Part shown: positions 1 through 64,000 of the stretch, piece by piece
Layout: the number at the start of each line of letters is the position of its first letter
How positions within the stretch are numbered: position 1 is the stretch's first letter
Origin: Escherichia coli
Lineage (GTDB): Bacteria; Pseudomonadota; Gammaproteobacteria; Enterobacterales; Enterobacteriaceae
Strand: one strand, 5' to 3'
Assembly (NCBI RefSeq): GCF_013122565.1
Contig: NZ_CP053258.1
Length of the DNA: 64,000 nucleotides
Notes under the pieces: model-generated
What the model was told of the DNA's origin: nothing
The model's input: the letters and a program-made list of their open reading frames with translations, nothing else
Database searches by the model: none
Program-made: the position numbers and the translations under genes

Positions 1-13000: not shown

Positions 13001-13585
13001 TTATTGTTTTTGTACCCCAGCAGGCATGAACGGCCACTCAAGAAACTCAACAGCAACCGTTGATGTCAGCCAGACCCCGTTTTCCGCTTGCCAGAAAGGG
13101 AGGCCTCGTTTCGCCATTTCCTGTGCTTTGACGGTTAAAATAACCGGCGATCCGTGTCTTGCTCCCACTTTGCGTGCCGTTGCTTCATCAGCAGAGAGAT
13201 GTACGTAGTGACGCTCACCTGCAATCAGCCCCTGTTTTTTTATCTCGTCAAGGAAACGGCTTGCCGTACCGTGGTAGAGAAACTGTGGCGGTGTTTTTTC
13301 GGCAAAGGAAATAGCGACCTGCGAAGTCGAATGCCCCTGAACCGCGCGGATGCACCTACCATCACTGGAATAACTAAAACGCTTTTTATCGCTGGTGGCG
13401 ACCACGGTATCCAGCAATGCACGGGTTAACCGCTTGCCCGCTTTTTGGGCACAAAGTATGAGCTTATCGATATCCGCCCATCCTTCACGGTCCAGTACGA
13501 TACCTATCGCCTCCGGTTTGTGTCGGAGGACAAAACTTAAAAACTTGCTCGTATCCGCCAGCTCTTTTTCGTTGTACTTTGCCAT
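13001..13585 (-). CDS. kptA: RNA 2'-phosphotransferase (Tpt1/KptA family)
   Basis: ORF 13001..13687; likely start [25 protein letters not shown] at 13585; conserved VLRH and HGT motifs. Confidence 0.85.
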
Positions 13586-13822
13586 CTCGTTTTCGACCCT
13601 GGATTTTCTGTTTTTATTTACTGATGTCATTGTCACTGGGTTTATGAATTTTCTGCAACTCAATCCTGCGCAGAACCTTTTCCACACAGCGTAATTTTTC
13701 CGCTATGCAAAAAACGCATAGCCAGAAACATACTTGCATTTTCCCCATACCCACATGGCTGATAAGGTTTTTCAGCTCCAGGAATTTTCCTGGCTCAAGC
13801 AACACACAAACACAAAAAAACA

Positions 13823-14518
13823 ATGGGGATTGTTATGACACAACAAGGGGATGCTGTAGCCGGGGAGCTGGCGACAGAAAAAGTAGGCATTAAAGGATAT
13901 CTGGCTTTTTTTCTTACCATAATCTTTTTTTCCGGTGTTTTTTCCGGAACAGACAGTTGGTGGCGCGTTTTTGATTTTTCCGTGCTGAACGGATCGTTTG
14001 GGCAGTTACCTGGTGCGAATGGAGCCACCACCTCATTTCGCGGGGCGGGTGGCGCGGGGGCTAAAGATGGCTTTCTCTTTGCGCTGGAGCTGGCACCGTC
14101 AGTCATTCTCTCTCTGGGGATTATTTCAATTACCGATGGTCTTGGTGGATTACGCGCCGCGCAGCAGTTAATGACGCCTGTGCTAAAACCGTTGTTGGGC
14201 ATTCCAGGGATCTGCTCGCTGGCGCTGATCGCTAACCTGCAAAACACTGATGCCGCCGCCGGTATGACCAAAGAGCTGGCGCAGGAAGGGGAAATTACCG
14301 AACGCGATAAAGTGATTTTCGCCGCATATCAAACCAGCGGTAGCGCCATTATCACCAACTACTTTTCTTCCGGCGTCGCGGTGTTTGCCTTTCTGGGCAC
14401 GTCCGTAATCGTACCTTTAGCCGTCATCCTGGTGTTTAAATTTGTCGGAGCCAACATTTTGCGCGTCTGGCTTAACTTCGAAGAACGTCGCAACCCAACG
14501 CAAGGAGCACAAGCATGA
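13823..14518 (+). CDS. yjiH: inner membrane protein YjiH (nucleoside-recognition-domain family)
   Basis: 231-aa hydrophobic ORF; 4-nt overlap with yjiG; synteny kptA-yjiH-yjiG-iadA. Confidence 0.7.
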   Translation: MGIVMTQQGDAVAGELATEKVGIKGYLAFFLTIIFFSGVFSGTDSWWRVFDFSVLNGSFGQLPGANGATTSFRGAGGAGAKDGFLFALELAPSVILSLGIISITDGLGGLRAAQQLMTPVLKPLLGIPGICSLALIANLQNTDAAAGMTKELAQEGEITERDKVIFAAYQTSGSAIITNYFSSGVAVFAFLGTSVIVPLAVILVFKFVGANILRVWLNFEERRNPTQGAQA

Positions 14519-14976
14519 CAACTCAGGTCCGCAAAAACGTCATGGATATGTTTATCGATGGCGCGCGCCGTGGCTTTACTATCGCCACGACCAACCTGCT
14601 GCCAAACGTGGTGATGGCGTTTGTCATCATTCAGGCGCTGAAAATTACCGGCCTGCTCGACTGGGTGGGGCATATCTGTGAACCCGTAATGGCGCTGTGG
14701 GGATTACCCGGTGAAGCGGCAACCGTCCTTTTAGCCGCATTGATGAGTATGGGCGGCGCAGTCGGTGTTGCCGCCAGTCTGGCAACCGCTGGCGCATTAA
14801 CCGGTCACGATGTCACCGTTTTACTGCCCGCGATGTATTTAATGGGCAACCCGGTGCAAAATGTCGGTCGCTGCCTGGGGACAGCCGAAGTGAATGCCAA
14901 ATATTACCCGCACATCATTGCCGTCGGGGTGATTAACGCATTGCTGTCGATCTGGGTTATGCAGATTATTGTTTAA
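14515..14976 (+). CDS. yjiG: inner membrane protein YjiG
   Basis: 153-aa hydrophobic ORF overlapping yjiH stop (ATGA). Confidence 0.7.
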   Translation: MTTQVRKNVMDMFIDGARRGFTIATTNLLPNVVMAFVIIQALKITGLLDWVGHICEPVMALWGLPGEAATVLLAALMSMGGAVGVAASLATAGALTGHDVTVLLPAMYLMGNPVQNVGRCLGTAEVNAKYYPHIIAVGVINALLSIWVMQIIV

Positions 14977-14988
14977 CAAGGAGTTACC

Positions 14989-16161
14989 ATGATTGATTAT
15001 ACCGCAGCCGGTTTTACCCTGCTGCAGGGAGCGCATTTGTATGCGCCGGAAGATCGGGGAATTTGCGATGTCCTCGTCGCTAACGGCAAAATTATCGCCG
15101 TTGCCAGTAATATCCCTTCTGACATTGTACCGGACTGCACGGTTGTCGATCTCAGCGGGCAGATCCTCTGCCCAGGTTTTATTGATCAACACGTCCATTT
15201 GATTGGCGGTGGCGGCGAAGCAGGTCCCACGACGCGCACGCCGGAAGTGGCGCTAAGTCGCCTGACGGAAGCGGGCGTCACGTCAGTGGTTGGTCTGCTG
15301 GGCACCGACTCTATCTCTCGCCACCCGGAATCCCTGCTCGCCAAGACCCGTGCGCTCAATGAAGAAGGCATCAGCGCCTGGATGCTGACCGGCGCTTATC
15401 ATGTCCCTTCCCGCACTATTACGGGTTCCGTGGAAAAAGACGTGGCGATTATCGATCGCGTGATTGGTGTGAAATGCGCCATCTCCGATCACCGTTCTGC
15501 CGCACCGGACGTATATCACCTGGCTAATATGGCGGCAGAATCCCGCGTTGGCGGTTTGCTCGGCGGTAAACCTGGCGTCACCGTGTTCCACATGGGCGAC
15601 AGTAAAAAGGCGTTACAGCCTATTTATGACCTGCTGGAAAACTGCGATGTGCCGATCAGCAAGTTGCTGCCGACCCACGTTAACCGCAACGTACCGTTGT
15701 TTGAGCAGGCGCTGGAGTTCGCGCGCAAAGGCGGCACCATCGACATCACCAGCAGCATTGACGAACCGGTCGCTCCTGCCGAAGGTATTGCCCGCGCCGT
15801 TCAGGCGGGTATTCCGCTGGCACGCGTCACCCTCAGCTCCGACGGCAACGGTAGCCAGCCGTTCTTCGATGACGAAGGGAATTTAACCCATATCGGCGTT
15901 GCAGGTTTTGAAACGTTGCTGGAAACCGTGCAGGTGCTGGTCAAAGACTATGATTTCAGTATCAGCGATGCCCTGCGCCCGCTCACCAGTAGCGTAGCCG
16001 GTTTCCTTAACCTGAGCGGGAAAGGCGAAATTCTGCCAGGCAATGACGCAGACTTACTGGTCATGACGCCAGAATTGCGCATTGAGCAGGTATACGCTCG
16101 CGGCAAACTGATGGTCAAAGACGGCAAAGCCTGCGTGAAAGGAACGTTTGAAACGGTATAA
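14989..16161 (+). CDS. iadA: isoaspartyl dipeptidase (amidohydrolase superfamily)
   Basis: 390 aa; metal-binding HxH (IDQHVHLIGGGGE) typical of the amidohydrolase fold; matches IadA. Confidence 0.85.
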   Translation: MIDYTAAGFTLLQGAHLYAPEDRGICDVLVANGKIIAVASNIPSDIVPDCTVVDLSGQILCPGFIDQHVHLIGGGGEAGPTTRTPEVALSRLTEAGVTSVVGLLGTDSISRHPESLLAKTRALNEEGISAWMLTGAYHVPSRTITGSVEKDVAIIDRVIGVKCAISDHRSAAPDVYHLANMAAESRVGGLLGGKPGVTVFHMGDSKKALQPIYDLLENCDVPISKLLPTHVNRNVPLFEQALEFARKGGTIDITSSIDEPVAPAEGIARAVQAGIPLARVTLSSDGNGSQPFFDDEGNLTHIGVAGFETLLETVQVLVKDYDFSISDALRPLTSSVAGFLNLSGKGEILPGNDADLLVMTPELRIEQVYARGKLMVKDGKACVKGTFETV

Positions 16162-16165
16162 ACGG

Positions 16166-16212
16166 TTGTCAGCCGCCCGAATGGACGTAGAATGCCCGCA
16201 AGGGCGGCTGAC
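16166..16212 (+). terminator. stem-loop after iadA (12-bp stem tgtcagccgccc / gggcggctgaca, 23-nt loop)
   Basis: Inverted repeat seen directly 5 nt after the iadA stop; no clear U-tract, so may be a structural or processing element rather than an intrinsic terminator. Confidence 0.4.
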
Positions 16213-16225
16213 AGAGTAAAACGTA

Positions 16226-17137
16226 ATGGATGACTGTGGTGCGGTTTTGCATAATATTGAAACCAAATGGCTTTATGATTTTCTGACCCTGGGAAAATGC
16301 CGCAATTTTTCCCAGGCGGCAGTCAGTCGCAACGTCTCGCAACCGGCATTCAGCCGCCGCATCCGTGCACTGGAACAGGCGATTGGCGTTGAATTGTTTA
16401 ACCGCCAGGTGACGCCGCTGCAACTCTCGGAACAAGGGAAAATCTTCCATTCGCAGATCCGCCATCTGTTGCAACAGTTAGAAAGCAACCTTGCAGAGCT
16501 GCGTGGCGGCAGCGATTACGCGCAACGTAAAATCAAGATAGCCGCTGCACACTCTCTTTCCCTCGGTCTGTTACCGTCCATTATCAGCCAGATGCCGCCA
16601 CTCTTTACCTGGGCAATTGAAGCTATTGATGTTGATGAAGCGGTCGATAAACTGCGTGAAGGGCAAAGTGACTGTATTTTTTCCTTTCACGACGAAGATT
16701 TGCTGGAAGCGCCGTTTGACCACATTCGCTTATTTGAATCTCAATTGTTCCCCGTTTGCGCCAGTGACGAACACGGAGAAGCACTTTTTAACCTCGCGCA
16801 GCCACACTTTCCGTTACTGAATTACAGCCGCAACTCCTACATGGGGCGATTGATTAATCGCACCCTGACGCGCCACAGCGAGTTAAGTTTCAGCACCTTT
16901 TTTGTCTCTTCGATGAGCGAGCTATTAAAGCAGGTTGCCCTCGACGGCTGTGGGATTGCCTGGCTGCCGGAGTACGCCATCCAACAAGAAATTCGCAGCG
17001 GGCAGCTCGTTGTTCTGAATCGGGACGAACTGGTGATCCCGATTCAGGCCTACGCATACAGGATGAACACCCGTATGAATCCCGTTGCCGAACGCTTCTG
17101 GCGTGAACTGCGCGAGCTGGAGATTGTACTTAGCTGA
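16226..17137 (+). CDS. hypT: LysR-family transcriptional regulator, hypochlorite-responsive
   Basis: 303 aa; N-terminal LysR HTH ([31 protein letters not shown]); matches HypT/YjiE. Confidence 0.85.
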
Positions 17138-17522
17138 CATTCTCCAGCGTCGCACTACACCAACCGCCATTATCCCAGACCAGATCAAACGTTAGCGGTT
17201 CATCGTCGTGGTACAGCATTATCTCAAGGCTGATCGCCAGCGTGTGGCTGTACGCTTCTTTCAGATTAACCTGCAACGCCGCAATCCGTGGCTCATGAAA
17301 TAACAGTGCAGAACGCAGCTGACGGCAATACCAGCTCTGGAGATGTTTGTCGCTCTGGTTATGCAGTTGCCACTCGGGCATGCCTGAAACAAGTAATGAC
17401 GGTAATGCCGAATGAGGAGAATTAAAAAGAGTGAGGAGATCGCTGCATACCGATTTACGCAGCGATGACGTTTTATTGCCTGAAATTTCAGGTAAAACAG
17501 CCTGAAGTGATTGGCGCATCAT
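17130..17522 (-). CDS. iraD: anti-adapter protein IraD (inhibitor of RssB-mediated RpoS degradation)
   Basis: ORF 17130..17531; start [15 protein letters not shown] at 17522 gives 130 aa; convergent with hypT, 8-nt overlap. Confidence 0.8.
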
Positions 17523-18193
17523 TTTGCGCACTCCTGACGTTTAGCAACATATGCGGCTTGCCCTGAACACCGGGCACCACTGTATTGATGCTCATTTTCC
17601 ATAGCCATTCCCTTTTGTTCATTACATCCATGTCAGTCTGAGACAGGCCTGAATCCTGTCAGCAAAGTATAAAACCTTACTTGCCTATGAATATCTACTG
17701 ACTTTTCAGGAAAAAAGTCATGATTTGATAAAAATCATCAAACTCAAAAAAAAACCGCTAGTATATTCTGAATATTCCGAATAGTTACGTAGATGAAAAT
17801 ACTTGTCACCGCTGCTACTTAATTCCGGTGGGAAATTATTTATTTCCGCATAATCATCCATGTATTATTTGAAACAATTAGTTTGTAAATAATATAAATT
17901 GATAACATATCAAATACATCAAAAATACCATTTACAGGCATTATTAATATAGACCTCAATATAGCAACATCAAATTCCAATTAGTAATAAGATATGCTTT
18001 TAAATTGCATGTAAATAATTTTAAATGAGCGTTTTTTGATACTTTAGAGTGTTTCCTACCCTTTAATATCACCGTGTAGAGTTGATATCACTACAACAGA
18101 AACATGCATGTCATTTTTTTACTTCTTTTTTACTACAGAAAAATTTATCTATTTTTCTAAACATCAGTGAAATACTCATAAAAGGTAACTATT

Positions 18194-19024
18194 ATGTCTA
18201 TGCCATTAAGCAATGTCCTTCAGAGTCAAATTATTACAGATAATCACTTCCTTCATCACCCAAAAGTCGACAATGAGTTAACACGTAAATATGAACGTGC
18301 ACGCCTGGATACGGAAAATATCTATCTTCTGCCTCTTGCTCGTGGCAATAACCATAATTACGATGGAAAAAGCGTTGTCGAAATTAGAAAACTTGATATT
18401 AGTAAAGAGTCCTGGCCATTTAATTATGTGACAGAAGCATGCAGAGAATCCGATGGTATTACAACAACAGGACGTATGCTCTATCGAAACTTGAAAATCA
18501 CCTCAGCTTTAGACGAAATATATGGTGGTATATGTAAAAAGGCGCATGCTGCTACAGAATTAGCAGAAGGTTTACGGCTAAATTTATTTATGAAGAGCCC
18601 TTTCGATCCTGTTGAGGACTATACAGTTCATGAAATAACATTAGGCCCTGGTTGCAATGTTCCTGGTTATGCCGGAACCACGATAGGATATATTTCAACC
18701 CTTCCAGCTTCTCAGGCAAAAAGATGGACCAATGAGCAGCCAAGAATTGATATCTATATTGATCAGATAATAACTGTCTCAGGGGTAGCAAATTCTTCCG
18801 GATTCGCCCTTGCCGCATTACTTAATGCTAATATTGAGATGGGAAATGACCCAATCATTGGTATAGAAGCCTATCCCGGTACCGCGGAGATCCATGCAAA
18901 AATGGGATATAAAGTTATCCCCGGTGATGAAGATGCGCCACTCAAACGCATGACTCTGCAACCGTCATCTCTTCCAGAACTGTTTGAATTAAAAAATGGT
19001 GAATGGAATTATATTGGTAAATAA
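18194..19024 (+). CDS. yjiC: uncharacterized protein YjiC
   Basis: 276-aa ORF after about 660 bp of very AT-rich intergenic DNA shared divergently with iraD. Confidence 0.7.
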   Translation: MSMPLSNVLQSQIITDNHFLHHPKVDNELTRKYERARLDTENIYLLPLARGNNHNYDGKSVVEIRKLDISKESWPFNYVTEACRESDGITTTGRMLYRNLKITSALDEIYGGICKKAHAATELAEGLRLNLFMKSPFDPVEDYTVHEITLGPGCNVPGYAGTTIGYISTLPASQAKRWTNEQPRIDIYIDQIITVSGVANSSGFALAALLNANIEMGNDPIIGIEAYPGTAEIHAKMGYKVIPGDEDAPLKRMTLQPSSLPELFELKNGEWNYIGK

Positions 19025-19124
19025 CTACCAGGAACAATGAGTACTAATATTCAGGTTATACAGATATTTAAACAATACCCTGCAATTTACAAAATAATAC
19101 TCATTGCGACTTCTTAATTTAAGA

Positions 19125-19153
19125 AAGCGCAAGGAACGTTTACCCTTGCGCTT
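19125..19153. terminator. bidirectional stem-loop between convergent yjiC and uxuR
   Basis: aagcgcaagg / ccttgcgctt perfect 10-bp inverted repeat with 9-nt loop, followed by attataata. Confidence 0.5.
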
Positions 19154-19164
19154 ATTATAATAAG

Positions 19165-19938
19165 TCAGGCGTCGACTTTATCCAGCGGCCATGAATCAAA
19201 CAGATAGCCGTCAAAATAAATATCGTCAACGTTCGAGAATTCCAGCAGACGTTGCTTAACGTTTTCCAGATGCTGCCACATTGCCAGCTTCGCCGCTCGG
19301 GCATCTTTTTTGATTAACGCGGCGAGGATCTGTTTGTGATCGCCCAACCACTCTTTGCGATACAGGCTGTCATCCAGATGGCTGTGCAACTGGATCCACA
19401 TTGGATTGTTTTCCCGCCACTGCCAGGACTGACGGAATAACTCCACCAGCATGCTGTTATGCGTTGCTTCAGCAATGGCGAGATGGAACTGCATGTCACC
19501 GCTTTCGCTGCTACCCGGCGCGCTGGAAGCCAGTTCACGCTCTTCCAGTTGCAATGCCTGACGCATTTTGACGATATCTTCGCGGGTAGCCTGCAGGGCG
19601 GCAAACTCGGCGATGTTACTTTCCAGTAACTGACGCGCCTGTAACAGCTCAAAAGGACCCGCATCATTGCAGACGTTGGCATCCGGACTGTCTGTGTTGT
19701 GGCTGCCTGAGCTATCAAGAACATAGATACCGGCACCCCGGCGCACTTCCACCAGCCCTTTGATCTCCAGCATGATCAGCGCTTCACGTACCACCGTCCG
19801 CGTGACATCAAGCATTTCTGCAATTTCACGCTCCGGCGGCAGCCGTTCGCCAGGATTGTACGGCGTCTTTATGATCAGATCGCGGATCATCGCCCCGACT
19901 TCCTGGTAAGGTCTTTGCGCAGAGGTGGCAGATTTCAT
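19165..19938 (-). CDS. uxuR: GntR/FadR-family repressor of the uxu regulon
   Basis: 257 aa; HTH region ERLPPEREIAEMLDVTRTVVREALIMLEIKGLV; matches UxuR. Confidence 0.9.
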   Translation of the reverse strand: MKSATSAQRPYQEVGAMIRDLIIKTPYNPGERLPPEREIAEMLDVTRTVVREALIMLEIKGLVEVRRGAGIYVLDSSGSHNTDSPDANVCNDAGPFELLQARQLLESNIAEFAALQATREDIVKMRQALQLEERELASSAPGSSESGDMQFHLAIAEATHNSMLVELFRQSWQWRENNPMWIQLHSHLDDSLYRKEWLGDHKQILAALIKKDARAAKLAMWQHLENVKQRLLEFSNVDDIYFDGYLFDSWPLDKVDA

Positions 19939-19975
19939 GGTGTTGTGTCCGTTAGGTGCGGTTAATCAAATTTTT

Positions 19976-20009
19976 GCCGGATGCGGCGTGAACGCCTTAT
20001 CCGGCCTAC
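19976..20009. repeat. REP element
   Basis: gccggatgcggcgtgaacgccttatccggcctac matches the E. coli REP consensus; sits between uxuB and uxuR. Confidence 0.85.
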
Positions 20010-20152
20010 AACGGGCAATTTTACGGCCCCCGTTAATCTCAAACTATACCATTAGCACTGGAAGTTGGCACGTACAGGTGGGCAAAAAAACGAAAACTGG
20101 TCAACCAAATATCAGTTTGATTGACCAGTAAGTCTGTAGGGTAATCAGTTAG

Positions 20153-21613
20153 TTACAGCGCAGCCACACACTCGCGCGCACCGCGTTCGCACAGCTGCTG
20201 ATATGCCGCCGTCACCGCGCCAACAAAGTCGGCATTTTGCGGCAGATCATCGGCAAAAATACCGCTCAGGCCCAGCAGCGCTTTCACGCGGTCTGCGCCC
20301 TGATACTGCGCGTTAATCTTCTGGAACTCGGCCAGCATCGGGTCGACCACGTCAATGGCATTACCCTGCTCATCCACGCCCTGGGTGTAACGCATCCAGC
20401 CAGCCACGCCCAGCGCCAGGTGACGCCAGCTGCCGCCGTTTTGCAGGTGCAGACGCACCGGATCCAACAGACGCTGCGGTAACTTCTGGCTGCCGTCCAT
20501 CGCAATCTGCCAGGTACGGTGACGCAGAGACGGGTTGCTGAAACGCTCGATCAGCAGCGTCGCATAGGCGTTCAGGTCCGTACCTTCCGGCATCGACAGC
20601 GTTGGCGCTTGTTCCTGCATCATCAGGGCAAAGGCCGCTTTGCGATAATCCGGGTTAGTCATGGTGTCGGCAATGGTTTCATAGCCGCCGAGGTAACCGA
20701 GGTATGCCAGGAAAGAGTGGCTGCCGTTCAGCATACGCAGCTTCATCATTTCGAACGGCACAACGTCTGCAACGAACTGTGCGCCCACTTTATCCCAGTC
20801 CGGACGACCATTAACGAAGTTATCTTCAATCACCCACTGACGGAACGGTTCGCAGGCAATGGCGCACGGGTCGTAAACACCCAGCTGGTCAGCAATTTCC
20901 TGTAAGGTTTCTGGCGTCGCCGCCGGAACGATGCGGTCAACCATGGTGCACGGGAAGGTGACGTTCTCTTCAATCCATGCCGCCAGCTGCGGATCGCGTG
21001 CCTGAGCCAGCCCCAGAACCGCGACCTTTGCCACATGACCGTTTTCGCGTACGTTGTCGCAAGACATCACCGTAAACGCTTTCAACCCTTTTTCACGACG
21101 CAGGCGCAAGGCTTCGACGATGTAACCAATTGCAGACTTCGGCGCAGTCGGGTTTTCCAGATCGTGCTTGATCAGCGGGTTATTGAGATCCAGCTGACCG
21201 CTTGCCGCATCAGCGCAGTAGCCTTTTTCCGTGACCGTCAGGGAGACAATCGCCGTTTGCGGACGCGCCATCGCGTTGAGAATACCTTCGCAGCCGTCGA
21301 TTTCCGGATGCAGCGCTTCTTTCATCGAACCGATAATTTTCAGCTCGGTGCTTTCTGCGCCTTTTTCCGCTACGGTGTACAGCAGTTGCTGTTTTTTCAG
21401 GTTTTCGATCAGCACGCGGTCGTTGCCTGGCATCAGGTTAACTTCGCAGATGCCCCAGTCGCTGTCGGTGCTTTCCAGCAGATGATGGGTATACAGCGCC
21501 TGGTGCGCGCGGTGAAACGCCCCGCAACCGAGATGCACAATGCGTGATTCCAGACGAGAATGATCCCATGACGGGCGGGCAACCGGCAGATTGCTGTCAA
21601 CAATAGTAGTCAT
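20153..21613 (-). CDS. uxuB: D-mannonate oxidoreductase (fructuronate reductase)
   Basis: 486 aa; N-terminal Rossmann motif IVHLGCGAFHRAHQ; matches UxuB. Confidence 0.9.
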   Translation of the reverse strand: MTTIVDSNLPVARPSWDHSRLESRIVHLGCGAFHRAHQALYTHHLLESTDSDWGICEVNLMPGNDRVLIENLKKQQLLYTVAEKGAESTELKIIGSMKEALHPEIDGCEGILNAMARPQTAIVSLTVTEKGYCADAASGQLDLNNPLIKHDLENPTAPKSAIGYIVEALRLRREKGLKAFTVMSCDNVRENGHVAKVAVLGLAQARDPQLAAWIEENVTFPCTMVDRIVPAATPETLQEIADQLGVYDPCAIACEPFRQWVIEDNFVNGRPDWDKVGAQFVADVVPFEMMKLRMLNGSHSFLAYLGYLGGYETIADTMTNPDYRKAAFALMMQEQAPTLSMPEGTDLNAYATLLIERFSNPSLRHRTWQIAMDGSQKLPQRLLDPVRLHLQNGGSWRHLALGVAGWMRYTQGVDEQGNAIDVVDPMLAEFQKINAQYQGADRVKALLGLSGIFADDLPQNADFVGAVTAAYQQLCERGARECVAAL

Positions 21614-21693
21614 CGTAAACTCCAGAATCCGTCTTCAGAGAGTGACGGCAAGGAAGAAGGAACCGGCACGGCGCGCAGCCATGCCGGTGGATA

Positions 21694-22878
21694 TTAACGG
21701 CTAAAGAAAGCGCGCTGGATCGCCAGTTCGACACCGCGAACTTCGGCCAGGCCTTTCAGACGACCAATTGCGGAGTAACCTGGGTTGGTTTTCTTCTTCA
21801 GGTCGTCCAGCATCTGATGACCGTGGTCCGGACGCATCGGGATCAGGTCTTCTTTGCCTTCCGCTTTACGACGGTGTTCTTCTTCAACAATCGCTTTCAC
21901 CACTTCGTACATATCAACGTCACCGTTCAGGTGCGCCGCTTCGTGGAAGGTTTTCGGGTTATCTTCACGCATGGTGGAGCGCAGATGGGTGAAGTAAATA
22001 CGCGGACCGAACTGCTTGATCATATCAACCAGATCGTTGTCAGCACGCACGCCGTAGGAACCGGTGCACATGGTGAAACCGTTCGCCATGCTGTTTACGG
22101 TATCAACCATCCACTGCATATCTTCAATGGTGGAAACAATGCGCGGCAGGCCAAGGATCGGGCGCGGCGGATCGTCCGGGTGAACCGCCATACGGACGCC
22201 AACTTCTTCAGCAACTGGAATAATCGCTTTCAGGAAGACGGCAAAGTTTTCGCGCAGCTTCGCTTTATCGATATCTTTGTACAGCTCCAGGTGCTTACGG
22301 AACTGGTCGAGGGTATACCCTTCTTCCGCGCCCGGCAGACCGGCAATGATGTTACGCGTCAGACGCGCTTTGTCTTCGTCGCTCATAGTGGCGAAGCGTT
22401 CAGCTGCCTGAGCAATTTCTTCTTCGGTGTAATCCGCTTCCGCGCCTGGACGTTTCAGGATATGCATTTCGAATGCAGCGAATTCGATCTGGTCGAAGCG
22501 CAGAGCTTTGGAGCCGTCTGGCAGCACGTATTCGAGGTCAGTACGGGTCCAGTCGAGCACCGGCATGAAGTTGTAGCACACGGTGCGAATGCCGCACTGC
22601 GCCAGGTTGCGCAGAGTCTGCTGATAGTTAGCGATCCACTGCTCATAGTTGCCAGTGTGGGTTTTGATATCTTCGTGAATTGGTACGCTTTCTACGACAG
22701 ACCACACCAGGCCTGCGTCTTCAACGATCGCCTTGCGTTTGAGGATCTCTTCTACGGACCATACTTCGCCGTTCGGGATATGGTGCAGCGCGGTAACCAC
22801 GCCAGTTGCGCCCGCCTGACGGACATCAGCTAAAGAAACCGGATCGTTTGGGCCGTACCAGCGCCAGGTCTGTTCCAT
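21694..22878 (-). CDS. uxuA: D-mannonate dehydratase
   Basis: ORF 21694..22914; start [14 protein letters not shown] at 22878 with GAGG SD; 394 aa. Confidence 0.9.
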
Positions 22879-24026
22879 GATTTTTCCTCTTTCACATAGT
22901 GGGTTCCACAGCAAAGAGACGCGGAACCCTGGAGTTGTTTAGGTATCCGGATGAACAACCAGACCGCAGCCGTGGCGTTGCATCGGATGAGATGGCGTAT
23001 AAGTTCTACCTTTTGGTAAGACATGTCAACCCGAATTCTAAAATTGGTTAACCACATCACAAGAATTTCACTCTCATGGTTGTTGATGCAAATTGCAGCA
23101 AAGGGTAATCGATGGTTATTGATCAGAGGATGTGACATTCATAGCAACAATGGTTGACCAATTTACATAACATGTCGCCCAAAATAACAATGGATTAACC
23201 TGGAGAGATAAAACGTTATTAGTTTCTCGCAGACTACGGTGGTGATTGCGCTCATGCTGTTCTACACCTCGCGGTCACGATTGGTGAGATCGTGACCGAA
23301 ACATCGCAAGAAGATTTTTACACACCAGTGTCTGATTATTTAACGACGGCCGCCCGGCGGGGTTATACGCAAGTAGTGGTGAAACCCTACTCAACCACGG
23401 CGTCGAGGTGACCAGCGTTCTGAAGCTGCCCAAAATACAATCCTCTTGCAGAGACTATCCTCTGATCGCCTATTTAAAAATGAATGTTGAACAATTAGGA
23501 AAAGGAAATGTGATTTATTACAATAACTACGGTGACTATTCTAATAATATGACTTGTGAATAAAACTAAATGATCAATGGCAATTTACTACAGATAAAAT
23601 GCCTGACGAGATTCAATCATTATATGTTTAACTTGCCAGACATTTATTTTATAATAAAGAAAAATGCACATTCGTCGATTAATATTCAACGCGTAGACGT
23701 CATATCAGATATGCTATTTAAAAGGAATTAACTCTAATGGCACACAGTATAAAGCAATGTTTCCATGCGGTTGGAAAAGGTACTCTTTATACCGGACAGA
23801 TAAAAAACATGTCTAACAACAGGCTTTTTCGTGCCAGCTATATTTGTCCAGTGTGTCACCCCATCCAAAAATTATCCACATCCTGACGTTACGTTAGATA
23901 TAGAGAAAAGAGGTTGTACTGTGCAATATGCAAACCGCATAAGCGAATATAATTTCTAAGTTGATATTGTCTGGCTGTTGGGAGCTAAGCAATATAAATA
24001 TCACCAGTTGTCAGAACGGTTATATA

Positions 24027-24052
24027 GACCAGGAGCGTTTCGGCTCCTGGTC
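24027..24052 (-). terminator. stem-loop immediately downstream of the UvrD-like helicase gene (end of the DISARM-like operon)
   Basis: gaccaggagc / gctcctggtc perfect 10-bp inverted repeat with 6-nt loop, 17 nt beyond the stop codon. Confidence 0.5.
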
Positions 24053-24068
24053 TGTTTCGGACATATTA

Positions 24069-26183
24069 TCAGTCAGCCACTAATAGCGGGCTAGGGATAC
24101 CAGATGATGAAACAAACAGCCCTTTTACGGCACGGGTTGCAGCCACATGCAGTAACGCGCGCTCATTAAATAATGCATCACGCTGTTCAACGGGATCATC
24201 GGATGCTAATGCTTTTATTTCCGGCACAACGCCTTCGTTAATTCCCACCAGGAACACATACTGGAACTCAAGCCCTTTAATACGGTGCATCGTTGCAACC
24301 CGCACGCCAGGGCGTGCATCGCTGTCACCGCTATCATTGCCTAAATTAAATGTCTCAATTCCGGCGTCATTCAGTGCTGATGCGTAGCGGTCACAAGCAT
24401 GTTTAGTACGCGCAGTAATGCAGATATCCTGAGAACGAACCTGATTCGCCAGCAATGCCTGAATTTGCTTGACGAGCGTTGCAGCCTCTTCTTTGAAATC
24501 TGCCGCATGCGTAATCATGGGCTTTTCCCCGTGCAGTAATGACAAATAATCATTACTGGTATCCGCTTCGCCATCGAGGTTATCAACCTTCACACCAGTT
24601 AACAGCCCAACAGCAAATTGACGCGTCTCTTCTGTGGTCCGATAGTTAATCTTCAATTTTTTACTGCGACGACCACGGACGTTAATACCACACTGACCAA
24701 GAACGACCTTATTGCGATAAATACGCTGATGCCCATCCCCGACAATAAACAGATCGTTGGGCGACTCGGGAACCAGGCTGCGAATAAGAGTAAATGCCGG
24801 GGCACCGATATCTTGAGCTTCATCGACCACAATACTGCTATAAGGTAGTTGAACCTGTTTTTCTTTAAACAGAACAATAGCCTCATGCATGGCATCGCCC
24901 ATTTCGCGCAGTTTGGCACGCGCCATTTGTGCTCTGAATTCTTCAAAGACTGGCCAGATTTTCGCCCGTTGAATACGGGATAACGCTGTACCACGTCCAA
25001 CCCGGCTGACTTTGAGGTATTCCTCCCGGGTGTAAACCGCATTTGGCTGGACAACGCGTTGCCACTCTTCAGCATAGAAATTGTCAGGTAGCCCCAGTTC
25101 GGCAGGTGCCTGCTGCAAGGCATAGTTCCAGCATTTGCGTCGCCCTTCATCGCTGTCGTATACCACGCGGAAATCATAACCGTGGCGTTTTAGTTGGTCG
25201 CTCATCCAGGCATCAATGTTAACGACGTCAATACGCGCCATCTCTTCTCGCGTACACAACCGCTGGAGATTAGCGCGAATATCTGCCGCCAGGTTACGCG
25301 TAAATGTCGTGAAAAGTACCTTCTTACCGGGTTTATCTGCCAGACGCTGAGATAACCACCGCGCACGGTGCATCGCAACAACCGTTTTCCCTGTACCTGC
25401 ACCACCCAGTACTCGTACCGGACCATTAGCGGGCGACTCCACCAGTTTTCGCTGGCTCGGATGCAGAAATACACGCCATTTTTCTAAAGGCGCATTAAGC
25501 ATCTGCAACAGCTCCTGTTCATTTTCAACGACATGGAAGCGACGTTTACTTCGTTCAATCGCCTCCATAAAGTCGTTGGTATCAACAGGCTCATCACGAT
25601 GATCGTTAAACTCTTCCAGCACTTCCTGGTAATCCAGCCCTTCTGCCAGCCAGTGCAGAGGTTCCCAGGCTTCTGCTGGCATTATGCTTTCAAGTTGATT
25701 AAGCCCGGCTTCATCGGTAAGCGCCATCACCTGATCAATAAAGACAGGCGGCACACCCAGGGCCAGAATCTGTTCCGCGCTGTAAGCTGCGAAGAGTTTC
25801 GGTTTATCAACCACCGTTTCCGCTGCCGGTTTGATATAGCTAATATCAATGACCTGAATCGCGCCGGTAACCGGGTGAATCGAACAATCATGCCGCCGCG
25901 CCCAGTCGTATGCTTCGTCGTGTTTATCCACCCACATCAGCATATACAGGGCACCCTGTTCAGGTTTCAGAACAATGCCGCGATAAGTTTGATCGATTCG
26001 CACCGAATGGACATTTTTACTGCGCGCATCGTGGATCTTTTCATAGTTAAGTCCATTACTGGTCGGGTCCTGACGGAATTTGGAGATGAATTCCTGCACC
26101 TTTTTTTGCTGTGCTTTTGGGATCCGCGCGAATGCGCCCAGAAAACCATCAGAAAGTGCCACCTTGGGCGTTTGCACCGTCAT
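24069..26183 (-). CDS. UvrD/Rep-type SF1 helicase with an uncharacterized ~200-aa N-terminal domain
   Basis: 704 aa; Walker A VLGGAGTGKTVVAMHRA, motif II IVVDEAQD, C-terminal VATMHRIKGLEFQYVFLVG; ATGA overlap with the upstream gene. Confidence 0.8.
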   Translation of the reverse strand: MTVQTPKVALSDGFLGAFARIPKAQQKKVQEFISKFRQDPTSNGLNYEKIHDARSKNVHSVRIDQTYRGIVLKPEQGALYMLMWVDKHDEAYDWARRHDCSIHPVTGAIQVIDISYIKPAAETVVDKPKLFAAYSAEQILALGVPPVFIDQVMALTDEAGLNQLESIMPAEAWEPLHWLAEGLDYQEVLEEFNDHRDEPVDTNDFMEAIERSKRRFHVVENEQELLQMLNAPLEKWRVFLHPSQRKLVESPANGPVRVLGGAGTGKTVVAMHRARWLSQRLADKPGKKVLFTTFTRNLAADIRANLQRLCTREEMARIDVVNIDAWMSDQLKRHGYDFRVVYDSDEGRRKCWNYALQQAPAELGLPDNFYAEEWQRVVQPNAVYTREEYLKVSRVGRGTALSRIQRAKIWPVFEEFRAQMARAKLREMGDAMHEAIVLFKEKQVQLPYSSIVVDEAQDIGAPAFTLIRSLVPESPNDLFIVGDGHQRIYRNKVVLGQCGINVRGRRSKKLKINYRTTEETRQFAVGLLTGVKVDNLDGEADTSNDYLSLLHGEKPMITHAADFKEEAATLVKQIQALLANQVRSQDICITARTKHACDRYASALNDAGIETFNLGNDSGDSDARPGVRVATMHRIKGLEFQYVFLVGINEGVVPEIKALASDDPVEQRDALFNERALLHVAATRAVKGLFVSSSGIPSPLLVAD

Positions 26184-29100
26184 TTGTCACCTCCGGACAG
26201 ATGTTGCAATGTATTTTCGTCAATTGGCCCGAATGCAACGTGCCAACCTCTGGTTGTGAATAATGGAATAAATTCTTGATTATCAATAATCAATGCCCAT
26301 TTTTGTGATGGCCAGGCGAGATCGGCTTCTGCAATAATTTCACCCTCATCATTTTGCAATTCGTAGCCGAGAGTCGGCGCAGAGAGAGAATGAGACTGAA
26401 GCAACGCGATCTCTTCAGCGCTTAATAAGCCAAACTCAATAATCTCAGCCCAACTTTCATCAGTCTCTGGTACTGCCTCTGGCGTTGCCGAAACTTTAGT
26501 GTCAACGCTTTCCTGCGGTAAATGCACGGCTTTACGGCTGGTAAAGGTCATATCCGGCAGGAACTGTAACAGGTTTACCAGTCGCCAGAAGCCATTGAGT
26601 CCCGCTTCATAACCGTCATCCTGCGTATAGCGATCGTCAAAACAGATATGCAAACGCAGCCAGCTGCGCATTTGTGCGACGCTGGTCGTCGGTTTAATGG
26701 CTTGTTGTGGTAACACCGAAGCCAGTTCAATAAATTGCTGCGATGAGTTACAGCTATCGAGTAAACCACCAAAGACAAACGGTTCGTCTGGCAAAAGCTC
26801 TGCTAGCCGCCAGGCTGGCGCGTTTTCCTGCATTTCATAGGCATACTTTTGTTTCGTTCCCGCGTCCTGTGACTTCTTCACATCCAACCACACCCAGGCA
26901 TGTGCAGCAGCCATTCTCTGCCATAACTGCGTTCTTCCGCCCGGATCGGCGAGATAATCCAGCAGCAGTGCAAAACTGTTACGTTCCCGGAACGACGCTT
27001 CAAGGGCCGCAAAGTTGGTATCGTGAAACAGGTTATAAAACTTAGGCTGTTTCATATCCGGGTTATGCCCAAGTCCCAGGACATCCTGAACATGTTTAAG
27101 CCCAGGCTCTTTGAGATCGGCCCACGTGACTGTCCACACCCAGAAATTACCGCTATCCCGAATCGCCTGGCGTTTTTGCACATCCTCTGCGACGCTATTT
27201 TTGTGGAACGCAAAGCCATCAAGGAAAATAGCCACCGGTTTAATGGCATCAGACTGCATAAGCGGATATAGCACGTAATCCGGGCGACAAGGGATCCCCA
27301 CCGCCTCTTTAGCGCCTAAATCCACCTGAGCTTTAAGATGCCAGCTCATCATCGGTTCGCTGCGGGTGTTAATAATCCACCCAGCGCCCTGATGCGCGTA
27401 ACTGCGACTGACAATCAGGTTTTTATTTTCTTGCAGGCAGCTAATAAACCGTTTTTCCAGCTCACTGCCCATCATGGCTTCGAGGGAAATGTTTTTGATG
27501 GAATCAATTACCCGTATCGAATCTCTTGCCTGCAAAATTTTCGCCAGCAAGAGACGCGCCTGATCGCGGGAGACATACTTCATGCGCCCACGGTCACGGT
27601 AAGCGTAAACGCAACGATAACAACCATCTTTATGCGTATCATTGTTGCAACTGCATTCCACTATTGCCTGATAGGCCAGTTCAAGTAATTTCAGCAAATT
27701 GTCGGGAGTGCGCATCAGCTCTTTAAGAGAACCAGTTCCCCCCGGGACGGTATCGTAAATCACCAGATACTGCCGCCAGGATTCGCCTTCATTTTCCGGC
27801 TCGCGGTACACAACGCCTTTCAGGTGATCGACATTCCCCTTGAAGTAATGCTTAAGGCCGAGCTGGATCGCCGCCCCAAGAGAAGCCTCCACGACACGGT
27901 CATTACTGTAACTGCTTACCGGGAGCAGAATACGCAACGCTTCTGACTCCAGCTGGCGATAGAGGTAGAGATAATCTTCGAACTTCGCCTTTTCCGGTTC
28001 CGTGCGATATTTGCAGCTCAAATCATGACGTGGTTCATGATCGCGAGGACGCTGCACCATGCCGCACCCGAGGCAAACTTTAAACCCGGTTCGCTTCTTC
28101 GCTTCTCCGGCAATCATCAACTCATTGGCATCATCCGCCATTTTGCCGAAGTTGATATCCCGCAGGGTGACTTTGCTTAAAAATTCAAAACCAAACGGAA
28201 CTTCGCCTTCCTCAATCGCGTATGCCGCCGATACATCTTCTTTTTCGAAACTAACCAATAGCTGACGCTGGAAGAAAGCAGGTTCACGGCTGTCGCTCTC
28301 GTCGCTGATCTGGCTATCACGTGCGCTGGCGCGGGCATAAACCTGGCGAAGTTTCAGCAGCGTGGTTTTTTGTCCGGCATCGGCCCACCCCGGTGTGCCA
28401 CATTTCGGGCAATATTTATGCTGGTCGCCCGTCTGGTCGATATTTTCGCTGTAGTTACAGTGGCTACAGATACGCCAGTTCTCCGGCTCAGAGACCTTCA
28501 GGTCTATCTGCTCAATTTCAACTTTATGCCCACCGGCATAGAAATTATTCAGCGGAGCCAGCTCAGCCAGCGCCGTTGATGCCGGGCGTTCATATTCGAA
28601 AGTGGTGTTTTGATATTCACGCGCTTCCCCGCCTTCTTTACGCCGCCAGAGCACAGAACGTAACGTAATACCGGCTTCCGGGAAGGCGTAGTTAGGCAGC
28701 AGCCCTTCATCCGTGAGGAAATTCAGCGTTTGCTTATTGTTGATTTGATTGACCAGCGCCATCAGCGCCTGTCGTTCTGAAGTTAACTCGCGCATATCGC
28801 TATCAAAGTTTTGATCGCGCGGCGCGTTCTCCAGTTTATCGATACTGCGCTTGAGCTTATCGATGCGTGAGCGCAAAGATTTGCGATCTTCCACCAGCAG
28901 TTTTAACGCTTCTTCGATACGCTGCACCAGCGAGCGTTGTCCTGGCGCGCCCTGAAGATAAGACAACAGCTGTTGGCGAGTTTCTGCGGCAAGATCGGGG
29001 AAGATCGCCGTAAATTGTGCAGCAATCTCCGCATGATGCTGTTCGATATATCGCAGTAAGTTATACGGAAAACCCGATTTACGCCCGAACTCCAGCTCAT

Positions 29101-32100
29101 CCAGCATCTGTTTGACGTTTTTACAGATAGCGGATTCTGGTACACCGGTTTTCACCCAGTTATCCATACAAAAAGCTGCCAGCTGGCGTTCGAGAATAGC
29201 CGTTGCATTGAGGAAGACGCCAGGAGCCTGCACCTGGCCCTGCATCATCTCCAGCGGTTCTTCAAAGAAAAACTGATCGTGCGGGTTCCCTTCTGCCACG
29301 GTAATGTTTAACGCGTTACCATCTTTACGACCGGCGCGACCAATACGTTGCAAGTAGTTGGCCTGAGCAGGTGGGACAGAACAGAGTAAAACGGTGGAAA
29401 GATCCCCAACGTCAATACCCATCTCCAGCGTCGGTGTTGCCGACAACAGGTTGATATTCCACGGTTGGTTGCCGCGGTAGAACGATTTTTCGGTGGCTTC
29501 GCGATCTTCACGGCTAAGCAGCCCCGTGTGTTCTGCGCCCTGCACGCGCGCGATGTCCATGTTCTCCCAACGCCAGGTCGCCATATTGTCGACTTCCTGG
29601 TAACGACCTTCACAACGTAAAGAGAGACAAGGCGCATTACGCCACTGCCAGCCTTGATCGGCCGGAGCCCGGACAACCTCACGGCAACATGAGCAATTAA
29701 GCTGAACGACGTCACGGCTCACCACCAGCGCCGAAGGCACCAGTCCCCAGGCTTCACGCCCTTTGGTGTCAAAATCTTTTACTACTCCGGCTATTTTCAA
29801 CGCCGTAAACAGGCGTCGTAACACCGTTTCCGCAACGCTACTGATAAACAGATTATTGCCGTTACTCAGCGTGCGATTGATCCAATGCTGATACCAACTG
29901 GGGTTAGACTTCGCGCCAATCAGGCGATGGAAACCATTAATTTTTTCAAACGACGCATAAGCCGGTTTACGCGTTTTCGGACCGATAGAAGGCATATAGC
30001 GCGAGGTACGCTCTTTTTGCGTCATCATAAAGGTCGTGCCATCACGGCGATAACTTTCGAACGCCGGATGCATAACGGCCCCGGCCTGGCGTTGATACCA
30101 GATAACCCCCAGCGCCAGGTGCGCTACCTGCTCGACGCTCACACCGGACATCTCATCACCCAGCTCTTCACAAAGCTGTTGATGCAGGGCGGTAATTGCC
30201 GGATTAAAGCGTTCTTTATCCACTCCGGCAACGGCATAACCGGTGGCTTCCAGCGTACGTCCGATACGCGCGCGCAGGGTAAATTCGCTGTACACCTCCC
30301 AGTCGAGGCGCAGGGAAACCAGCTCCGGCAGATCGGAGTTCTCCGCCAGTTTGCCTTCATTTTTCAGCGTCTGATAATCATTCAGCCACTGCATATTTGG
30401 TGCGATGAAGTTCGCTGCAAAATGAGCATCGTCCGGTGAACGTTCACGCGTTTGTTGGCAAACACGCGCCGCGAACGCATCCAGCGGTAATGTCTCTTTT
30501 TCGCCAAGAACACTGGCGATTTGCCCACGAATCATCAGCGGCCAGGTACGGGCAGTAAAGAAGCTGGCACGATGCGCGGCGTCTTGTACCGAGTCAGAAA
30601 ACGTAATCAGCTTTTTATGTTCGTTGAACTGGCTGCCATAAAGCTGGTGAATCATCACCGCCGACAAACTAGCAGCCCGTGACCCCAGGATCGAAATCCC
30701 CTGTTTGCTGTTGCAGTACGGGCATTCATTAGCAAACTCCAGCTCGTCCTTACGCTCTTTGAGCATATCCGGGATCAGTACCTGCAACAGTTCCGTATGA
30801 CCGCAATATCCACACTGGACGCTGGACTGTCGGTTCAGTTTCAGACAGGTAGGGCATAGTTTCTGGTGTGCGCCACTGACCGCTTTTTCGTTGTTATCCG
30901 GGAAAGCAAGGACGATGGAGCGCCCTTTTTCAAAGAACTGGCGATAAATGCCGTCGAGGTCTGTTTCCAGCTGAACGCTTTGCCCATGACGCAGGCTGGC
31001 CCAGCCGGTTGCATGGCAGTCACGGCAGTGGATAACCGGCAAATAGTGTTCGCGATCTTCCACCGCCACATCATCGGCAAACACCAGTCTCGGCGTTTTC
31101 GCCACGCTGGCGACCAGACGACGCATCTCACGAAGCCACAACTGGGAACGCAGTTGCACAAACGGCAACACCGGGCGCGCTTTCTTCGCCTGGAGACGTT
31201 TTTGCCGATCGTGGTCCGTTTCCGGTACTTCGAGACGTGCCTGCGCGATCAGCGCCAGAATGCTTTGCAGCACGCTTCGGGCATGGTCGGCGCTTTCTGC
31301 CAGCATGACCTGGAGATTTTCCAGACACTCTCGTTCAGAGAGGATACCGCCTTGCAGATCATGGAGTAAGACATGCATCACGCTGTGGCGGCGTAACAGT
31401 GACCCCAGCGCAATACGCTTTTCACGCCCGTCGTCGCTCTCCAGATCGTCCGGAAGCTGCAAGTCGCTGTCGGGGAACCACAAAGGAATTTGCCCGTTGA
31501 GATACGCCACCGGGGTAGCGTAACTCTGCGGGTCCAGGGCCGAAGCGACCTCCGGCCCCGGATACTGACTGTACGCAATGGCGTAATCCTGCAAGTACTC
31601 CGCTGCCGTGTAGCGATCTTCGCGAATAACGGCGTCATCGGTAAACGGCTGGTCAAAGATTGTTTTTGCGTAATCGAGCAGTTGCCCCAGTTCGTCGCCG
31701 ACGGTAGCTGATGTCCCGACGCAGGCGAATCGTTGGTTATCCACACCTATGTGATGCTTCAGACGTCGCACCAGACAGGCCAGATCCGACCCCTGCGCGC
31801 CATCAAACGTATGCAATTCATCCACGACCAGGTAACGCAATGAACCGGGCTGGTTGTAACGCCAGAGCGGCTGATCGCCAGGGCGCATCAGCAGGTAGTC
31901 GAGCATTTTGTAGTTGGTCAACAGGATGTCCGGCGGGCTTTCGCGCAGCGTGTGCTTGCAGGTAATGACCTTTTCTGCCGACATTTTTTTGCTGGGTTCG
32001 ATTTCGCTGTCGCCGACAAACAGGCCGACGGTCACCTTGCCATGCAGTTGTGGATCGCTGGCGATGGTTTTGGCGAAACGGCTGGCCTGATCGGTTGCCA

Positions 32101-32521
32101 GGGCGTTCATCGGGTAGATGATAATCGCTTTAACCCCGGCTTGTGACGCGCCCGCGCAGTGGTTGAGCAGCGGGAACATAAAGCATTCTGTTTTACCGGA
32201 GCCGGTACCGGTAGCGACCAGCGTCGGCTGTGGCGCGTCGCTTCCCAGACGCTGAAATGCCCGGGCCTGATGCGCGTGCGGCGGGAACGGCAGCGTCAGA
32301 TTAGGGAAGAAATTCAGCGGTAAGTCACTTTTACGAAACGGCAACTGGGCGGAAAGGTATGGTCCTTTCAGCAGCGTTTCGGGCTGGGCCAGAAATTGCT
32401 CCAGCATTGAGACATTATCGTTATTCTCACCGTTAAACAGCGGGCTGTTTAGCGGGAACGCCGCCCGTAAAAAGGCGGCAACGCTGTCGGCGACCTGCCG
32501 ACTGACAACGGACGGCAACAT
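26180..32521 (-). CDS. giant helicase with C-terminal Cys-rich Zn-ribbon region (DUF1998-like); fused DrmA/DrmB-like, DruE-like
   Basis: 2113 aa; Walker A GTGSGKTECF, DEAH-type motif II VVDELH, helicase C region (QRIGRAGRKDG), several CxxC pairs (CSHCN...CPKCG, CLGCG, CYRCVYAY); 1-nt stop/start overlap with the methyltransferase gene. Confidence 0.8.
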   Translation of the reverse strand: MLPSVVSRQVADSVAAFLRAAFPLNSPLFNGENNDNVSMLEQFLAQPETLLKGPYLSAQLPFRKSDLPLNFFPNLTLPFPPHAHQARAFQRLGSDAPQPTLVATGTGSGKTECFMFPLLNHCAGASQAGVKAIIIYPMNALATDQASRFAKTIASDPQLHGKVTVGLFVGDSEIEPSKKMSAEKVITCKHTLRESPPDILLTNYKMLDYLLMRPGDQPLWRYNQPGSLRYLVVDELHTFDGAQGSDLACLVRRLKHHIGVDNQRFACVGTSATVGDELGQLLDYAKTIFDQPFTDDAVIREDRYTAAEYLQDYAIAYSQYPGPEVASALDPQSYATPVAYLNGQIPLWFPDSDLQLPDDLESDDGREKRIALGSLLRRHSVMHVLLHDLQGGILSERECLENLQVMLAESADHARSVLQSILALIAQARLEVPETDHDRQKRLQAKKARPVLPFVQLRSQLWLREMRRLVASVAKTPRLVFADDVAVEDREHYLPVIHCRDCHATGWASLRHGQSVQLETDLDGIYRQFFEKGRSIVLAFPDNNEKAVSGAHQKLCPTCLKLNRQSSVQCGYCGHTELLQVLIPDMLKERKDELEFANECPYCNSKQGISILGSRAASLSAVMIHQLYGSQFNEHKKLITFSDSVQDAAHRASFFTARTWPLMIRGQIASVLGEKETLPLDAFAARVCQQTRERSPDDAHFAANFIAPNMQWLNDYQTLKNEGKLAENSDLPELVSLRLDWEVYSEFTLRARIGRTLEATGYAVAGVDKERFNPAITALHQQLCEELGDEMSGVSVEQVAHLALGVIWYQRQAGAVMHPAFESYRRDGTTFMMTQKERTSRYMPSIGPKTRKPAYASFEKINGFHRLIGAKSNPSWYQHWINRTLSNGNNLFISSVAETVLRRLFTALKIAGVVKDFDTKGREAWGLVPSALVVSRDVVQLNCSCCREVVRAPADQGWQWRNAPCLSLRCEGRYQEVDNMATWRWENMDIARVQGAEHTGLLSREDREATEKSFYRGNQPWNINLLSATPTLEMGIDVGDLSTVLLCSVPPAQANYLQRIGRAGRKDGNALNITVAEGNPHDQFFFEEPLEMMQGQVQAPGVFLNATAILERQLAAFCMDNWVKTGVPESAICKNVKQMLDELEFGRKSGFPYNLLRYIEQHHAEIAAQFTAIFPDLAAETRQQLLSYLQGAPGQRSLVQRIEEALKLLVEDRKSLRSRIDKLKRSIDKLENAPRDQNFDSDMRELTSERQALMALVNQINNKQTLNFLTDEGLLPNYAFPEAGITLRSVLWRRKEGGEAREYQNTTFEYERPASTALAELAPLNNFYAGGHKVEIEQIDLKVSEPENWRICSHCNYSENIDQTGDQHKYCPKCGTPGWADAGQKTTLLKLRQVYARASARDSQISDESDSREPAFFQRQLLVSFEKEDVSAAYAIEEGEVPFGFEFLSKVTLRDINFGKMADDANELMIAGEAKKRTGFKVCLGCGMVQRPRDHEPRHDLSCKYRTEPEKAKFEDYLYLYRQLESEALRILLPVSSYSNDRVVEASLGAAIQLGLKHYFKGNVDHLKGVVYREPENEGESWRQYLVIYDTVPGGTGSLKELMRTPDNLLKLLELAYQAIVECSCNNDTHKDGCYRCVYAYRDRGRMKYVSRDQARLLLAKILQARDSIRVIDSIKNISLEAMMGSELEKRFISCLQENKNLIVSRSYAHQGAGWIINTRSEPMMSWHLKAQVDLGAKEAVGIPCRPDYVLYPLMQSDAIKPVAIFLDGFAFHKNSVAEDVQKRQAIRDSGNFWVWTVTWADLKEPGLKHVQDVLGLGHNPDMKQPKFYNLFHDTNFAALEASFRERNSFALLLDYLADPGGRTQLWQRMAAAHAWVWLDVKKSQDAGTKQKYAYEMQENAPAWRLAELLPDEPFVFGGLLDSCNSSQQFIELASVLPQQAIKPTTSVAQMRSWLRLHICFDDRYTQDDGYEAGLNGFWRLVNLLQFLPDMTFTSRKAVHLPQESVDTKVSATPEAVPETDESWAEIIEFGLLSAEEIALLQSHSLSAPTLGYELQNDEGEIIAEADLAWPSQKWALIIDNQEFIPLFTTRGWHVAFGPIDENTLQHLSGGDK

Positions 32522-35500
32522 CAGGCGCTCTCCTTATCTTGTGCAAAGAACGCCCAGGCCACTTTGTAGTCGTCTTCGCGATCCGGCTTGATAAACGGTG
32601 CCTGCCAGGTGACGGTACGGCGCTCGCCTTCGTCGCTGCGGGTATAGTCATCAAAGGTGACGCTGACGGTACCAGTTTTAAGATGTTTGACATCATCCCA
32701 GCCGATGGCTTGATCGGTGCAGTCACCGCCGGTCCACTCCGGGCTGTCGACGTTAAAGACAAAGCCGTTTTTCAGGTCAGCTTTACGCGCGGTACGCGGC
32801 AGACCGACGCCCACCAGCCCTTTGCTTGGGGTAAAGATGATGCGGCCGTTTTGGTCGTACCAGGTGTCCGCTTCGTACTGACGCATCACCGGGAACTGAA
32901 CGCGATAAATGGTAAGCAGTTCTTCGAGGGTTAACCCCAGCGCCTGCGCCACCAGTACGTCGATTTCCACCAGCGCCTGACGACGACTGTAGTCAGAGCG
33001 TAAGGCGCAGTTACGCTGCCACTCTGGGGTCAGATTGGTGAAGAAATCCTGGGGGAGCTGCGGGAGATCGCGGCTCCAACGCTGGGTGTTGAAATCTGGG
33101 GTGTAGCAGGATTGCCAGAGATCGGCATAACTTCTCACTAGCGATACAAGGCATAGAGCCCGACTATGTAGTGCTGTACGATAAGCATCATTTGTAAGTA
33201 CTGGCAGTTGGTTAATAAGAGAGGTATTGGCATGCCCCATACCCGTACTTTTCACACGATAATCCAACGGTACAGAAAGAGTCATCGAAAAATAGTCAAG
33301 CAATAATTGAGTATCTTTAAACGCCGTTCCAAGACAAGTATTTATATGGCTCACACCTGGTGGCACAATTGTTGTAATTAATGTTCTTTCAGATGATGGA
33401 CCTATCATTTCACGATTAACAAAACGATAATAGTCCGTCACCTTCCTCGGCTCGTCTTCATCCTGCTCTTTCCACGAAACCCGTGGGGTGCGCTTTGCAT
33501 ACTCCTGTGCATCACAGGCTGGAATATAGTTAGTGCGCGGCAAATAGTCGTCGGGCAGAGTTAGCAAGTCCAGGCAGTCATAATGTCCTTTCTCTGTGCA
33601 AATTTCTCTCGGCGTTTTATAAAGCGGTGTTCCAACATAGAAGTGCGGACCAGACAAAATCCATTGGGATGCGTCTTCCGGGAATTGGGTATGCCGTTCG
33701 ATTGTGCCATCACTTTGTTGATTTGTTTCATGCCACATTTCAAGAGACAAATATTGCCCCTGCAAATCCCCCAGCCGTTTAGGTTGCTTAGCGAATTTTT
33801 CAAGTACAGAAACAAGCGGTTCAGCATGAAGCGCTGGGAGTCGAGCTTCAAGATCCGGCGTTCCCTCTTCATCATAAAGAGTGGCAAATAGTGCAAGCCG
33901 TTCCATTCCAACGGTCAAAATACGGCTTTGATGCCCCGCTTCATTCCAGGAACCTGTTTCGTCATCTTTAATGCCGCCAACTTCACCGGAACCATCATGC
34001 GCAAGACAAAGCTCGATCGTTTTGGCTGAGAAAAGGTTTGCAATATTGATAAAGCCGACAGATTGATTCGGTGAAGCCGTATAAATATTAATGCTGAATT
34101 TAACCCTGTGACCAATAGGGAAAAGCATATGCTGATTCTGAAACTGAAAATGTGCCCTCAGTCTCGGATACACTGCCGCACGAAGCTGCCCGCCTTTCGG
34201 GTCATCATAAATCCCTTCCGGGTGCAGGAAACCTGACACGCCTTTCTGCGCCCCTAAGCGCCAGGCCTGAGGCAGGAAGCATTTATACAAGTTGGTCTGC
34301 ACCCCGCGCAGTACCGGGTAGTTCTGCTGCGCATTGAGGAAGTTTTGCATCCCTTCACAGCCTTCATACTCGCTGCGCCAGGCCGCTTCCAGCGCCGGGA
34401 TCTGGTTGAAGGTATCAATACGCAACGTTGCCAGCTTCGATGCACTCAGCTTACGTAGCACAAATTCCGGCTCGTAATCACCCAGCACGCCCGCTTCCTG
34501 CCATTCCACTTTCAGCCACGGCGGGTTTCCGAGCATCAGGTCAAAACCGCCGCGCTCGGCAAACAGGTCGCAGAACTCCAGATCCCAGTGGAAGAAACGG
34601 TGCTGCTTTCTCAGGGCATCGACAATCGCCAGACGCGGTAAATGACGGAACAACACCTCAGTTTTCAGACGACCTGCGCCGGAAAACAGTGAAGACTCTT
34701 CTCGCAGCAGGCCTTCTTCGGCAAACAGATCACCAGTGGTGTGCTCCGCAACTTCAGTGACTTTTTCCGTAATTACAATCCCGTCGAGCAGGGTTTCAAT
34801 CTCAAACAACCAGGTGCCGCGATCCGGTAACTCATCGGCTTTGTCGATCGGCCAGAACCACAGCGCGCACCAGTAGTCCATTACCCAACGCAGCTTCTGG
34901 TAGGCGCTGTTATCTTCAAGACGACCACTGAAGGTTTCATCTTTACTGCTCAGCGAAGAACGCGTCTGCTCGCTGTTTTCTGCCGGCCACACCGGGTAGC
35001 TGTCGGCGGTTTTCAGACGTTCTGCTTTAAGTTGCTGGCGATAGGTGTTCCACAGTGCTTCCACCTTTTCGCTGATACGCTGCACATCAGCAATCTCATG
35101 CCCGGCAAAGCTTTTAATAAACTCTTTGCGCCAGCTGTCCAGCGCTTTGAAGTCATCCGGATAACGCTGCTTAACGGTTTTATCGCTGTAGTTAGCCATA
35201 CCGCCGTCGGGCAGCAGGAAGTGGAAAATCTGCGTCTCTTCACGCGGCGTGTTCATCGCCAGCTCGACCGGTTCGCTGTTAAGCCAGCTCGGATCTTTGG
35301 CTTTTTTGTAGGTCAGTTCGCTCTTGTTGAACACCTGACGGCGCGCGCCCACCAGCGAGTTACCGCAGTGCAACTGGTAACCAAACCACGGTACAAACGC
35401 ATCGCCACTAATGGCGTTCAGCCACAGTGACACTTCCGCCAGTTCCACCGCCACCGGGTTTAAGTCCACGCCGAAAACGTTGTTGTCGGCAATGTACATT

Positions 35501-37437
35501 TTCACCCGCTGTAACTCCTGGGTGTAACGATCCTGCGGAATACGGCGACCTTCCGCCTGCTGCTTATGGAACAGATACGCTTCCGCCAGCTGGTTGATGG
35601 CTTCGTTAAGGAACGCCGCGCTGCCCATCGCCGGTTCGCACACGGTGAGGTTTAAGATGGCGTCGGCTTTGGCGTGCGGATCGCTAATGGGATCAATCTG
35701 CTCCTTAAACAGTTCTTTCAGAGCATATTTAACCAGTGAGCGGGTCAGCACTTCCGGGGTGTAATAAGATGCAGATTTCTCACGGTCGCGCCCGGCCATA
35801 CGGTAGATAAAACTGCCTTTGCGGTGAATGCGCAGACTGCCGTCTTTCTCGTAGACCTTCTCGTCTTCGTGGTATTTGCCAATCTCATCCTTACTGACGA
35901 AGTAACCCGTCTCCAGCTCGTTAAACTCTTCCCCGGCTTTCTTCACCTCGTAGAGATCTTCGCTGGCGAAGAATCCGCGATAGGAGAGCAGCGCCTCATA
36001 CACCGCACCCAACTGGTTGATACCCAACTGGCGATAAGATATACGTCCACGGCGGTTAAAGCGCCCTTTGCCCGGGCGGCTTAACGACATCGCCTGGATA
36101 ATCTGTTGCAGGGTTTCGTTACGGAATACCACGCGGTTAAGAATGCGGGTGTTGTTGGCATCGAAAAGATGACTTTCCAGACGCGGGACGCTGAACTGAT
36201 GACTATGGATGGTGATCCGGTCGCCGCTCTCCAGGTCACTCTGCATTTTCACGCCGCCGTTGTAGCCTTCGCGCACCAGTTTAAACAGCATATTCAGGCT
36301 GTCGTGGAAGTAGCGCCCGTTGCGATCTTCTTCGCTGGTCAGCGGGATCATCTCCAGATCGCGCAACGTTTCCAGGCTGTAGCCCTGTAGATAGGTTTTG
36401 GCGGTCATTGGCGCATAACCCAGCTCCGGGCGCGCTTCAATGTAGAACAGGAACAGCAGGCGGTACATGTAACGCAGACATTCGCGGCTCAGTTCATCCG
36501 GGTCCACCGCACGGTTACCGGTATAGTTTGCCAGGCCACGGTCGATCAGATAATGCATCGCTTCGTTGCCCAGCAACTCAATGCTTTCGCGCAGGGCATA
36601 TTTCAGATCTTCCGAAACACCAAACGCATGTTTGTGCGAATTGTCATCCAGCGAGTCAAGATAAGGTGCCCCACTGCCCGGCAGCAGAGAATCTTTATGT
36701 AGCAACACCGCCGTCGCTTTCAGCGTATCCGTTTCACGACGACTTAAAATCTCTTCAAAATCAAAACGTAGCAGACGGTTTTGCGCCCACTTAGTACGGT
36801 CCAACAACAATAGCTGACGGTTACCGAGCAGCAGCACAAAACGCGGCGGTTCATTTTGGGTGAAGACCGCCGTAGAGAGCAGATCCTGCCAGCTGCGATA
36901 TTCACCGTTGGCTTTTTTGCGCAGGCTGTCGCGCTTATGTTTGTCGGTATCCGCCGGGAATTGCGCGGTCAGTAAGGAGAGCGCCAGCGGATCCAGCGTT
37001 CCTTCTTCCTGATCGTGTGCTTCAACAATCCACAGCCACGGGCTACCGTCAGTGCTGTTGTAACGCGCCAGTACCGGCAGTGGTGTATCGTCATCCAGCA
37101 TTTGGATCTGCGGCGTAATTTCGTAGCCCAGCGCCTTTAACAATGGCTGCCAGCGATTACGTTGATCGGCCAGACGCTGCGGGATCTGACGCTGTTTTTC
37201 GTGCTCGGCAAGTTTGCGGAAAAACTCAGTCGCCAGACTGTTAAACTGGTTCCACGGAGCGCGGTATCCCGGCTCCACGTCTTTGCCCTGTTCACGAGCG
37301 GCACGTTCCGCTTCACGCGCTGCATTTTCCTGGGCTATCCAGGGTTCCAGCACATCGCGGATATCACTGGTGAAAACCTCACCCAAATAATGGTTAGAGT
37401 AAAATTCGTTTTCGTTATTAATACCGACCAGCGCCAT
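32521..37437 (-). CDS. large N6-adenine DNA methyltransferase (Eco57I/PglX/DrmMI-like, gamma-class)
   Basis: 1638 aa; AdoMet motif I CEPAMGSAAFL and catalytic motif IV GNPPW; starts 2 nt after the SNF2 gene stop, with a GGAGGG SD inside the SNF2 coding end. Confidence 0.8.
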   Translation of the reverse strand: MALVGINNENEFYSNHYLGEVFTSDIRDVLEPWIAQENAAREAERAAREQGKDVEPGYRAPWNQFNSLATEFFRKLAEHEKQRQIPQRLADQRNRWQPLLKALGYEITPQIQMLDDDTPLPVLARYNSTDGSPWLWIVEAHDQEEGTLDPLALSLLTAQFPADTDKHKRDSLRKKANGEYRSWQDLLSTAVFTQNEPPRFVLLLGNRQLLLLDRTKWAQNRLLRFDFEEILSRRETDTLKATAVLLHKDSLLPGSGAPYLDSLDDNSHKHAFGVSEDLKYALRESIELLGNEAMHYLIDRGLANYTGNRAVDPDELSRECLRYMYRLLFLFYIEARPELGYAPMTAKTYLQGYSLETLRDLEMIPLTSEEDRNGRYFHDSLNMLFKLVREGYNGGVKMQSDLESGDRITIHSHQFSVPRLESHLFDANNTRILNRVVFRNETLQQIIQAMSLSRPGKGRFNRRGRISYRQLGINQLGAVYEALLSYRGFFASEDLYEVKKAGEEFNELETGYFVSKDEIGKYHEDEKVYEKDGSLRIHRKGSFIYRMAGRDREKSASYYTPEVLTRSLVKYALKELFKEQIDPISDPHAKADAILNLTVCEPAMGSAAFLNEAINQLAEAYLFHKQQAEGRRIPQDRYTQELQRVKMYIADNNVFGVDLNPVAVELAEVSLWLNAISGDAFVPWFGYQLHCGNSLVGARRQVFNKSELTYKKAKDPSWLNSEPVELAMNTPREETQIFHFLLPDGGMANYSDKTVKQRYPDDFKALDSWRKEFIKSFAGHEIADVQRISEKVEALWNTYRQQLKAERLKTADSYPVWPAENSEQTRSSLSSKDETFSGRLEDNSAYQKLRWVMDYWCALWFWPIDKADELPDRGTWLFEIETLLDGIVITEKVTEVAEHTTGDLFAEEGLLREESSLFSGAGRLKTEVLFRHLPRLAIVDALRKQHRFFHWDLEFCDLFAERGGFDLMLGNPPWLKVEWQEAGVLGDYEPEFVLRKLSASKLATLRIDTFNQIPALEAAWRSEYEGCEGMQNFLNAQQNYPVLRGVQTNLYKCFLPQAWRLGAQKGVSGFLHPEGIYDDPKGGQLRAAVYPRLRAHFQFQNQHMLFPIGHRVKFSINIYTASPNQSVGFINIANLFSAKTIELCLAHDGSGEVGGIKDDETGSWNEAGHQSRILTVGMERLALFATLYDEEGTPDLEARLPALHAEPLVSVLEKFAKQPKRLGDLQGQYLSLEMWHETNQQSDGTIERHTQFPEDASQWILSGPHFYVGTPLYKTPREICTEKGHYDCLDLLTLPDDYLPRTNYIPACDAQEYAKRTPRVSWKEQDEDEPRKVTDYYRFVNREMIGPSSERTLITTIVPPGVSHINTCLGTAFKDTQLLLDYFSMTLSVPLDYRVKSTGMGHANTSLINQLPVLTNDAYRTALHSRALCLVSLVRSYADLWQSCYTPDFNTQRWSRDLPQLPQDFFTNLTPEWQRNCALRSDYSRRQALVEIDVLVAQALGLTLEELLTIYRVQFPVMRQYEADTWYDQNGRIIFTPSKGLVGVGLPRTARKADLKNGFVFNVDSPEWTGGDCTDQAIGWDDVKHLKTGTVSVTFDDYTRSDEGERRTVTWQAPFIKPDREDDYKVAWAFFAQDKESA

Positions 37438-37439
37438 GA

Positions 37440-40298
37440 TTAACCCTCCGCTCCGGTGATAACAGCAATTACCTGAATGTAGGGTTCTTTTTCAGTCGTC
37501 ATGGTGTCCTCAATCCATTCGATATAGCTGTCAAAATTGTGTTCGATTTCGCGTTGTCTCTGCTCTTTACGGCTCTGCTTGACTGACAATTGCTGTTTGT
37601 TATCGGCAAAATCCAGCTCAAGTTGGCTCAACTGCCGCCCACGCAAAACGTCCAGCTTTTGCAGATGCTCGTTCAGTTGCTGGTTAATGTGCGTTTCAAA
37701 CGCATTCCGATCATGGATAAATACCTCCCGGGCATGCGCAATAGCCGCTTCCAGTAAATCCTGCTGGCGCTGGTGATTACGATCTTTACCGCCGCTGTTA
37801 GTCAGATTGTTACTCAACTGCGGATGACGTTGTAAAAACTCAGCGAATGGCTGACTGCCGATTAGCGATTCACGGTCAAAGCTCACCACTATCCACGGGT
37901 TCACCATCGGATGTGATTTACGGTTCGGGAATAACCCGGAAAGAATGAAGTGATCTTCATCGGGTTCAAGCAGGTATGGCAGACGGATAACCGGTGCCTG
38001 ATGACGACCAAAAGCCGAAGAGATTTTATCGTCCAGCCACTGCACTACCGGGTTGATTTGCCAGAGATACTGCACATCGGGCCAGGCATGTTGCTCACCG
38101 CGAGCGCGCGCAATCGCGTCGGTGATGACGGTTTTATCCTGACTTAAATAGAGCTGCCAGTTCTCCGGGGCAATTTCAGGCGGTAGCTGGTTGAAGCGGC
38201 GGCGTAACTCCTCCGGTGCCACCAGCGACAAGGTATTATCAGGCAAGGTTTCATACTGGATAGTTTGACCACTGGCTTTCAGGTAACCCAATGCTCTTTC
38301 ACAGTACGCCTGTTCGCTGGCAAACAAGCTGGTGTCTGTTTCGGTAACCATTGAGGCATCGCTGGAAACCGCACTGCATATTTCGCCAAACAGATCATGT
38401 TCGGCGCTTTCCGAGACGTTGCTGTTCAGCAGTTGATCAAACAGGCTGGCACCATCATCCTGCATCATGAACTCTGCAACCTGCTCTTCTTCCTCTTCCT
38501 GGGTAAATTTGCCGGTAAACTCCGAACTGTCCCCAATGTTCTTCTGCGCCTGTTCGTCTTTGTTGATCAACACTTCCAGTACGCGCATATCGCCATTGAT
38601 CTGTGGTTCGCTGGCCTCGGTAAGCAGATAGCGGATTTGAGGCTGATGTTTTTGCCCATAGCGGTCAATACGCCCGTTACGTTGCTGGAATACCATCAAC
38701 GACCACGGAATATCAAAGTGAATCATTTTGTGGCTAAGGTGATGCAAGTTGATCCCTTCAGATGCCACATCCGAACAAACCAGAAGACGCAACGGAGACT
38801 GCGTTTTACCAAAGGCTTCTACGGTTTCCATCAATACCGTATCGCCCTGATCGCCGCGCAGCGTGGCGATCTGGTCATCTTTCAATTTCAGATCCGCTCG
38901 CAGTTGCTGTTCGAGGAACTCCAGCGTTTTAATACTTTCGGTGAAGATCACCAGGCGATCTTCCGTGTTATTGGCTTTCCAGGCGAGGTCTTTTCGGATG
39001 GTGTCGAGCAGCAACTGGTATTTGCTAAACTGGCTGGCATCAATGTTATTCAGCGCCAACAGCAATGACTCCAGTTCGTTGATCTGGCTCTGGCTATTAT
39101 GATCTTTACGGCTCTCAAGACGCTTCAGACGATTCGCCACTACGCTGGCACACGCCATCGGGCTGGAAAATAGCGCTTTTTCGAGGGTTATCTTGAACAG
39201 ACGACCTTTGTTAGACTGGGCCTGTTCATCGTCATCATCACGGAACTGGCTCTCAACCAGGCGACGGTATGCTTCTTCTTCGGCACCAGATGCCAGGCGA
39301 GTCAGTTTGACAATATTGCGCTCGGGGAACTCGCCGGACATCTGATCTTTCACGTCTTTTTTGAAGCGACGGACAACCAGATTTTTATCGGCAAAATCGG
39401 CGTATTCATACTCTTTCGGGTTGGCGATCGCCGTCGGGTCAAGCATGTTCATCAGGCTGGCAAAACTTTCAGCCTTACCATCATGCGGTGTTGCTGAAAG
39501 CATAATCAGCGTATCGCTGCGCCCGGCGAGCAGTTTTGCCAGTTTACTGCGTAACGAACTGGTTCCACGTTCTGCGACGTTATGGGCCTCATCAATGACA
39601 ATAATATCCCACCAGGCATTTTCCAGATGGTGACGATATTCAATGTCTTGTTTCAGCGTATCGATGGAGATAATGGTCTTGTCAAAATAGTGGAACGGGT
39701 TGTGGTTGGTTGGGATGCGGTTACGCACCTTTTGTAAACCAGCAGAATCCAGGCGGGTCAATGGGATCGCAAAACGGCTCCAGAACTCCTTCTGGAATTG
39801 TGTCAGCATCGATTTAACCGCCAGAACCAGAATACGTTTTCCGCGCCCACGACGGATCAGTTCCGAAACCAGAATACCGGCTTCCAGCGTTTTACCCAGA
39901 CCGACAGCGTCGGCAATGAGTATCCGCTGGCGCGGTTGTGCCAGCGCCATCCGCGTAGGATCGAGCTGAAACGGCATGGAATCCATCGCCGCCAGATGAC
40001 CAAAATGGACTTTACTGTCTGTCGGTACGCGTTGGCGTAACTGACTTTCAATATACAACTGTGCCGCTTGATAATTGGCGGATTCATCTTCCACCAAATG
40101 CGTTTTTGCGGGATCAAGGATCTCTACTTTTTGTTCCAGTTTGGTCAGAAATAACCCTTCTTTACCGCGCACCAGCTCTGAAATACCATCGCAGGTCAGC
40201 AAATACCCACCATCACCACTGTCATCCGCCCGGCGAATACGCCATTCGGCATCACGAATAACCACCCGCATACCAGGTGCATAATTTTGCTTATTCAT
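37440..40298 (-). CDS. SNF2-family helicase/ATPase (DrmD-like)
   Basis: 952 aa; Walker A DAVGLGKTLEAG, DEAH-box IVIDEAHN, helicase C motifs (HFDIPWSLMVFQQRNGRIDRYGQ). Confidence 0.8.
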   Translation of the reverse strand: MNKQNYAPGMRVVIRDAEWRIRRADDSGDGGYLLTCDGISELVRGKEGLFLTKLEQKVEILDPAKTHLVEDESANYQAAQLYIESQLRQRVPTDSKVHFGHLAAMDSMPFQLDPTRMALAQPRQRILIADAVGLGKTLEAGILVSELIRRGRGKRILVLAVKSMLTQFQKEFWSRFAIPLTRLDSAGLQKVRNRIPTNHNPFHYFDKTIISIDTLKQDIEYRHHLENAWWDIIVIDEAHNVAERGTSSLRSKLAKLLAGRSDTLIMLSATPHDGKAESFASLMNMLDPTAIANPKEYEYADFADKNLVVRRFKKDVKDQMSGEFPERNIVKLTRLASGAEEEAYRRLVESQFRDDDDEQAQSNKGRLFKITLEKALFSSPMACASVVANRLKRLESRKDHNSQSQINELESLLLALNNIDASQFSKYQLLLDTIRKDLAWKANNTEDRLVIFTESIKTLEFLEQQLRADLKLKDDQIATLRGDQGDTVLMETVEAFGKTQSPLRLLVCSDVASEGINLHHLSHKMIHFDIPWSLMVFQQRNGRIDRYGQKHQPQIRYLLTEASEPQINGDMRVLEVLINKDEQAQKNIGDSSEFTGKFTQEEEEEQVAEFMMQDDGASLFDQLLNSNVSESAEHDLFGEICSAVSSDASMVTETDTSLFASEQAYCERALGYLKASGQTIQYETLPDNTLSLVAPEELRRRFNQLPPEIAPENWQLYLSQDKTVITDAIARARGEQHAWPDVQYLWQINPVVQWLDDKISSAFGRHQAPVIRLPYLLEPDEDHFILSGLFPNRKSHPMVNPWIVVSFDRESLIGSQPFAEFLQRHPQLSNNLTNSGGKDRNHQRQQDLLEAAIAHAREVFIHDRNAFETHINQQLNEHLQKLDVLRGRQLSQLELDFADNKQQLSVKQSRKEQRQREIEHNFDSYIEWIEDTMTTEKEPYIQVIAVITGAEG

Positions 40299-40488
40299 CG
40301 GTTTTTCTGTCTATTTGGGGCAGTGGCGGTAACGTCATCCTGAAAAATGTGGCGCGGCACACTGCGATAAAAAAGAGGGCCTTAAAGATATCATGAAGGC
40401 CCCCGGCAAAGTGACAAAATGGGAGGGAATGCGCATAAATTGCGCATGATTTTCAAACAAAAATTATTAAAAAGTGAGCTGGGTCAAC

Positions 40489-40514
40489 TCCCCTGGAAGA
40501 TATCCCCAGGGGAG
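40489..40514 (-). terminator. stem-loop between druE and the DISARM-like operon
   Basis: ctcccctgg / ccaggggag 9-bp inverted repeat 8 nt past the druE stop; a T-rich stretch follows about 15 nt later on the transcribed strand. Confidence 0.4.
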
Positions 40515-40521
40515 CAATTAT

Positions 40522-43500
40522 TTATCCAGCGATAACATAACTCCTAAGGTCATTACCCGGGGCAACAGCTCGCGATCGCGTGTTTGCCAGCCGTTCAACT
40601 TGCTGCGGTACTCGCAGAGCAAAATCAAATAAGGTGTCTTCAATACAGCGCCAGTAGCTAAGCCCCATGTCGAGCAGGACATAATGCTGACTGCCATCGC
40701 TGAAGGTGACTGTCAGTTCTCGTCCATGCTCCGTACTCTGGTTATCCCCCGTTAACCAGCTAATTGCTCCCGGCCACGCAGGCCCCAGATATCCTTCTTC
40801 AAGTAAAGTGGTCACAACCTGCTGACGATCTTCCTCATTAAGCCACGCGTTATAGAGAGCGTCGTGTTGGCGAGAGTTGTAATCCAATTTTTTGACGCAA
40901 ACAGTGAGGCTGGCGCGTTCCGCCATTCCCTGTTCAACCAGCTCGGTTAAGATTTCACCTAACAAACGCGCCGTGAATGGGCTATTAAGATAACGATCGC
41001 TGTACTCAACATGCGTTATCTCTTTGTGGCGGGTAAATGCCTGCTTCCAGCCAGCGTGCTGTTGCGTGACTAACGACCAGAAACGCGAACCAAAACCTTC
41101 CAGCGGCCCGTCCAGTTGTTCACAGAGATTGATGCGCACCGCCCCGGTGGGTAAGGCGGGCAGTAAATCTTCTGCACTTAAGGTCTGACCCGAGAAGGTT
41201 TTTCCGGACGTTCCTTTAAGTGTCACTACTGGTGAAGACGCACTTTGTCCCCATAATTCACCAGGGGCAACGGTAGCGCTGTCGTCTGCGGCCCACTGTT
41301 GGCTTTGCCCTTCGCGAGTCACCTGCGCAAGCCAGCGCCCCTTTCCTTGCATGAGTTGCGCAGTGGCAATGGATTTCACTTGTAAGCGTCCTCCCGGCAT
41401 CGCCGCCAACGCGGAAAGCTGATGTCTGGAGCTATCAGTTAAGTTTTCCAGCGGCGTGGCCACCAGCAACTCAACATTCCCACCGGAGGAAGCAAACTGG
41501 AGCAACTCTTTAAATAATGGCCATTGGGCAAAGTCCCACTGTTCCTGCGGCCCCGCAAGAACCAGCGAGCAGGAGTCATAAATCTCGCTGTTCAGGCATT
41601 GCGCAATACGTAAACTCAGAGGGTTAGTTTCAACCCGGCTACCATCGCCGAAGTACTGATATTCTGGCGCGAGGTTAAGTCGCTGCAACCGTACATTGGT
41701 AAGCAGGGTTAATGCATGGTGACGATCTAATCTGTTGACATAATGCTGACTGTCGTAGCTGAGCAAGCAGTGGTGACAGAATTTATCGCAACTGCAATCG
41801 AGCAATTTTCTGGCGTAATTAAAGACATCAGCCCAATGGTCGATCAATTGCACTGCATAACCTGCACCACCCGCATTATTGTCGTAAATGAAGATGGAAT
41901 ATCCGGTATAGCCATTGATATCGCGCGCTTGCTGCGTCGTCACGCCCAGCTCAGTATTTTCGATACCCAATTTATGCGCTAACCCTTCACGCAAAGCGAC
42001 CGCAAGGGAACGCGCGGCAACCTCATCACGGATCAACAGGCCATTATCATCATTGAGTTGCAGCTCAACCATATCTGTACGACTGCTATACCCCAACCAC
42101 AGATCTTTATGCACATGACCGTGGCACAATTTATTGCTCCCCTGACGATCGTTACTGCCCCCTCGCAACAGGTAATGCGTATTTTCCCGCTCTGGGTTCT
42201 TTAGATTTTCAGGGGTACGCTGGGGTTGAGTTTGAGATTCTGCCCGACCACATGAGAGGCAAATTGCGTAGCCGTGCCCAAATTCCCCTTCACTGAAGTG
42301 GAACAATTCCCCACTATGGCTAAAACGGTAACGTCCTAGCCCAGCATCGGGTAAAGAAACCCACACCGAAGACGGTACAAGAACACGTGGATCTTTCCAG
42401 GGAAGTTGTGCAGGCATGGATACATCATTATGTGCCTGATAACGAATATCTGTCGCAAAACCAACAGGCTGTAAATAACGCTTCACATCAAGTTGCTGTA
42501 TATCCGCTTTGCAGTGACTACATTCGACAGGACGGGTAGTACTGGTTGCCCCCGCACCACATTTACGGCAATGCCAGAACCACGGAATATGATGATCGCC
42601 TGACAGCTCCTGCCCGCTGGCAAGTACCTTGCCAAGCATAATGCCCGAGGAACGATATACTTTTCCGCCCAATACCACATCTGCACCAGGCGCATACTCG
42701 CGTAATGCTGTAGGTAGATCACGGCTGGGCAATTTTTCAATACGACGAGAAAAGCTTTCTCCCCCTTCATTAGGGTCAGCCTGAGTGGCTTTTATTGCGC
42801 GACGTTTTTCCAGCTCATCTGCCGTCAGATAATTGAAATTGACTACGCCAACCGGGAAACCATGCCCCGGCAGGAACGCTTCACTAATGAGTTTAGAAAA
42901 CAGATATGCACCGCGATAATCACGAAGCTGATAAGCGATGGCTTTACCTGCTGGCGTTTCTTCCCACGCGCTGTTATCCGCCTTCAACGCTTCGATATTT
43001 TCCAACAGTATCGCAAGTTGGCTTCTCCAGCGGATATCAACCTGCTGCATCATTGCTTGTGTGCGGGTCAAGAGCTGGGTTGCCGTCAATGACATCAGGA
43101 CGGTTCCCTGAGTAAGGCGTTTAAGTTTATCCGCCAGCTGATCGGCCTGGTGATTTAACCAATGGAGAAAACGAAGACACTGGCTCTCATCACCTTCAAA
43201 GAACCATTTGCAACTCAGTTTTGTCGCATCAGGAACTTCAGCTCGTAAAAACAGACCTAAAACCAGGGCATTAACATGTCGTTGAACAATGCTACTGCTC
43301 CCAAAACGAACCCGTGGCGCACTGGCAGTAGTGTTGAACGCCCAGAGGGGGTCTTTGAATACCTCCATTCCATGCGCCGTGTTTTTACATAACGTAATGG
43401 CAGCAGATGCACTCTCTCCACGACGCCCCGCGCGACCTGCACGTTGCAAATAATTTGCCGGCGCTGGAGGAACGTTGTTCATTGCCACCAAACTCATACC

Positions 43501-46500
43501 ACCAATATCCACCCCCATCTCCATGGTCGTGGAACAGTTCAGCACATTAACTTTGCCTGACTTAAATTGTTTTTCATTAAACTGGTTCTGCTCAGGCGTT
43601 CTCTGCGCAGAGTGTTCCTCCAGACGATACCAGCTATCTTTCAGGGCCAGTCGGTCGCTGCGAGTAGACCATAATCCTTCCTCGCGGGCATGTTGAATCA
43701 GCGCATTACTTTCCAGCCACTCCAGACGTTCTTCTCGGGCGATTTCTCCACCACCAGACAAACGCCAGTGACGTACAGGAAGCTCAGGCATTTCAATCAA
43801 CACTGCTTTTTCAGGTGCAATTTCTTTGCTACCCGGCAAATACGGAGAGTATCCCAGCAACGTGACGTCTAACGCACGTCGAGTATAGGGGCAACGCCAC
43901 ACTTGCTTTGGACTGTAAAATTCAGCTTGTTGTTTAATATCCAGCTGATAACCCGACTCAAACTGACGTAAGCAGGGTCGAATTGCATCCCAGACCTCAA
44001 TCATTAAGTGGTTAACTAACGATTTCCAGTGAGCCTGCTCAGGTTGTATTGCCGGAAAGACTGCGATTAATAGCTTAATGACCCGGTTATAATGGCGATC
44101 GCGTATTTGTGGCCAAAGTTGATCACGTTTCTGCCCTTTGTTTTTTTTATCTGGCCCCTGGAGCATTTTTACCGGGAAACGTGCCCCCATCCAGCGAGGG
44201 TATTGCTCGTTTTCGTAAAAAACGGCACTGTTTTCACGGATAAAGAAATCAAGAGTAATCTTCAATAAATTACGCCATTCCGCTAATTGCTTATCGGGAT
44301 CGGGTAATAATGTCTTCCAGTCCTGCGGGCAGGTTGTAACTTTATCAATAAATGGATAGTGAATGGCTACCAGACCCAGACTTTCGAGGGTCCAGGCATT
44401 TTTAGGGCGGCGACCAAACTCGCTGTATAAACAAAAATCTGCAAACTGTTGTTTAGTAAGATCAAGCCCAGACAATTCTTTAAAACTGCCTCTCATTCTA
44501 TCGGCAAGGTCCACACTGCCAACCAGCTGTTCAGACAGCGTTTGCCATGACATGGTTTTCTTCTGCTGATTGCCAGAGTTAGCCTGAAGTATTTGCATCG
44601 CTTCAGCATGATCCGGGCTTAAGGAACTCACCATCGGCTCAATAATTTTAAGTGCCTGAATGTCCGCCGGGCTAAGCTCCTCATTCGCAGCCATCGCTTT
44701 TTTCAGCGCGTCGATGGAATTTTTTAAAGGGAGGACAGAAAACTGGCTAATAACTTTCTCTAACAGTGCACAGTGTGCCGGGCTGAGTTTTGCTGAAGGC
44801 TCTGTAATATTTGCCAGCTCCTGGTAACAAAGAGCTCGCAACGTCGCTTTATCGGCATCCTGCTGTAAGCGAGCTGAAATGCGAGCGGTACCCTGACGCG
44901 AATCCGTAAAGGTGAGCAAGCGTCGACCATTAAACGGTCCTAACTGCTCTTCTCTTGTTTGCGGTAATGGAGAAAACTCCAGCAGAGTAGGAATAATTTC
45001 ATTTAAAAAAAAGGGCGCGCCGAGCCGAAGCGGACGGAATAAAGGATTATTTTTCCGTTGAGTGTCACCACAGCACACACAAGCAAAGGAGTTATTGCGT
45101 CCCTCACCTCGAGATTCCGGTCTTAACAGGTTTATTTCATAGTGCTTTTGCGCTTCACTATCAATTTTCCCCGCCGTCGTTTCTTCCAGTGAAATGATAT
45201 ATTTTTCACCATCGCTCGCAATCAGACGATCAAATTGAGAGTTATTGTCTAATTCGTCGTTGTCTTCATCTTCAGAATAAACATCTACATCAAGAGCAAA
45301 CTCATCCACTTCGGCAGCGGCGGGTTGCGCTACCAACCAGTTCGTTCCATCACCGCGCATCTCCTCTTTGGCAGACAAATAAGCTGAACCACACCCGGAG
45401 CAACGTAAAACTTCAAATACCGGCGCACCACAGTCACAATATTGGCGCTGCTCAAACCATACCTGACCAAATGGCCAGTCACTCTGATTTAATTCATGTG
45501 CTTTATGTGAGCATTGTTTGTTTGAACATGCCCATAGACCCGCCAGTGTTCTGATAAACCCATGCATACGTAATGGCGTAAAAGCCAGTTCACCTTCTCG
45601 CGATCTTGCCATTAGATCGAGGAGTTGCAGTAGCTCACGGTGATTAATATCTGGCCAGGTTCTTCTGGCAACATTGAGCAACTCACTCAAACGTACTGCC
45701 TGCCGTCCGGGATGAGTTAACGCCTGACGCAATTGCTGGGCCACACGGTAATGACAAAGCTGTTGGTAAAGATCCTGAGGGCTCAGGGATTTAAGAGAAG
45801 TTAAAGATGTGGGGTATTCATGACGAATCAGCGACTCCGATACCCGCGGTATTTGTCGATAACCGCGAACCACTTTGACATCACGTTCTGTAACGCCCGC
45901 GAGATCAGCGACAAATTTAGCAAGCTCCTTATTACCTTCAGGAGAGTCTTCACCAATAGTGGCAGAGGTCGCGATAATCTGCACAGGTTTATCTGTGCCG
46001 GGTCCAACATTGAAAGCCTGCATAACACGACGTAAAAGCAGCGCTAACTCAGCAGCCTGAGAACCAATATAACTATGGGCTTCATCCAGGACGATATACT
46101 TTAACATCCCCTGAGACTTTTCGATGATTGGGGCATCTTTACGACGAATCAGCATATATTCCAGCATGGTGGTATTCGTCACCATGATGGAAGGTGGTGC
46201 TTCATAAATGGCTTCCCGACTCAAAGCTTGTTCAGGTACTTTCAACTGATCTTCCTGAATTTCGTATTTGGTATGCCGGGTTTCGCCATTATATAGCGCG
46301 AAGCGTATTTTCCCCTTAAATCCGCGCGTCCATTCGCGAAGCCGCTCCTGTTGGCTGTTAATTAATGCATTTAACGGATACAAGAAAATAGCTTGTGTCC
46401 CTGTTAGTGACTGGCGGGTCGATTTTTGCTGACGAATAAGATCTTCCAGAACAGGTACCATAAAGCATTCTGTTTTCCCGGATCCCGTACCGCTGCTCAC

Positions 46501-46845
46501 TAACAAGGATTTTTTGTCTTCCAGAATCGTTCGCCACGCAGTGAGTTGATGACGAAATGGCACTGGCGCTTTGCTCAATGCATCAACCAGCGGGCTGGAG
46601 ATCAGCTTGTCCCGCAAATCCTCCATTGTTTCATCCGCAGGCATCCAGCCGAATGTACTTTCGAATACCGGGTCTGCAAGCAGTGACCCCTCCTGACCGG
46701 GAGGCTGAAAATATTGTGATTCCAGATAATGAGTCAACGACTTGCTCCGCAATGCCAACTGACTTACCACCGACCTCACCGCACGCTGATGAAGCTGATT
46801 TAGAAGTGGCGCATAATGCAGTTGCTGAACGTCCATCAATGACAT
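40522..46845 (-). CDS. druE: Druantia DruE: giant helicase with Zn-ribbon/DUF1998-like region
   Basis: 2107 aa; Walker A GTGSGKTECF, DEAH motif VLDEAH, helicase C region QRAGRAGRRGE, CxxC clusters; paralogous to the 2113-aa protein at 26180..32521. Confidence 0.8.
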   Translation of the reverse strand: MSLMDVQQLHYAPLLNQLHQRAVRSVVSQLALRSKSLTHYLESQYFQPPGQEGSLLADPVFESTFGWMPADETMEDLRDKLISSPLVDALSKAPVPFRHQLTAWRTILEDKKSLLVSSGTGSGKTECFMVPVLEDLIRQQKSTRQSLTGTQAIFLYPLNALINSQQERLREWTRGFKGKIRFALYNGETRHTKYEIQEDQLKVPEQALSREAIYEAPPSIMVTNTTMLEYMLIRRKDAPIIEKSQGMLKYIVLDEAHSYIGSQAAELALLLRRVMQAFNVGPGTDKPVQIIATSATIGEDSPEGNKELAKFVADLAGVTERDVKVVRGYRQIPRVSESLIRHEYPTSLTSLKSLSPQDLYQQLCHYRVAQQLRQALTHPGRQAVRLSELLNVARRTWPDINHRELLQLLDLMARSREGELAFTPLRMHGFIRTLAGLWACSNKQCSHKAHELNQSDWPFGQVWFEQRQYCDCGAPVFEVLRCSGCGSAYLSAKEEMRGDGTNWLVAQPAAAEVDEFALDVDVYSEDEDNDELDNNSQFDRLIASDGEKYIISLEETTAGKIDSEAQKHYEINLLRPESRGEGRNNSFACVCCGDTQRKNNPLFRPLRLGAPFFLNEIIPTLLEFSPLPQTREEQLGPFNGRRLLTFTDSRQGTARISARLQQDADKATLRALCYQELANITEPSAKLSPAHCALLEKVISQFSVLPLKNSIDALKKAMAANEELSPADIQALKIIEPMVSSLSPDHAEAMQILQANSGNQQKKTMSWQTLSEQLVGSVDLADRMRGSFKELSGLDLTKQQFADFCLYSEFGRRPKNAWTLESLGLVAIHYPFIDKVTTCPQDWKTLLPDPDKQLAEWRNLLKITLDFFIRENSAVFYENEQYPRWMGARFPVKMLQGPDKKNKGQKRDQLWPQIRDRHYNRVIKLLIAVFPAIQPEQAHWKSLVNHLMIEVWDAIRPCLRQFESGYQLDIKQQAEFYSPKQVWRCPYTRRALDVTLLGYSPYLPGSKEIAPEKAVLIEMPELPVRHWRLSGGGEIAREERLEWLESNALIQHAREEGLWSTRSDRLALKDSWYRLEEHSAQRTPEQNQFNEKQFKSGKVNVLNCSTTMEMGVDIGGMSLVAMNNVPPAPANYLQRAGRAGRRGESASAAITLCKNTAHGMEVFKDPLWAFNTTASAPRVRFGSSSIVQRHVNALVLGLFLRAEVPDATKLSCKWFFEGDESQCLRFLHWLNHQADQLADKLKRLTQGTVLMSLTATQLLTRTQAMMQQVDIRWRSQLAILLENIEALKADNSAWEETPAGKAIAYQLRDYRGAYLFSKLISEAFLPGHGFPVGVVNFNYLTADELEKRRAIKATQADPNEGGESFSRRIEKLPSRDLPTALREYAPGADVVLGGKVYRSSGIMLGKVLASGQELSGDHHIPWFWHCRKCGAGATSTTRPVECSHCKADIQQLDVKRYLQPVGFATDIRYQAHNDVSMPAQLPWKDPRVLVPSSVWVSLPDAGLGRYRFSHSGELFHFSEGEFGHGYAICLSCGRAESQTQPQRTPENLKNPERENTHYLLRGGSNDRQGSNKLCHGHVHKDLWLGYSSRTDMVELQLNDDNGLLIRDEVAARSLAVALREGLAHKLGIENTELGVTTQQARDINGYTGYSIFIYDNNAGGAGYAVQLIDHWADVFNYARKLLDCSCDKFCHHCLLSYDSQHYVNRLDRHHALTLLTNVRLQRLNLAPEYQYFGDGSRVETNPLSLRIAQCLNSEIYDSCSLVLAGPQEQWDFAQWPLFKELLQFASSGGNVELLVATPLENLTDSSRHQLSALAAMPGGRLQVKSIATAQLMQGKGRWLAQVTREGQSQQWAADDSATVAPGELWGQSASSPVVTLKGTSGKTFSGQTLSAEDLLPALPTGAVRINLCEQLDGPLEGFGSRFWSLVTQQHAGWKQAFTRHKEITHVEYSDRYLNSPFTARLLGEILTELVEQGMAERASLTVCVKKLDYNSRQHDALYNAWLNEEDRQQVVTTLLEEGYLGPAWPGAISWLTGDNQSTEHGRELTVTFSDGSQHYVLLDMGLSYWRCIEDTLFDFALRVPQQVERLANTRSRAVAPGNDLRSYVIAG

Positions 46846-49800
46846 ACTCCTGCTTGTTCAAAATAATATTGATAGATTACCCCTAATTGCTGTGGGGCTT
46901 GCTGATAGTGAAATTCAAAAAGCGCAGACAGTTGATGTATCAGGTTATTATCTTTTTGGGTTAACAGCGCTGCGACTAACATCAAATTAAAACGTTTTTC
47001 AAGCCGTGAGTGATATTTATCTTCAATCCAAAGCTTATTAAAAACAGATTTTAACTCTGGAGTAATAGCACTGGACCAAAGTTCTTTAGGGAAGATACTG
47101 ATACGCCCAAAGCTGTCGGGGTTCCTTAATAGCATCTGTTTAGCTTCATTAAACTGCTCACGACTAACAGTTGGCAATACATCACAACCGGTTGGTAGGC
47201 TCTCACTATATGTAAGTAACATATTCGCAATGGGAGCCAGCCGACGATCGATATGTGCACGATGGTTCATAAAAGCAATAAAGGGTCGCAATATATGTAA
47301 TGCTAATGTTTTATCGTTAATCTGTTTTTCCAGATAAGTCCAACATTTTTGGAAAACATCTTTCCAGATTGAAACGGGAATCCATCCCCATGAAAAGGGT
47401 AATTCTTCCTGTATATCATAAATCGTATCGCTATCACCAGAAAGACATGATGATATTAACAATTGAACAACCACGCGGTAATTACTCGAAATACATCTGA
47501 ACAAGTCCAGATCCAGCAAGGATAAGCCATTATTCATTTTGTATTTCTTAATATACTCTGTTAATAAACAGCAATAATTTTGCAATGGGTTGTTATCTAT
47601 TTCAAAAATTAGCTCATTAAAATTTTTTTTGCGCTGTTCTGGGTCTGCTTCGCATAGAGCATTTAGTAATAAATCATTTGTCTGTAATACAGGTAGCATC
47701 CATTTAATTACTGGTGCAATGCGAGCTGTACCATCCAGTTTTCCCACAATTAACCATGGACTATCCTGAACATTCAGAGCTGAAAGATCATAAGCAAACT
47801 CATCTTTTTTTAACAATGATATGTGTAAGCCAGGATTCTTAAGAGAAATAGCATCAACAACCAGTTCGTCTATTCTATTTGCAGGAAAAACAACAGAATT
47901 TTTTATATCAACCAGTAACCCTTGATCGTGTTCAATAAAACTACCATCGTAGCGTTTAATATTGAGTGTTGCTTTATCCTTTCCAAATCTGTCAGAGTAA
48001 AAATCAACACATAATGTACTATTGCTGTTCCATGCACATGCCAGCATAGCATTTAGCAAATTATAGTTCTCATAAAGTGAAATTTGTTGTAATTTGTCAT
48101 TGCGTCCTGATAAAAGAGGAAGGTCGGCATGTAAATAACGGAATTTTTCAGCTACTGGATTTTCATCGAATAACTCGATATTAAGATATCCTCTTCCAGC
48201 ACATGATATGGTTAATAACTCAGCATCTATTCCATGCAAATGTGCTATAGATGCCACACCATCAAAATGAACAGAACCATCATTAGTTACAAATCGGCCA
48301 CCGCTAACCGGCTTAGGTAATAATAGTTTAAGATTAGAACCATCTTTCCAGGAGACCCGTAAATCAACGGTATTTTCCAGCATCTGCGATGAATTATAAT
48401 AAATAGCACACTCGTTTTGTGAATAATCGGACTTAAGTGTTACTTTTTCATTGTTTGAATATTTATCAATTCTAGTATCCGTTATACCAGAAAGTATAAT
48501 AATGCCTTGCTGAGCACTCTCAGGTATAATATTAATATCGAAGTCTGCTGGTAAAACTACAACTTTACCGCTAAATAAAACCTCATCATTAACTATTCGC
48601 CGGACTTCTATCTGTCCTTTTGGCATTTCTGATGCGACAGAATACCAGGCATTGTTACCTGAACGAATGGAACGCCAAAAAAGTTCTTTCTCCGGTACAA
48701 TGCCATATTGTAGATCCTTTTTCCAACCGATCTTCGGCCAGGCTCGATGGACAGGATAATCCGATTTAACCAGTTCAACTTCTGTCGATTTAATATAATA
48801 TTCAATTGCAGAATCATAAAGTTGCTGGGTGCGAATTGTACAAACAGCACCATCATGTAAAACAACGCTAAATACTCCACTTATTTTAGTTAAGCTGCGT
48901 TCACTGTTTTTCAGCAACCTTGGGATATCAAACTCACCTTCTCCACTAATATCTAAATGGCTATTTTTCGGTAGCGAAATAAACAGAGCATTTAGCCTGG
49001 AACTCACAGACCCCATACCAACAAGTTTTAGCTGCGATTCACTCTCATTCATCGCTTCAAAAACCCAGGGAAGTTCTTCAGTAAGTTCATAACCGCCTTT
49101 TGGAATTGTGTGACCTAACAGAATTGGACCTTCATGAAGCGACAATGAGATTTCGGCCATTGCATCTGCACCAGAGAGTTTTTGCATCGCAATAGGTAAT
49201 AACTCGACCCGCCAATCTTGCTGCTCATAACGGCTTAGCATTGCCAACCTTGCCCCGCCATTTTTCCATTTTCCTGAAATGATGAGTCGGGTCTGCTCCG
49301 GCTGAATATGGCATTCAAACAAAGAGGTTAACTGTTCTGTACGCATTGTGGCCGGGAATCGGAACCGGGCATCGCAATACCAACTGTCATCAACATCGAC
49401 CCAGATTCTTTCAACCTGAAGACTACTTGCACTGCGTATTTCAGAAGATTGAGAAAGTAATCGCCTTACAATCTCTGCAGCATTCGCTTCGGGGAGAACG
49501 AGTGGAAGTTGAAGATGCCAGTCTGGAGAGAGCTTACGTAATGCAGAAACGGGATCACTGCTTTGAGGAGGATGCTCACTAAGTAATCGGCAGAGAGTCT
49601 CGCAGAATTCACCGGCTATTTCATAGACCAGTTCGTTTTGCATTGTGACAGGAATCGTATCGCCTAATTCTTGTGCAATTTTAGCGGCAGGATATTGAGA
49701 TGATTGCCCACGAAGCGCCTGATATATCCTTCTGAAATAGGTAATCAAATAACCGCTCTCATTTTCAATCATGCGGATAGGTAAACCACCTTCACAAGCC

Positions 49801-50195
49801 AGTGTATGCAGATAACCCGAAGCTTGCCCCAGGTTTCTTATCTTTCTTTTCCAGTAGCGAATGCCATCATTAACCAGCTTCTGTCGATGAACATACGGAA
49901 CTTTCCAGTTAATAGAATCTAAAATTGTGTCCCATTTAGGGTGTCCGACCGTATGAGTTCGGCGGATAAACTCTGCGGCATATATGCTAAATAGAACATC
50001 GCTATAGGAAATGAATATCGTTCTTGGATAACTACGGGGGGCATATGTACGCAGTAGTTCTGCCAAACTTTCGTACTCTGTATCAGTACAACGGTAAGCA
50101 TATAACGCCCGTCCATCAGCTCCGGATAATGAACGGCGACTAAAAAACATGTTAAGCCATTGCAAAAGTGGGTTAACTGGAGTTTTCACAAGCAA
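46836..50195 (-). CDS. druH: Druantia type III DruH-like protein (no recognisable catalytic motif)
   Basis: 1119-aa AT-rich ORF immediately upstream of druE with 10-nt overlap; TTG start preceded by AAGGAAGG; assignment is by size and position. Confidence 0.6.
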   Translation of the reverse strand: MLVKTPVNPLLQWLNMFFSRRSLSGADGRALYAYRCTDTEYESLAELLRTYAPRSYPRTIFISYSDVLFSIYAAEFIRRTHTVGHPKWDTILDSINWKVPYVHRQKLVNDGIRYWKRKIRNLGQASGYLHTLACEGGLPIRMIENESGYLITYFRRIYQALRGQSSQYPAAKIAQELGDTIPVTMQNELVYEIAGEFCETLCRLLSEHPPQSSDPVSALRKLSPDWHLQLPLVLPEANAAEIVRRLLSQSSEIRSASSLQVERIWVDVDDSWYCDARFRFPATMRTEQLTSLFECHIQPEQTRLIISGKWKNGGARLAMLSRYEQQDWRVELLPIAMQKLSGADAMAEISLSLHEGPILLGHTIPKGGYELTEELPWVFEAMNESESQLKLVGMGSVSSRLNALFISLPKNSHLDISGEGEFDIPRLLKNSERSLTKISGVFSVVLHDGAVCTIRTQQLYDSAIEYYIKSTEVELVKSDYPVHRAWPKIGWKKDLQYGIVPEKELFWRSIRSGNNAWYSVASEMPKGQIEVRRIVNDEVLFSGKVVVLPADFDINIIPESAQQGIIILSGITDTRIDKYSNNEKVTLKSDYSQNECAIYYNSSQMLENTVDLRVSWKDGSNLKLLLPKPVSGGRFVTNDGSVHFDGVASIAHLHGIDAELLTISCAGRGYLNIELFDENPVAEKFRYLHADLPLLSGRNDKLQQISLYENYNLLNAMLACAWNSNSTLCVDFYSDRFGKDKATLNIKRYDGSFIEHDQGLLVDIKNSVVFPANRIDELVVDAISLKNPGLHISLLKKDEFAYDLSALNVQDSPWLIVGKLDGTARIAPVIKWMLPVLQTNDLLLNALCEADPEQRKKNFNELIFEIDNNPLQNYCCLLTEYIKKYKMNNGLSLLDLDLFRCISSNYRVVVQLLISSCLSGDSDTIYDIQEELPFSWGWIPVSIWKDVFQKCWTYLEKQINDKTLALHILRPFIAFMNHRAHIDRRLAPIANMLLTYSESLPTGCDVLPTVSREQFNEAKQMLLRNPDSFGRISIFPKELWSSAITPELKSVFNKLWIEDKYHSRLEKRFNLMLVAALLTQKDNNLIHQLSALFEFHYQQAPQQLGVIYQYYFEQAGVCH

Positions 50196-50406
50196 CCTGC
50201 CTTCCTTTGATACAATTCGTAACAGGTTACTATCATCATAAAAAAGCTCAACCCGATGAACTCGCTAAAAATGAGACAAATCATTTATATCTCGAAAAAA
50301 CTTGTTACAATCATGAGCGCTACACCGAACTTAACCATATAAATTATGTGTGTTTTGTTTATTTTTTAAACGATTACAACTATCCATTATTTACACAGGT
50401 ATCAAA

Positions 50407-52059
50407 ATGTTAGCGCAGCTTTTTGAGCAGTTGTTTCAATCGATAGACTCTACACTGATCACCAATATTTTCATCTGGGCTGTTATATTCGTATTTTTAT
50501 CAGCGTGGTGGTGTGACAAAAAAAATATACATAGTAAGTTTAGAGAATATGCTCCAACCTTAATGGGGGCATTAGGTATTCTGGGTACTTTCATTGGTAT
50601 TATTATTGGTTTACTCAATTTTAATACCGAAAGTATTGATACCAGCATCCCCGTATTATTAGGTGGCCTAAAAACAGCATTCATTACAAGCATTGTAGGT
50701 ATGTTTTTTGCCATTTTATTTAATGGAATGGATGCTTTCTTTTTTGCCAATAAACGAAGTGCGTTAGCAGAAAATAACCCTGAATCTGTTACACCTGAAC
50801 ATATCTATCATGAATTAAAAGAGCAGAACCAGACTCTGACTAAATTAGTCTCGGGTGTTAACGGTGATAGTGAAGGTTCTCTTATTGCTCAAATAAAATT
50901 ACTACGTACTGAGATTAGCGATTCTTCGCAGGCACAATTAGCTAATCACACTCATTTCAGTAATAAGCTTTGGGAACAACTTGAACAATTTGCAGATCTA
51001 ATGGCAAAAGGTGCTACAGAACAAATTATTGATGCTTTGCGACAAGTTATTATTGATTTTAATGAAAATTTAACTGAACAGTTTGGTGAAAACTTTAAAG
51101 CACTTGATGCCTCTGTAAAAAAACTTGTTGAGTGGCAGGGAAATTATAAAACGCAAGTTGAGCAGATGTCAGAACAGTATCAACAAAGTGTCGAGTCCCT
51201 GGTTGAAACAAAAACTGCGGTTGCAGGGATTTGGGAAGAATGTAAAGAAATTCCTCTGGCTATGTCTGAACTGCGTGAAGTGCTTCAGGTGAACCAACAT
51301 CAAATCAGCGAACTCTCCCGCCATTTAGAAACCTTTGTCGCCATCCGCGATAAAGCAACAACCGTATTACCTGAAATACAGAACAAAATGGCTGAAGTGG
51401 GTGAACTGCTGAAATCCGGAGCTGCAAATGTTAGTGCATCTCTTGAGCAAACCAGCCAGCAAATACTTCTTAATGCAGATTCAATGCGCGTGGCCCTGGA
51501 TGAAGGTACCGAAGGATTCAGACAATCGGTTACCCAAACACAACAAGCATTTGCCTCGATGGCACATGATGTCAGCAATTCCTCCGAAACCCTAACCAGC
51601 ACGTTAGGTGAAACAATTACTGAAATGAAACAAAGTGGTGAAGAATTCCTGAAATCACTAGAGTCGCACTCGAAAGAATTGCATAGAAATATGGAACAAA
51701 ATACTACGAATGTGATTGATATGTTCAGTAAGACTGGTGAAAAGATTAACCATCAACTATCCAGTAATGCCGATAATATGTTTGATTCAATCCAGACATC
51801 ATTTGATAAGGCAAGTGCAGGGTTGACTTCTCAAGTCAGAGAATCAATTGAAAAATTTGCTCTATCCATCAACGAGCAGTTACATGCTTTTGAGCAAGCA
51901 ACTGAACGTGAAATGAACCGTGAAATGCAATCATTAGGTAATGCTCTGCTTTCAATCAGCAAAGGTTTTGTCGGTAACTATGAAAAACTTATTAAAGATT
52001 ACCAAATAGTTATGGGGCAGTTACAAGCATTAATTTCTGCTAATAAACATCGCGGGTAA
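50407..52059 (+). CDS. zorA: Zorya ZorA: MotA/ExbB/TolQ-like channel with long coiled-coil tail
   Basis: ORF 50350..52059; preferred start ATG at 50407 (MLAQLFEQ); N-terminal TM helices, then about 400 aa of E/Q/L-rich predicted coiled coil. Confidence 0.8.
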   Translation: MLAQLFEQLFQSIDSTLITNIFIWAVIFVFLSAWWCDKKNIHSKFREYAPTLMGALGILGTFIGIIIGLLNFNTESIDTSIPVLLGGLKTAFITSIVGMFFAILFNGMDAFFFANKRSALAENNPESVTPEHIYHELKEQNQTLTKLVSGVNGDSEGSLIAQIKLLRTEISDSSQAQLANHTHFSNKLWEQLEQFADLMAKGATEQIIDALRQVIIDFNENLTEQFGENFKALDASVKKLVEWQGNYKTQVEQMSEQYQQSVESLVETKTAVAGIWEECKEIPLAMSELREVLQVNQHQISELSRHLETFVAIRDKATTVLPEIQNKMAEVGELLKSGAANVSASLEQTSQQILLNADSMRVALDEGTEGFRQSVTQTQQAFASMAHDVSNSSETLTSTLGETITEMKQSGEEFLKSLESHSKELHRNMEQNTTNVIDMFSKTGEKINHQLSSNADNMFDSIQTSFDKASAGLTSQVRESIEKFALSINEQLHAFEQATEREMNREMQSLGNALLSISKGFVGNYEKLIKDYQIVMGQLQALISANKHRG

Positions 52060-52065
52060 TCGATC

Positions 52066-52773
52066 ATGGATAAGATTATAGGGAAACAATTACCTAAAAA
52101 AGATCAAGATAATGAACATTGGGTATCCATGTCAGACCTAATGGCAGGGCTGATGATGGTTTTTATGTTCATATCTATTGCTTATATGCACTACGTACGT
52201 ATTGAAAAAGAAAAAATTAAAGAAGTTGCCGTAGCCTACGAGAATGCTCAGTTACAGCTTTATAATGCTCTGGATATTGAGTTTGCAAAGGATTTACAAG
52301 ACTGGGATGCAGAGATCGATAAACAGACTCTGGAGGTTCGATTTAAATCACCGGATGTTTTATTTGGCTTAGGAAGCACAGAGCTAAAACCAAAGTTTAA
52401 ACTCATTCTTGACGACTTTTTTCCTCGCTACCTAAAAGTTCTAGATAATTATCAGGAACATATTACTGAAGTCCGCATTGAAGGTCACACAAGTACTGAC
52501 TGGACAGGAACAACGAATCCTGATATTGCTTATTTTAATAATATGGCACTATCACAAGGTCGTACACGTGCAGTATTACAATACGTTTATGACATAAAAA
52601 ATATCGCGACACACCAACAATGGGTTAAAAGTAAATTTGCCGCAGTAGGTTATTCATCTGCACATCCCATTCTTGATAAAACCGGCAAGGAGGATCCTAA
52701 TCGCTCTCGTCGTGTCACCTTCAAAGTTGTAACAAATGCCGAGTTGCAGATTAGAAAGATTATTCAGGAGTAA
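52066..52773 (+). CDS. zorB: Zorya ZorB: MotB/OmpA-like peptidoglycan-binding partner
   Basis: 235 aa; single N-terminal TM (LMAGLMMVFMFISIAYM), C-terminal OmpA-like domain (NMALSQGRTRAVLQYV); starts 6 nt after zorA. Confidence 0.8.
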   Translation: MDKIIGKQLPKKDQDNEHWVSMSDLMAGLMMVFMFISIAYMHYVRIEKEKIKEVAVAYENAQLQLYNALDIEFAKDLQDWDAEIDKQTLEVRFKSPDVLFGLGSTELKPKFKLILDDFFPRYLKVLDNYQEHITEVRIEGHTSTDWTGTTNPDIAYFNNMALSQGRTRAVLQYVYDIKNIATHQQWVKSKFAAVGYSSAHPILDKTGKEDPNRSRRVTFKVVTNAELQIRKIIQE

Positions 52774-52776
52774 GAG

Positions 52777-53880
52777 ATGAAATTATCTATCGACATTTCA
52801 GAACTTATTCAATTAGGGAAGAAAATGTTACCAGAAGGAGTCGATTTTTTTCTGGATGAATCCCCTATTGACTTTGATCCTATAGATATTGAGTTATCAA
52901 CGGGTAAAGAAGTTAGTATCGAAGATCTTGACCCTGGTAGCGGGCTTATCTCTTATCATGGCCGCCAGGTTCTTTTATATATTCGGGACCATTCAGGGCG
53001 TTATGATGCGGCTATCGTAGATGGCGAAAAAGGAAAACGTTTTCATATTGCCTGGTGCAGAACTCTTGATGAAATGCGCCATAAAAATCGATTTGAAAGG
53101 TATCATGCAACTAACCGCATAGATGGTTTATTCGAAATTGATGATGGTTCAGGTCGGAGCCAGGATGTTGATTTACGGGTATGTATGAATTGCCTCGAAC
53201 GGCTTAATTATAAAGGAAGTATTGATAAACAAAGAAAAAGAGAGATTTTTAAATCATTCTCATTAAATGAGTTTTTTTCAGATTATAGTACCTGTTTTCG
53301 TCATATGCCTAAGGGTATCTATGACAAAACAAATAGTGGGTATGTCGAAAACTGGAAGGAAATATCTAAAGAAATACGAGAAAAGGCAAATTATGTTTGT
53401 AATGATTGTGGCGTGAATTTATCAACCGCCAAAAACTTGTGCCATGTCCATCATAAAAATGGCATCAAATATGATAATCACCATGAAAACCTTCTTGTTC
53501 TGTGCAAGGATTGCCATCGAAAACAGCCCCTCCACGAAGGTATATTCGTTACCCAAGCAGAGATGGCTATCATTCAACGTTTACGTTCCCAACAAGGGTT
53601 ATTAAAAGCAGAATCCTGGAATGAAATATATGACCTGACTGATCCATCAGTGCATGGTGATATTAATATGATGCAACATAAAGGCTTTCAACCTCCTGTT
53701 CCTGGGTTAGATCTTCAAAACTCAGAACATGAAATTATTGCAACCGTAGAAGCTGCATGGCCAGGCCTTAAAATTGCAGTTAACCTTACTCCCGCCGAAG
53801 TCGAAGGATGGAGAATATATACCGTGGGTGAGCTGGTTAAAGAAATACAAACCGGAGCCTTTACGCCAGCAAAATTGTAA
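52777..53880 (+). CDS. zorE: Zorya type II ZorE: HNH endonuclease domain protein
   Basis: 367 aa; HNH-type Cys/His motif CNDCGVNLSTAKNLCHVHHKNG...NHHENLLVLCKDCH; 3 nt after zorB. Confidence 0.8.
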   Translation: MKLSIDISELIQLGKKMLPEGVDFFLDESPIDFDPIDIELSTGKEVSIEDLDPGSGLISYHGRQVLLYIRDHSGRYDAAIVDGEKGKRFHIAWCRTLDEMRHKNRFERYHATNRIDGLFEIDDGSGRSQDVDLRVCMNCLERLNYKGSIDKQRKREIFKSFSLNEFFSDYSTCFRHMPKGIYDKTNSGYVENWKEISKEIREKANYVCNDCGVNLSTAKNLCHVHHKNGIKYDNHHENLLVLCKDCHRKQPLHEGIFVTQAEMAIIQRLRSQQGLLKAESWNEIYDLTDPSVHGDINMMQHKGFQPPVPGLDLQNSEHEIIATVEAAWPGLKIAVNLTPAEVEGWRIYTVGELVKEIQTGAFTPAKL

Positions 53881-53891
53881 ATTCTAAAACT

Positions 53892-53915
53892 CCGTGAAAG
53901 TTAAGACTTTCACGG
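53892..53915 (+). terminator. stem-loop after zorE
   Basis: ccgtgaaagt / actttcacgg 10-bp inverted repeat with 4-nt loop, 11 nt after the stop; following tract is A-rich not U-rich. Confidence 0.4.
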
Positions 53916-54090
53916 AAGATAAATAAAATTATTCTGATTTGTGACTCAAATTACAAAAGTAGTTAATGGCATAACTTGTCTTGTTTTTATGGTATAACAG
54001 GTATAAAGGTATATGCTATGGTTCGCCTCATACTTAAAACTTCCCTCATACGGGTGAAGGTTAAAGCTTGGTAGACAGGAGACAGTCACA

Positions 54091-55197
54091 ATGAATAAAG
54101 CAATAACGGCGCTTGCTATCATGATGGCTTCATTTGCCGCAAACGCGTCTGTATTACCGGAAACTCCTGTGCCATTTAAAAGTGGTACCGGAGCAATTGA
54201 TAACGATACTGTCTACATTGGTTTAGGTAGCGCAGGTACGGCATGGTACAAGCTGGATACACAGGCCAAAGATAAAAAATGGACAGCGTTAGCTGCATTC
54301 CCTGGTGGACCAAGAGATCAAGCAACCTCGGCATTTATTGATGGCAATCTTTATGTGTTTGGCGGCATTGGCAAAAACAGCGAGGGCTTGACTCAGGTAT
54401 TTAATGACGTACACAAATACAACCCCAAAACCAATAGCTGGGTTAAATTGATGTCGCACGCACCGATGGGCATGGCGGGTCATGTGACTTTTGTACACAA
54501 CGGCAAGGCTTATGTTACTGGCGGTGTTAACCAGAATATCTTCAATGGCTATTTTGAAGATCTCAACGAGGCTGGAAAAGATTCAACCGCTATAGATAAA
54601 ATCAACGCCCACTATTTTGACAAAAAAGCAGAAGATTATTTCTTCAATAAGTTTCTGTTGTCTTTTGATCCCTCAACACAGCAATGGAGTTACGCTGGCG
54701 AATCTCCCTGGTACGGAACGGCTGGTGCGGCGGTTGTGAATAAAGGTGATAAAACCTGGCTTATTAATGGCGAAGCCAAACCAGGATTGCGAACGGATGC
54801 CGTATTTGAACTTGATTTCACCGGTAATAATTTAAAATGGAATAAGCTTGATCCCGTCTCATCACCAGATGGCGTCGCTGGCGGTTTTGCGGGGATAAGC
54901 AATGATTCTCTTATATTTTCCGGAGGGGCCGGATTCAAAGGTTCACGAGAAAATTACCAGCACGGAAAGAACTATGCGCATGAAGGCCTGAAAAAATCAT
55001 ATAGCACTGATATTCATCTTTGGCATAACGGGAAATGGGATAAATCGGGTGAATTATCGCAAGGTCGGGCCTACGGAGTATCATTGCCCTGGAATAATAG
55101 TTTATTAATTATTGGCGGTGAAACTGCAGGCGGCAAAGCAGTGACTGATTCAATTTTGATCTCTGTGAAGGATAATAAAGTCACAGTACAAAACTAA
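54091..55197 (+). CDS. nanM: N-acetylneuraminate epimerase/mutarotase (Kelch-repeat periplasmic protein)
   Basis: 368 aa; signal peptide; Kelch-like repeats; matches NanM/YjhT. Confidence 0.9.
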   Translation: MNKAITALAIMMASFAANASVLPETPVPFKSGTGAIDNDTVYIGLGSAGTAWYKLDTQAKDKKWTALAAFPGGPRDQATSAFIDGNLYVFGGIGKNSEGLTQVFNDVHKYNPKTNSWVKLMSHAPMGMAGHVTFVHNGKAYVTGGVNQNIFNGYFEDLNEAGKDSTAIDKINAHYFDKKAEDYFFNKFLLSFDPSTQQWSYAGESPWYGTAGAAVVNKGDKTWLINGEAKPGLRTDAVFELDFTGNNLKWNKLDPVSSPDGVAGGFAGISNDSLIFSGGAGFKGSRENYQHGKNYAHEGLKKSYSTDIHLWHNGKWDKSGELSQGRAYGVSLPWNNSLLIIGGETAGGKAVTDSILISVKDNKVTVQN

Positions 55198-55202
55198 CGC
55201 TT

Positions 55203-64000: not shown

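Follow-up and report, generated by a model that had tools for sequence, protein, structure and literature searches.

The 1,190-bp gap between uxuA and armD in the stretch of Escherichia coli DNA analysed here (the window; 64,000 nt) is very likely a non-coding composite scar, comprising the uxuA–gntP spacer, an illegitimate join, the stump of a uracil-DNA-glycosylase (UDG)-family gene, an AT-rich spacer and the 3' flank of armD. It represents a real but ordinary island boundary, in which a breakpoint separates a regulatory spacer from a cargo pseudogene and a 3' flank. The breakpoint is sharp and lies between positions 23219 and 23220, at the second base of the gntP ATG, which fixes the left boundary of the island to the base. 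The island is OI-172, an already published defence island (ARMADA II, Druantia III and Zorya II), and its span, from 23220 to ~54060, stands in place of the gntP–fim–nanC segment of the chromosome.

Extent and composition of the gap

In the ORF list, the gap between the start of uxuA (start codon at 22876–22878, minus strand) and the armD stop covers 22879–24068, and the largest ORF wholly contained in it encodes 53 aa. No features are annotated by NCBI under the equivalent segment where the same sequence occurs in other genomes, in agreement with a reading of the sequence alone (hereafter the sequence-only reading), which had seen no convincing ORF. A typical E. coli intergenic region is far shorter than a 1.2-kb ORF-free gap; here, the length is fully explained by the spacer, the pseudogene and the 3' flank. 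The GC content was 0.419 for 22879–23219, 0.515 for 23220–23460, 0.307 for 23461–23822 and 0.407 for 23823–24068, compared with 0.53–0.59 for uxuAB, so that the succession of a GC-richer stretch and AT-rich DNA noted previously was reproduced by measurement. The same reading had placed the uxuA promoter/operator region within the gap and had taken the latter for the scar at the island's left boundary; both proposals hold, with the complete uxuA–gntP spacer present, backbone homology stopping at 23219 and the sequence from 23220 onward travelling with the island. Alignment of the entire gap to the region upstream of uxuA in K-12 would have spoken against the latter proposal, but only the first 341 nt align. 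The coordinates of all features are compiled in Table 1.

Table 1. Features of the backbone flanks, the junctions and the island in the window.
Feature	Positions	Strand	Basis
uxuA (mannonate dehydratase), backbone gene left of the junction	21694–22878	-	ORF list; annotated uxuA in collinear genomes
Complete 339-bp uxuA–gntP divergent control region (backbone)	22879–23217	.	BLAST and base-for-base alignment
Inverted repeat AAATTGGTTAACCA / TGGTTGACCAATTT	23041–23164 (arms 23041–23054, 23151–23164)	.	Repeat search; 14 nt, 93% complementary
Apparently orphaned gntP leader/ribosome-binding site ending in start-codon "AT"	23191–23219	+	Column-by-column comparison of four gntP+ genomes and three junction-type sequences
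53 nt, open in the frame of the downstream pseudogene	23220–23272	+	Travels with the island segment in 9/9 genomes
UDG-family pseudogene, relative of WP_001026378.1	23273–23563	+	tblastn, blastn, family profile
AT-rich spacer	23564–23822	.	Patchy alignability to SMS-3-5-type spacer
armD 3' flank, conserved in OI-172 islands	23823–24068	-	Homology to ~520 island-bearing chromosomes
armD (UvrD/GajB-like helicase), last gene of the ARMADA II operon, first island gene on this side	24069–26183	-	PADLOC GajB, Pfam UvrD
ARMADA II four-gene operon, DrmD-, DrmMI-, DruE- and GajB-like products (ArmA–D)	24069–40298		PADLOC
DruE3	40522–46845		PADLOC, E = 0
DruH3	46836–50195		PADLOC, E = 0
ZorA2	50350–52059		PADLOC
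zorB2	52066–52773		Annotation of collinear SMS-3-5, ATCC 8739 and TW14425 islands
ZorE2	52777–53880		PADLOC
Right island junction	54041–54072	+	Backbone-grade identity resumes at ~54061–54073

The backbone to the left of the island is that of an E. coli-type chromosome (yjiM ... uxuR, uxuB, uxuA). Of note, two genes in this part of the window are absent at the respective positions from the backbone of Res13, namely one for a 720-aa pentapeptide-repeat protein (2909–5071) and one for a 1,746-aa inverse autotransporter/invasin-like adhesin (7637–12877; IAT_beta, eight Big_1 stretches and Invasin_D3). The yjiK–yjiJ region between them is 81% identical to Res13.

Within the island, nine ORFs of at least 150 aa were found, each of which matches a defence-system component, zorB2 being assigned from the annotation of collinear islands. 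PADLOC and the paper on OI-172 (bioRxiv 10.1101/2025.09.22.677730) place armABCD, druHE and zorABE in the published order, and the UvrD/GajB-like protein carries the name ArmD in that work. The island is collinear with that of SMS-3-5 at 97–98% nucleotide identity. Within the gene for the armB methyltransferase (32521–37437), a segment of ~0.3–1 kb (33132–33422 and 33429–34491) is unalignable to the Res13 and SMS-3-5 alleles, the remainder being 98% identical, which probably reflects a swapped specificity domain.

The left breakpoint and the gntP leader

Positions 22879–23219 (query positions 1–341) were matched by megablast in 5,404 of 5,426 complete E. coli genomes at 95–99% identity, with the far end of the match touching annotated gntP in most of these 5,404. 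In a K-12-like genome, the uxuA–gntP spacer measures 339 bp and gntP begins at the next base. Positions 22879–23217 align to this spacer (L002:6001–6339) without gaps, and the following two bases, 23218–23219, supply the "AT" with which the start codon of gntP begins and are the last backbone-homologous bases found by blastn at word size 7. Over the 341 nt up to 23219, 11 differences from the K-12-like sequence were counted, seven of them within 23191–23208, so that only four sites differ in the remaining ~320 nt.

These seven substitutions in 18 nt lie in the gntP leader and are followed by 11 perfectly conserved nucleotides up to the break, the 29-nt leader as a whole being 76% identical to the E. 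coli version. The substitutions are common to all junction-type sequences, in which the leader carries CCTGGAGAGATAAAACGTTATG, and absent from four diverse gntP+ genomes. A 21-mer of this variant leader had no exact match among 100,044 species-representative genomes.

The inverted repeat of the spacer resembles UxuR/ExuR boxes, and we take it to be a candidate for such boxes; K-12, O157 and the junction-type genomes do not differ in either arm. In K-12, UxuR binds a single site in the uxuA–gntP spacer (PMC5934670). From the sequence, the uxuA side of the control region appears intact and would still serve uxuA, and the gntP promoter and leader appear to be present as orphans, with gntP itself absent from this place.

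A decayed UDG-family gene at the island end

A tblastn search of the window with the SMS-3-5 UDG-family protein returned two matches (E = 5e-15 and 3e-5) immediately downstream of the first 53 nt of the island. Amino acids 39–67 were located at 23274–23360, followed by a frameshift and amino acids 71–109 at 23357–23473; ~78 codons are then deleted, and amino acids 188–216 with the stop (23474–23563) directly follow amino acid 109. The start codon and the first ~38 amino acids at the 5' end are missing, and the longest ORF fragment spans 68 aa. A profile search with the 150-member family matched positions 31–98 of 198 on the frame-corrected translation (E = 2.6e-10). Compared with the SMS-3-5 allele, blastn gave nucleotide identities of 72.5% and 80%, and protein identity to WP_001026378.1 was 56–62% over amino acids 39–109 and 48% over amino acids 188–216. 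Owing to the 5'-truncation, the frameshift and the internal deletion, the segment was classified as a pseudogene, and it is a decayed, divergent allele of the terminal UDG-family gene of the island. For the preceding 53 nt (23220–23272), comparisons with gntP, the SMS-3-5 UDG-family gene and the family profile gave nothing significant.

The SMS-3-5 gene (L003:11861–12511) is intact (216 aa) and has the position and orientation beside the armD 3' flank that the truncated, frameshifted and internally deleted copy has in the window. The intact protein WP_001026378.1 scores below threshold against the Pfam UDG model (18.1 bits for a cut-off of 24.3), and the intact SMS-3-5 protein had no PADLOC match. 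The nearest relatives of WP_001026378.1 outside the enterobacteria, with ~47% identity, come from Bacteroidales and Clostridia and carry PF03167. At the island end, the gene is dispensable and decays repeatedly: SMS-3-5 retains it intact, EDL933 has lost it by an exact excision, IS1 cuts it in ATCC 8739 and only a stump is left in the window. Its losses in EDL933, ATCC 8739 and the window lineage were independent.

An intact copy of the allele in the window was sought in several collections. A word-indexed protein search returned two ORF fragments only, and tblastn among 151 family representatives gave no relative closer than the E. coli allele. A search seeded with the SMS-3-5 protein retrieved the E. 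coli/Shigella allele, followed by the relatives of ~47% identity, with no window allele among them. There was no match in the plasmid collection, and two exact-pattern scans of the 100,044 species genomes for the window allele or the variant leader yielded zero matches. A metagenome scan likewise yielded zero matches, although a JGI contig carries the sequence, which indicates that this collection is incomplete for such use.

The AT-rich spacer that follows is 259 bp long, compared with 267 bp in SMS-3-5-type islands, and the global alignment of 23564–23822 to the SMS-3-5 spacer scored within the range of shuffled sequences, with two patches detected by tblastx.

The right junction and the missing backbone

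On the right side, the backbone resumes at the nanC stop and the nanM leader. Of the last 32 nt before the nanM leader, 18 are identical in register to the 3' end of nanC; for the sequence beyond these last ~32 nt, tblastn and local alignment gave no significant nanC remnant. The patch at 54041–54072 may be a very divergent nanC terminus. Its terminal stop codon lies almost as far from nanM as the native one, and the patch is common to all island copies examined, including the copy linked to the island in SMS-3-5. Relative to the K-12-like genome, 12,510 bp are missing, which comprise gntP, fimHGFDCIA, fimE, fimB and nanC.

Downstream of zorE, SMS-3-5, ATCC 8739 and the window share a non-coding tail, which leads into a nanM fragment in the first two and into a complete, native-looking nanM–nanS in the window; a nanM fragment marks the right end of each of the other island copies examined. 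Because SMS-3-5 and ATCC 8739 still carry this fragment, the intact zorE|nanM junction would predate their arrangements, and the window would accordingly preserve an arrangement older than the common ones. This junction is useful for reconstructing how the island moved, together with the IS1 brackets in ATCC 8739 and the plasmid copies.

Beyond nanS (57278–61659), a gene for an AbiEii toxin overlaps a DUF6088 gene, probably as an AbiE-type toxin–antitoxin pair, and DUF4942, RadC and DUF932 genes follow, which are typical cargo of CP4-like islands.

Distribution of the junction and other placements of the island

Positions 23220–24068 are present as a whole in nine of the 5,426 complete E. coli genomes, namely S43, six Canadian pig isolates designated "Res13-...", MB06022 and TW14425; one JGI metagenome contig carries the junction sequence as well. 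Base-by-base checks of Res13, TW14425 and the JGI contig showed the identical breakpoint. In turn, 23220–23822 is absent from the 5,395 genomes that possess the uxuA spacer without the junction. The junction is rare and of single origin. Across the nine junction-type genomes, 23220–23822 is 99.5–99.7% identical, and the flanks differ more.

In other chromosomes the island is placed differently. Homology to ~520 island-bearing chromosomes begins at 23823/23826, at 96–98% identity. In SMS-3-5 and EDL933, nanM and a nanS pseudogene are present and the island follows nanS; in ATCC 8739, it lies inside the pheU island between two IS1 copies. The latter copy (L007/L008; NZ_CP033020.1, ~4,234,197–4,268,311) includes the nanM fragment, is bracketed by IS1 and adjoins an integrase, an arrangement that looks like a relocation in the manner of a composite transposon. 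In addition, armD and armC were found at 94–98% identity in ~22 places on plasmids (a ~92-kb type; e.g. NZ_CP114794.1, 93 kb, L016). Homology on these starts 50 bp past the armD stop, with the hairpin described below included, beside an IS3 remnant. A "terminase" is annotated under the match on one of the plasmids carrying armD and armC, which may therefore be a phage-plasmid.

At this locus, the nine genomes pay for OI-172 with gntP (fructuronate uptake), all of the type 1 fimbrial operon and nanC, a swap that would amount to colonisation functions traded for phage defence.

Proposed origin of the junction

We infer that the island first lay immediately upstream of nanM, and that illegitimate recombination then deleted the DNA between the start codon of gntP and a point within the island's UDG-family gene. 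Such a deletion would have removed gntP–fim–nanC along with the original left end of the island, and the resulting junction would later have spread by descent and homologous recombination. In the present arrangement, the orphaned gntP promoter would probably fire into the stump, with the transcript ending at or before the hairpin at the armD end.

The left end of the island complicates this scheme. Positions 23220–23822 are only 72–80% identical to the SMS-3-5-type island end, compared with 97–98% for the rest of the island, and a simple, recent deletion in an SMS-3-5-like island can therefore not be the whole story. It would seem that either the island belongs to a divergent lineage or its end was replaced through recombination. 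The variant leader, the divergent island end and the nanC-like patch hint that the joint may have been made in a more distant relative, or with DNA from one.

Replacement in a single step is a possible but rather doubtful alternative. Here, a fragment carrying the UDG stump, the island and nanM would have recombined homologously in nanM/nanS and illegitimately, or by a short homeologous patch, at the gntP leader, with direct replacement of gntP–fim–nanC (homology-facilitated illegitimate recombination). Other island copies carry ~500 bp of nanM at their right end, which could have provided a homologous anchor, and the resemblance of the 29-nt leader to the E. coli version, with its perfect match at the break, would suit the other end; the stump, moreover, is a foreign, divergent allele. 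However, nanM is native-looking in both the window and TW14425, and no derived sites are shared with the island-linked fragment beyond 54072. Moreover, a donor with the variant leader or the UDG allele of the window was not found in the genomes searched, and the outcome would be indistinguishable from that of an insertion followed by a deletion. Insertion of the island and subsequent deletion is favoured over the one-step replacement, both of which give the same product.

The armD flank and the search for hidden elements

At the right end of the gap, positions 24026–24053 form a hairpin with a perfect 11-bp stem (-24.7 kcal/mol, z = -6.6) that lacks a U tract. A scan of the gap found no intrinsic terminators, and no Rfam matches were obtained in 22700–24300 at E values up to 1. 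A promoter scan yielded five sites, compared with 3.8 (sd 2.0) in shuffled sequences; the same scan found none in the K-12-like spacer and hence says nothing on the real uxuA and gntP promoters.

It is highly improbable that the AT-rich part conceals a functional element, be it a small protein or a regulatory RNA of armD. One promoter-like site (10/12) lies at 23628–23655, and a 49-aa ORF containing Cys and His residues (23737–23886) is preceded by AGGA as a plausible ribosome-binding site; the near-identity of 23220–23822 among the junction-type genomes, with less conserved flanks, would also fit a conserved function. Against this, the part of SMS-3-5-type islands that corresponds to the 5' half of the ORF consists of unrelated sequence with stops and without an ATG, promoter-like sites are no commoner than in shuffles, and neither an Rfam match nor an annotation in the nine genomes points to an RNA or protein. 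The high identity, for its part, fits recent common descent. The pseudogene and the AT-rich spacer are probably without function.

Two further readings were given very little credence. In the first, the orphaned gntP promoter, putatively controlled by UxuR/ExuR and hexuronates, would transcribe across the scar towards the convergent armD, and the hairpin at 24026–24053 would serve as a two-way stop. If true, this reading would couple the expression of ARMADA II, or of a small product of the spacer, to gut hexuronate availability in a rare lineage. In a more sober version, likewise improbable, the junction type would preserve the primary entry site of OI-172 into E. coli, with the 29-nt leader and the 32-nt nanC-like patch left behind by a homeologous donor.

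Previous assignment of the GC-richer stretch and absence of an attachment site

The sequence-only reading had proposed that the GC-richer stretch at 23220–23460 could be left over from a displaced gntP or fim region, an assignment that is hardly tenable. Its GC content is nearer to that of the backbone than to that of the adjoining AT-rich DNA, and 23220–23272 directly follows the gntP ribosome-binding region. However, the K-12-like gntP–fimH–fimD locus gives no match past 23219 even with blastn at word size 7, and the local alignment of 23220–23270 to gntP scored 18, at the level of shuffled sequences (mean 17, maximum 24). In-register identity to gntP after the start codon was 13/41, which corresponds to the random level. 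In addition, 23273–23563 is demonstrably the remnant of a UDG-family gene, and 23220–23822 is missing wherever the spacer occurs without the junction. On the strength of the blank blastn search and the shuffle-level alignment, the gntP/fim assignment was rejected. The stretch is thereby no longer mislabelled as a gntP/fim relic, and the 1.2-kb gap contains a pseudogene, with no missed gene.

That the junction is the attachment-site scar of a site-specific integrative element is barely conceivable: although the surrounding leuX island is a classic region for integration and an integrase adjoins the island copy inside a pheU island, ARAGORN found no tRNA in the 64 kb, 22879–24068 and 53700–54300 have no word of at least 11 nt in common (three 10-mers look like chance), so that the short direct repeats to be expected near 53.9–54.1 kb under the sequence-only reading did not appear, no integrase is encoded by the nine island ORFs of at least 150 aa, the join has cut a cargo gene short and taken away 12.5 kb of backbone, and the ATCC 8739 island was moved by flanking IS1 copies rather than by its own ends. 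The lack of att repeats, tRNA and integrase, combined with the truncated cargo gene, therefore argues for an illegitimate (or short-homeology) joint.

Comparison with known arrangements

Neither the island nor the variable region nor the phenomenon is new; a placement of OI-172 at the expense of gntP–fim–nanC was not found described in the searchable literature. Compared with OI-172 elsewhere, the window contains the same nine genes in the same order, at 97–98% identity from 23823 to the nanM leader, along with the same armD 3' flank and hairpin. By contrast, the ~600 bp at its left end are a divergent allele with respect to SMS-3-5-type OI-172. The island of the window abuts the uxuA spacer, whereas the EDL933 and SMS-3-5 copies are located past nanS, with an IS remnant in front of them; fim, nanC and, where checked, gntP are intact in those two genomes, whereas gntP–fim–nanC is absent from the window.

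The interval from uxuABR–gntP to leuX is a known mosaic island with repeated lineage-specific loss of fim segments (PMC4374849). The window covers the same interval and is another case of the phenomenon, in which fim and nanCMS (yjhATS) segments are lost or replaced in particular lineages. In the Shigella/EIEC variants described there, which result from deletion and IS insertion, gntP mostly survives as the left flank; in the window, by contrast, the left edge is shifted to the start codon of gntP, and the gap is occupied by a defence island.

Follow-up and report, generated by a model that had tools for sequence, protein, structure and literature searches.

The array formed by Zorya, Druantia and ARMADA systems is already known, having been described and tested in preprints of 2025-26. 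In Escherichia coli O157:H7 (EDL933/NCTC 12900) it is the nine-gene locus OI-172 (z5894-z5902; zorABE-druHE-armABCD), which has been described and deleted experimentally (10.1101/2025.09.22.677730; PMC12458937), and it is also carried by ATCC 8739, the strain of the native-host deletion experiments (PMC12458937). ARMADA type II is defined by a strict armA-B-C-D order and a RelE-like N-terminus of ArmD, and deletion of any one of the four arm genes abolishes defence in the O157 system, which is nearly identical to the one discussed here (PMC12458937). Phage resistance by ARMADA II has been shown for the O157 and ATCC 8739 systems; preprints make up the published support for both ARMADA II and the array (PMC12458937; 10.1101/2025.09.22.677730). 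The genes druH and druE are reported to co-evolve as a single module (PMC13192584), and mechanisms have been described for proteins nearly identical to those of this locus (PMC11890865; PMC13192584; 10.64898/2026.05.12.722862).

We analysed a window of 64,000 nucleotides of E. coli DNA in which, judged by sequence, the nine genes between uxuA and nanM are the OI-172 array. The best joint explanation, in which we have high confidence, is that this array is one mobile unit, present here in an unusual position. An earlier note on this DNA had claimed nine genes in three tightly coupled operons in this interval, and both points were borne out: nine intact ORFs fill 24069-53880, with armD, armC, armB, armA, druE and druH on the minus strand and zorA, zorB and zorE on the plus strand, and genes within an operon overlap by 1-4 nt or are separated by 2-6 nt. 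The co-directional armA and druE are 223 nt apart, and the divergent druH and zorA are separated by 211 nt. The features of the locus are as follows.

21694..22878, minus strand: uxuA (mannonate dehydratase), left backbone gene, with its start codon end at 22878
Running on to 23219: uxuA-gntP intergenic region, left backbone
23220..23822, plus strand: lineage-specific left edge, a uracil-DNA-glycosylase (UDG)-family pseudogene and then an AT-rich spacer of about 260 bp; GC 39%
23823..24068, minus strand: conserved left end of the array, 3' of armD, with a GC-rich hairpin at about 24030-24053
24069..26183, minus strand: armD, UvrD/GajB-like helicase (aa 240-700) with a predicted RelE-fold N-terminal domain (aa ~1-115)
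26180..32521, minus strand: armC, 2113-aa YprA-family DEAD/DEAH helicase with MZB (DUF1998) and a putative C-terminal nuclease-like region
32521..37437, minus strand: armB, 1638-aa PglX/DrmMI-like N6-adenine DNA methyltransferase
33117-34132, minus strand: hypervariable C-terminal block of ArmB (aa ~1102-1440), 44.8% GC
37440..40298, minus strand: armA, 952-aa SNF2 (BrxHII/RapA/DrmD-like) helicase
40522..46836, minus strand: druE, Druantia type III YprA-family helicase-nuclease
46836..50195, minus strand: druH, Druantia type III partner protein
50196..50406, no strand: druH/zorA divergent intergenic region, presumed to hold both promoters
50407..52059, plus strand: zorA (type II), MotA/ExbB-like stator subunit with a long C-terminal tail
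52066..52773, plus strand: zorB (type II), MotB-like peptidoglycan-binding subunit
52777..53880, plus strand: zorE, Zorya II HNH nickase effector with a C-terminal extension
53881..54070, no strand: AT-rich tail of the array, from zorE to the nanC-end junction, 92-95% identical in all compared copies
54091-55197, plus strand: nanM, intact (NCBIfam NF010730, 601 bits; cutoff 416)
54071..56355, plus strand: right backbone, comprising the last base of nanC, nanM and the nanS ORF (55235-56242), collinear with array-less E. coli

The position of the array is unusual. The claim that a defence stack sits in place of gntP, fim and nanC stood up: in the whole window, blastn and tblastn searches gave no match to gntP, fim or nanC of O157, and neither fim nor gntP lies in the interval. 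Backbone identity to O157 (locus L004) stops at 23219 (L004 15296), the second base of the gntP ATG, and homology to ordinary E. coli restarts at 54061-54071, the last bases of nanC. Between these two points the array-less strain Z0117EC0040 (locus L010) and O157:H7 carry gntP-fimH..fimB-nanC. An island of 30.85 kb (23220-54070), bounded by the second base of the gntP ATG and the final bases of nanC, stands in place of the usual 12.4 kb segment. Locus L010 and the window are collinear on either flank; the right backbone is 97.9% identical to that of L010 (17011-19295), and the match extends into a PT-restriction-enzyme remnant and AbiE.

The interval is, by PADLOC matches and protein identity to tested systems, the stack of phage-defence systems that had been proposed, and Druantia and Zorya had been named rightly. 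DruE (probable true start at 46836, giving the 2104-aa O157 form; the longest ORF starts at 46845) matches PADLOC DruE3 over its full length (2182 bits) and the cryo-EM structure 9tu7 end to end (4886 bits), and is 99.6% identical to O157 DruE. DruH matches DruH3 (2549 bits, profile 1-1117 of 1117) and the cryo-EM structure 9tud, 'DruH', end to end (2568 bits), with 99.5% identity to O157 DruH. The two genes are adjacent and co-directional and overlap by 1 nt, as in Druantia type III. ZorA, whose longest ORF runs from 50350 and whose probable true start is 50407, matches ZorA2 over the whole profile (1001 bits, 1-545 of 545), the alignment starting at residue 20 of the longest ORF, and shares 99.5% identity with zorA2 as annotated by PGAP in O157 and ATCC 8739. 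ZorB (ZorB2, 2.2e-104) is 100% identical to O157 ZorB2, and ZorE (ZorE2, 8e-177) is 100% identical to ATCC 8739 ZorE; zorB2 and zorE, too, are PGAP annotations. ZorA2, ZorB2 and the HNH effector of Zorya type II lie in one operon. With full-length family matches throughout, we detected no difference from either system. The placement of both promoters in the druH/zorA intergenic region is only inferred, since promoter-like sites there are no commoner than in shuffled sequence.

The likeness to OI-172 extends to the same nine genes, order, orientation and spacers, with 99.2% nucleotide identity over 20 kb and eight of nine proteins at least 99.5% identical. Taking O157 and ATCC 8739 together, eight of the nine proteins match their counterparts at 99.1-100% identity (in ATCC 8739, ArmD and ZorE 100%, the others 99.1-99.6%), the exception being ArmB at 90%. 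All eight residues at which mutation had an effect on defence are kept at their positions. The surroundings differ. The array of O157 is part of the leuX island, past nanS, in a genome with intact fim, and zorE is followed there by only a nanM relic of 36 + 245 bp. Here uxuA and an intact nanM flank the array, the genes fim, gntP and nanC are missing, and the variable block of ArmB is another allele. In ATCC 8739 IS1 copies stand on both sides of the array and a nanM relic, within a tRNA-Phe island adjoining cadC.

The nanM junction bears on the history of the array. The array tail is unrelated to the nanC coding sequence as far as 54070. Beside zorE, nanM is a decayed relic in every other E. 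coli copy examined (O157, SMS-3-5, ATCC 8739, EC3 and E. coli plasmids) and is intact here, in its native context, and in Escherichia sp. E1V33, where the zorE-tail-nanM arrangement is collinear over at least 1310 bp (1.3 kb of that locus was read) and carries its own divergent nanM allele. TW14425-like strains have the layout of this window, and E1V33 adds a second species with the intact junction. O157 and SMS-3-5 carry a 2.2 kb nan segment (L010 17011-19237) twice, once on each side of the array, and the copies adjoining zorE have decayed through different deletions. We tentatively read the junction of the zorE tail with the nanC end and nanM as the array's original chromosomal junction in Escherichia, a reading that we place at about an even chance or slightly below; only two nanM sites (54100 and 54480) link the window to the relics, and only 54100 survives a stricter filter that adds the array-less strain. 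The leuX, tRNA-Phe and plasmid copies would then descend from the array-nanM layout, carrying a piece of nanM as a relic, and would later have been mobilised along with the neighbouring nan DNA, at first through homologous insertion by a single crossover and afterwards through IS1.

The left edge is specific to this lineage. High identity to O157, ATCC 8739 and SMS-3-5 starts exactly at 23823. Outside it, the UDG-family pseudogene is 5'-truncated, frameshifted and internally deleted (tblastn against the SMS-3-5 UDG-family protein recovers aa 39-67, 71-109 with the frame shifted, and 188-216); over 23300-23439 it shares 72.5% identity with the UDG-family gene adjoining armD in 93 other genomes, and the left edge is present at full length in only 9 genomes. 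The left junction, in which the gntP ATG is fused to this pseudogene, would have arisen secondarily, by deletion or recombination. At least one further recombination event is required, because the left flank is about 72% identical to the UDG region of other islands and the adjoining array 97-99%.

An unlikely alternative, to which we nevertheless give some weight, is reciprocal loss after duplication. An OI-172-like ancestor of the layout uxuA-gntP-fim-nanC-nanM-nanS'-X-UDG-[array]-nanC end-nanM-nanS' might have lost its fim-proximal nan copy in a single deletion of about 15.6 kb that began at the gntP start codon and ended within the UDG-family gene; the array-proximal nan copy would have been left as the sole one and for that reason conserved. 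If this were true, fim would not have been replaced but deleted beside an island already present. The left junction does cut the UDG-family gene at about codon 21, and such a gene has the same position and orientation beside armD in SMS-3-5-type islands; the duplicated layout exists in O157 and SMS-3-5, and IS1-mediated deletions occur in the lineage, as in locus L008, where uxuA is followed by 270 bp of the left edge, IS1 and then leuX. However, in all duplicated genomes examined the nan copy beside the array is decayed (3.7-5% substitutions, plus deletions), whereas the copy here is 99% identical to the array-less resident allele, and the region is collinear with the array-less strain well past nanS, so the deletion would need to have been very early. 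The duplicated layout itself looks secondary, as a single-crossover insertion of a circle already holding the array-nanM junction, and the UDG remnant, at 72% identity, is not the allele of the proposed ancestor.

By its components and their order, the armA-D block is ARMADA type II, related to DISARM but not a member of it. The SNF2, methyltransferase, DEAD/MZB and UvrD genes follow one another on the minus strand, overlapping or 2 nt apart. ArmA is a BrxHII/RapA-like SNF2 helicase (PADLOC DrmD 1.4e-99 and BrxHII 9.4e-60; NCBIfam RapA 1.3e-38; Pfam SNF2-rel_dom and Helicase_C), 99.8% identical to O157 ArmA, with K136 and D236 in place. ArmC has the YprA-family helicase and MZB domains of the system (Pfam DEAD 84-278, Helicase_C 993-1066, MZB ~1549-1638), K110 and D234 in place and 99.5% identity to ATCC 8739 ArmC; its closest solved structure is DruE 9tu7 (E 4.5e-48), and YprA 6znp matches at 3.8e-20. 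The C-terminal Vsr-type (PD-(D/E)xK) nuclease domain that ARMADA type II has in ArmC is putative here: the last 473 aa were modelled poorly (mean pLDDT 53; residues ~50-160 reach 75-88). The best Foldseek matches of this region are the PD-(D/E)xK enzymes PaqCI, PspGI and TnsA, all weak (E at least 0.15), a phmmer search of it against the PDB gave no match, and a motif 'RPD...FLDG.AFH...D..KR' is kept among homologues. ArmD matches PADLOC GajB (2.5e-36) and Pfam UvrD-helicase/UvrD_C, is 100% identical to ATCC 8739 ArmD and has K266 and D454 in place. In the AlphaFold2 model of its aa 1-236 (pLDDT 93), the N-terminus has the RelE fold expected beside a GajB-like helicase: the top 15 Foldseek matches in the PDB are RelE/YoeB/YafQ toxins or the RelE-fold Cami1, the top ones with probability 1.0 and target-normalised TM scores of 0.66-0.77. 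'RelE' is also the JGI name for homologues.

ArmB carries a SAM-binding motif at G605 and NPPW at N971, as in PglX-like methyltransferases, and has weak Pfam matches to Eco57I, MmeI_Mtase and N6_Mtase. Its best PADLOC match, nearly full length, is REase_MTase_IIG (1.4e-281), followed by DrmMI (2.3e-57). It might on this ground be a self-contained Type IIG restriction-modification enzyme with three helicases as unrelated neighbours; we consider this very improbable, as Pfam finds no nuclease domain in ArmB, the four arm genes overlap or nearly abut, and each of them is needed for defence in O157. The variable block of ArmB is unlike that of all six compared loci and is presumably the target-recognition region. 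Because the tested O157 and ATCC 8739 alleles are only 90% identical to it, compared with at least 99% for the other ARMADA II proteins, the specificity and activity of this ArmB allele are putative. Otherwise, and with the ArmC nuclease as a putative component, the copy here shares all tested defining components of ARMADA type II, including the strict order and the predicted RelE-like N-terminus of ArmD, and differs in nothing of kind (PMC12458937). ArmB and ArmA are also homologues of the BREX proteins PglX and BrxHII, but the block has no BrxA, BrxB, BrxC or PglZ, and PglX models score 25-28 bits, far under their cutoffs.

The earlier note had further proposed a variable defence hotspot with independently acquired modules. 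Its observation of mosaic composition is correct: GC is 37-39% in druH, zorA, zorB and zorE, 49% in druE, 50-53% in armA-D, nearer the backbone, and 55-58% in uxuA/uxuB. Systems are separate in a few genomes (41/3792, 10.1101/2025.09.22.677730; also H106-H109 in our genome survey). Independent insertion of Zorya, Druantia and a DISARM-like block at this site is nonetheless scarcely credible. Mosaicism is a weak argument for separate acquisition because GC differs by 10 points (39% against 49%) even within the druH-druE pair, reported to co-evolve (PMC13192584). Of 5426 complete E. coli genomes, 520 contain 80% or more of the ARMADA half and 502 that much of the Druantia and Zorya half; with about 500 carriers, the nine genes are not conserved core. 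In these genomes order, spacers and outer boundaries (window 23823-54106) are alike across four contexts, including leuX (O157:H7, SMS-3-5), tRNA-Phe islands (ATCC 8739) and, in part, plasmids; the tRNA-Phe island of EC3 holds the relic only, and in most other contexts IS1 lies 196 or 734 bp past armD. The uxuA-nanM interval is not a hotspot: the island junction on the uxuA side occurs in only 9 of 5404 genomes with uxuA and the intact zorE-nanM junction in only 3. Neither an integrase, nor a tRNA gene, nor a direct repeat of at least 11 nt lies at the inner or outer borders of the modules. Judged by these shared boundaries, the array is a single mobile unit and does not stem from three acquisitions here. 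A site-specifically integrated element was also considered for this locus and rejected: there is no integrase among the nine ORFs, no tRNA gene in the window and no direct or inverted repeat of at least 11 nt between both island borders.

A class 1 DISARM gene order resembling SNF2-methyltransferase-helicase was reportedly described by Ofir et al. in 2018. The label 'DISARM-like' is apt for relatedness, as the block shares with class 1 DISARM an SNF2 helicase, a large N6-adenine methyltransferase, a YprA-family helicase with DUF1998/MZB, the DrmD-like and DrmMI-like matches and a similar order (10.1101/2025.09.22.677730, Fig. 1 legend). Membership can be set aside almost entirely: helicase and MZB are fused in one 2113-aa ORF with its own putative C-terminal nuclease-like region in place of separate DrmA and DrmB, the fourth gene is an additional RelE-UvrD helicase and no PLD (DrmC-type nuclease) match was found in the four arm proteins with PADLOC or Pfam, ArmC fits DruE models (partial match) far better than DrmA (4.7e-104 vs 3.9e-14), ArmA scores 349 bits against the 610-bit cutoff of NCBIfam DISARM_DrmD (NF038317), and Bell et al. 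put these helicases in a separate clade closer to Druantia (PMC12458937).

By analogy with the near-identical systems, ZorAB would form an ion-driven motor of 5:2 stoichiometry in the inner membrane, by which the HNH nickase ZorE is recruited or activated, DruH would be a sensor binding ssDNA, and DruE a YprA-family helicase-nuclease working on 3'-tailed replication intermediates. ARMADA II would require all four of its proteins, the ArmA SNF2 helicase, the ArmB N6-adenine methyltransferase, ArmC as a YprA helicase with MZB and nuclease domains, and the RelE-UvrD helicase ArmD, and would stop phage directly, without killing the cell. Druantia III may act in synergy with both other systems, more weakly with Zorya II than with ARMADA II.

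The words nanM and epimerase are absent from the main text of both array preprints, so the nanM relic has apparently not been noted before. If the junction in this window is the original one, the nanM fragment of 36-500 bp that follows zorE in OI-172, SMS-3-5, ATCC 8739, pheV islands and plasmids would be a fossil, and all those copies would derive from one insertion at the nan locus.

The interval between uxuA and nanM is occupied by nine long intact ORFs (24069-53880), which form the array zorABE-druHE-armABCD.

Genes of the array (from the ORF list of the window) and its two neighbours
21694-22878, minus strand, uxuA, left neighbour of the array
24069-26183, minus strand, armD
26180-32521, minus strand, armC
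32521-37437, minus strand, armB
37440-40298, minus strand, armA
40522-46845 (longest ORF), minus strand, druE
46836-50195, minus strand, druH
50350-52059 (longest ORF), plus strand, zorA
52066-52773, plus strand, zorB
52777-53880, plus strand, zorE
54091-55197, plus strand, nanM, right neighbour of the array, matching NF010730 at 601 bits (cutoff 416)

A megablast comparison with 5426 complete E. coli genomes showed ordinary chromosomal homology ending at 23219 and restarting at 54061-54071. Placed on the O157:H7 sequence, these points fall on the second base of the gntP start codon (23219) and on the final base of nanC (54071). Both O157:H7 and the array-less strain Z0117EC0040 carry gntP-fimH...fimB-nanC between these two points, and blastn and tblastn with gntP, fim and nanC gave no match in the 64 kb window. 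These homology breaks and missing matches bear out the earlier note, which placed the array where gntP/fim/nanC would stand between uxuA and nanM. Its three tightly coupled operons were also recovered, neighbouring genes inside each overlapping by 1-4 nt or lying 2-6 nt apart. A promoter and terminator scan of 49900-54200 gave counts equal to those of shuffled sequence and is uninformative. An assembly artefact can be dismissed: TW14425, Res13 strains and S43, which are independent complete genomes, show these junctions too, as do two more contigs with the exact ArmB allele.

DruE3 (2182 bits), DruH3 (2549 bits), ZorA2 (1001 bits), ZorB2 and ZorE2 are end-to-end PADLOC matches, and the reading of the locus as a phage-defence stack holds, its gene-level labels being largely right. 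Among the other four proteins, ArmA (952 aa) is an SNF2 helicase (DrmD 1.4e-99, BrxHII 9.4e-60), ArmB (1638 aa) an N6-adenine methyltransferase (REase_MTase_IIG 1.4e-281, DrmMI 2.3e-57), ArmC (2113 aa) a DEAD/DEAH helicase with Helicase_C and MZB (DUF1998) that matches DruE models in part only (4.7e-104), and ArmD (704 aa) a UvrD/GajB-like helicase whose residues 1-240 match no Pfam family. This block, called DISARM-like in the earlier note, is ARMADA type II. Membership in DISARM was rejected: DUF1998 is fused and there is no separate DrmB, a PLD DrmC is lacking, and DrmD is below its cutoff (349 vs 610). None of the four arm proteins reaches an NCBIfam cutoff.

Comparison of the nine translated genes with O157:H7, ATCC 8739 and TW14425 showed that eight are 99.1-100% identical to experimentally studied counterparts, ArmB being 90% identical. 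Eight residues affected ARMADA defence when mutated, and each of them is kept in the expected sequence context (ArmA K136 and D236; ArmB G605 and N971, in NPPW; ArmC K110 and D234; ArmD K266 and D454). DruH and DruE match the cryo-EM entries 9tud and 9tu7 from end to end. Exactly this locus is described in two September 2025 preprints (Bell et al., PMC12458937; Li et al., 10.1101/2025.09.22.677730), the second of which identifies zorABE-druHE-armABCD as z5894-z5902 in O-island 172 of EDL933. The defence content is already known and well characterised: work of 2025-26 on this set of nine genes, whose proteins are near-identical, named, deleted and cloned them and solved part of the structures.

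The start of druE is ambiguous: 46845 gives 2107 aa, as in the TW14425 annotation, and 46836 gives 2104 aa, the form of O157 and ATCC 8739, with a 1-nt overlap with the druH stop. The window and TW14425 differ by a 9-nt indel, placed between 33422 and 56355. The Pfam families matching DruH and DruE (YjiT_N/YjiT_2nd and YjiV_N) take their names from E. coli genes. Both of these genes, yjiT and yjiV, belong to the mcrBC-hsd region of K-12, which would suggest that Druantia III-related remnants are kept in K-12.

The action of the window's array can be read, by analogy, from the literature on these near-identical proteins. ZorA and ZorB would form a 5:2 ion-driven motor that is anchored to peptidoglycan and has a long cytoplasmic ZorA tail, with ZorE as the nickase effector (PMC11890865). 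DruH binds ssDNA and is the proposed sensor, and the helicase-nuclease DruE is activated by 3' overhang DNA (10.64898/2026.05.12.722862, PMC13192584). ARMADA II requires all four genes as well as ATPase and methyltransferase motifs, and its protection involves neither membrane damage nor metabolic shutdown (PMC12458937). It is the dominant system in native hosts, and its synergy with Druantia III is strong, that between Zorya II and Druantia III being weaker and phage-specific (PMC12458937, 10.1101/2025.09.22.677730).

Searching PDB sequences with phmmer gave no match for either the ArmD N-terminus or the ArmC C-terminus. The AlphaFold2 model of the ArmD N-terminus (pLDDT 93, from a 36-sequence alignment) has only RelE, YoeB and YafQ toxins as top PDB fold matches (target-normalised TM 0.66-0.77, probability 1.0), and as modelled this domain is RelE-like. 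The ArmC C-terminus model has a pLDDT of 53 from a 6-sequence alignment, and its best fold matches, PD-(D/E)xK restriction enzymes, are not significant; Bell et al. predicted Vsr-like domains for ArmC's C-terminal part (PMC12458937). The very end of ArmC (aa 2021-2096; 26183-26475) shares homology with ZorE's C-terminal extension (aa 279-335; 53611-53781), at 40% identity across 57 aa (pairwise E 2e-8); ArmC is also matched by the PADLOC ZorE2 model at 5.9e-9. A 2026 preprint describes this extension as typical of Druantia-associated ZorE and assigns it to no family. The last ~450 bp of armD (24069-24521) are 95-96% identical to a gene annotated as '3'-5' exonuclease', which adjoins a terminase gene in a 138 kb record (NZ_JCAPUH010000002.1). 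On plasmid pPSJ-12_1 too, a terminase fragment lies beside armD.

Within armB lies a hypervariable block at 33117-34132 (aa about 1102-1440; 44.8% GC), with 33132-33422 and 33422-34132 as its two sub-blocks. The block is unlike all six loci compared, being 75-87% identical where alignable, with parts that cannot be aligned; presumably it serves for target recognition. In the public collection, this exact ArmB protein turned up in just two contigs, in each case beside uxuA. This distinct variable-region allele is a new element and would be useful for mapping ARMADA methylation specificities.

The array is one unit and does not represent three acquisitions. The ARMADA half is present (at least 80%) in 520 of the 5426 genomes and the Druantia and Zorya half (at least 80%) in 502; Li et al. 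counted all three systems in 426 of 3792 genomes (10.1101/2025.09.22.677730). High identity to O157, ATCC 8739 and SMS-3-5 begins at a single shared base, 23823, 246 bp beyond armD, and on the right the copies share a 190 bp tail after zorE, followed by the last nanC bases and the nanM start. This unit is found in the leuX island (O157:H7, SMS-3-5), in a tRNA-Phe island where IS1 copies bracket it (ATCC 8739), in a second tRNA-Phe island where IS1 has truncated it to a relic (EC3) and, as a partial array, on plasmids. In most of the other contexts sampled, IS1 lies beyond armD at a distance of 196 or 734 bp. Among the 5426 complete genomes, the window-type uxuA-side junction occurs in nine and the intact zorE-nanM junction in three, so the uxuA-nanM interval is not a general hotspot. 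With about 500 genomes carrying one unit, shared boundaries and rare junctions, the idea of a variable hotspot filled by independently acquired modules is not supported. The mosaic composition on which it drew is real (druH, zorA, zorB and zorE 37-39% GC; druE 49%; armA-D 50-53%; uxuA/uxuB 55-58%) and probably reflects an older history of the parts. Such mosaicism is no proof of separate arrival at uxuA-nanM, as druH and druE are 10 GC points apart yet are reported to co-evolve as a module (PMC13192584). Site-specific integration at uxuA-nanM was rejected, there being no tRNA gene in the window and no integrase among the nine ORFs. The two borders have only 9-10-mers in common, at chance level.

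At the left junction, 23220-23822 (603 bp) consists of a truncated, frameshifted and internally deleted UDG-family pseudogene followed by an AT-rich spacer; the UDG-family gene of which it is a pseudogene flanks armD in other genomes. The 603 bp are only ~72% identical to other UDG-family alleles, whereas the adjoining array is 97-99% identical, and no complete, closely related allele was found among the 5426 complete E. coli genomes. Since O157, SMS-3-5 and ATCC 8739 are mutually alike across this boundary and unlike the window, the left junction points to a later deletion or recombination. The array was lost again in strain EC23HZZ201 (L008 8660-11076), where uxuA and 270 bp of the left edge are followed by IS1, a truncated integrase and the leuX tRNA-Leu gene: starting from a window-type ancestor, an IS1-mediated deletion took out the array together with nanM, nanS and all of the leuX island.

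On the right, the window is collinear with array-less strains through the nanC end, nanM, nanS, a remnant of a phosphorothioate-dependent restriction enzyme and AbiE, which shows nanM to be the resident gene, standing in its native context. A resident 2.2 kb segment (17011-19237 in L010, the Z0117EC0040 locus) is present twice in O157 and SMS-3-5, flanking a block composed of X, a UDG-family gene, the array and the tail. Its zorE-side copy has decayed by different deletions in the two: O157, like ATCC 8739, lacks 54107-54443 and 54689-56380, and SMS-3-5 lacks 54588-56112. The surviving relics have 3.7-5% private substitutions.

Relics of nanM after the last nanC bases, beside zorE
O157:H7, L002 22072-22349
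ATCC 8739, L005 42272-42549
SMS-3-5, L006 11578-12095
EC3, L009 13097-13345

The same relic accompanies zorE on E. coli plasmids (H148-H151). PGAP labels it as a partial 'N-acetylneuraminate epimerase' or a 'Kelch repeat' pseudogene, and the words "nanM" and "epimerase" are absent from the main text of both array preprints (PMC12458937, 10.1101/2025.09.22.677730). Scanning species-representative genomes with a 25-mer from zorE gave a single match, the non-coli Escherichia sp. E1V33 (NZ_RHJI01000003.1), in which zorE (98%), the tail (94%) and a divergent nanM allele of its own (85-97%), which is intact, are collinear over the 1310 bp read. The duplicated nan layout of O157 and SMS-3-5 would arise by single-crossover insertion of a circle already holding the array-nanM junction. 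Taken together, the duplicated layout, the plasmid relics and E1V33 suggest that the intact zorE-nanM junction probably came first and that the islands with a relic are derived from it, a tentative judgement that falls just short of evenly balanced. The nanM site patterns, with two informative sites (one under a stricter filter), are weak on their own as a guide to direction. The rival course, in which the window layout arose from a duplicated ancestor by reciprocal loss through one ~15.6 kb deletion, is possible but less likely. The relic of nanM that adjoins zorE in O157:H7 and other copies can plausibly be explained from the window layout.

Several other loci accompany the array. A fourth defence system lies ~1 kb beyond nanS, as AbiEii (57278-58225, minus strand; PADLOC 5.5e-128) and AbiEi (58218-58682, minus strand; 5.3e-53), and is also present in array-less strains such as Z0117EC0040. 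The phosphorothioated-DNA-binding restriction endonuclease remnant spans 56344-56891 (ORF 56385-56639, NF045808 2.4e-16), and the window lacks ~570 bp with an HNH endonuclease gene (L010 19296-19866) that is present in TW14425 and array-less strains. Two segments without alignment to E. coli Res13 encode, on the plus strand, a 720-aa pentapeptide-repeat protein (2909-5071) and a 1746-aa inverse autotransporter adhesin (7637-12877). The latter has an IatC-like N-terminus (1127 bits, under the 2400 cutoff), and O157:H7 carries a frameshifted iatD at the corresponding place. A series of small genes on the minus strand (59631-62849), including RadC (60338-60811), resembles the 'moron' module that ends leuX/pheV-type islands (Bell et al., PMC12458937).

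What is new here is the rare structural context, with fim, gntP and nanC lost, the ArmB allele, and a plausible explanation of the nanM relic. The window layout offers a clue to the past of a medically relevant island and could help to date the array's spread and to follow it. Judged within the 64 kb window, this would be a natural E. coli lineage in which the array coincides with complete loss of the genes for type 1 fimbriae, for the transporter GntP and for NanC, a sialic-acid channel, so that phage resistance and an adhesion or colonisation trait may be linked in one structural variant.

Follow-up and report, generated by a model that had tools for sequence, protein, structure and literature searches.

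A four-gene operon of an Escherichia coli chromosome assigned to ARMADA type II anti-phage defence, with two variable blocks in its methyltransferase

ARMADA (disARM-related antiviral defence array) was named and experimentally tested in 2025, and its type II was reported from E. coli NCTC 12900, EDL933, and ATCC 8739 (Bell et al. 2025, PMC12458937; bioRxiv 10.1101/2025.09.22.677730). Protection against phages by ARMADA type II has been shown in three E. coli strains; the four arm genes alone, acting directly and non-abortively, protect against many siphoviruses as well as T5-like, Vequintavirus, and T7-like phages, while the hypermodified T-even phages escape (PMC12458937; 10.1101/2025.09.22.677730). 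Deletion of any single arm gene abolishes protection, and the effect of deleting armD in the native host is weaker than that of the other arm deletions. Protection is also lost in ATPase-motif mutants of ArmA, ArmC, and ArmD and in the ArmB NPPW mutant (N971A), whereas ArmD D454N and ArmB G605A (SAM site) cause a partial loss only; uninfected armB deletion mutants grow like the wild type, yet their defence is lost (PMC12458937; 10.1101/2025.09.22.677730). The main texts of both sources give no methylation motif or methylome, the word 'methylation' occurring 0 times in both, and sequence searches of the PDB detect no ARMADA structure.

The window analysed here, a stretch of 64,000 nucleotides from an E. 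coli chromosome, contains four co-directional minus-strand open reading frames of 952, 1638, 2113, and 704 aa (Table 1), which in our judgement constitute, with a probability of about 93%, an intact armABCD operon of the ARMADA type II system. Chance features are excluded by the length of these reading frames and by HMM E-values down to 1e-281. An earlier note on this DNA had described one co-directional operon, and all three of its junctions read as it stated: armA and armB are separated by 2 nt (...TAA TC ATG), armB and armC overlap by 1 nt (TGATG), and armC and armD overlap by 4 nt (ATGA), start/stop overlaps by which the arm genes are predicted to be coupled translationally. The spacer between druE and armA, in which the terminator and promoter sites are consensus matches only, probably serves armABCD as a promoter region of its own, and the four ARMADA genes gave defence when they were cloned 'under its native promoters' (PMC12458937; 10.1101/2025.09.22.677730).

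Table 1. Positions of the arm genes, their domains and variable blocks, and the neighbouring defence genes in the window
Feature	Position	Strand	Description
armA	37440..40298	(-)	SNF2/RapA/BrxHII-like (DrmD-like) ATPase, 952 aa
armB	32521..37437	(-)	PglX/DrmMI-like N6-adenine DNA methyltransferase, 1638 aa
armB variable block 1	33823..34152; aa ~1096-1205	(-)	putative target-recognition module
armB variable block 2	33097..33417; aa ~1341-1447	(-)	putative target-recognition module
armC	26180..32521	(-)	YprA/MrfA-family DEAH helicase-nuclease (nuclease predicted), 2113 aa
ArmC Vsr/DUF559-like PD-(D/E)xK nuclease domain	27107..27469; aa ~1685-1805	(-)	predicted from Vsr-like fold and invariant residues
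ArmC terminal ~75-aa domain	26234..26458; aa 2022-2096	(-)	homologous to ZorE C-terminal domain
armD	24069..26183	(-)	GajB/UvrD-like SF1 helicase with N-terminal RelE/ParE-fold domain, 704 aa
ArmD RelE/ParE-fold domain	25839-26183; aa ~1-115	(-)	RelE-like fold match
druE-armA spacer	40299..40521	(-)	223 nt; hairpin and T-run terminator-like sites, sigma-70-like promoter match
druE	40522-46845	(-)	PADLOC DruE3 2182 bits, full length
druH	46836-50195	(-)	PADLOC DruH3 2549 bits, full length
Zorya type II zorA2, zorB2, zorE	50350..53880	(+)	divergently transcribed; NCBIfam equivalogs

The assignment is carried by orthology to experimentally validated loci. With the O157:H7 Sakai copy as the O157 reference, the identities amount to 99.8% for ArmA (ECs_5261), 90.2% for ArmB (ECs_5262), 99.6% for ArmC (ECs_5263), and 99.9% for ArmD (ECs_5264), and against ATCC 8739, which was among the strains tested, ArmA reaches 99%. 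The eight residues that the founding paper mutated all recur at the same positions, namely K136 and D236 of ArmA, G605 and N971 of ArmB, K110 and D234 of ArmC, and K266 and D454 of ArmD. The gene order of ARMADA II, in which a BrxHII/SNF2-like helicase is followed by a PglX-like methyltransferase, a YprA-like helicase, and a GajB-like helicase, is matched in the window. Moreover, ArmC unites a YprA-family helicase and MZB/DUF1998 in one polypeptide with Cys-rich inserts and carries, at the sequence level, the C-terminal Vsr-type PD-(D/E)xK nuclease of the ARMADA II helicase, while ArmD has the RelE-like domain at the N-terminus of its GajB-like helicase. The operon is thus a near-identical copy of a system that is already known rather than a discovery, and the suggestion that it might be an undescribed variant falls, an identical operon having been established under the name of ARMADA type II. 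The armABCD genes occur in 534 of 5,426 complete E. coli genomes (~10%), including those of EHEC O157:H7, where ARMADA is reported as the dominant phage barrier (PMC12458937; 10.1101/2025.09.22.677730), and the system therefore matters for phage therapy.

The domain calls made earlier, of an SNF2 helicase, an NPPW adenine methyltransferase, a DEAH helicase with DUF1998/MZB, and a UvrD helicase, were all recovered by Pfam and motifs. ArmA is matched by SNF2-rel_dom, ResIII, and Helicase_C and possesses the Walker A K136 and the DEAH D236, and ArmD is matched by UvrD-helicase, AAA_19, and UvrD_C across aa 241-693, a helicase region that includes K266 and D454. In ArmC, DEAD (84-278, RecA1, with K110 and D234), Helicase_C (993-1066, approximately RecA2), and MZB/DUF1998 (1549-1638) were found, together with nine CxxC motifs and a Cys-rich insert after RecA1 with CxxC at 499, 556, 570, and 600.

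These same calls had led to the view that the operon is an atypical DISARM class 1 with DrmD, DrmMI, and a fused DrmA/B and with no DrmC, a view that is compatible with the PADLOC matches of ArmA to DrmD (1e-99) and of ArmB to DrmMI (2e-57) and with the DUF1998/MZB region of ArmC. In the NCBIfam DrmD equivalog NF038317, however, ArmA reached 349.2 bits, below the curated cut-off of 610, with only aa 104-405 aligned; ArmC lies much nearer to DruE3 (1e-104, a partial match of 347 bits) than to DrmA (4e-14); and one 2113-aa reading frame encodes helicase and DUF1998 together, no separate DrmA and DrmB genes being present. The nuclease domain of ArmC is Vsr-like and not PLD, the PLD nuclease DrmC was not found, an extra RelE-UvrD gene is present, and in the published YprA phylogeny ARMADA forms its own clade beside Druantia (PMC12458937; 10.1101/2025.09.22.677730). 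The claimed match to DISARM class 1 is accordingly given up as very improbable. The alternative description as a DISARM/Druantia hybrid has fared better, in that ARMADA was presented by its naming authors as the 'missing link' between DISARM and Druantia (PMC12458937; 10.1101/2025.09.22.677730).

ArmC is the largest protein of the operon. Its nearest solved structures in a PDB search are DruE 9tu7 (4.5e-48), a 'Helicase' entry 9wae (1.6e-25), and YprA 6znp, and its identity to the neighbouring DruE is only 23-34%. The reported absence of a PLD is borne out, since the HxK(x)4D motif is lacking in all four Arm proteins and no PLD Pfam match was obtained. The "missing" nuclease of the operon is the predicted Vsr-like PD-(D/E)xK domain at the C-terminus of ArmC, in which E1689, D1748, D1768, G1769, H1773, D1780, and R1784 are invariant. 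Beyond it, the terminal domain of ArmC and that at the C-terminus of ZorE are homologous, the former showing 35% identity to aa 279-347 of the window's ZorE (BLASTP, E 1e-10) and a match to the PADLOC ZorE model at 1e-9; the homology is supported by phmmer as well.

ArmB contains NPPW at aa 971-974 and a SAM-binding motif around G605, and the adenine-methyltransferase families Eco57I, MmeI_Mtase, and N6_Mtase are all matched weakly in it. By far its strongest match, 1e-281 over nearly the full length, is to the PADLOC 'type IIG RE-MTase' model (REase_MTase_IIG) PDLC03614, which might suggest that ArmB is a simple type IIG restriction-modification enzyme and that the three helicases are unrelated neighbours. 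This reading is the least credible of those considered: Pfam, PDB sequence searches, and a scan for HxK(x)4D turned up no nuclease domain or motif in ArmB, a protein with an uncharacterised N-terminal stretch of 540 aa; start/stop overlaps couple the four arm genes; and the defence requires all four of them (PMC12458937; 10.1101/2025.09.22.677730). The name of the model probably reflects a bulk REBASE-style classification of large PglX/YeeA-like methyltransferases. The claim that the operon is not BREX-like holds, for the PglX NCBIfam scores of 25-28 bits lie far below the cut-offs of 500-900 and neither PglZ nor BrxC is present among the ORFs of the array.

Comparison of 11 alleles revealed that ArmB varies only in two modular blocks, both of them located downstream of NPPW. 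Block 1 shows 41-87% identity across the alleles, while its flanks are about 99% identical; block 2 is either 100% or else 34-75% identical between alleles. The combinations of the two blocks are uncoupled, indicating independent reassortment. From this pattern, the blocks are probably target-recognition modules. For the whole variable region of the window's ArmB, no match above 86% identity was found in the 5,426 complete E. coli genomes, and this block combination is rare. As far as searched, the main text of the ARMADA papers contains neither the block variation of ArmB, nor the rarity of the block combination, nor the domain common to ArmC and ZorE.

A tentative proposal, to which we would give somewhat less than even odds, is that the two independently exchangeable modules of ArmB set the specificity of an epigenetic self/non-self ARMADA II system, the window's rare block combination specifying a methylation/restriction motif unlike that of the O157:H7 allele, and, separately, that ArmC and ZorE have in common a C-terminal module for docking or DNA binding. 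In the mechanism that goes with the main assignment, ArmB would provide sequence recognition via the two blocks and would mark host DNA by N6-adenine methylation. Like BREX PglX and type IIG/ISP enzymes, it would be required for restriction as well; armB deletion mutants grow normally yet lose defence. ArmA, as an SNF2 translocase, might join ArmB in acting on phage DNA that is unmodified and either incoming or replicating; ArmC, a YprA-type helicase of presumed 3'-to-5' polarity, would load on the single-stranded or forked DNA so exposed, cutting it with its predicted Vsr-like domain; and ArmD, with its UvrD/GajB-like helicase and RelE-fold domain, may assist the processing or serve as an auxiliary effector.

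Alternatively, the discrimination could be independent of methylation, so that ArmC, like DruE and DrmAB, would sense phage DNA structures (ssDNA, 5' overhangs, forks) and ArmB would be structural or regulatory and not self-marking. ArmC is indeed closest to DruE, which the 2026 Druantia III work reports to be a 3'-to-5' helicase with ssDNA-binding activity, and the authors of the EDL933 paper favour structural recognition, expecting ArmC to recognise DNA structure and not sequence; the merely partial defect of G605A and the lack of toxicity of the armB deletion point in the same direction (PMC12458937; 10.1101/2025.09.22.677730). On the other hand, N971A abolishes defence and T-even phages with modified DNA escape (PMC12458937; 10.1101/2025.09.22.677730), and the modular hypervariability of ArmB, typical of sequence-specificity domains, can hardly be accounted for unless sequence is recognised, when the rest of the operon is more than 99% conserved. 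We therefore regard a purely structural discrimination as rather unlikely, albeit a serious contender. The block map of ArmB and the ArmC residues E1689, D1748, D1768, H1773, and D1780 constitute concrete experimental handles on the ARMADA mechanism.

Druantia III lies directly upstream of armABCD and Zorya II (zorABE) beyond it, which are the published neighbours of ARMADA. The druHE pair (40522..50195, minus strand), whose region matches the NCBIfam STY4851/ECs_5259 family (1.5e-295) and Pfam YjiV_N and MZB, is a separate Druantia type III system outside armABCD, and the NCBIfam scores of Zorya II (1139.9, 443.8, and 696.1) all exceed their cut-offs (700, 400, and 600, respectively). The earlier note did not contain DruE and DruH upstream, Zorya II beyond them, the C-terminal nuclease domain of ArmC, or the RelE-like domain of ArmD. 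ArmC was also considered as the DruE3 of Druantia III and rejected, its partial 347 bits standing against the full-length 2182 of its neighbour, with which the sole DruH pairs.

It might be asked whether armABCD is autonomous or forms with druHE one six-gene unit in which two paralogous giant helicases work as a single machine. All six genes point the same way, druE and armA being just 223 nt apart, the two systems synergise, and they co-occur in most genomes having either (PMC12458937; 10.1101/2025.09.22.677730). Nevertheless, armABCD alone on a BAC protects, the phage spectra differ between single-system deletions, and seventeen E. coli strains harbour ARMADA II alone (PMC12458937; 10.1101/2025.09.22.677730); in addition, plasmid pPSJ-12_1 bears an intact armABCD next to a truncated druE pseudogene, and the druE-armA spacer has terminator-like and promoter-like sites. 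A single six-gene machine is thus highly unlikely, and armABCD is treated as a system of its own; the ArmC/ZorE C-terminal domain may be a common module that aids the reported cooperation in the Zorya-Druantia-ARMADA array.

Among the known systems, BREX type 1 resembles ARMADA in its SNF2/BrxHII-like helicase and in the NPPW of its PglX-like methyltransferase, and its genes for PglZ, BrxC, BrxA, and BrxB are not in ARMADA. In BREX, as in ARMADA, defence depends on the methyltransferase, and cells survive without it. The canonical set of DISARM class 1 comprises DrmD, DrmMI, DrmA, DrmB, and DrmC, the PLD nuclease DrmC being often present; an SNF2 helicase, a PglX-like N6-adenine methyltransferase, and a DUF1998 helicase are common to it and ARMADA, and both are presumed to be DNA-targeting and non-abortive. 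The two TRDs of type I HsdS would be the analogue of the two ArmB blocks in an epigenetic reading. The helicase core of ArmD matches the GajB models of Gabija at 2.5e-36, whereas no GajA partner stands beside ArmD and its N-terminal RelE-fold domain has no match to any PADLOC family, GajB models included. Druantia III is, like ArmC, built on a giant YprA-family helicase-nuclease with MZB, and its DruE is the best PADLOC and PDB match of ArmC; DruE, however, carries tandem PLD domains where ArmC has the Vsr-like domain, and its partner is DruH, while ArmC is paired with SNF2, methyltransferase, and UvrD genes. With regard to the published ARMADA II loci, the array of the window is located between uxuA and nanM, whereas in Sakai it lies on the leuX/SpLE6 side of nanS; the site differs also from the tRNA-Phe/tRNA-Leu MGE sites of the ARMADA paper (PMC12458937; 10.1101/2025.09.22.677730), and the 64-kb window has no tRNA genes. 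ArmB departs from the O157 allele in the two variable blocks, with 36-50% identity there, while gene order, protein lengths, and the eight mutated residues are alike in the window and in the published loci.

The four-gene operon armABCD, which encodes ArmA to ArmD, is ARMADA type II (disARM-related antiviral defence array), a system already described, named and experimentally validated, and not the undescribed variant that had been proposed from the sequence: an operon identical to this one and already carrying a system name was among the grounds for refutation given in the earlier note, and two preprints of 2025 describe exactly this array (PMC12458937; 10.1101/2025.09.22.677730). The operon of E. 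coli NCTC 12900 gives protection, which is abolished by removal of any one of the four genes and by the substitutions K136A and D236N in ArmA, N971A in ArmB, K110A and D234N in ArmC, and K266A in ArmD, while only partial loss results from G605A in ArmB and D454N in ArmD (PMC12458937); the same was shown for z5899-z5902 in O-island 172 of EDL933 (10.1101/2025.09.22.677730). All 8 of the 8 residues mutated in PMC12458937 were found at identical positions within the expected motifs, namely GLGK136T and D236EAH in ArmA, MG605SAAF and N971PPW in ArmB, GSGK110T and D234ELH in ArmC, and GTGK266T and D454EAQ in ArmD. Identity to ECs_5261-5264 of O157:H7 Sakai, annotated inside SpLE6, reaches 99.8% (ArmA), 90.2% (ArmB), 99.6% (ArmC) and 99.9% (ArmD), and ArmA is 99% identical to its counterpart in ATCC 8739.

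When 5,426 complete E. coli genomes were searched by megablast, 534 of them contained the 16.2-kb operon, and 23 of the matching places are plasmid-borne. On the 84-kb E. coli plasmid pPSJ-12_1 (NZ_AP027623.1), positions 14001-32520 hold an intact armABCD beside a truncated druE pseudogene, surrounded by IS elements and capsule/rhamnose biosynthesis genes; therefore, ARMADA II also travels on plasmids without functional Druantia. As a separate observation, the 90%-identity protein cluster that contains ArmA is represented by a 2104-aa DruE, despite the absence of BLAST similarity between the two proteins. This clustering is probably due to chaining through genes called as fusions or fragments (P0011, 1112 aa; P0013, 1637 aa), and what looks like a database artefact could mislead cluster-based counts.

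Coordinates of the operon and of other features in the window
Feature	Position	Strand	Description
armA	37440-40298	minus	ORF, 952 aa
armB	32521-37437	minus	ORF, 1638 aa
armC	26180-32521	minus	ORF, 2113 aa
armD	24069-26183	minus	ORF, 704 aa
ArmB variable region	33097-34152		aa ~1096-1447
ArmC C-terminal domain	26234-26458	minus	aa 2022-2096
ZorE partner segment	53611-53817	plus	aa 279-347
druE-armA spacer	40299-40521		223 nt
Island borders	~23220 and ~54061		
CP4-like right flank	57278-62849	minus	ORFs
Pentapeptide-repeat protein	2909-5071	plus	720 aa
Inverse-autotransporter adhesin	7637-12877	plus	1746 aa

The defence operon armABCD in the window is real and intact, and its limits had been drawn correctly. 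Its junctions are exactly those read in the earlier note: armA and armB are 2 nt apart, armB and armC overlap by 1 nt (TGATG), and armC and armD overlap at ATGA. The protein assignments of that note were likewise confirmed by Pfam and motif evidence: ArmA is an SNF2 helicase (SNF2-rel_dom, ResIII, Helicase_C); ArmB is an adenine methyltransferase with NPPW at aa 971-974 and weak matches to Eco57I, MmeI_Mtase and N6_Mtase; ArmC unites a giant helicase and a DUF1998-like region in one protein (DEAD 84-278, Helicase_C 993-1066, MZB/DUF1998 1549-1638) with nine CxxC motifs; and ArmD carries a UvrD core at aa 241-693. The claim of a missing PLD nuclease stood, as a motif scan found no HxK(x)4D in any of the four proteins, but the nuclease thought absent is a Vsr-like domain fused to the giant helicase in ArmC. 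This domain and the RelE-like N-terminal domain of ArmD, both invisible to Pfam, were each confirmed by separate checks.

Directly upstream of armA, on the same strand, lie full-length DruH (2549 bits against PADLOC DruH3; 1.5e-295 against the NCBIfam STY4851/ECs_5259 family) and DruE (2182 bits against PADLOC DruE3; Pfam YjiV_N and MZB), which constitute Druantia type III; beyond them, divergently oriented, ZorA2, ZorB2 and ZorE each exceed the curated NCBIfam cut-off and constitute Zorya type II. The druE-armA spacer harbors a strong inverted repeat immediately past the druE stop (CTCCCCTGG...CCAGGGGAG). It also has a T-run preceded by a GC hairpin, as well as a sigma-70-like match, and these features suggest that transcription of armABCD is at least partly independent.

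The Zorya-Druantia-ARMADA array is situated between uxuA and nanM, and uxuA, uxuB and uxuR, downstream of armD, encode proteins exactly matching E. coli entries QJU25710-QJU25712. The occupied site normally holds gntP, the fim operon (fimH-fimB) and nanC, none of which is in the 64-kb window, and type 1 fimbriae may be missing from their usual locus in this strain. The uxuA-side junction is common to nine complete genomes; in Sakai and PapRG-06-5 the array sits on the opposite side of nanS. Beyond nanM/nanS, the right flank matches a CP4-like island carrying an AbiEii/AbiGii toxin, DUF4942, a CbtA/YeeU toxin-antitoxin pair, RadC and DUF932, and is a second defence/TA cargo block adjoining the array. 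The pentapeptide-repeat protein and the adhesin (intimin/invasin-like, IatC-type) are unconnected with armABCD.

The remaining interest lies in the block structure of ArmB and in the mechanism of ARMADA. ArmB differs from other alleles only within its variable region, with ~99% identity elsewhere. Across 11 alleles, the variation falls into two independently reassorting blocks (~1096-1205 and ~1341-1447): seven of the alleles, the window's included, share a block 2 of 100% identity, yet their differing block-1 types are only 41-81% identical, and other alleles display the converse pattern. No match above 86% identity to the whole variable region was found among the 5,426 complete genomes, the best being pPSJ-12_1 (85.5%). 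Both blocks lie downstream of NPPW, where the target-recognition domain of MmeI-like and PglX enzymes sits, and the variation likely reflects shuffling of target-recognition modules. The passages searched of 10.1101/2025.09.22.677730 place island diversity mostly in armB, and neither localise nor interpret it there.

Defence by near-identical loci is direct and non-abortive, and synergises with Druantia III (PMC12458937; 10.1101/2025.09.22.677730); it depends on intact ATPase motifs in both ArmA and ArmC, on Walker A in ArmD and on NPPW in ArmB (PMC12458937). T-even phages escape, and uninfected arm deletion mutants grow as wild type (10.1101/2025.09.22.677730). ArmB would recognise a sequence and mark self by N6-adenine methylation, and would also be needed for restriction, by analogy with PglX in BREX; ArmA would translocate on, or remodel, unmodified DNA, which ArmC would unwind and then cut via its Vsr-like domain. 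DruE, the nearest characterised relative of ArmC, binds ssDNA and unwinds 3'-to-5' according to work on Druantia III. ArmD would be auxiliary; armD deletion in the native host has a weaker effect than the other arm deletions (10.1101/2025.09.22.677730). The main rival is that DNA structure is sensed independently of methylation. PMC12458937 and 10.1101/2025.09.22.677730 report no methylation motif, and the word 'methylation' is absent from both main texts. A PDB sequence search detected no ARMADA structure, its best match being DruE (9tu7).

The final ~75 aa of ArmC share homology with the tail of ZorE that follows its HNH domain (35% identity, E 1e-10, against ZorE of the same island). This common domain, which is not present in DruE, could be a docking or DNA-binding module; ZorE is not mentioned in the main text of PMC12458937.

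Compared with known systems, the DISARM class 1 match proposed in the earlier note had to be abandoned: with 349 bits, ArmA stays below the cut-off of 610 set for the NCBIfam DrmD equivalog, ArmC matches DrmA at only 4e-14 versus 1e-104 for DruE models, and armABCD has neither a PLD protein nor a separate DrmB. The exclusion of BREX in that note proved correct, with 25-28 bits on PglX models against cut-offs of 500-900 and neither PglZ nor BrxC. Membership in Druantia was rejected as well, since a DruH partner is missing and ArmC is only 23-34% identical to the adjacent true DruE. A plain type IIG enzyme was judged very unlikely despite a PADLOC type IIG model over ArmB at 1e-281; Pfam and PDB sequence searches found no nuclease domain in ArmB, and, against a lone enzyme of this type, all four genes are needed for defence (PMC12458937; 10.1101/2025.09.22.677730).

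Follow-up and report, generated by a model that had tools for sequence, protein, structure and literature searches.

Near-certain identification of an Escherichia coli gene as armD of an ARMADA type II anti-phage operon, encoding a RelE-like domain fused to an SF1 helicase core

The 64,000-nucleotide stretch of Escherichia coli DNA analysed (contig NZ_CP053258.1; hereafter the window) carries four consecutive genes, all on the minus strand, as are all the armABCD features located below. The first, armA (37440-40298), encodes a 952-aa SNF2 (DrmD/BrxHII-like) helicase (PADLOC DrmD, E 1.4e-99); armB (32521-37437) encodes a 1638-aa PglX/DrmMI-like (type IIG-like) adenine methyltransferase (PADLOC REase_MTase_IIG, 1.4e-281; DrmMI, 2.3e-57); armC (26180-32521) encodes a DEAD-box helicase of 2113 aa, YprA/DruE-like, that also contains an MZB/DUF1998 module and a predicted Vsr-like nuclease; and armD (24069-26183) encodes a 704-aa protein with an ATG start, matched by PADLOC GajB (2.5e-36) and by Pfam UvrD-helicase and UvrD_C. 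The junctions, from armA to armD, consist of 2 nt, a 1-nt overlap and a 4-nt overlap. At the last of these (26180-26194), the armD ATG (26183-26181) shares bases with the TGA (26182-26180) of the armC open reading frame to form ATGA, and the Shine-Dalgarno sequence GGAGG (26194-26190) lies within armC, 6 nt 5' of the ATG. The armD stop is a tandem TGA-TAA, followed after 15 nt by a stable hairpin (24026-24053) with a GC-rich 11-bp stem (AGACCAGGAGC/GCTCCTGGTCT) and a 6-nt loop, whose free energy of -22.5 kcal/mol (z = -4.75) was equalled by none of 200 shuffles. The original prediction, made from the letters alone, had described a UvrD-like helicase gene at these positions, an ATGA overlap with the giant helicase gene upstream and a stem-loop closing the operon. 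The first two were borne out, the helicase by the open reading frame, Pfam, PADLOC and the SF1 motifs; the hairpin exists too, and its function as a terminator is only inferred, since it has no U-tract and a consensus terminator scan makes no call there. It may act at the end of the operon as a terminator or as a stabiliser of the RNA. An Rfam search of the whole window gave no match.

The gene is almost certainly armD, which comes fourth and last in armABCD, the operon of the ARMADA type II anti-phage system. This identification is based on gene order, on PADLOC, NCBIfam and Pfam matches, and on the numbering of residues in two of the proteins. Bell et al. 2025 (PMC12458937), one of two preprints of that year on this locus, define ARMADA type II by a strict order of a BrxHII-like helicase, a PglX-like methylase, a YprA-like helicase and a GajB-like helicase, and PADLOC reads the present genes in that order (DrmD/BrxHII, IIG methyltransferase/DrmMI/PglX, DruE, GajB); type I, as described there, has the same three-gene core and no ArmD. 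K110 and D234 of ArmC, and K266 and D454 of ArmD, have the same numbers as the residues mutated in that work. The same authors predict that the C-terminus of ArmC holds an active nuclease of the Vsr-type PD-(D/E)xK kind together with degenerate copies, and the corresponding motifs are visible here: PDYVL...FLDGFAFH (residues 1746-1773) and the degenerate ADLAW...LIIDNQEF (residues 2065-2084). Li et al. 2025 (10.1101/2025.09.22.677730), the other preprint, give the operon as z5899-z5902 (armD being z5902) in O-island 172 of strain EDL933, and the present ArmD is effectively the same protein as that of NCTC 12900 and EDL933, with the same armABCD order, neighbours, architecture and K266/D454 numbering and no substantive difference.

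The original prediction called the genes coupled to this one DISARM-like; the likeness to class 1 DISARM (DrmD, DrmMI, DrmA, DrmB, DrmC) is partial. Both systems have a SNF2 helicase (here DrmD-like), a large adenine methylase (here DrmMI-like) and a YprA-family helicase with DUF1998/MZB. Judged by sequence, ArmA and DrmD, and ArmB and DrmMI, are homologues and not equivalogs, ArmA scoring 349 bits against the NCBIfam DISARM_DrmD model, under its cut-off of 610. In contrast to DISARM, there are no separate DrmA and DrmB; both modules lie in the single 2113-aa ArmC, which is closer to DruE (PADLOC DruE3 4.7e-104, 347 bits, versus DrmA 4e-14, 49 bits; DruE3 and DruE1 were the top families; Pfam DEAD, Helicase_C and MZB, PF09369), as expected of a YprA-family helicase from the ARMADA/Druantia clade, and ArmD is an extra gene. 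Neither PADLOC nor Pfam gave a match to DrmC or to a PLD domain in any of the four arm proteins.

The arm operon lies in a defence island of the O-island-172 type, beside Druantia III and Zorya II; the Druantia III genes druH and druE are directly upstream (40522-50195), with near full-length PADLOC model matches. RefSeq annotates an identical arrangement, flanked by uxuA and nanM, at an E. coli locus with 99.6% identity. Among 5426 complete E. coli genomes, 533 (about 10%) carry armD, the best matches reaching 99.6% DNA identity. The idea that the island is far more conserved than its flanks was dropped: compared with the best E. coli match, identity is 99.2% for the core uxu genes and 99.6% for armD.

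The gene, the system, the N-terminal fold and the requirement for defence were already published in September 2025, and the present result is the correct identification of a published component, not a discovery. What is added here is an independent confirmation of the fold, a set of invariant residues, counts of linkage and of gene junctions, and the occurrence of the RelE-helicase cassette in other systems; these four additions were not found in the sections consulted of the two ARMADA preprints, and part of them could be in the supplementary tables. The later literature that was found concerns Druantia III and not ArmD.

Residues 240-704 of ArmD (24072-25466) form a complete SF1 UvrD/GajB-like ATPase core. 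The full set of SF1 motifs is present, including the Walker A motif GAGTGKT (residues 261-267, with K266; 25383-25403), the Walker B motif VVDEAQD (residues 452-458, with D454; 24810-24830), GDGHQRIY at 482, INYRTT at 512 and MHRIKGLEF at 632. All the Pfam matches (UvrD-helicase, 4.8e-23; AAA_19; UvrD_C) are from residue 241 on, the solved structures nearest by sequence are PcrA, UvrD1, UvrD and Rep, and the NCBIfam models for PcrA, Rep, UvrD and HelD match the core only, with scores roughly a tenth of the curated thresholds. The best PADLOC family is GajB (E 2.5e-36), and the resemblance to Gabija includes the arrangement of the genes, an accessory SF1 motor being encoded right after the main nuclease-bearing protein. 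Unlike GajB, whose model matches from residue 240, ArmD has a 240-aa N-terminal extension; and its partner is a YprA-family helicase-nuclease rather than GajA, an OLD-family ATPase-TOPRIM protein. PADLOC gave no GajA match among the six neighbouring proteins, and the gene upstream of armD is armC.

The phenotypes published in PMC12458937 include protection against 13 of 80 phages by armABCD cloned from E. coli NCTC 12900 and the loss of that protection after each single arm gene deletion, armD included. In ArmD, the Walker A mutation K266A abolished defence and the Walker B mutation D454N caused its partial loss. When infected, cells with ARMADA excluded propidium iodide and kept a normal metabolism, and they were protected even at high multiplicity of infection (PMC12458937), indicating that the defence of ARMADA II is direct and non-abortive. 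In EDL933 (10.1101/2025.09.22.677730), the armD deletion sensitised the strain to phage Bas18, less than the deletions of armA, armB or armC, so ArmD may be an enhancer, not a core effector, for some phages. In the same study, uninfected arm deletion mutants grew like the wild type.

The N-terminal region of ArmD was described in the original prediction as about 200 residues bearing no assignable motif. Pfam gives no match in residues 1-180, to the ParE_toxin, YoeB and YafQ families or to any other, and Pfam, NCBIfam and PADLOC searches with the full-length protein give none in residues 1-240; the stretch is really about 240-260 residues long, ending at the Walker A motif, and contains a recognisable fold. 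Residues 1-115 (25839-26183) form a RelE/YafQ/YoeB-like toxin-fold domain, that is, a RelE/ParE-type fold fused to the helicase, which was checked independently of the published assignment; residues ~135-195 (25599-25781) form a small all-alpha domain, without a known structural relative. Sequence methods alone do not assign the N-terminal domain. The remote homology search that had been proposed gave nothing significant: a profile built from the N-terminal alignment and compared with PDB sequences retrieved helicases only and no toxin, hhalign of the same domain against E. coli YoeB (sequence checked against PDB 2a6q) gave a plausible register at a non-significant E of 0.077, and against YafQ a meaningless 7-residue match at E 0.61. 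With Pfam blank and these E values, the residue correspondence with the toxins is drawn from the fold and from the secondary-structure register. With residues 1-249 as the query, 286 homologues were retrieved, those beyond the enterobacteria having 41-53% identity, and a few of the 286 carry the label "RelE" in JGI.

Conservation was examined in 65 complete ArmD-like proteins from species-level genomes of many phyla, including Pseudomonadota, Desulfobacterota, Acidobacteriota, Verrucomicrobiota, Cyanobacteria, Bacillota, Bacteroidota, Synergistota and Campylobacterota. E48, R62, R68, H88 and W94 are invariant (65/65), D89 is missing from only one protein (64/65) and Y92 from three (62/65), and the RelE-like domain and the helicase core are comparably conserved (mean top-residue frequency of 0.635 versus 0.599). 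The weak hhalign alignment (E 0.077) pairs E48 with YoeB E46, R62 with R59 and R68 with R65; by secondary-structure register only, H88 and Y92 fall at YoeB H83/Y84 and YafQ H87/F91. The YoeB and YafQ residues corresponding to E48, R62, R68, H88 and Y92 are catalytic in those toxins, and the residue pattern points to a retained active site in the RelE-like domain of ArmD. The domain differs from the type II toxins RelE, YafQ, YoeB, HigB and ParE in being fused to a helicase and in having an extra beta-hairpin. There is no antitoxin gene beside the region encoding the domain, the DNA upstream being the 3' end of armC, which leaves no room for one.

A profile of the N-terminal region retrieved 3118 cluster representatives at E<=1e-3, of which 612 also passed E<=1e-30. 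The contigs encoding one metagenomic homologue were too short to be of use. Full-length ArmD-like members have 680-750 aa, and the domain is N-terminal in nearly all of the best 150 profile matches, the exceptions being a few truncated entries. When one genome of each species was scanned, at least 581 genomes proved to contain a relative of ArmD; 80 of these loci were fetched, and the 71 with at least 1.5 kb of upstream sequence were assessable. In 64 of the 71 (90%), the next gene upstream is ArmC-like and has the same orientation. At the 68 junctions between an ArmC-like stop and an ArmD-like start, the modal arrangement is a 4-nt overlap (25/68); 36 overlap in some way and 47 are within 5 nt. 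The claim that the ATGA overlap implies stoichiometric co-expression is supported by this conserved tight junction as far as coupled expression goes. The exceptions to the linkage include a Pseudomonadales MAG with the permuted order ArmC, a 2.4-kb gap, ArmD and ArmA; a Vibrio ezurae homologue at the end of a DrmA-DrmB-...-NERD-helicase cluster, a DISARM context; a Holophagaceae MAG homologue preceding genes for an unknown protein of 1014 aa and for a DruE-like helicase; and a Vibrio albus homologue that comes after Tiamat TmtA. Three further upstream-assessed loci have no recognisable partner gene.

The explanation that best accounts for these results as a whole, namely that the protein is ArmD of ARMADA II and works in the way set out here, is in our judgement very probable. 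The conserved tight armC/armD junction suggests that ArmD is made together with ArmC and would act bound to it or beside it on phage nucleic acid. Its SF1 motor would use ATP to translocate on phage DNA or on replication or transcription intermediates, and may thereby feed or license the Vsr-type nuclease of ArmC. The RelE-like domain would most likely grip or cleave RNA locally (phage transcripts, or the RNA in hybrids) and not shut down host translation globally. Canonical RelE toxins work in the ribosomal A site, into which the 704-aa ArmD fusion may not fit, and the non-abortive character of the defence counts against bulk mRNA cleavage by ArmD. An RNA-directed role of the N-terminal domain is a tentative assignment that we hold at close to, and not above, an even chance. 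The fuller version, in which the domain is an active RNase with a YoeB-like E/R/R/H/Y site, carried by the SF1 helicase to phage nucleic acid as a direct, non-abortive and RNA-directed arm of a DNA-targeting system, and in which the RelE-helicase cassette is a portable module for several large helicase/ATPase systems, is possible and, taken in its entirety, rather doubtful.

The alternative that survives best is that the RelE-like domain is catalytically dead and has a docking or sensing role, binding for instance ArmC, a phage protein or a nucleic-acid end, ArmD then contributing helicase/ATPase activity only. This has a substantial, if minority, share of our confidence. ParE-type members of the RelE fold act by protein binding, and GajB of Gabija would be the analogue of such a helicase. 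It fits less well with E48, R62, R68, H88 and Y92, polar or charged residues at the YoeB/YafQ catalytic positions, which are more like an active site than like a binding surface kept across phyla.

The original prediction had proposed that ArmD may substitute for the missing DrmC nuclease as effector or sensor; as an effector it would replace the PLD enzyme absent from a DISARM-like operon. No protein of the operon is of the PLD/HKD type, ArmD is extra relative to class 1 DISARM, and it is required for defence (PMC12458937); nevertheless, we consider the proposal very unlikely. It is unnecessary because ArmC bears a predicted Vsr-type nuclease of its own (PMC12458937), with its motifs seen here; ARMADA type I functions without ArmD (PMC12458937); ArmD does not have a DNA-nuclease fold; and an ArmD-like gene is also found beside the DrmA-DrmB pair of DISARM in Vibrio ezurae.

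ArmD can also be imagined as an abortive-infection toxin. Cami1, the CRISPR-associated RelE-family protein of PDB entry 8phb, is activated by cyclic oligoadenylate, causes growth arrest and acts downstream of type III CRISPR. By analogy, the ArmD helicase would sense phage DNA, the RelE-like domain would be freed, and ribosome-bound mRNA would be cut globally. ArmD differs from Cami1 in having a helicase in place of the CARF domain, and ARMADA II is non-abortive. Such a toxin is very unlikely, given that infected ARMADA cells are viable and protected at high multiplicity of infection (PMC12458937) and that, without infection, deletion mutants and wild type grow alike (10.1101/2025.09.22.677730).

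That ArmD is a housekeeping repair helicase (a UvrD, Rep or HelD paralogue) merely located beside the island, as the resemblance of its core to PcrA, UvrD and Rep could suggest, is refuted by where the gene occurs and by the deletion phenotypes in print: equivalog scores lie some 10-fold under the NCBIfam cut-offs, only 533 of the 5426 complete genomes have the gene, an ArmC-like gene accompanies it in 90% of the assessable loci across phyla, and its deletion abolishes defence (PMC12458937). The outcome that had been named as fatal to a defence role, an N-terminal domain of the housekeeping accessory kind in a dispensable gene, is not what is found: the domain is RelE-like, and the armD deletions described in the two preprints abolish or weaken defence.

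In strains of the EHEC O157:H7 type, phage resistance is determined predominantly by ARMADA II, and the presence of armD in about 10% of complete E. coli genomes makes it relevant to phage therapy. ArmD is the sole component of ARMADA II without a counterpart in DISARM or Druantia. Residues E48, R62, R68, H88 and Y92 are precise targets for mutagenesis and, together with the junction and the natural variants, make the role of the RelE-like domain testable. If the modular reading is true, the RelE-helicase cassette plugs into ARMADA II (about 90% of the loci) and into DISARM DrmAB, Druantia-like DruE and Tiamat TmtA contexts. Some long ArmD-like variants also contain sigma-70 region 4 domains and domains resembling the alpha-CTD of RNA polymerase, a hint that they may be connected with transcription complexes.

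The ARMADA II operon (armABCD, minus strand) is directly adjoined by Druantia III and Zorya II (window 40522-53880). The genes bordering ARMADA II are druE (40522-46845) and druH (46836-50195), both on the minus strand and both belonging to Druantia III; the same island harbours the Zorya II genes zorA (50350-52059), zorB (52066-52773) and zorE (52777-53880), all on the plus strand. The three systems together constitute a tripartite island of the O-island-172 type. The GC content of druH and zorABE is 38-41%, whereas that of armABCD is 50-56%, which suggests that the parts of this island have differing origins.

Past the operon's other end, armD is separated from uxuA by a spacer of about 1.15 kb (22915-24068), with a GC content of approximately 47% over positions 22001-24000. 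No ORF that starts inside this spacer exceeds 52 aa, Rfam gave no match to it, and the terminator scan made no call there. The boundary of the island and the regulatory region of uxuA probably both lie within it. Further out, positions 1-13000 gave no PADLOC matches; the best-matching E. coli genomes are 97.8% identical here, with the match split into four pieces, and are annotated with yjiJ/yjiM and with espX6, which encodes a pentapeptide-repeat effector of the T3SS. A 1746-aa ORF at 7637-12877 is the counterpart of the inverse autotransporter iatD. At the other end, downstream of zorE (approximately 54000-64000), the best-matching E. coli records carry annotations for nanM, for a nucleotidyltransferase toxin of the AbiEii/AbiGii family and for proteins with DUF4942 and DUF932. 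Only 26 complete E. coli genomes have 80% or more of this stretch in common with the window. Bell et al. (PMC12458937) discuss satellite-like MGEs with a phage-like 'moron' end, and the gene content of the stretch is similar to that end. The armD gene itself (24069-26183) is present in 533 of the 5426 complete E. coli genomes; 22 of its places are plasmid-borne, and two copies are found in a few genomes.

Two features of the C-terminal part of ArmC, the 2113-aa YprA/DruE-like helicase encoded at 26180-32521, were not picked up by Pfam: a Vsr/DUF559-like PD-(D/E)xK motif (PDYVL...FLDGFAFH) at residues 1746-1773, accompanied by a degenerate second copy; and a tail of about 75 residues (2021-2096) that PADLOC matches to the C-terminal portion of ZorE from Zorya (5.9e-09). 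The same ZorE-like tail is carried by Tiamat TmtA (4.7e-09) in a Vibrio albus locus (L015, 557-16949), where TmtA is followed by an ArmD-like gene; its neighbours also include CARF/Csx1, a type I restriction enzyme and some ORFs similar in size to zorABE.

Other ArmD-like genes outside the canonical ARMADA II order were found in Vibrio ezurae (L011, 334-12151), after DrmA-DrmB, a UvrD fragment and a NERD helicase; in a Holophagaceae MAG (L014, 9980-20588), before an unknown 1014-aa protein and a DruE-like helicase; and in a Pseudomonadales MAG (L081, 1106-15039), with the permuted order ArmC...ArmD-ArmA. Rare ArmD-like variants of 1391-1595 aa (P0255, P0237 and P0248) also occur outside the window, in which the RelE-like domain and the UvrD core are extended at the C-terminus by about 650-850 aa. 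In P0255 this added part has repeats resembling the RNA polymerase alpha-CTD (PF03118, 9.1e-08) as well as a sigma-70 region 4 domain (PF04545, 1.7e-08), hinting at a connection between these long variants and transcription complexes.

What the first reader, a model, noticed from the sequence alone, without database searches (positions are those of the whole stretch)
40522..50195. Druantia type III (druH-druE) with TTG start and overlapping genes
A 1119-aa protein with no recognisable domains lies immediately upstream of a 2107-aa helicase/DUF1998-like protein with a 10-nt overlap, which is the Druantia type III architecture. druH appears to start at a TTG with a strong AAGGAAGG SD, and the pair is AT-rich relative to flanking core genes. 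DruH function is unknown.
Basis: partly seen in the sequence, partly recalled or inferred. Interest (0 to 1): 0.6.

Follow-up and report, generated by a model that had tools for sequence, protein, structure and literature searches.

The report
Known Druantia III anti-phage operon
This is an intact copy of the two-gene Druantia type III anti-phage system (druH-druE) of E. coli, about 99.5% identical to copies that have been deleted, cloned, purified and solved by cryo-EM, so it is real but already known.

Summary
Both ORFs exist exactly as described. PADLOC models identify them without ambiguity: DruH3 at 2549 bits and DruE3 at 2182 bits, both full length. The 10.1-kb stretch is 99.5% identical to E. 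coli O157:H7 and is present in 546 of 5426 complete E. coli genomes. Near-identical proteins have solved structures, PDB 9tud and 9tu7-9tuc.

The pair sits between a divergent Zorya II operon and a downstream ARMADA II operon. This is the published O-island-172-type defence array.

- **druE start.** It is almost certainly the ATG at 46836, giving a TGATG junction with a 1-nt overlap and a 2104-aa protein. The ATG at 46845 (10-nt overlap) is unlikely.
- **druH start.** The TTG at 50195 is not conserved in relatives. The in-frame GTG at 50189 is the family-level N-terminus, so TTG versus GTG remains open.

Only druH is clearly AT-rich (39% GC, against 49% for druE), and the flanks are other defence systems, not core genes.

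"DruH function unknown" is out of date. Five 2026 papers describe DNA binding or processing by DruH and 3'-to-5' helicase activity by DruE, although they disagree on nuclease activity. Verdict: already known, low interest.

The parts
46836..50195 (-). druH (YjiT / STY4851-ECs_5259 family). It is 1119 aa from TTG 50195, or 1117 aa from the in-frame GTG 50189. The stop codon is TGA at 46838-46836.
   Evidence: ORF. PADLOC DruH3 PDLC00041, 2549 bits, residues 3-1119 aligned to profile 1-1117. NCBIfam NF038336, 983 bits. PDB 9tud is near-identical. It differs by 6 aa from O157:H7 strain PA20. The ssDNA/ATP pocket residues Y670, N672, H689, Y733, D735, R1031, H1062, R1064 and K1067 are all present (residues taken).
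40522..46836 (-). druE, a YprA/MrfA-like SF2 helicase. It is 2104 aa from ATG 46836; the maximal ORF from ATG 46845 gives 2107 aa.
   Evidence: ORF. PADLOC DruE3 PDLC00037, 2182 bits, full length. Pfam DEAD at 98-298, Helicase_C at 1072-1143, and MZB at about 1615-1694. PDB 9tu7-9tuc. It differs by 8 aa from O157 PA20. All 25 published functional residues checked are present in 2104-aa numbering, including G118, G120, K121, D251, E252, R1135, R1138, R1258, R1372, C1681, C1683, C1687 and R2075.
50200..50207 (-). Shine-Dalgarno-like AAGGAAGG upstream of druH. It is 4 nt from TTG 50195 and 10 nt from GTG 50189. A second AGG (50198-50196) lies 6 nt from the GTG.
   Evidence: Sequence read directly. 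The AGG-N6-GTG arrangement recurs in Pectobacterium locus L002.
46834..46851 (-). druH-druE junction: AGGAG-N10-ATG, with TGATG stop/start overlap. This fits translational coupling.
   Evidence: Sequence. The same AGGAG-N10-ATG occurs in Pectobacterium. The other loci have junctions from -8 to +11 nt.
40487..40515 (-). 12-bp GC-rich hairpin 7 nt after the druE stop codon, within the 223-bp druE-armA spacer. It could be a terminator or an RNA-stabilising element, but the T-run is not adjacent.
   Evidence: RNA fold: -21.2 kcal/mol, z = -2.3. The terminator scan flagged only a smaller overlapping hairpin.
50196..50406 (.). Divergent druH / zorA intergenic region of 211 bp, AT-rich, presumed to hold both promoters.
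   Evidence: PGAP places the zorA2 start at the position equivalent to window 50407. PADLOC ZorA2 aligns from residue 20 of the maximal ORF. The promoter-like matches are consensus-level only.
50407..53880 (+). Context: Zorya type II operon zorA2-zorB2-zorE, divergent from druHE.
   Evidence: PADLOC ZorA2 1001 bits, ZorB2 346 bits, ZorE2 586 bits. PGAP names.
24069..40298 (-). Context: ARMADA type II operon armA-armB-armC-armD, downstream of and co-directional with druHE. The genes are an SNF2/BrxHII-like helicase (952 aa), a PglX/type IIG-like methyltransferase (1638 aa), a YprA-like helicase (2113 aa) and a GajB/UvrD-like helicase (704 aa).
   Evidence: PADLOC hits. The O157 neighbour WP_000937974.1 is the ARMADA type II representative named in PMC12458937. 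The gene order matches the published description.

Best explanation
This is an intact, functional-looking type III (subtype III-A) Druantia operon, druH-druE. It lies in the conserved E. coli defence array Zorya II - Druantia III - ARMADA II.

**Most likely mechanism**, transferred from near-identical E. coli systems. It is a direct, non-abortive defence that targets DNA.
- DruE is a dimeric YprA/MrfA-type SF2 helicase. [quoted passage not shown] It binds single-stranded DNA in a pocket between Ig5 and the C-terminal domain, and ATP competes for that pocket.
- Together the two proteins immobilise or process the phage DNA, which is then cleared. Clearance is by nuclease activity of the DruE PLD-like domains and/or DruH, or by partner nucleases such as ZorE or RecBCD.

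**What is shown here:** gene identity, intactness, conserved functional residues, operon anatomy and genomic context.

**What is inferred from the literature:** all biochemistry and the phage-protection phenotype.

**Translation:** druE is most likely translated from the ATG at 46836, coupled to the druH stop codon (TGATG). druH starts at TTG 50195 or GTG 50189.
For: - **Family assignment:** PADLOC DruH3 2549 bits and DruE3 2182 bits, both full length. NCBIfam YjiT_fam 983 bits against a cut-off of 150. DEAD, Helicase_C and MZB domains.
- **Identity to studied systems:** 99.5% nucleotide identity to O157:H7 over 10.1 kb, present in 546 of 5426 genomes. Only 6 and 8 amino-acid differences from strain PA20. 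Near-identical solved structures.
- **Functional residues:** all published DruH pocket residues and DruE helicase, Zn, ssDNA-contact and assembly residues are conserved.
- **Architecture:** 9 of 9 loci across 21-100% DruH identity have a YjiT-family gene immediately followed by a 2000-2138-aa DEAD-YjiV_N-Helicase_C-MZB gene.
- **Function in near-identical systems:**
  - Deleting druHE sensitises EDL933 and ATCC 8739, and cloned druHE protects MG1655 without abortive infection.
  - DruE is a 3'-to-5' helicase on 3'-tailed or forked DNA.
  - DruH binds ssDNA and ATP competes.
Against: The final step is contested in the literature.
- Hu et al. found no DruH nuclease activity.
- Himpich et al. found no reproducible DruE nuclease activity and report that the PLD domains are dispensable.
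- Wu et al. report DruE cleavage of long DNA, loss of defence with R1258A, and nicking by dimeric DruH.
- Loeff et al. report a 3'-5' exonuclease DruH and a PLD-nuclease DruE in the Pseudomonas system.

Nothing in this window tests expression or activity. No PLD domain is detected by Pfam in the C-terminal half; its presence is inferred from identity to the solved protein.
Confidence: 0.95

Rival explanations
1. Same system, nuclease-centred mechanism. DruH is a 3'-5' ssDNA exonuclease that trims forked DNA to leave 5' overhangs. It then recruits DruE through its C-terminal domain, splitting the autoinhibited DruE dimer into a 1:1 DruE-DruH complex. The PLD nuclease of that complex degrades both strands.
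For: This was shown for the Pseudomonas aeruginosa system. Wu et al. report nuclease activities for E. coli DruE and for dimeric DruH, and loss of defence with R1258A. In the window protein, R29, R35 and E75 are invariant in the N-terminal alignment. Their spacing resembles PaDruH R22, K28 and E64, but this is my inference; no alignment to PaDruH was made.
Against: Two groups working on E. coli proteins about 99% identical to this one found no DruH nuclease activity and no reproducible DruE nuclease activity, with the PLD domains dispensable. No stable DruE-DruH complex was seen in vitro for the E. coli proteins.
Confidence: 0.4
2. DruE is mainly a housekeeping 'motility-regulating DEAH-box RNA helicase', as PGAP names it in some genomes, and not a defence protein.
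For: PGAP product name in records H1 and H2. [quoted passage not shown]
Against: Himpich et al. found no effect of a druE deletion on fliC mRNA or on motility in EDL933. The protein unwinds DNA and is required for phage defence. It is always paired with DruH and sits in defence islands.
Confidence: 0.03
3. The operon is a decaying or silenced relic, like the truncated yjiT and yjiV genes of E. coli K-12, and has no activity in this strain.
For: druH and its promoter region are AT-rich (39% GC), the kind of DNA that H-NS silences (general knowledge). The Pfam families are named after K-12 YjiT and YjiV.
Against: Both reading frames are full length against the HMMs and the solved structures. All functional residues tested are intact. 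There are only 47 nucleotide differences from O157 over 10.1 kb, and none is in the intergenic parts. The native loci in EDL933 and ATCC 8739 are active.
Confidence: 0.03

Closest known systems
Druantia type III-A of E. coli (EDL933 Z5897/Z5898 on O-island 172; ATCC 8739; NCTC 12923; ECOR19)
   Same: [quoted passage not shown] Nucleotide identity is 99.5%, with 6 and 8 amino-acid differences from an O157:H7 copy. All published functional residues are identical.
   Different: Chromosomal context. Here the array lies directly between uxuA and nanM, with no tRNA or integrase in the window. Only 9 of 5426 complete E. coli genomes share that junction. In O157 the array lies in OI-172, next to an integrase and tRNA-Leu.
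Pseudomonas aeruginosa type III Druantia (PaDruH/PaDruE; Loeff, Chanez and Jinek 2026)
   Same: Same two-gene architecture. DruH has helical, six Ig-like and helical domains. DruE has a helicase core, DUF1998/MZB and PLD-like domains.
   Different: It is a distant orthologue and was not retrieved among the 43 homologues found. It protects against T-even phages and shows clear nuclease activities, whereas the E. coli system reportedly does not protect against Tevenvirinae/Tequatrovirus phages and its nuclease activity is disputed.
ARMADA type II ArmC, the paralogous YprA-family helicase 14 kb downstream in the same window
   Same: A YprA/MrfA-like SF2 helicase of similar size (2113 aa). It hits the DruE models at 347 bits and shares a 39-nt stretch at 87% identity with druE, at about the Walker A codons.
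   Different: It is paired with an SNF2 helicase, a methyltransferase and a UvrD-like helicase, not with DruH. Its C-terminus matches the ZorE-type HNH model, not the PLD-like domains reported for DruE.
DISARM class 1 (DrmA/DrmB/DrmC) and Bacillus subtilis MrfA/YprA
   Same: The helicase core plus the MZB/DUF1998 zinc module. The best non-Druantia solved structure by sequence is YprA, PDB 6znp. DruE resembles a DrmA-DrmB-DrmC fusion.
   Different: There is no methyltransferase in the Druantia pair, and immunity does not depend on host methylation. DISARM is reported to unwind in the opposite direction.
E. coli K-12 YjiT / YjiV (immigration control region)
   Same: The Pfam families YjiT_N, YjiT_2nd and YjiV_N that cover DruH and DruE homologues are named after these proteins. 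Wu et al. place DruH in the YjiT family.
   Different: From my own knowledge, not tested here: the K-12 genes are truncated or pseudogenised remnants at another locus. The pair in this window is full length.

Membership tests
Druantia type III | DruE: a very large (about 2000 aa) YprA/MrfA-like SF2 helicase with a DEAH motif and a DUF1998/MZB zinc module | tested here: met
   PADLOC DruE3, 2182 bits, full length. Pfam DEAD, Helicase_C and MZB. GSGKT and DEAH motifs present.
Druantia type III | DruH (YjiT family, about 1100 aa) encoded immediately upstream of druE on the same strand | tested here: met
   PADLOC DruH3, 2549 bits. NCBIfam NF038336, 983 bits. The genes abut or overlap at 46836-46845.
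Druantia type III | No type I (DruA-D) or type II (DruM/F/G) accessory genes | tested here: met
   By PADLOC the neighbours are ZorA2/B2/E2 and the ARMADA II proteins. No DruA-D or DruM/F/G model is among the hits shown.
Druantia subtype III-A | DruE carries two C-terminal PLD-like domains | tested here: inconclusive
   No PLD family was detected by Pfam in residues 1001-2107. The domains are inferred from near-identity to E. coli DruE, for which the PLD domains are described.
Druantia type III | Both genes are required for protection against phage | not testable with these tools
   Shown for near-identical E. coli systems. Not shown for this copy.
Zorya II - Druantia III - ARMADA II defence array (OI-172 type) | zorABE divergent from druHE, and armABCD downstream and co-directional | tested here: met
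   Gene order and PADLOC hits match the O157 annotation and the published description.

The most novel reading that the evidence does not exclude
Within one operon, composition steps sharply at the druH-druE junction: 39% versus 49% GC, and GC3 31% versus 46%. The same sign is seen in three other loci whose DruH is 34-63% identical to this one (Pectobacterium and two metagenomic contigs), but not in five more distant loci. The most novel reading is that, in this clade, druH is exchanged by recombination as a sensor cassette independently of druE, breaking at or near the coupled TGATG junction. druH may travel with the equally AT-rich Zorya II genes. That would make this locus a natural test of how specificity modules are swapped between helicase-based defence systems. 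A lesser possibility is that druH is initiated at both TTG 50195 and GTG 50189.
Probability: 0.2. Interest if true: 0.35.

Novelty: already known. Interest (0 to 1): 0.1.

Why it matters
As a discovery it matters little. The locus is a textbook copy of a defence system that has been dissected genetically, biochemically and structurally in near-identical E. coli strains. The whole three-system array around it has also been published.

Its practical value is for annotation.
- It fixes the druE start at the TGATG junction.
- It shows that the TTG start PGAP uses for druH is not supported by comparison with relatives.
- It flags the misleading PGAP product name 'motility-regulating DEAH-box RNA helicase'.

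The real open question is how DNA unwinding leads to phage clearance, and whether DruH or the DruE PLD domains act as nucleases. This sequence cannot answer that.

Tried and rejected
- **Variation within E. coli to settle the druH start:** the 500-bp start region is at least 99% identical in 512 of 514 genomes, so it is uninformative.
- **Mapping the PaDruH residues R22, K28, E64 and E220:** none of the 43 retrieved homologues has that residue pattern at those positions, so no PaDruH-like sequence was available. I offer only a spacing-based guess (R29, R35, E75).
- **druH always more AT-rich than druE as a family rule:** rejected. The difference is about zero in five distant loci.
- **Structured RNAs, tRNAs or att-like repeats bounding the island:** there are no Rfam hits at gathering score, no tRNAs, and no convincing flanking direct repeats.
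- **A canonical intrinsic terminator after druE:** there is only a strong hairpin without an adjacent T-run.
- **Promoter scan:** 27 sites found against 17 ± 4.7 expected in AT-rich DNA, which is not informative.
- **Structure prediction and fold search:** not run, because experimental structures of near-identical proteins exist.
Full report

One is 46836..50195 on the minus strand (1119 aa, TTG start). The other is 40522..46845 on the minus strand (2107 aa, ATG start). As maximal ORFs they share 10 nt. Frames of this length do not arise by chance, and both match curated models with E = 0. The motif AAGGAAGG lies at 50207-50200, 4 nt upstream of the TTG.

**2. What is it?**

- **druH.** The upstream protein matches PADLOC DruH3 (PDLC00041) at 2549 bits over its whole length. 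Only DruH models hit it. It also matches NCBIfam NF038336, 'STY4851/ECs_5259 (YjiT) family', at 983 bits against a cut-off of 150.
- **druE.** The downstream protein matches DruE3 (PDLC00037) at 2182 bits, full length. It carries Pfam DEAD, Helicase_C and MZB (formerly DUF1998) domains.
- **Pfam coverage of DruH.** The local Pfam library finds nothing significant in DruH. The precomputed hits of a newer release list PF27201 YjiT_N and PF27205 YjiT_2nd for its homologues, and PF27116 YjiV_N for DruE homologues.
- **Distribution.** The 10.1-kb stretch is 99.5% identical to E. coli O157:H7 and O145 chromosomes. It occurs in 546 of 5426 complete E. coli genomes.
- **Divergence from a studied copy.** Against O157:H7 strain PA20 there are 47 nucleotide differences, giving 6 amino-acid changes in DruH and 8 in DruE.
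- **Solved structures.** Structures of near-identical proteins are in the PDB: 9tud for DruH and 9tu7-9tuc for DruE.

**3. Surroundings**

Divergently upstream lies a complete Zorya type II operon, with ZorA2, ZorB2 and ZorE2 at 1001, 346 and 586 bits. Immediately downstream and co-directional are four genes:
- an SNF2/BrxHII-like helicase;
- a PglX/type IIG-like methyltransferase;
- a second YprA-like helicase of 2113 aa;
- a GajB/UvrD-like helicase.

This is ARMADA type II. The O157 orthologue of the 2113-aa protein, WP_000937974.1, is the ARMADA II representative named in PMC12458937.

The whole nine-gene array is the published defence island of O-island 172 in EHEC EDL933 (z5894-z5902). 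It co-occurs in hundreds of E. coli strains.

In this window the array sits directly between uxuA and nanM. That junction is shared by only 9 complete genomes. The window has no tRNA.

**4. Start codons and the overlap**

*druE.* The GGAG Shine-Dalgarno sequence is 1 nt from ATG 46845 but 10 nt from the in-frame ATG 46836. The latter overlaps the druH TGA stop as TGATG.
- In Pectobacterium polaris the upstream ATG is a TTG, while AGGAG-N10-ATG and the TGATG overlap are conserved.
- Seven other loci have junctions ranging from an 8-nt overlap to an 11-nt gap.
- PGAP annotates the 2104-aa form. Hu et al. state 2104 residues.
- The published residue numbers K121, D251/E252, R1135 and C1681/1683/1687 fall on the right residues only in 2104-aa numbering.

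So the real overlap is most likely 1 nt, a classic translational-coupling junction, and not 10 nt.

*druH.* The TTG at 50195 is followed two codons later by an in-frame GTG at 50189.
- The strong AAGGAAGG favours the TTG by spacing (4-5 nt against 10-11 nt).
- An AGG lies 6 nt before the GTG, and the same AGG-N6-GTG occurs in Pectobacterium. There the two upstream codons are CTA CTC, so no TTG start exists.
- Homologues at 33-49% identity begin at the position of residue 3 or 5. One of them (L003) has no possible start codon upstream before a stop.
- The PADLOC model begins at residue 3.
- Gene callers and laboratories disagree. PGAP and Hu et al. use 1119 aa. The Himpich/Wahl construct, read from the NcoI cloning and from the PDB 9tud sequence (ME at residues 3-4 of a 1119-residue chain), fits a GA + 1117-aa form.

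I regard GTG 50189 as slightly more likely on comparative grounds. The 2-residue difference is unlikely to matter functionally, and only N-terminal proteomics can settle it.

**5. Composition**

druH is 39.4% GC (GC3 31%). druE is 48.9% (GC3 46%), close to the window mean of 47.7%. Zorya II is 37-38% and ARMADA II is 50-53%.

The statement 'the pair is AT-rich relative to flanking core genes' therefore holds only for druH, and the flanks are not core genes. The step at the druH-druE junction recurs in three other loci whose DruH is 34-63% identical (L002-L004). It vanishes in five more distant loci, so it is a feature of this clade and not a family rule.

**6. How it works**

Nothing in a sequence window can show activity. 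I therefore tested whether the residues shown to matter in near-identical proteins are present.

- **DruH.** The ssDNA/ATP pocket residues are all present: Y670, N672, H689, Y733, D735, R1031, H1062, R1064 and K1067 (residues).
- **DruE.** The helicase motif, zinc-cluster, ssDNA-contact and assembly residues are all present (residues).

The literature agrees on these points.
- The system is a direct, non-abortive defence that needs both genes.
- DruE is a dimeric 3'-to-5' helicase that loads on exposed ssDNA, 3'-tailed or forked DNA.

The literature disagrees on the effector step.
- Hu et al. see ssDNA binding by DruH, competed by ATP, and no nuclease activity.
- Himpich et al. see no reproducible DruE nuclease activity and find the PLD domains dispensable.
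- Wu et al. report DruE cleavage of long DNA, an R1258A defect, nicking by dimeric DruH, and dependence on RecBCD.
- Loeff et al., working with the Pseudomonas system, report that DruH is a 3'-5' exonuclease. It recruits DruE into a 1:1 complex whose PLD nuclease degrades forked DNA.

My committed reading is as follows. The system senses ssDNA-containing phage replication or recombination intermediates. DruE then unwinds them with ATP, DruH engages the single-stranded product, and the DNA is cleared. Whether the nuclease is intrinsic or borrowed remains unresolved; I put the intrinsic-nuclease model at about 0.4.

**7. Comparison with what is known, and novelty**

Every defining feature of Druantia type III that can be tested by sequence is met. 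Subtype III-A (C-terminal PLD-like domains) is supported only through identity to the solved protein, because Pfam detects no PLD domain.

The locus is an already known system in an already described island. 'DruH function is unknown' was fair until 2025, but five 2026 papers have overtaken it. Interest is therefore low. The only residual curiosities are the unresolved druH start, the compositional step inside the operon, and the unusual chromosomal placement of the array.

Noticed in passing
window 46836 (druH-druE junction); L002-L009: GC content steps sharply inside the operon: druH 39.4% (GC3 31%) against druE 48.9% (GC3 46%). The same sign is seen in three other loci whose DruH is 34-63% identical (largest in L004: 43% against 56%), but the difference is about zero in five distant loci. 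This suggests a clade-specific mosaic origin or separate exchange of druH.
   Followed up: partly
window 24069-40298 (-): A complete ARMADA type II operon (armA-D) lies directly downstream of druE. It was not part of the finding. ArmC (2113 aa) is a paralogue of DruE and hits the DruE models at 347 bits.
   Followed up: partly
window 26180-26440 (ArmC C-terminus) and 53730-53763 (zorE): ArmC residues 2021-2096 match the ZorE2 HNH endonuclease model (E = 6e-9). The DNA shows a 34-nt inverted match at 71% to the 3' end of zorE, so two systems of the island carry related HNH modules.
   Followed up: no
window 50407-53880 (+): A complete Zorya type II operon (zorA2, zorB2, zorE) is divergent from druH. 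The maximal zorA ORF (GTG 50350, 569 aa) is probably 19 codons too long: PGAP and the PADLOC model both start at the position equivalent to 50407.
   Followed up: partly
window 21694-24068 and 53881-56242: The defence array lies directly between uxuA and nanM-nanS. Only 9 of 5426 complete E. coli genomes share the uxuA-armD junction. From my own knowledge of the K-12 gene order, nanC, the fim operon and gntP normally lie between these genes; none appears between uxuA and nanM here. The 1.15-kb spacer 22915-24068 has no ORF over 102 aa.
   Followed up: partly
E. coli records H1 and H2, equivalent to window 40522-46836: PGAP names DruE a 'motility-regulating DEAH-box RNA helicase' in some recent genomes. 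Himpich et al. found no effect of a druE deletion on fliC mRNA or motility in EDL933, so the product name is probably misleading.
   Followed up: partly
window 32172-32210 and 46454-46492: A 39-nt direct repeat at 87% identity lies between armC and druE. It falls at about the Walker A (GTGSGKTE) codons of the two paralogous helicases, which is unusually high nucleotide conservation for proteins that are otherwise distant.
   Followed up: no
window 40487-40515 (-): A 12-bp GC-rich hairpin (-21.2 kcal/mol, z = -2.3) lies 7 nt after the druE stop codon, in the 223-bp spacer before armA. There is no adjacent T-run, so it is not a canonical intrinsic terminator.
   Followed up: partly
window 2909-12877 (+): An AT-rich patch (39-40% GC at 2001-6000) encodes a 720-aa pentapeptide-repeat protein. 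It is followed by two ORFs with no NCBIfam hit and a 1746-aa inverse-autotransporter adhesin (intimin/invasin family, IatC-like N-terminus at 1127 bits, below that model's cut-off). These lie between the yjiL/yjiM-like genes and kptA.
   Followed up: no
window 57278-62849 (-): A run of minus-strand ORFs with no NCBIfam hit surrounds a RadC-family gene (60338-60811). This is typical of cryptic-prophage or integrative-element cargo and may be the remnant of the mobile element that brought the island.
   Followed up: no

What the first reader, a model, noticed from the sequence alone, without database searches (positions are those of the whole stretch)
50196..53915. Zorya type II (zorA-zorB-zorE) divergent from druH across a 211-bp shared control region
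A MotA-like membrane protein with a ~400-aa coiled-coil tail, a MotB/OmpA-like protein and an HNH endonuclease follow each other with 6-nt and 3-nt spacers. The interval 50196-50406 must hold divergent promoters for druH and zorA; coordinated or competitive regulation of two defence systems from one short region is worth testing. The zorA start is ambiguous (50350 without SD versus 50407 with weak SD).
Basis: partly seen in the sequence, partly recalled or inferred. Interest (0 to 1): 0.6.

Follow-up and report, generated by a model that had tools for sequence, protein, structure and literature searches.

The report
Known Zorya II beside Druantia III
This is an intact copy of the already published and routinely annotated Zorya type II anti-phage system (zorA-zorB-zorE), lying head-to-head with Druantia III as in E. 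coli O157:H7, and only how the short DNA between the two is regulated remains untested.

Summary
zorA2 (50407-52059), zorB2 (52066-52773) and zorE (52777-53880) each exceed NCBI's curated equivalog cut-offs. They lie divergent from druH (46836-50195, minus strand) across 211 bp.

The start ambiguity is resolved in favour of ATG 50407. The finding's end coordinate (53915) falls at the foot of a hairpin (53891-53916), not at the zorE stop.

The locus is not new. The same array (ARMADA II, Druantia III, Zorya II) is O-island 172 of E. coli EDL933 and occurs in about 530 of 5426 complete E. coli genomes. PGAP already names the three genes, and a 2025 preprint states that zorABE is divergently transcribed from druHE. 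ZorE nickase activity, ZorA5B2 structures and Zorya-Druantia synergy are published.

Only the regulatory idea is open. Comparison across six loci from five genera supports two separate back-to-back promoters rather than one shared switch:
- The zorA promoter block travels with zorABE into loci that lack druH.
- An IS903-like element sits between the two blocks in a Serratia strain, with both operons intact.
- Published synergy worked with the two systems on separate plasmids.

Seen in passing: in 13 of 66 distant loci zorABE is followed directly by armC-armD (10 also with armB upstream), and ZorE shares a C-terminal module with ArmC.

Interest is low.

The parts
46836..50195 (-). druH (Druantia type III; 1119 aa, TTG start), divergent neighbour of zorA
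   Evidence: PADLOC DruH3 PDLC00041, 2550 bits. NCBIfam NF038336 STY4851/ECs_5259 family, 983 bits against a cut-off of 150. PGAP annotates the same boundaries in EDL933.
40522..46845 (-). druE (Druantia type III YprA-family helicase-nuclease, 2107 aa)
   Evidence: PADLOC DruE3 PDLC00037, 2182 bits.
50196..50406 (.). 211-bp AT-rich (about 31% GC) intergenic region between druH and zorA
   Evidence: Sequence read directly; composition profile. No Rfam family matches. Identical in many O157:H7 genomes; the druH-zorA junction is present whole in 509 complete E. coli genomes.
50200..50207 (-). Shine-Dalgarno sequence of druH (AAGGAAGG on the minus strand)
   Evidence: Read from the sequence; inference.
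50224..50251 (-). Candidate druH promoter: -35 TTGAGC (50251-50246), 16-bp spacer, -10 TAACCT (50229-50224). Inferred, weak consensus.
   Evidence: The block 50216-50251 is conserved in Escherichia, Enterobacter, Yersinia, Serratia PL17 and a Pantoea remnant. It lies on the druH side of the IS insertion in Serratia PL17. It was not picked up by the consensus scan.
50272..50283 (.). Conserved dyad TGA-N6-TCA, directly upstream of and abutting the zorA -35 element. Candidate operator of unknown factor.
   Evidence: TGA and TCATTTAT are conserved in six loci from five genera. The repeat finder I7. Any function is inferred only.
50284..50311 (+). Candidate zorA promoter: -35 TTTATA (50284-50289), 16-bp spacer ending in TG at 50303-50304 (extended -10), -10 TACAAT (50306-50311). 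Predicted transcription start near 50317.
   Evidence: Consensus scan hit with TG. These are the strongest conservation peaks of the intergenic region (5.0-5.2 of 6 sequences). The block is also present upstream of zorA in S. fonticola, where druH is absent.
50207..50236 (+). Second promoter-like match on the + strand (TTGATA, 18 bp, TATCAT; 10 of 12). It overlaps the candidate druH promoter and 5' UTR.
   Evidence: Conserved in Enterobacter but not in Yersinia or Serratia. TTGATACAAT also repeats at 50302-50311.
50397..50399 (+). Weak Shine-Dalgarno (AGG) 7 nt before the zorA ATG
   Evidence: ACACAGG is conserved across related loci.
50407..52059 (+). zorA2: 550 aa, with an N-terminal MotA/ExbB-type channel domain and a helical tail of about 420 aa
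   Evidence: NCBIfam NF041792, 1140 bits against a cut-off of 700, aligned 1-550 of 550. PADLOC PDLC00638, 2e-302. Pfam MotA_ExbB over residues 51-110. PDB 8VVI chain F, E = 1e-37, five chains in the entry.
52066..52773 (+). zorB2: 235 aa, with a MotB-like transmembrane helix (WVSMSD, Asp24) and an OmpA-like peptidoglycan-binding domain
   Evidence: NCBIfam NF041787, 444 bits against a cut-off of 400. Pfam OmpA over residues 99-213. PDB 8VVI chain A, E = 1.5e-52, with the SD(L/M)M motif aligned.
52777..53880 (+). zorE: 367 aa. N-terminal Zn-binding domain (H90/C94/C136/C139); HNH nuclease core (C208-x2-C211, H225-H226, N234, N238, C243-x2-C246-H247, H253); C-terminal Vsr/PD-(D/E)xK-like module (about residues 275-350).
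53891..53916 (+). Hairpin after zorE (11-bp stem, loop UAAG). Likely transcript end or stabiliser, although no U-tract follows on the + strand.
   Evidence: dG -16 kcal/mol, z = -4.35; sequence. Not reported by the terminator scan because the T-run is missing.
24069..40298 (-). ARMADA type II armA-armB-armC-armD, downstream of druHE on the same strand. Completes the published three-system array.
   Evidence: PADLOC: DrmD/BrxHII-like helicase, type IIG/DrmMI-like methyltransferase, DruE-like YprA helicase, GajB-like UvrD helicase. The EDL933 locus has the same order. Named ARMADA II in 10.1101/2025.09.15.676423 and 10.1101/2025.09.22.677730.

Best explanation
The region is an intact Zorya type II defence operon (zorA2-zorB2-zorE). 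It sits head-to-head with Druantia type III (druH-druE), which is followed by ARMADA type II. This is the same three-system array as O-island 172 of E. coli O157:H7 EDL933.

How it works, taken from published work on near-identical E. coli systems and not tested here:
- ZorA and ZorB form a 5:2 inner-membrane, ion-driven motor anchored to peptidoglycan by ZorB. The long cytoplasmic ZorA tail transmits an infection signal.
- ZorE, an HNH nickase, is recruited to the membrane on infection and nicks DNA.
- Synergy with Druantia III occurs at the level of DNA intermediates and RecBCD.

Expression, inferred here:
- The three genes are one operon. Spacers are 6 and 3 nt, and the zorE Shine-Dalgarno sequence lies inside the end of zorB.
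- The operon is transcribed from its own extended -10 promoter (TGtTACAAT, 50303-50311), about 90 nt before ATG 50407, and ends near the hairpin at 53891-53916.
- druHE is transcribed from a separate, weaker promoter within about 55 bp of its start codon.
- The two promoters are back-to-back with starts about 100 bp apart, not one shared switch.
For: Identity:
- All three proteins exceed NCBIfam equivalog cut-offs and match PADLOC ZorA2/ZorB2/ZorE2 models over their full length.
- The region is 99.4% identical to the EDL933 locus that PGAP annotates zorA2/zorB2/zorE.
- Solved ZorA5B2 type II relatives match at E = 1e-37 and 1e-52.
- ZorE keeps all 12 residues whose mutation was tested in PMC13192584. 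C208, C211, H225, H226, N238, C243 and C246 are invariant in 42 homologues.
- The AF2 model (pLDDT 90) is closest to the HNH nucleases EcoKMcrA, GVE2 HNH and the Cas9 HNH domain.

Mechanism:
- PMC11890865 covers the 5:2 complex, the requirement for PG binding, tail and ion flow, the ZorE nickase activity and its recruitment to the membrane.
- PMC13192584 and 10.1101/2022.08.21.504612 cover the synergy.

Promoters:
- Conservation peaks fall at 50275-50289 and 50300-50311 in six loci from five genera.
- The same block lies upstream of zorA in S. fonticola, where HipBA replaces druH.
- The IS903-like insertion in Serratia PL17 lies exactly between the druH-side and zorA-side blocks, and both operons are intact.
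- Each system works alone when cloned with its own native promoter (PMC11890865; 10.64898/2026.05.13.724758; 10.64898/2026.05.12.722862).
Against: - No transcription start site data could be obtained. The EDL933 Cappable-seq tables held are cut before 5.41 Mb.
- Promoter-like matches in the region are no more frequent than in shuffled sequence (15 against 14.2 +/- 4.0), so the promoter calls rest on conservation alone.
- The candidate druH promoter has only a 3 of 6 match at -10 and was not found by the scan.
- A stronger + strand match (50207-50236, 10 of 12) overlaps the druH-side promoter in Escherichia and Enterobacter, so some promoter competition cannot be excluded.
- The hairpin after zorE lacks a U-tract.
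- Activity of this particular copy was not tested.
Confidence: 0.9

Rival explanations
1. Shared operator model. A single regulator binds the conserved dyad TGA-N6-TCA (50272-50283) between the two promoters and controls druHE and zorABE together. The dyad centre (50277.5) would lie about 40 bp from the predicted zorA start and about 60 bp from the predicted druH start. These are the spacings used by activators of the CRP family (established knowledge of class II and class I promoters).
For: - The dyad and the adjoining TCATTTAT are the best-conserved non-coding positions.
- Its position relative to both predicted starts fits.
- The region is AT-rich.
- The two systems co-occur and synergise (PMC13192584; 10.1101/2025.09.22.677730).
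Against: - The dyad matches only the inner 3 nt of each CRP half-site and lacks the G/C at consensus positions 5 and 18 (read from the sequence).
- It stays with zorA in S. fonticola, where druH is absent.
- It lies on the zorA side of the IS insertion in Serratia PL17, where 1054 bp separate it from druH.
- Synergy does not need cis linkage (PMC13192584).
- No regulator gene is present in the array.
Confidence: 0.15
2. Promoter competition or interference model. Overlapping promoters on opposite strands compete for RNA polymerase, so expression of one operon lowers the other. The + strand candidates are TTGATA-18-TATCAT at 50207-50236 and the zorA promoter at 50284-50311. The - strand candidates are 50251-50224, or the scan hits at 50370-50343 and 50413-50386.
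For: - The scan finds + and - strand matches that overlap.
- The 10-nt repeat TTGATACAAT / TTGTTACAAT lies 95 bp apart.
- The + strand match at 50207-50236 is kept in Enterobacter.
Against: - The 50207-50236 match and the - strand matches at 50343-50413 are not conserved in Yersinia or Serratia.
- The number of matches equals the chance expectation.
- Both proteins of Druantia are present at hundreds of copies per cell from the native promoter (10.64898/2026.05.12.722862), and natively expressed Zorya II protects (PMC11890865).
Confidence: 0.1
3. zorA starts at GTG 50350, giving a 569-aa protein with 19 extra N-terminal residues.
For: The frame is open from 50350.
Against: - There is no Shine-Dalgarno sequence before 50350.
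- The family models begin at the ATG product's residue 1.
- Listed homologues are mostly 548-550 aa and none is 569 aa.
- 5 of 8 related loci have no in-frame upstream start, and the upstream stretch has indels that are not multiples of three.
- PGAP uses the ATG.
Confidence: 0.02

Closest known systems
Zorya type II of E. coli ATCC 8739 / ECOR19 / O157:H7 EDL933 (zorA2-zorB2-zorE; z5894-z5896 on O-island 172)
   Same: Same three genes, same order and spacers, and the same divergent druH neighbour. The junction 50000-50600 is 100% identical to that of many O157:H7 genomes. The region is 99.4% identical in DNA over 3.85 kb. All experimentally probed ZorE residues are identical.
   Different: No complete E. 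coli genome in the collection matches the 3.85-kb region at more than 99.4%. The flank beyond zorE (nanM, nanS and onward) is only 97.7% identical to E. coli. The window holds no tRNA gene, and the array lies between uxuA and nanM, whereas in EDL933 it lies in an island next to tRNA-Leu.
Sulfuricurvum kujiense ZorA5B2 type II complex (PDB 8VVI; PMC11890865)
   Same: Homologous ZorA (E = 1e-37) and ZorB (E = 1.5e-52). The entry holds five ZorA chains and two ZorB chains. The transmembrane Asp motif and the OmpA-like domain align.
   Different: A distant species. The deposited ZorA chain is shorter (378 aa against 550 aa here). No ZorE is present in the solved complex.
Zorya type I (ZorABCD; PDB 8QYD-series ZorA chains)
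   Same: A MotA/MotB-like ZorAB core. ZorA1 and ZorB1 models and ZorA structures match weakly.
   Different: The effectors are ZorC and ZorD instead of ZorE. ZorA1 models score only 32-49 bits against 1002 for ZorA2. This locus is not a member of type I.
Flagellar stator MotAB and the ExbBD / TolQR 5:2 motors
   Same: Pfam MotA_ExbB channel domain in ZorA. MotB-like transmembrane Asp and OmpA-like peptidoglycan-binding domain in ZorB.
   Different: ZorA carries a helical cytoplasmic tail of about 420 aa, and the operon includes a nuclease. NCBIfam MotB/MotS models score far below their cut-offs.

Membership tests
Zorya type II | ZorA2 protein: MotA/ExbB-type channel domain plus a long helical tail | tested here: met
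   NCBIfam NF041792 equivalog, 1140 bits against a cut-off of 700, over the full length. PADLOC ZorA2, 2e-302. Pfam MotA_ExbB, E = 1.6e-6. PDB 8VVI, E = 1e-37.
Zorya type II | ZorB2 protein: MotB-like transmembrane helix with a conserved Asp, and an OmpA-like peptidoglycan-binding domain | tested here: met
   NF041787, 444 bits against a cut-off of 400. Pfam OmpA. WVSMSDLM aligns with WISLSDMM of 8VVI ZorB.
Zorya type II | ZorE effector with an intact HNH nuclease motif | tested here: met
Zorya type II | Gene order zorA-zorB-zorE, co-directional and tightly spaced | tested here: met
   Spacers of 6 and 3 nt. The same order is found in the 76 fetched loci where all three genes were detected; the other four are cut by contig ends.
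Zorya type II | 5:2 ZorA:ZorB assembly, dependence on ion flow, ZorE nicking activity, protection against phage | not testable with these tools
   Shown for the E. coli ATCC 8739 system and for S. kujiense ZorAB in PMC11890865. This copy was not assayed.
Druantia type III (neighbour) | DruH together with a DruE YprA-family helicase, co-directional | tested here: met
   PADLOC DruH3 (2550 bits) and DruE3 (2182 bits). NCBIfam YjiT_fam.
ARMADA type II (second neighbour) | armA (BrxHII-like helicase), armB (PglX-like methyltransferase), armC (YprA-like helicase), armD (GajB-like helicase) in strict order | tested here: met
   PADLOC best hits per gene fit these classes, and the order is contiguous at 24069-40298. 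The definition is taken from 10.1101/2025.09.15.676423. The PADLOC version used has no ARMADA models, so this rests on domain classes and on synteny with EDL933.
Zorya type I / type III | ZorC and ZorD (type I), or ZorF and ZorG (type III), following zorAB | tested here: not met
   The gene after zorB is ZorE. The next genes are nanM and nanS.

The most novel reading that the evidence does not exclude
Zorya II of this clade may be an accessory arm of YprA-helicase defence systems rather than a free-standing system.

- In 13 of 66 evaluable loci from distant Gamma- and Betaproteobacteria, a full-length ArmC homologue starts directly after zorE on the same strand (44-500 bp after it in 11 loci), followed where sequence allows by armD.
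- In 10 of those loci armB (and, where the flank reaches, armA) lies upstream on the same strand. The layout is armA-armB-[variable cargo]-zorA-zorB-zorE-armC-armD.
- ZorE, ArmC and, in three loci, a DUF262-type (HEC-05-like) protein all end in the same Vsr-like module of about 80 aa.
- That shared module could be the device that couples the effectors, either through a common partner or by acting on a common DNA substrate.
- On this reading the E. coli array (ARMADA, Druantia, inverted Zorya) would be a rearranged version of that older unit.
- The papers held describe the E. coli array and call the ARMADA II gene order 'strict'. I found no mention of the nested form in their text.
Probability: 0.25. 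Interest if true: 0.55.

Novelty: already known. Interest (0 to 1): 0.15.

Why it matters
As found, it matters little. The system, its divergent placement next to druHE, its mechanism outline and its synergy with Druantia III are published, and NCBI's pipeline names the genes automatically.

Two things would be worth a specialist's time:

1. No transcription start or regulator has been mapped for the druH-zorA intergenic region in the papers I could search. The conserved extended -10 block and the TGA-N6-TCA dyad give precise targets for reporter mutagenesis.

2. The nested armAB-zorABE-armCD arrangement and the C-terminal module shared by ZorE and ArmC suggest that Zorya II's link to YprA-helicase systems is older and tighter than simple co-occurrence in E. 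coli islands. This bears on the open question of how co-located defence systems cooperate.

Tried and rejected
- Experimental transcription start sites. The supplementary Cappable-seq tables of PMC10469882 (EDL933) were searched for coordinates 54125xx-54127xx and for gene names. The stored files are cut before 5.41 Mb, so nothing was found.
- Known RNA element in the zorA leader or the intergenic region. Rfam at E <= 1 found nothing. The predicted 5' UTR folds no better than shuffles (z = -1.98), and its sequence is poorly conserved with indels. Rejected.
- Footprinting within E. coli. It is uninformative because the junction is at least 99% identical in 514 genomes.
- Pfam on ZorE found no significant family (HNH_3 at E = 0.08). 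The HNH assignment therefore rests on NCBIfam and PADLOC models, motif conservation and the fold comparison.
- Sequence search of solved structures with ZorE found no meaningful hit.
- GTG 50350 as the zorA start: rejected (see the observation check).
- The hairpin as a canonical intrinsic terminator: not supported, because no U-tract follows on the + strand.
- H-NS silencing. It was considered because of the low GC content. The only published datum found is that deleting hns lowers Druantia's contribution to defence (10.64898/2026.05.13.724758), which does not test transcription. Left open.


Full report
**What is there**

The ORF map shows three co-directional genes on the + strand:
- a gene at 50350/50407-52059;
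- a gene at 52066-52773 (235 aa);
- a gene at 52777-53880 (367 aa).

Upstream on the minus strand lie an 1119-aa ORF (46836-50195) and a 2107-aa ORF (40522-46845).

**Identity**

The three proteins match defence-system models over their full length.
- Against PADLOC they match ZorA2 (2e-302), ZorB2 (2e-104) and ZorE2 (8e-177). The two upstream proteins match DruH3 and DruE3.
- Against NCBIfam all three exceed the curated equivalog cut-offs: ZorA2 1140 bits (cut-off 700), ZorB2 444 (400), ZorE 696 (600).
- Pfam finds the MotA/ExbB channel domain in ZorA (residues 51-110), helical apolipoprotein-like repeats in its tail, and an OmpA domain in ZorB.
- The solved type II ZorA5B2 complex of Sulfuricurvum kujiense (PDB 8VVI, five ZorA and two ZorB chains) matches at E = 1e-37 and 1.5e-52. 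The ZorB transmembrane motif WVSMSDLM aligns with its counterpart.

**ZorE**

- Pfam's HNH models do not reach significance, and no solved structure matches by sequence.
- A 42-sequence alignment of ZorE from the fetched loci shows C208, C211, H225, H226, N238, C243 and C246 invariant. N234, H247 and H253 are nearly so. A second invariant set, H90/C94/C136/C139, lies in the N-terminal domain.
- All twelve residues whose mutation was tested in ECOR19 ZorE (H90, E99, Y109, Y189, H226, K231, N234, H235, N238, L239, H247, H253; PMC13192584) are present at the same positions here.

**Start and end**

ATG 50407 is the zorA start.
- The family models align from residue 1 of the 550-aa product.
- Most of the listed homologues are 548-550 aa, a few gene calls are 557 aa, and none is 569 aa.
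- Five of eight related loci have no in-frame start upstream of the conserved ATG.
- PGAP uses this ATG.
- In E. coli strains that carry Zorya II without Druantia, similarity to the window begins only about 20 nt before it.

zorE stops at 53880. The finding's end coordinate, 53915, falls at the 3' foot of a strong hairpin (predicted at 53891-53916, dG -16 kcal/mol, z = -4.35). No U-tract follows it on the + strand.

**It is already known**

- The 3.85-kb region is 99.4% identical to O-island 172 of E. coli O157:H7 EDL933, where RefSeq already names zorA2, zorB2 and zorE.
- It is present nearly complete in 529 of 5426 complete E. coli genomes. The druH-zorA junction is present whole in 509.
[quoted passage not shown] - The window carries the whole array: armABCD lies at 24069-40298 on the minus strand.
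- PMC11890865 shows the 5:2 ZorAB complexes, the need for peptidoglycan binding, tail and ion flow, ZorE nickase activity and its infection-dependent recruitment to the membrane.
- 10.1101/2022.08.21.504612 and PMC13192584 show and dissect the synergy with Druantia III.

**The intergenic region**

This is the only part of the finding not covered by the papers I could search. None of the papers queried for the word 'intergenic' (the two Zorya-Druantia papers and the two Druantia structure papers) contains it, and none of those queried for promoter terms maps a promoter.

Consensus scanning is uninformative by itself: 15 promoter-like matches against 14.2 +/- 4.0 in shuffles. I therefore used comparison with related loci.
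- A scan of one genome per species with a ZorA2 profile gave 80 loci. Look-ups of specific homologues gave five more.
- The divergent druH-zorA junction, 211-216 bp long, recurs in Escherichia sp. E1V33, Enterobacter and Yersinia proxima. It recurs in Serratia sp. PL17 with a 1279-bp gap.
- Alignments show two conserved zorA-proximal peaks. One is TGA-N6-TCATTTAT (50272-50289). The other is TTGnTACAAT (50302-50311), which reads as an extended -10 promoter with -35 TTTATA and a predicted start near 50317. The Shine-Dalgarno region is also conserved.
- The same block lies upstream of zorA in Serratia fonticola, where hipBA replaces druH. It is also present in a Pantoea locus where tblastn finds no DruH but the druH-proximal intergenic sequence is still recognisable.
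- A separate druH-proximal block (50216-51) reads on the minus strand as TTGAGC, 16 bp, TAACCT. This is a weak promoter that would start about 22 nt before the TTG start codon.
- In Serratia sp. PL17 a 1054-bp IS903-like element lies exactly between the two blocks, at a position equivalent to window 50270/50271. It has inverted ends GGCTTTGTTGAATAA and a 9-bp target duplication (CCTTCAAGA / CCTTCACGA). druH (1119 aa) and zorA (550 aa) are both intact there.

Published results point the same way.
- Each system works alone when cloned with its own native promoter.
- Synergy was seen with the two systems on separate pBAD plasmids.

Together these favour two independent back-to-back promoters. This is inference; no start site has been mapped.

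A competing + strand match (50207-50236, 10 of 12) overlaps the druH-side promoter in Escherichia and Enterobacter. The conserved dyad could be an operator. Neither competition nor a common regulator is therefore excluded.

**Other contexts of the same operon**

- In E. coli STEC316 and E500002, zorABE (85-99% protein identity) sits beside a type VI secretion remnant with no druH and an unrelated upstream region.
- A 71-bp scrap of window 50182-50252 lies between IS remnants on plasmid pCUPF09A.

**Seen beyond the window**

- In 13 of 66 loci with enough downstream sequence, a full-length ArmC homologue (37-52% identity) follows zorE on the same strand, starting 44-500 bp after it in 11 of them and 2.1 and 4.8 kb after it in the other two. 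Where sequence allows, ArmD follows.
- In 11 of 55 loci with enough upstream sequence, ArmB lies upstream on the same strand. ArmA precedes it where the flank reaches.
- Ten loci show both sides. The layout is armA-armB-[1.0-5.8 kb variable gap]-zorA-zorB-zorE-armC-armD.
- The taxa include Pseudomonas jinjuensis, Aliidiomarina, Giesbergeria, Thalassolituus, Halomonas, Aidingimonas and Enterovibrio.
- The gap holds HEC-05/HEC-06 (DUF262-type) genes in four loci.
- The C-terminal module of ZorE (about residues 279-335) is homologous to the extreme C-terminus of the window's own ArmC. BLASTP gives 40% identity and E = 8e-8. The PADLOC ZorE2 profile positions 282-357 match ArmC residues 2020-2095. 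It also matches the C-terminus of the HEC-05-like proteins.
- PMC13192584 reports this ZorE extension as an unassigned nuclease-like region enriched in Druantia-associated ZorE.
- 10.1101/2025.09.15.676423 assigns Vsr-type domains to the ArmC C-terminus and calls the ARMADA II gene order strict.
- I found neither the ZorE-ArmC homology nor the nested arrangement in the text of the held papers.

**Verdict**

The regulatory hypothesis is testable but not favoured by the comparative evidence. Interest is low.

Noticed in passing
L009, L019, L020, L021, L031, L033, L042, L043, L046, L047, L053, L073, L080 (and L026); for example L021 554-21718: zorABE is followed directly by armC-armD in 13 of 66 evaluable distant loci, and armA-armB lie upstream on the same strand in 10 of them. 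The layout is armA-armB-[1.0-5.8 kb variable gap]-zorA-zorB-zorE-armC-armD, all co-directional. armC starts 44-500 bp after zorE in 11 loci, and 2.1 and 4.8 kb after it in L047 and L033. In L026 armB ends 42 bp before zorA, but the contig ends before armC could be seen. The held papers call the ARMADA II order 'strict' and describe only the E. coli side-by-side array.
   Followed up: partly
window 53611-53781 (ZorE residues 279-335) and window 26294-26461, minus strand (ArmC residues 2021-2076); also L042 about 9676-9852: The C-terminal module of ZorE is homologous to the extreme C-terminus of ArmC in the same array (40% identity, E = 8e-8). It is also homologous to the C-terminus of an HEC-05-like DUF262 protein in nested loci. 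Fold matches are to Vsr/PD-(D/E)xK nucleases at low Z (4-5). One small module therefore sits on up to three different effectors of one gene cluster.
   Followed up: partly
L006 8797-9850 (Serratia sp. PL17): A 1054-bp IS903-like element (inverted ends GGCTTTGTTGAATAA, 9-bp target duplication) is inserted in the druH-zorA intergenic region, exactly between the two conserved promoter blocks. Both operons are intact. It is a natural 'split' of the control region.
   Followed up: yes
L002 (E. coli STEC316) 8669-12489; L003 (E. coli E500002) 8716-12490: A second E. coli context for Zorya II, beside type VI secretion remnants, without Druantia or ARMADA. Similarity to the window starts only about 20 nt before the zorA ATG, so the module boundary lies just upstream of the ribosome-binding site.
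   Followed up: partly
window 50182-50252; L004 4001-4071 (plasmid pCUPF09A): A 71-bp scrap covering the druH start and the first 57 bp of the intergenic region survives at 97% identity between IS5 and IS110 remnants on an E. coli plasmid. It is probably a deletion scar of the array.
   Followed up: partly
window 16226-22914 and 54091-56242: The defence array lies between uxuR-uxuB-uxuA and nanM-nanS, and the window holds no tRNA gene. From my own knowledge of the K-12 map, nanC, the fim operon and gntP lie between these genes, so they appear to be replaced here. The flank after zorE is only 97.7% identical to any complete E. coli genome, which suggests a non-coli Escherichia or a divergent lineage.
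   Followed up: partly
window 7637-12877 and 2909-5071: A 1746-aa inverse-autotransporter adhesin matches the IatC N-terminal model at 1127 bits, below its cut-off of 2400. A 720-aa pentapeptide-repeat protein lies upstream of it. Neither is related to the finding.
   Followed up: no
window 53891-53916: A strong hairpin lies after zorE with no U-tract on the + strand. On the minus strand it is followed by AGTTTTAG. It could act as a transcript-end stabiliser or a weak bidirectional terminator before nanM.
   Followed up: partly
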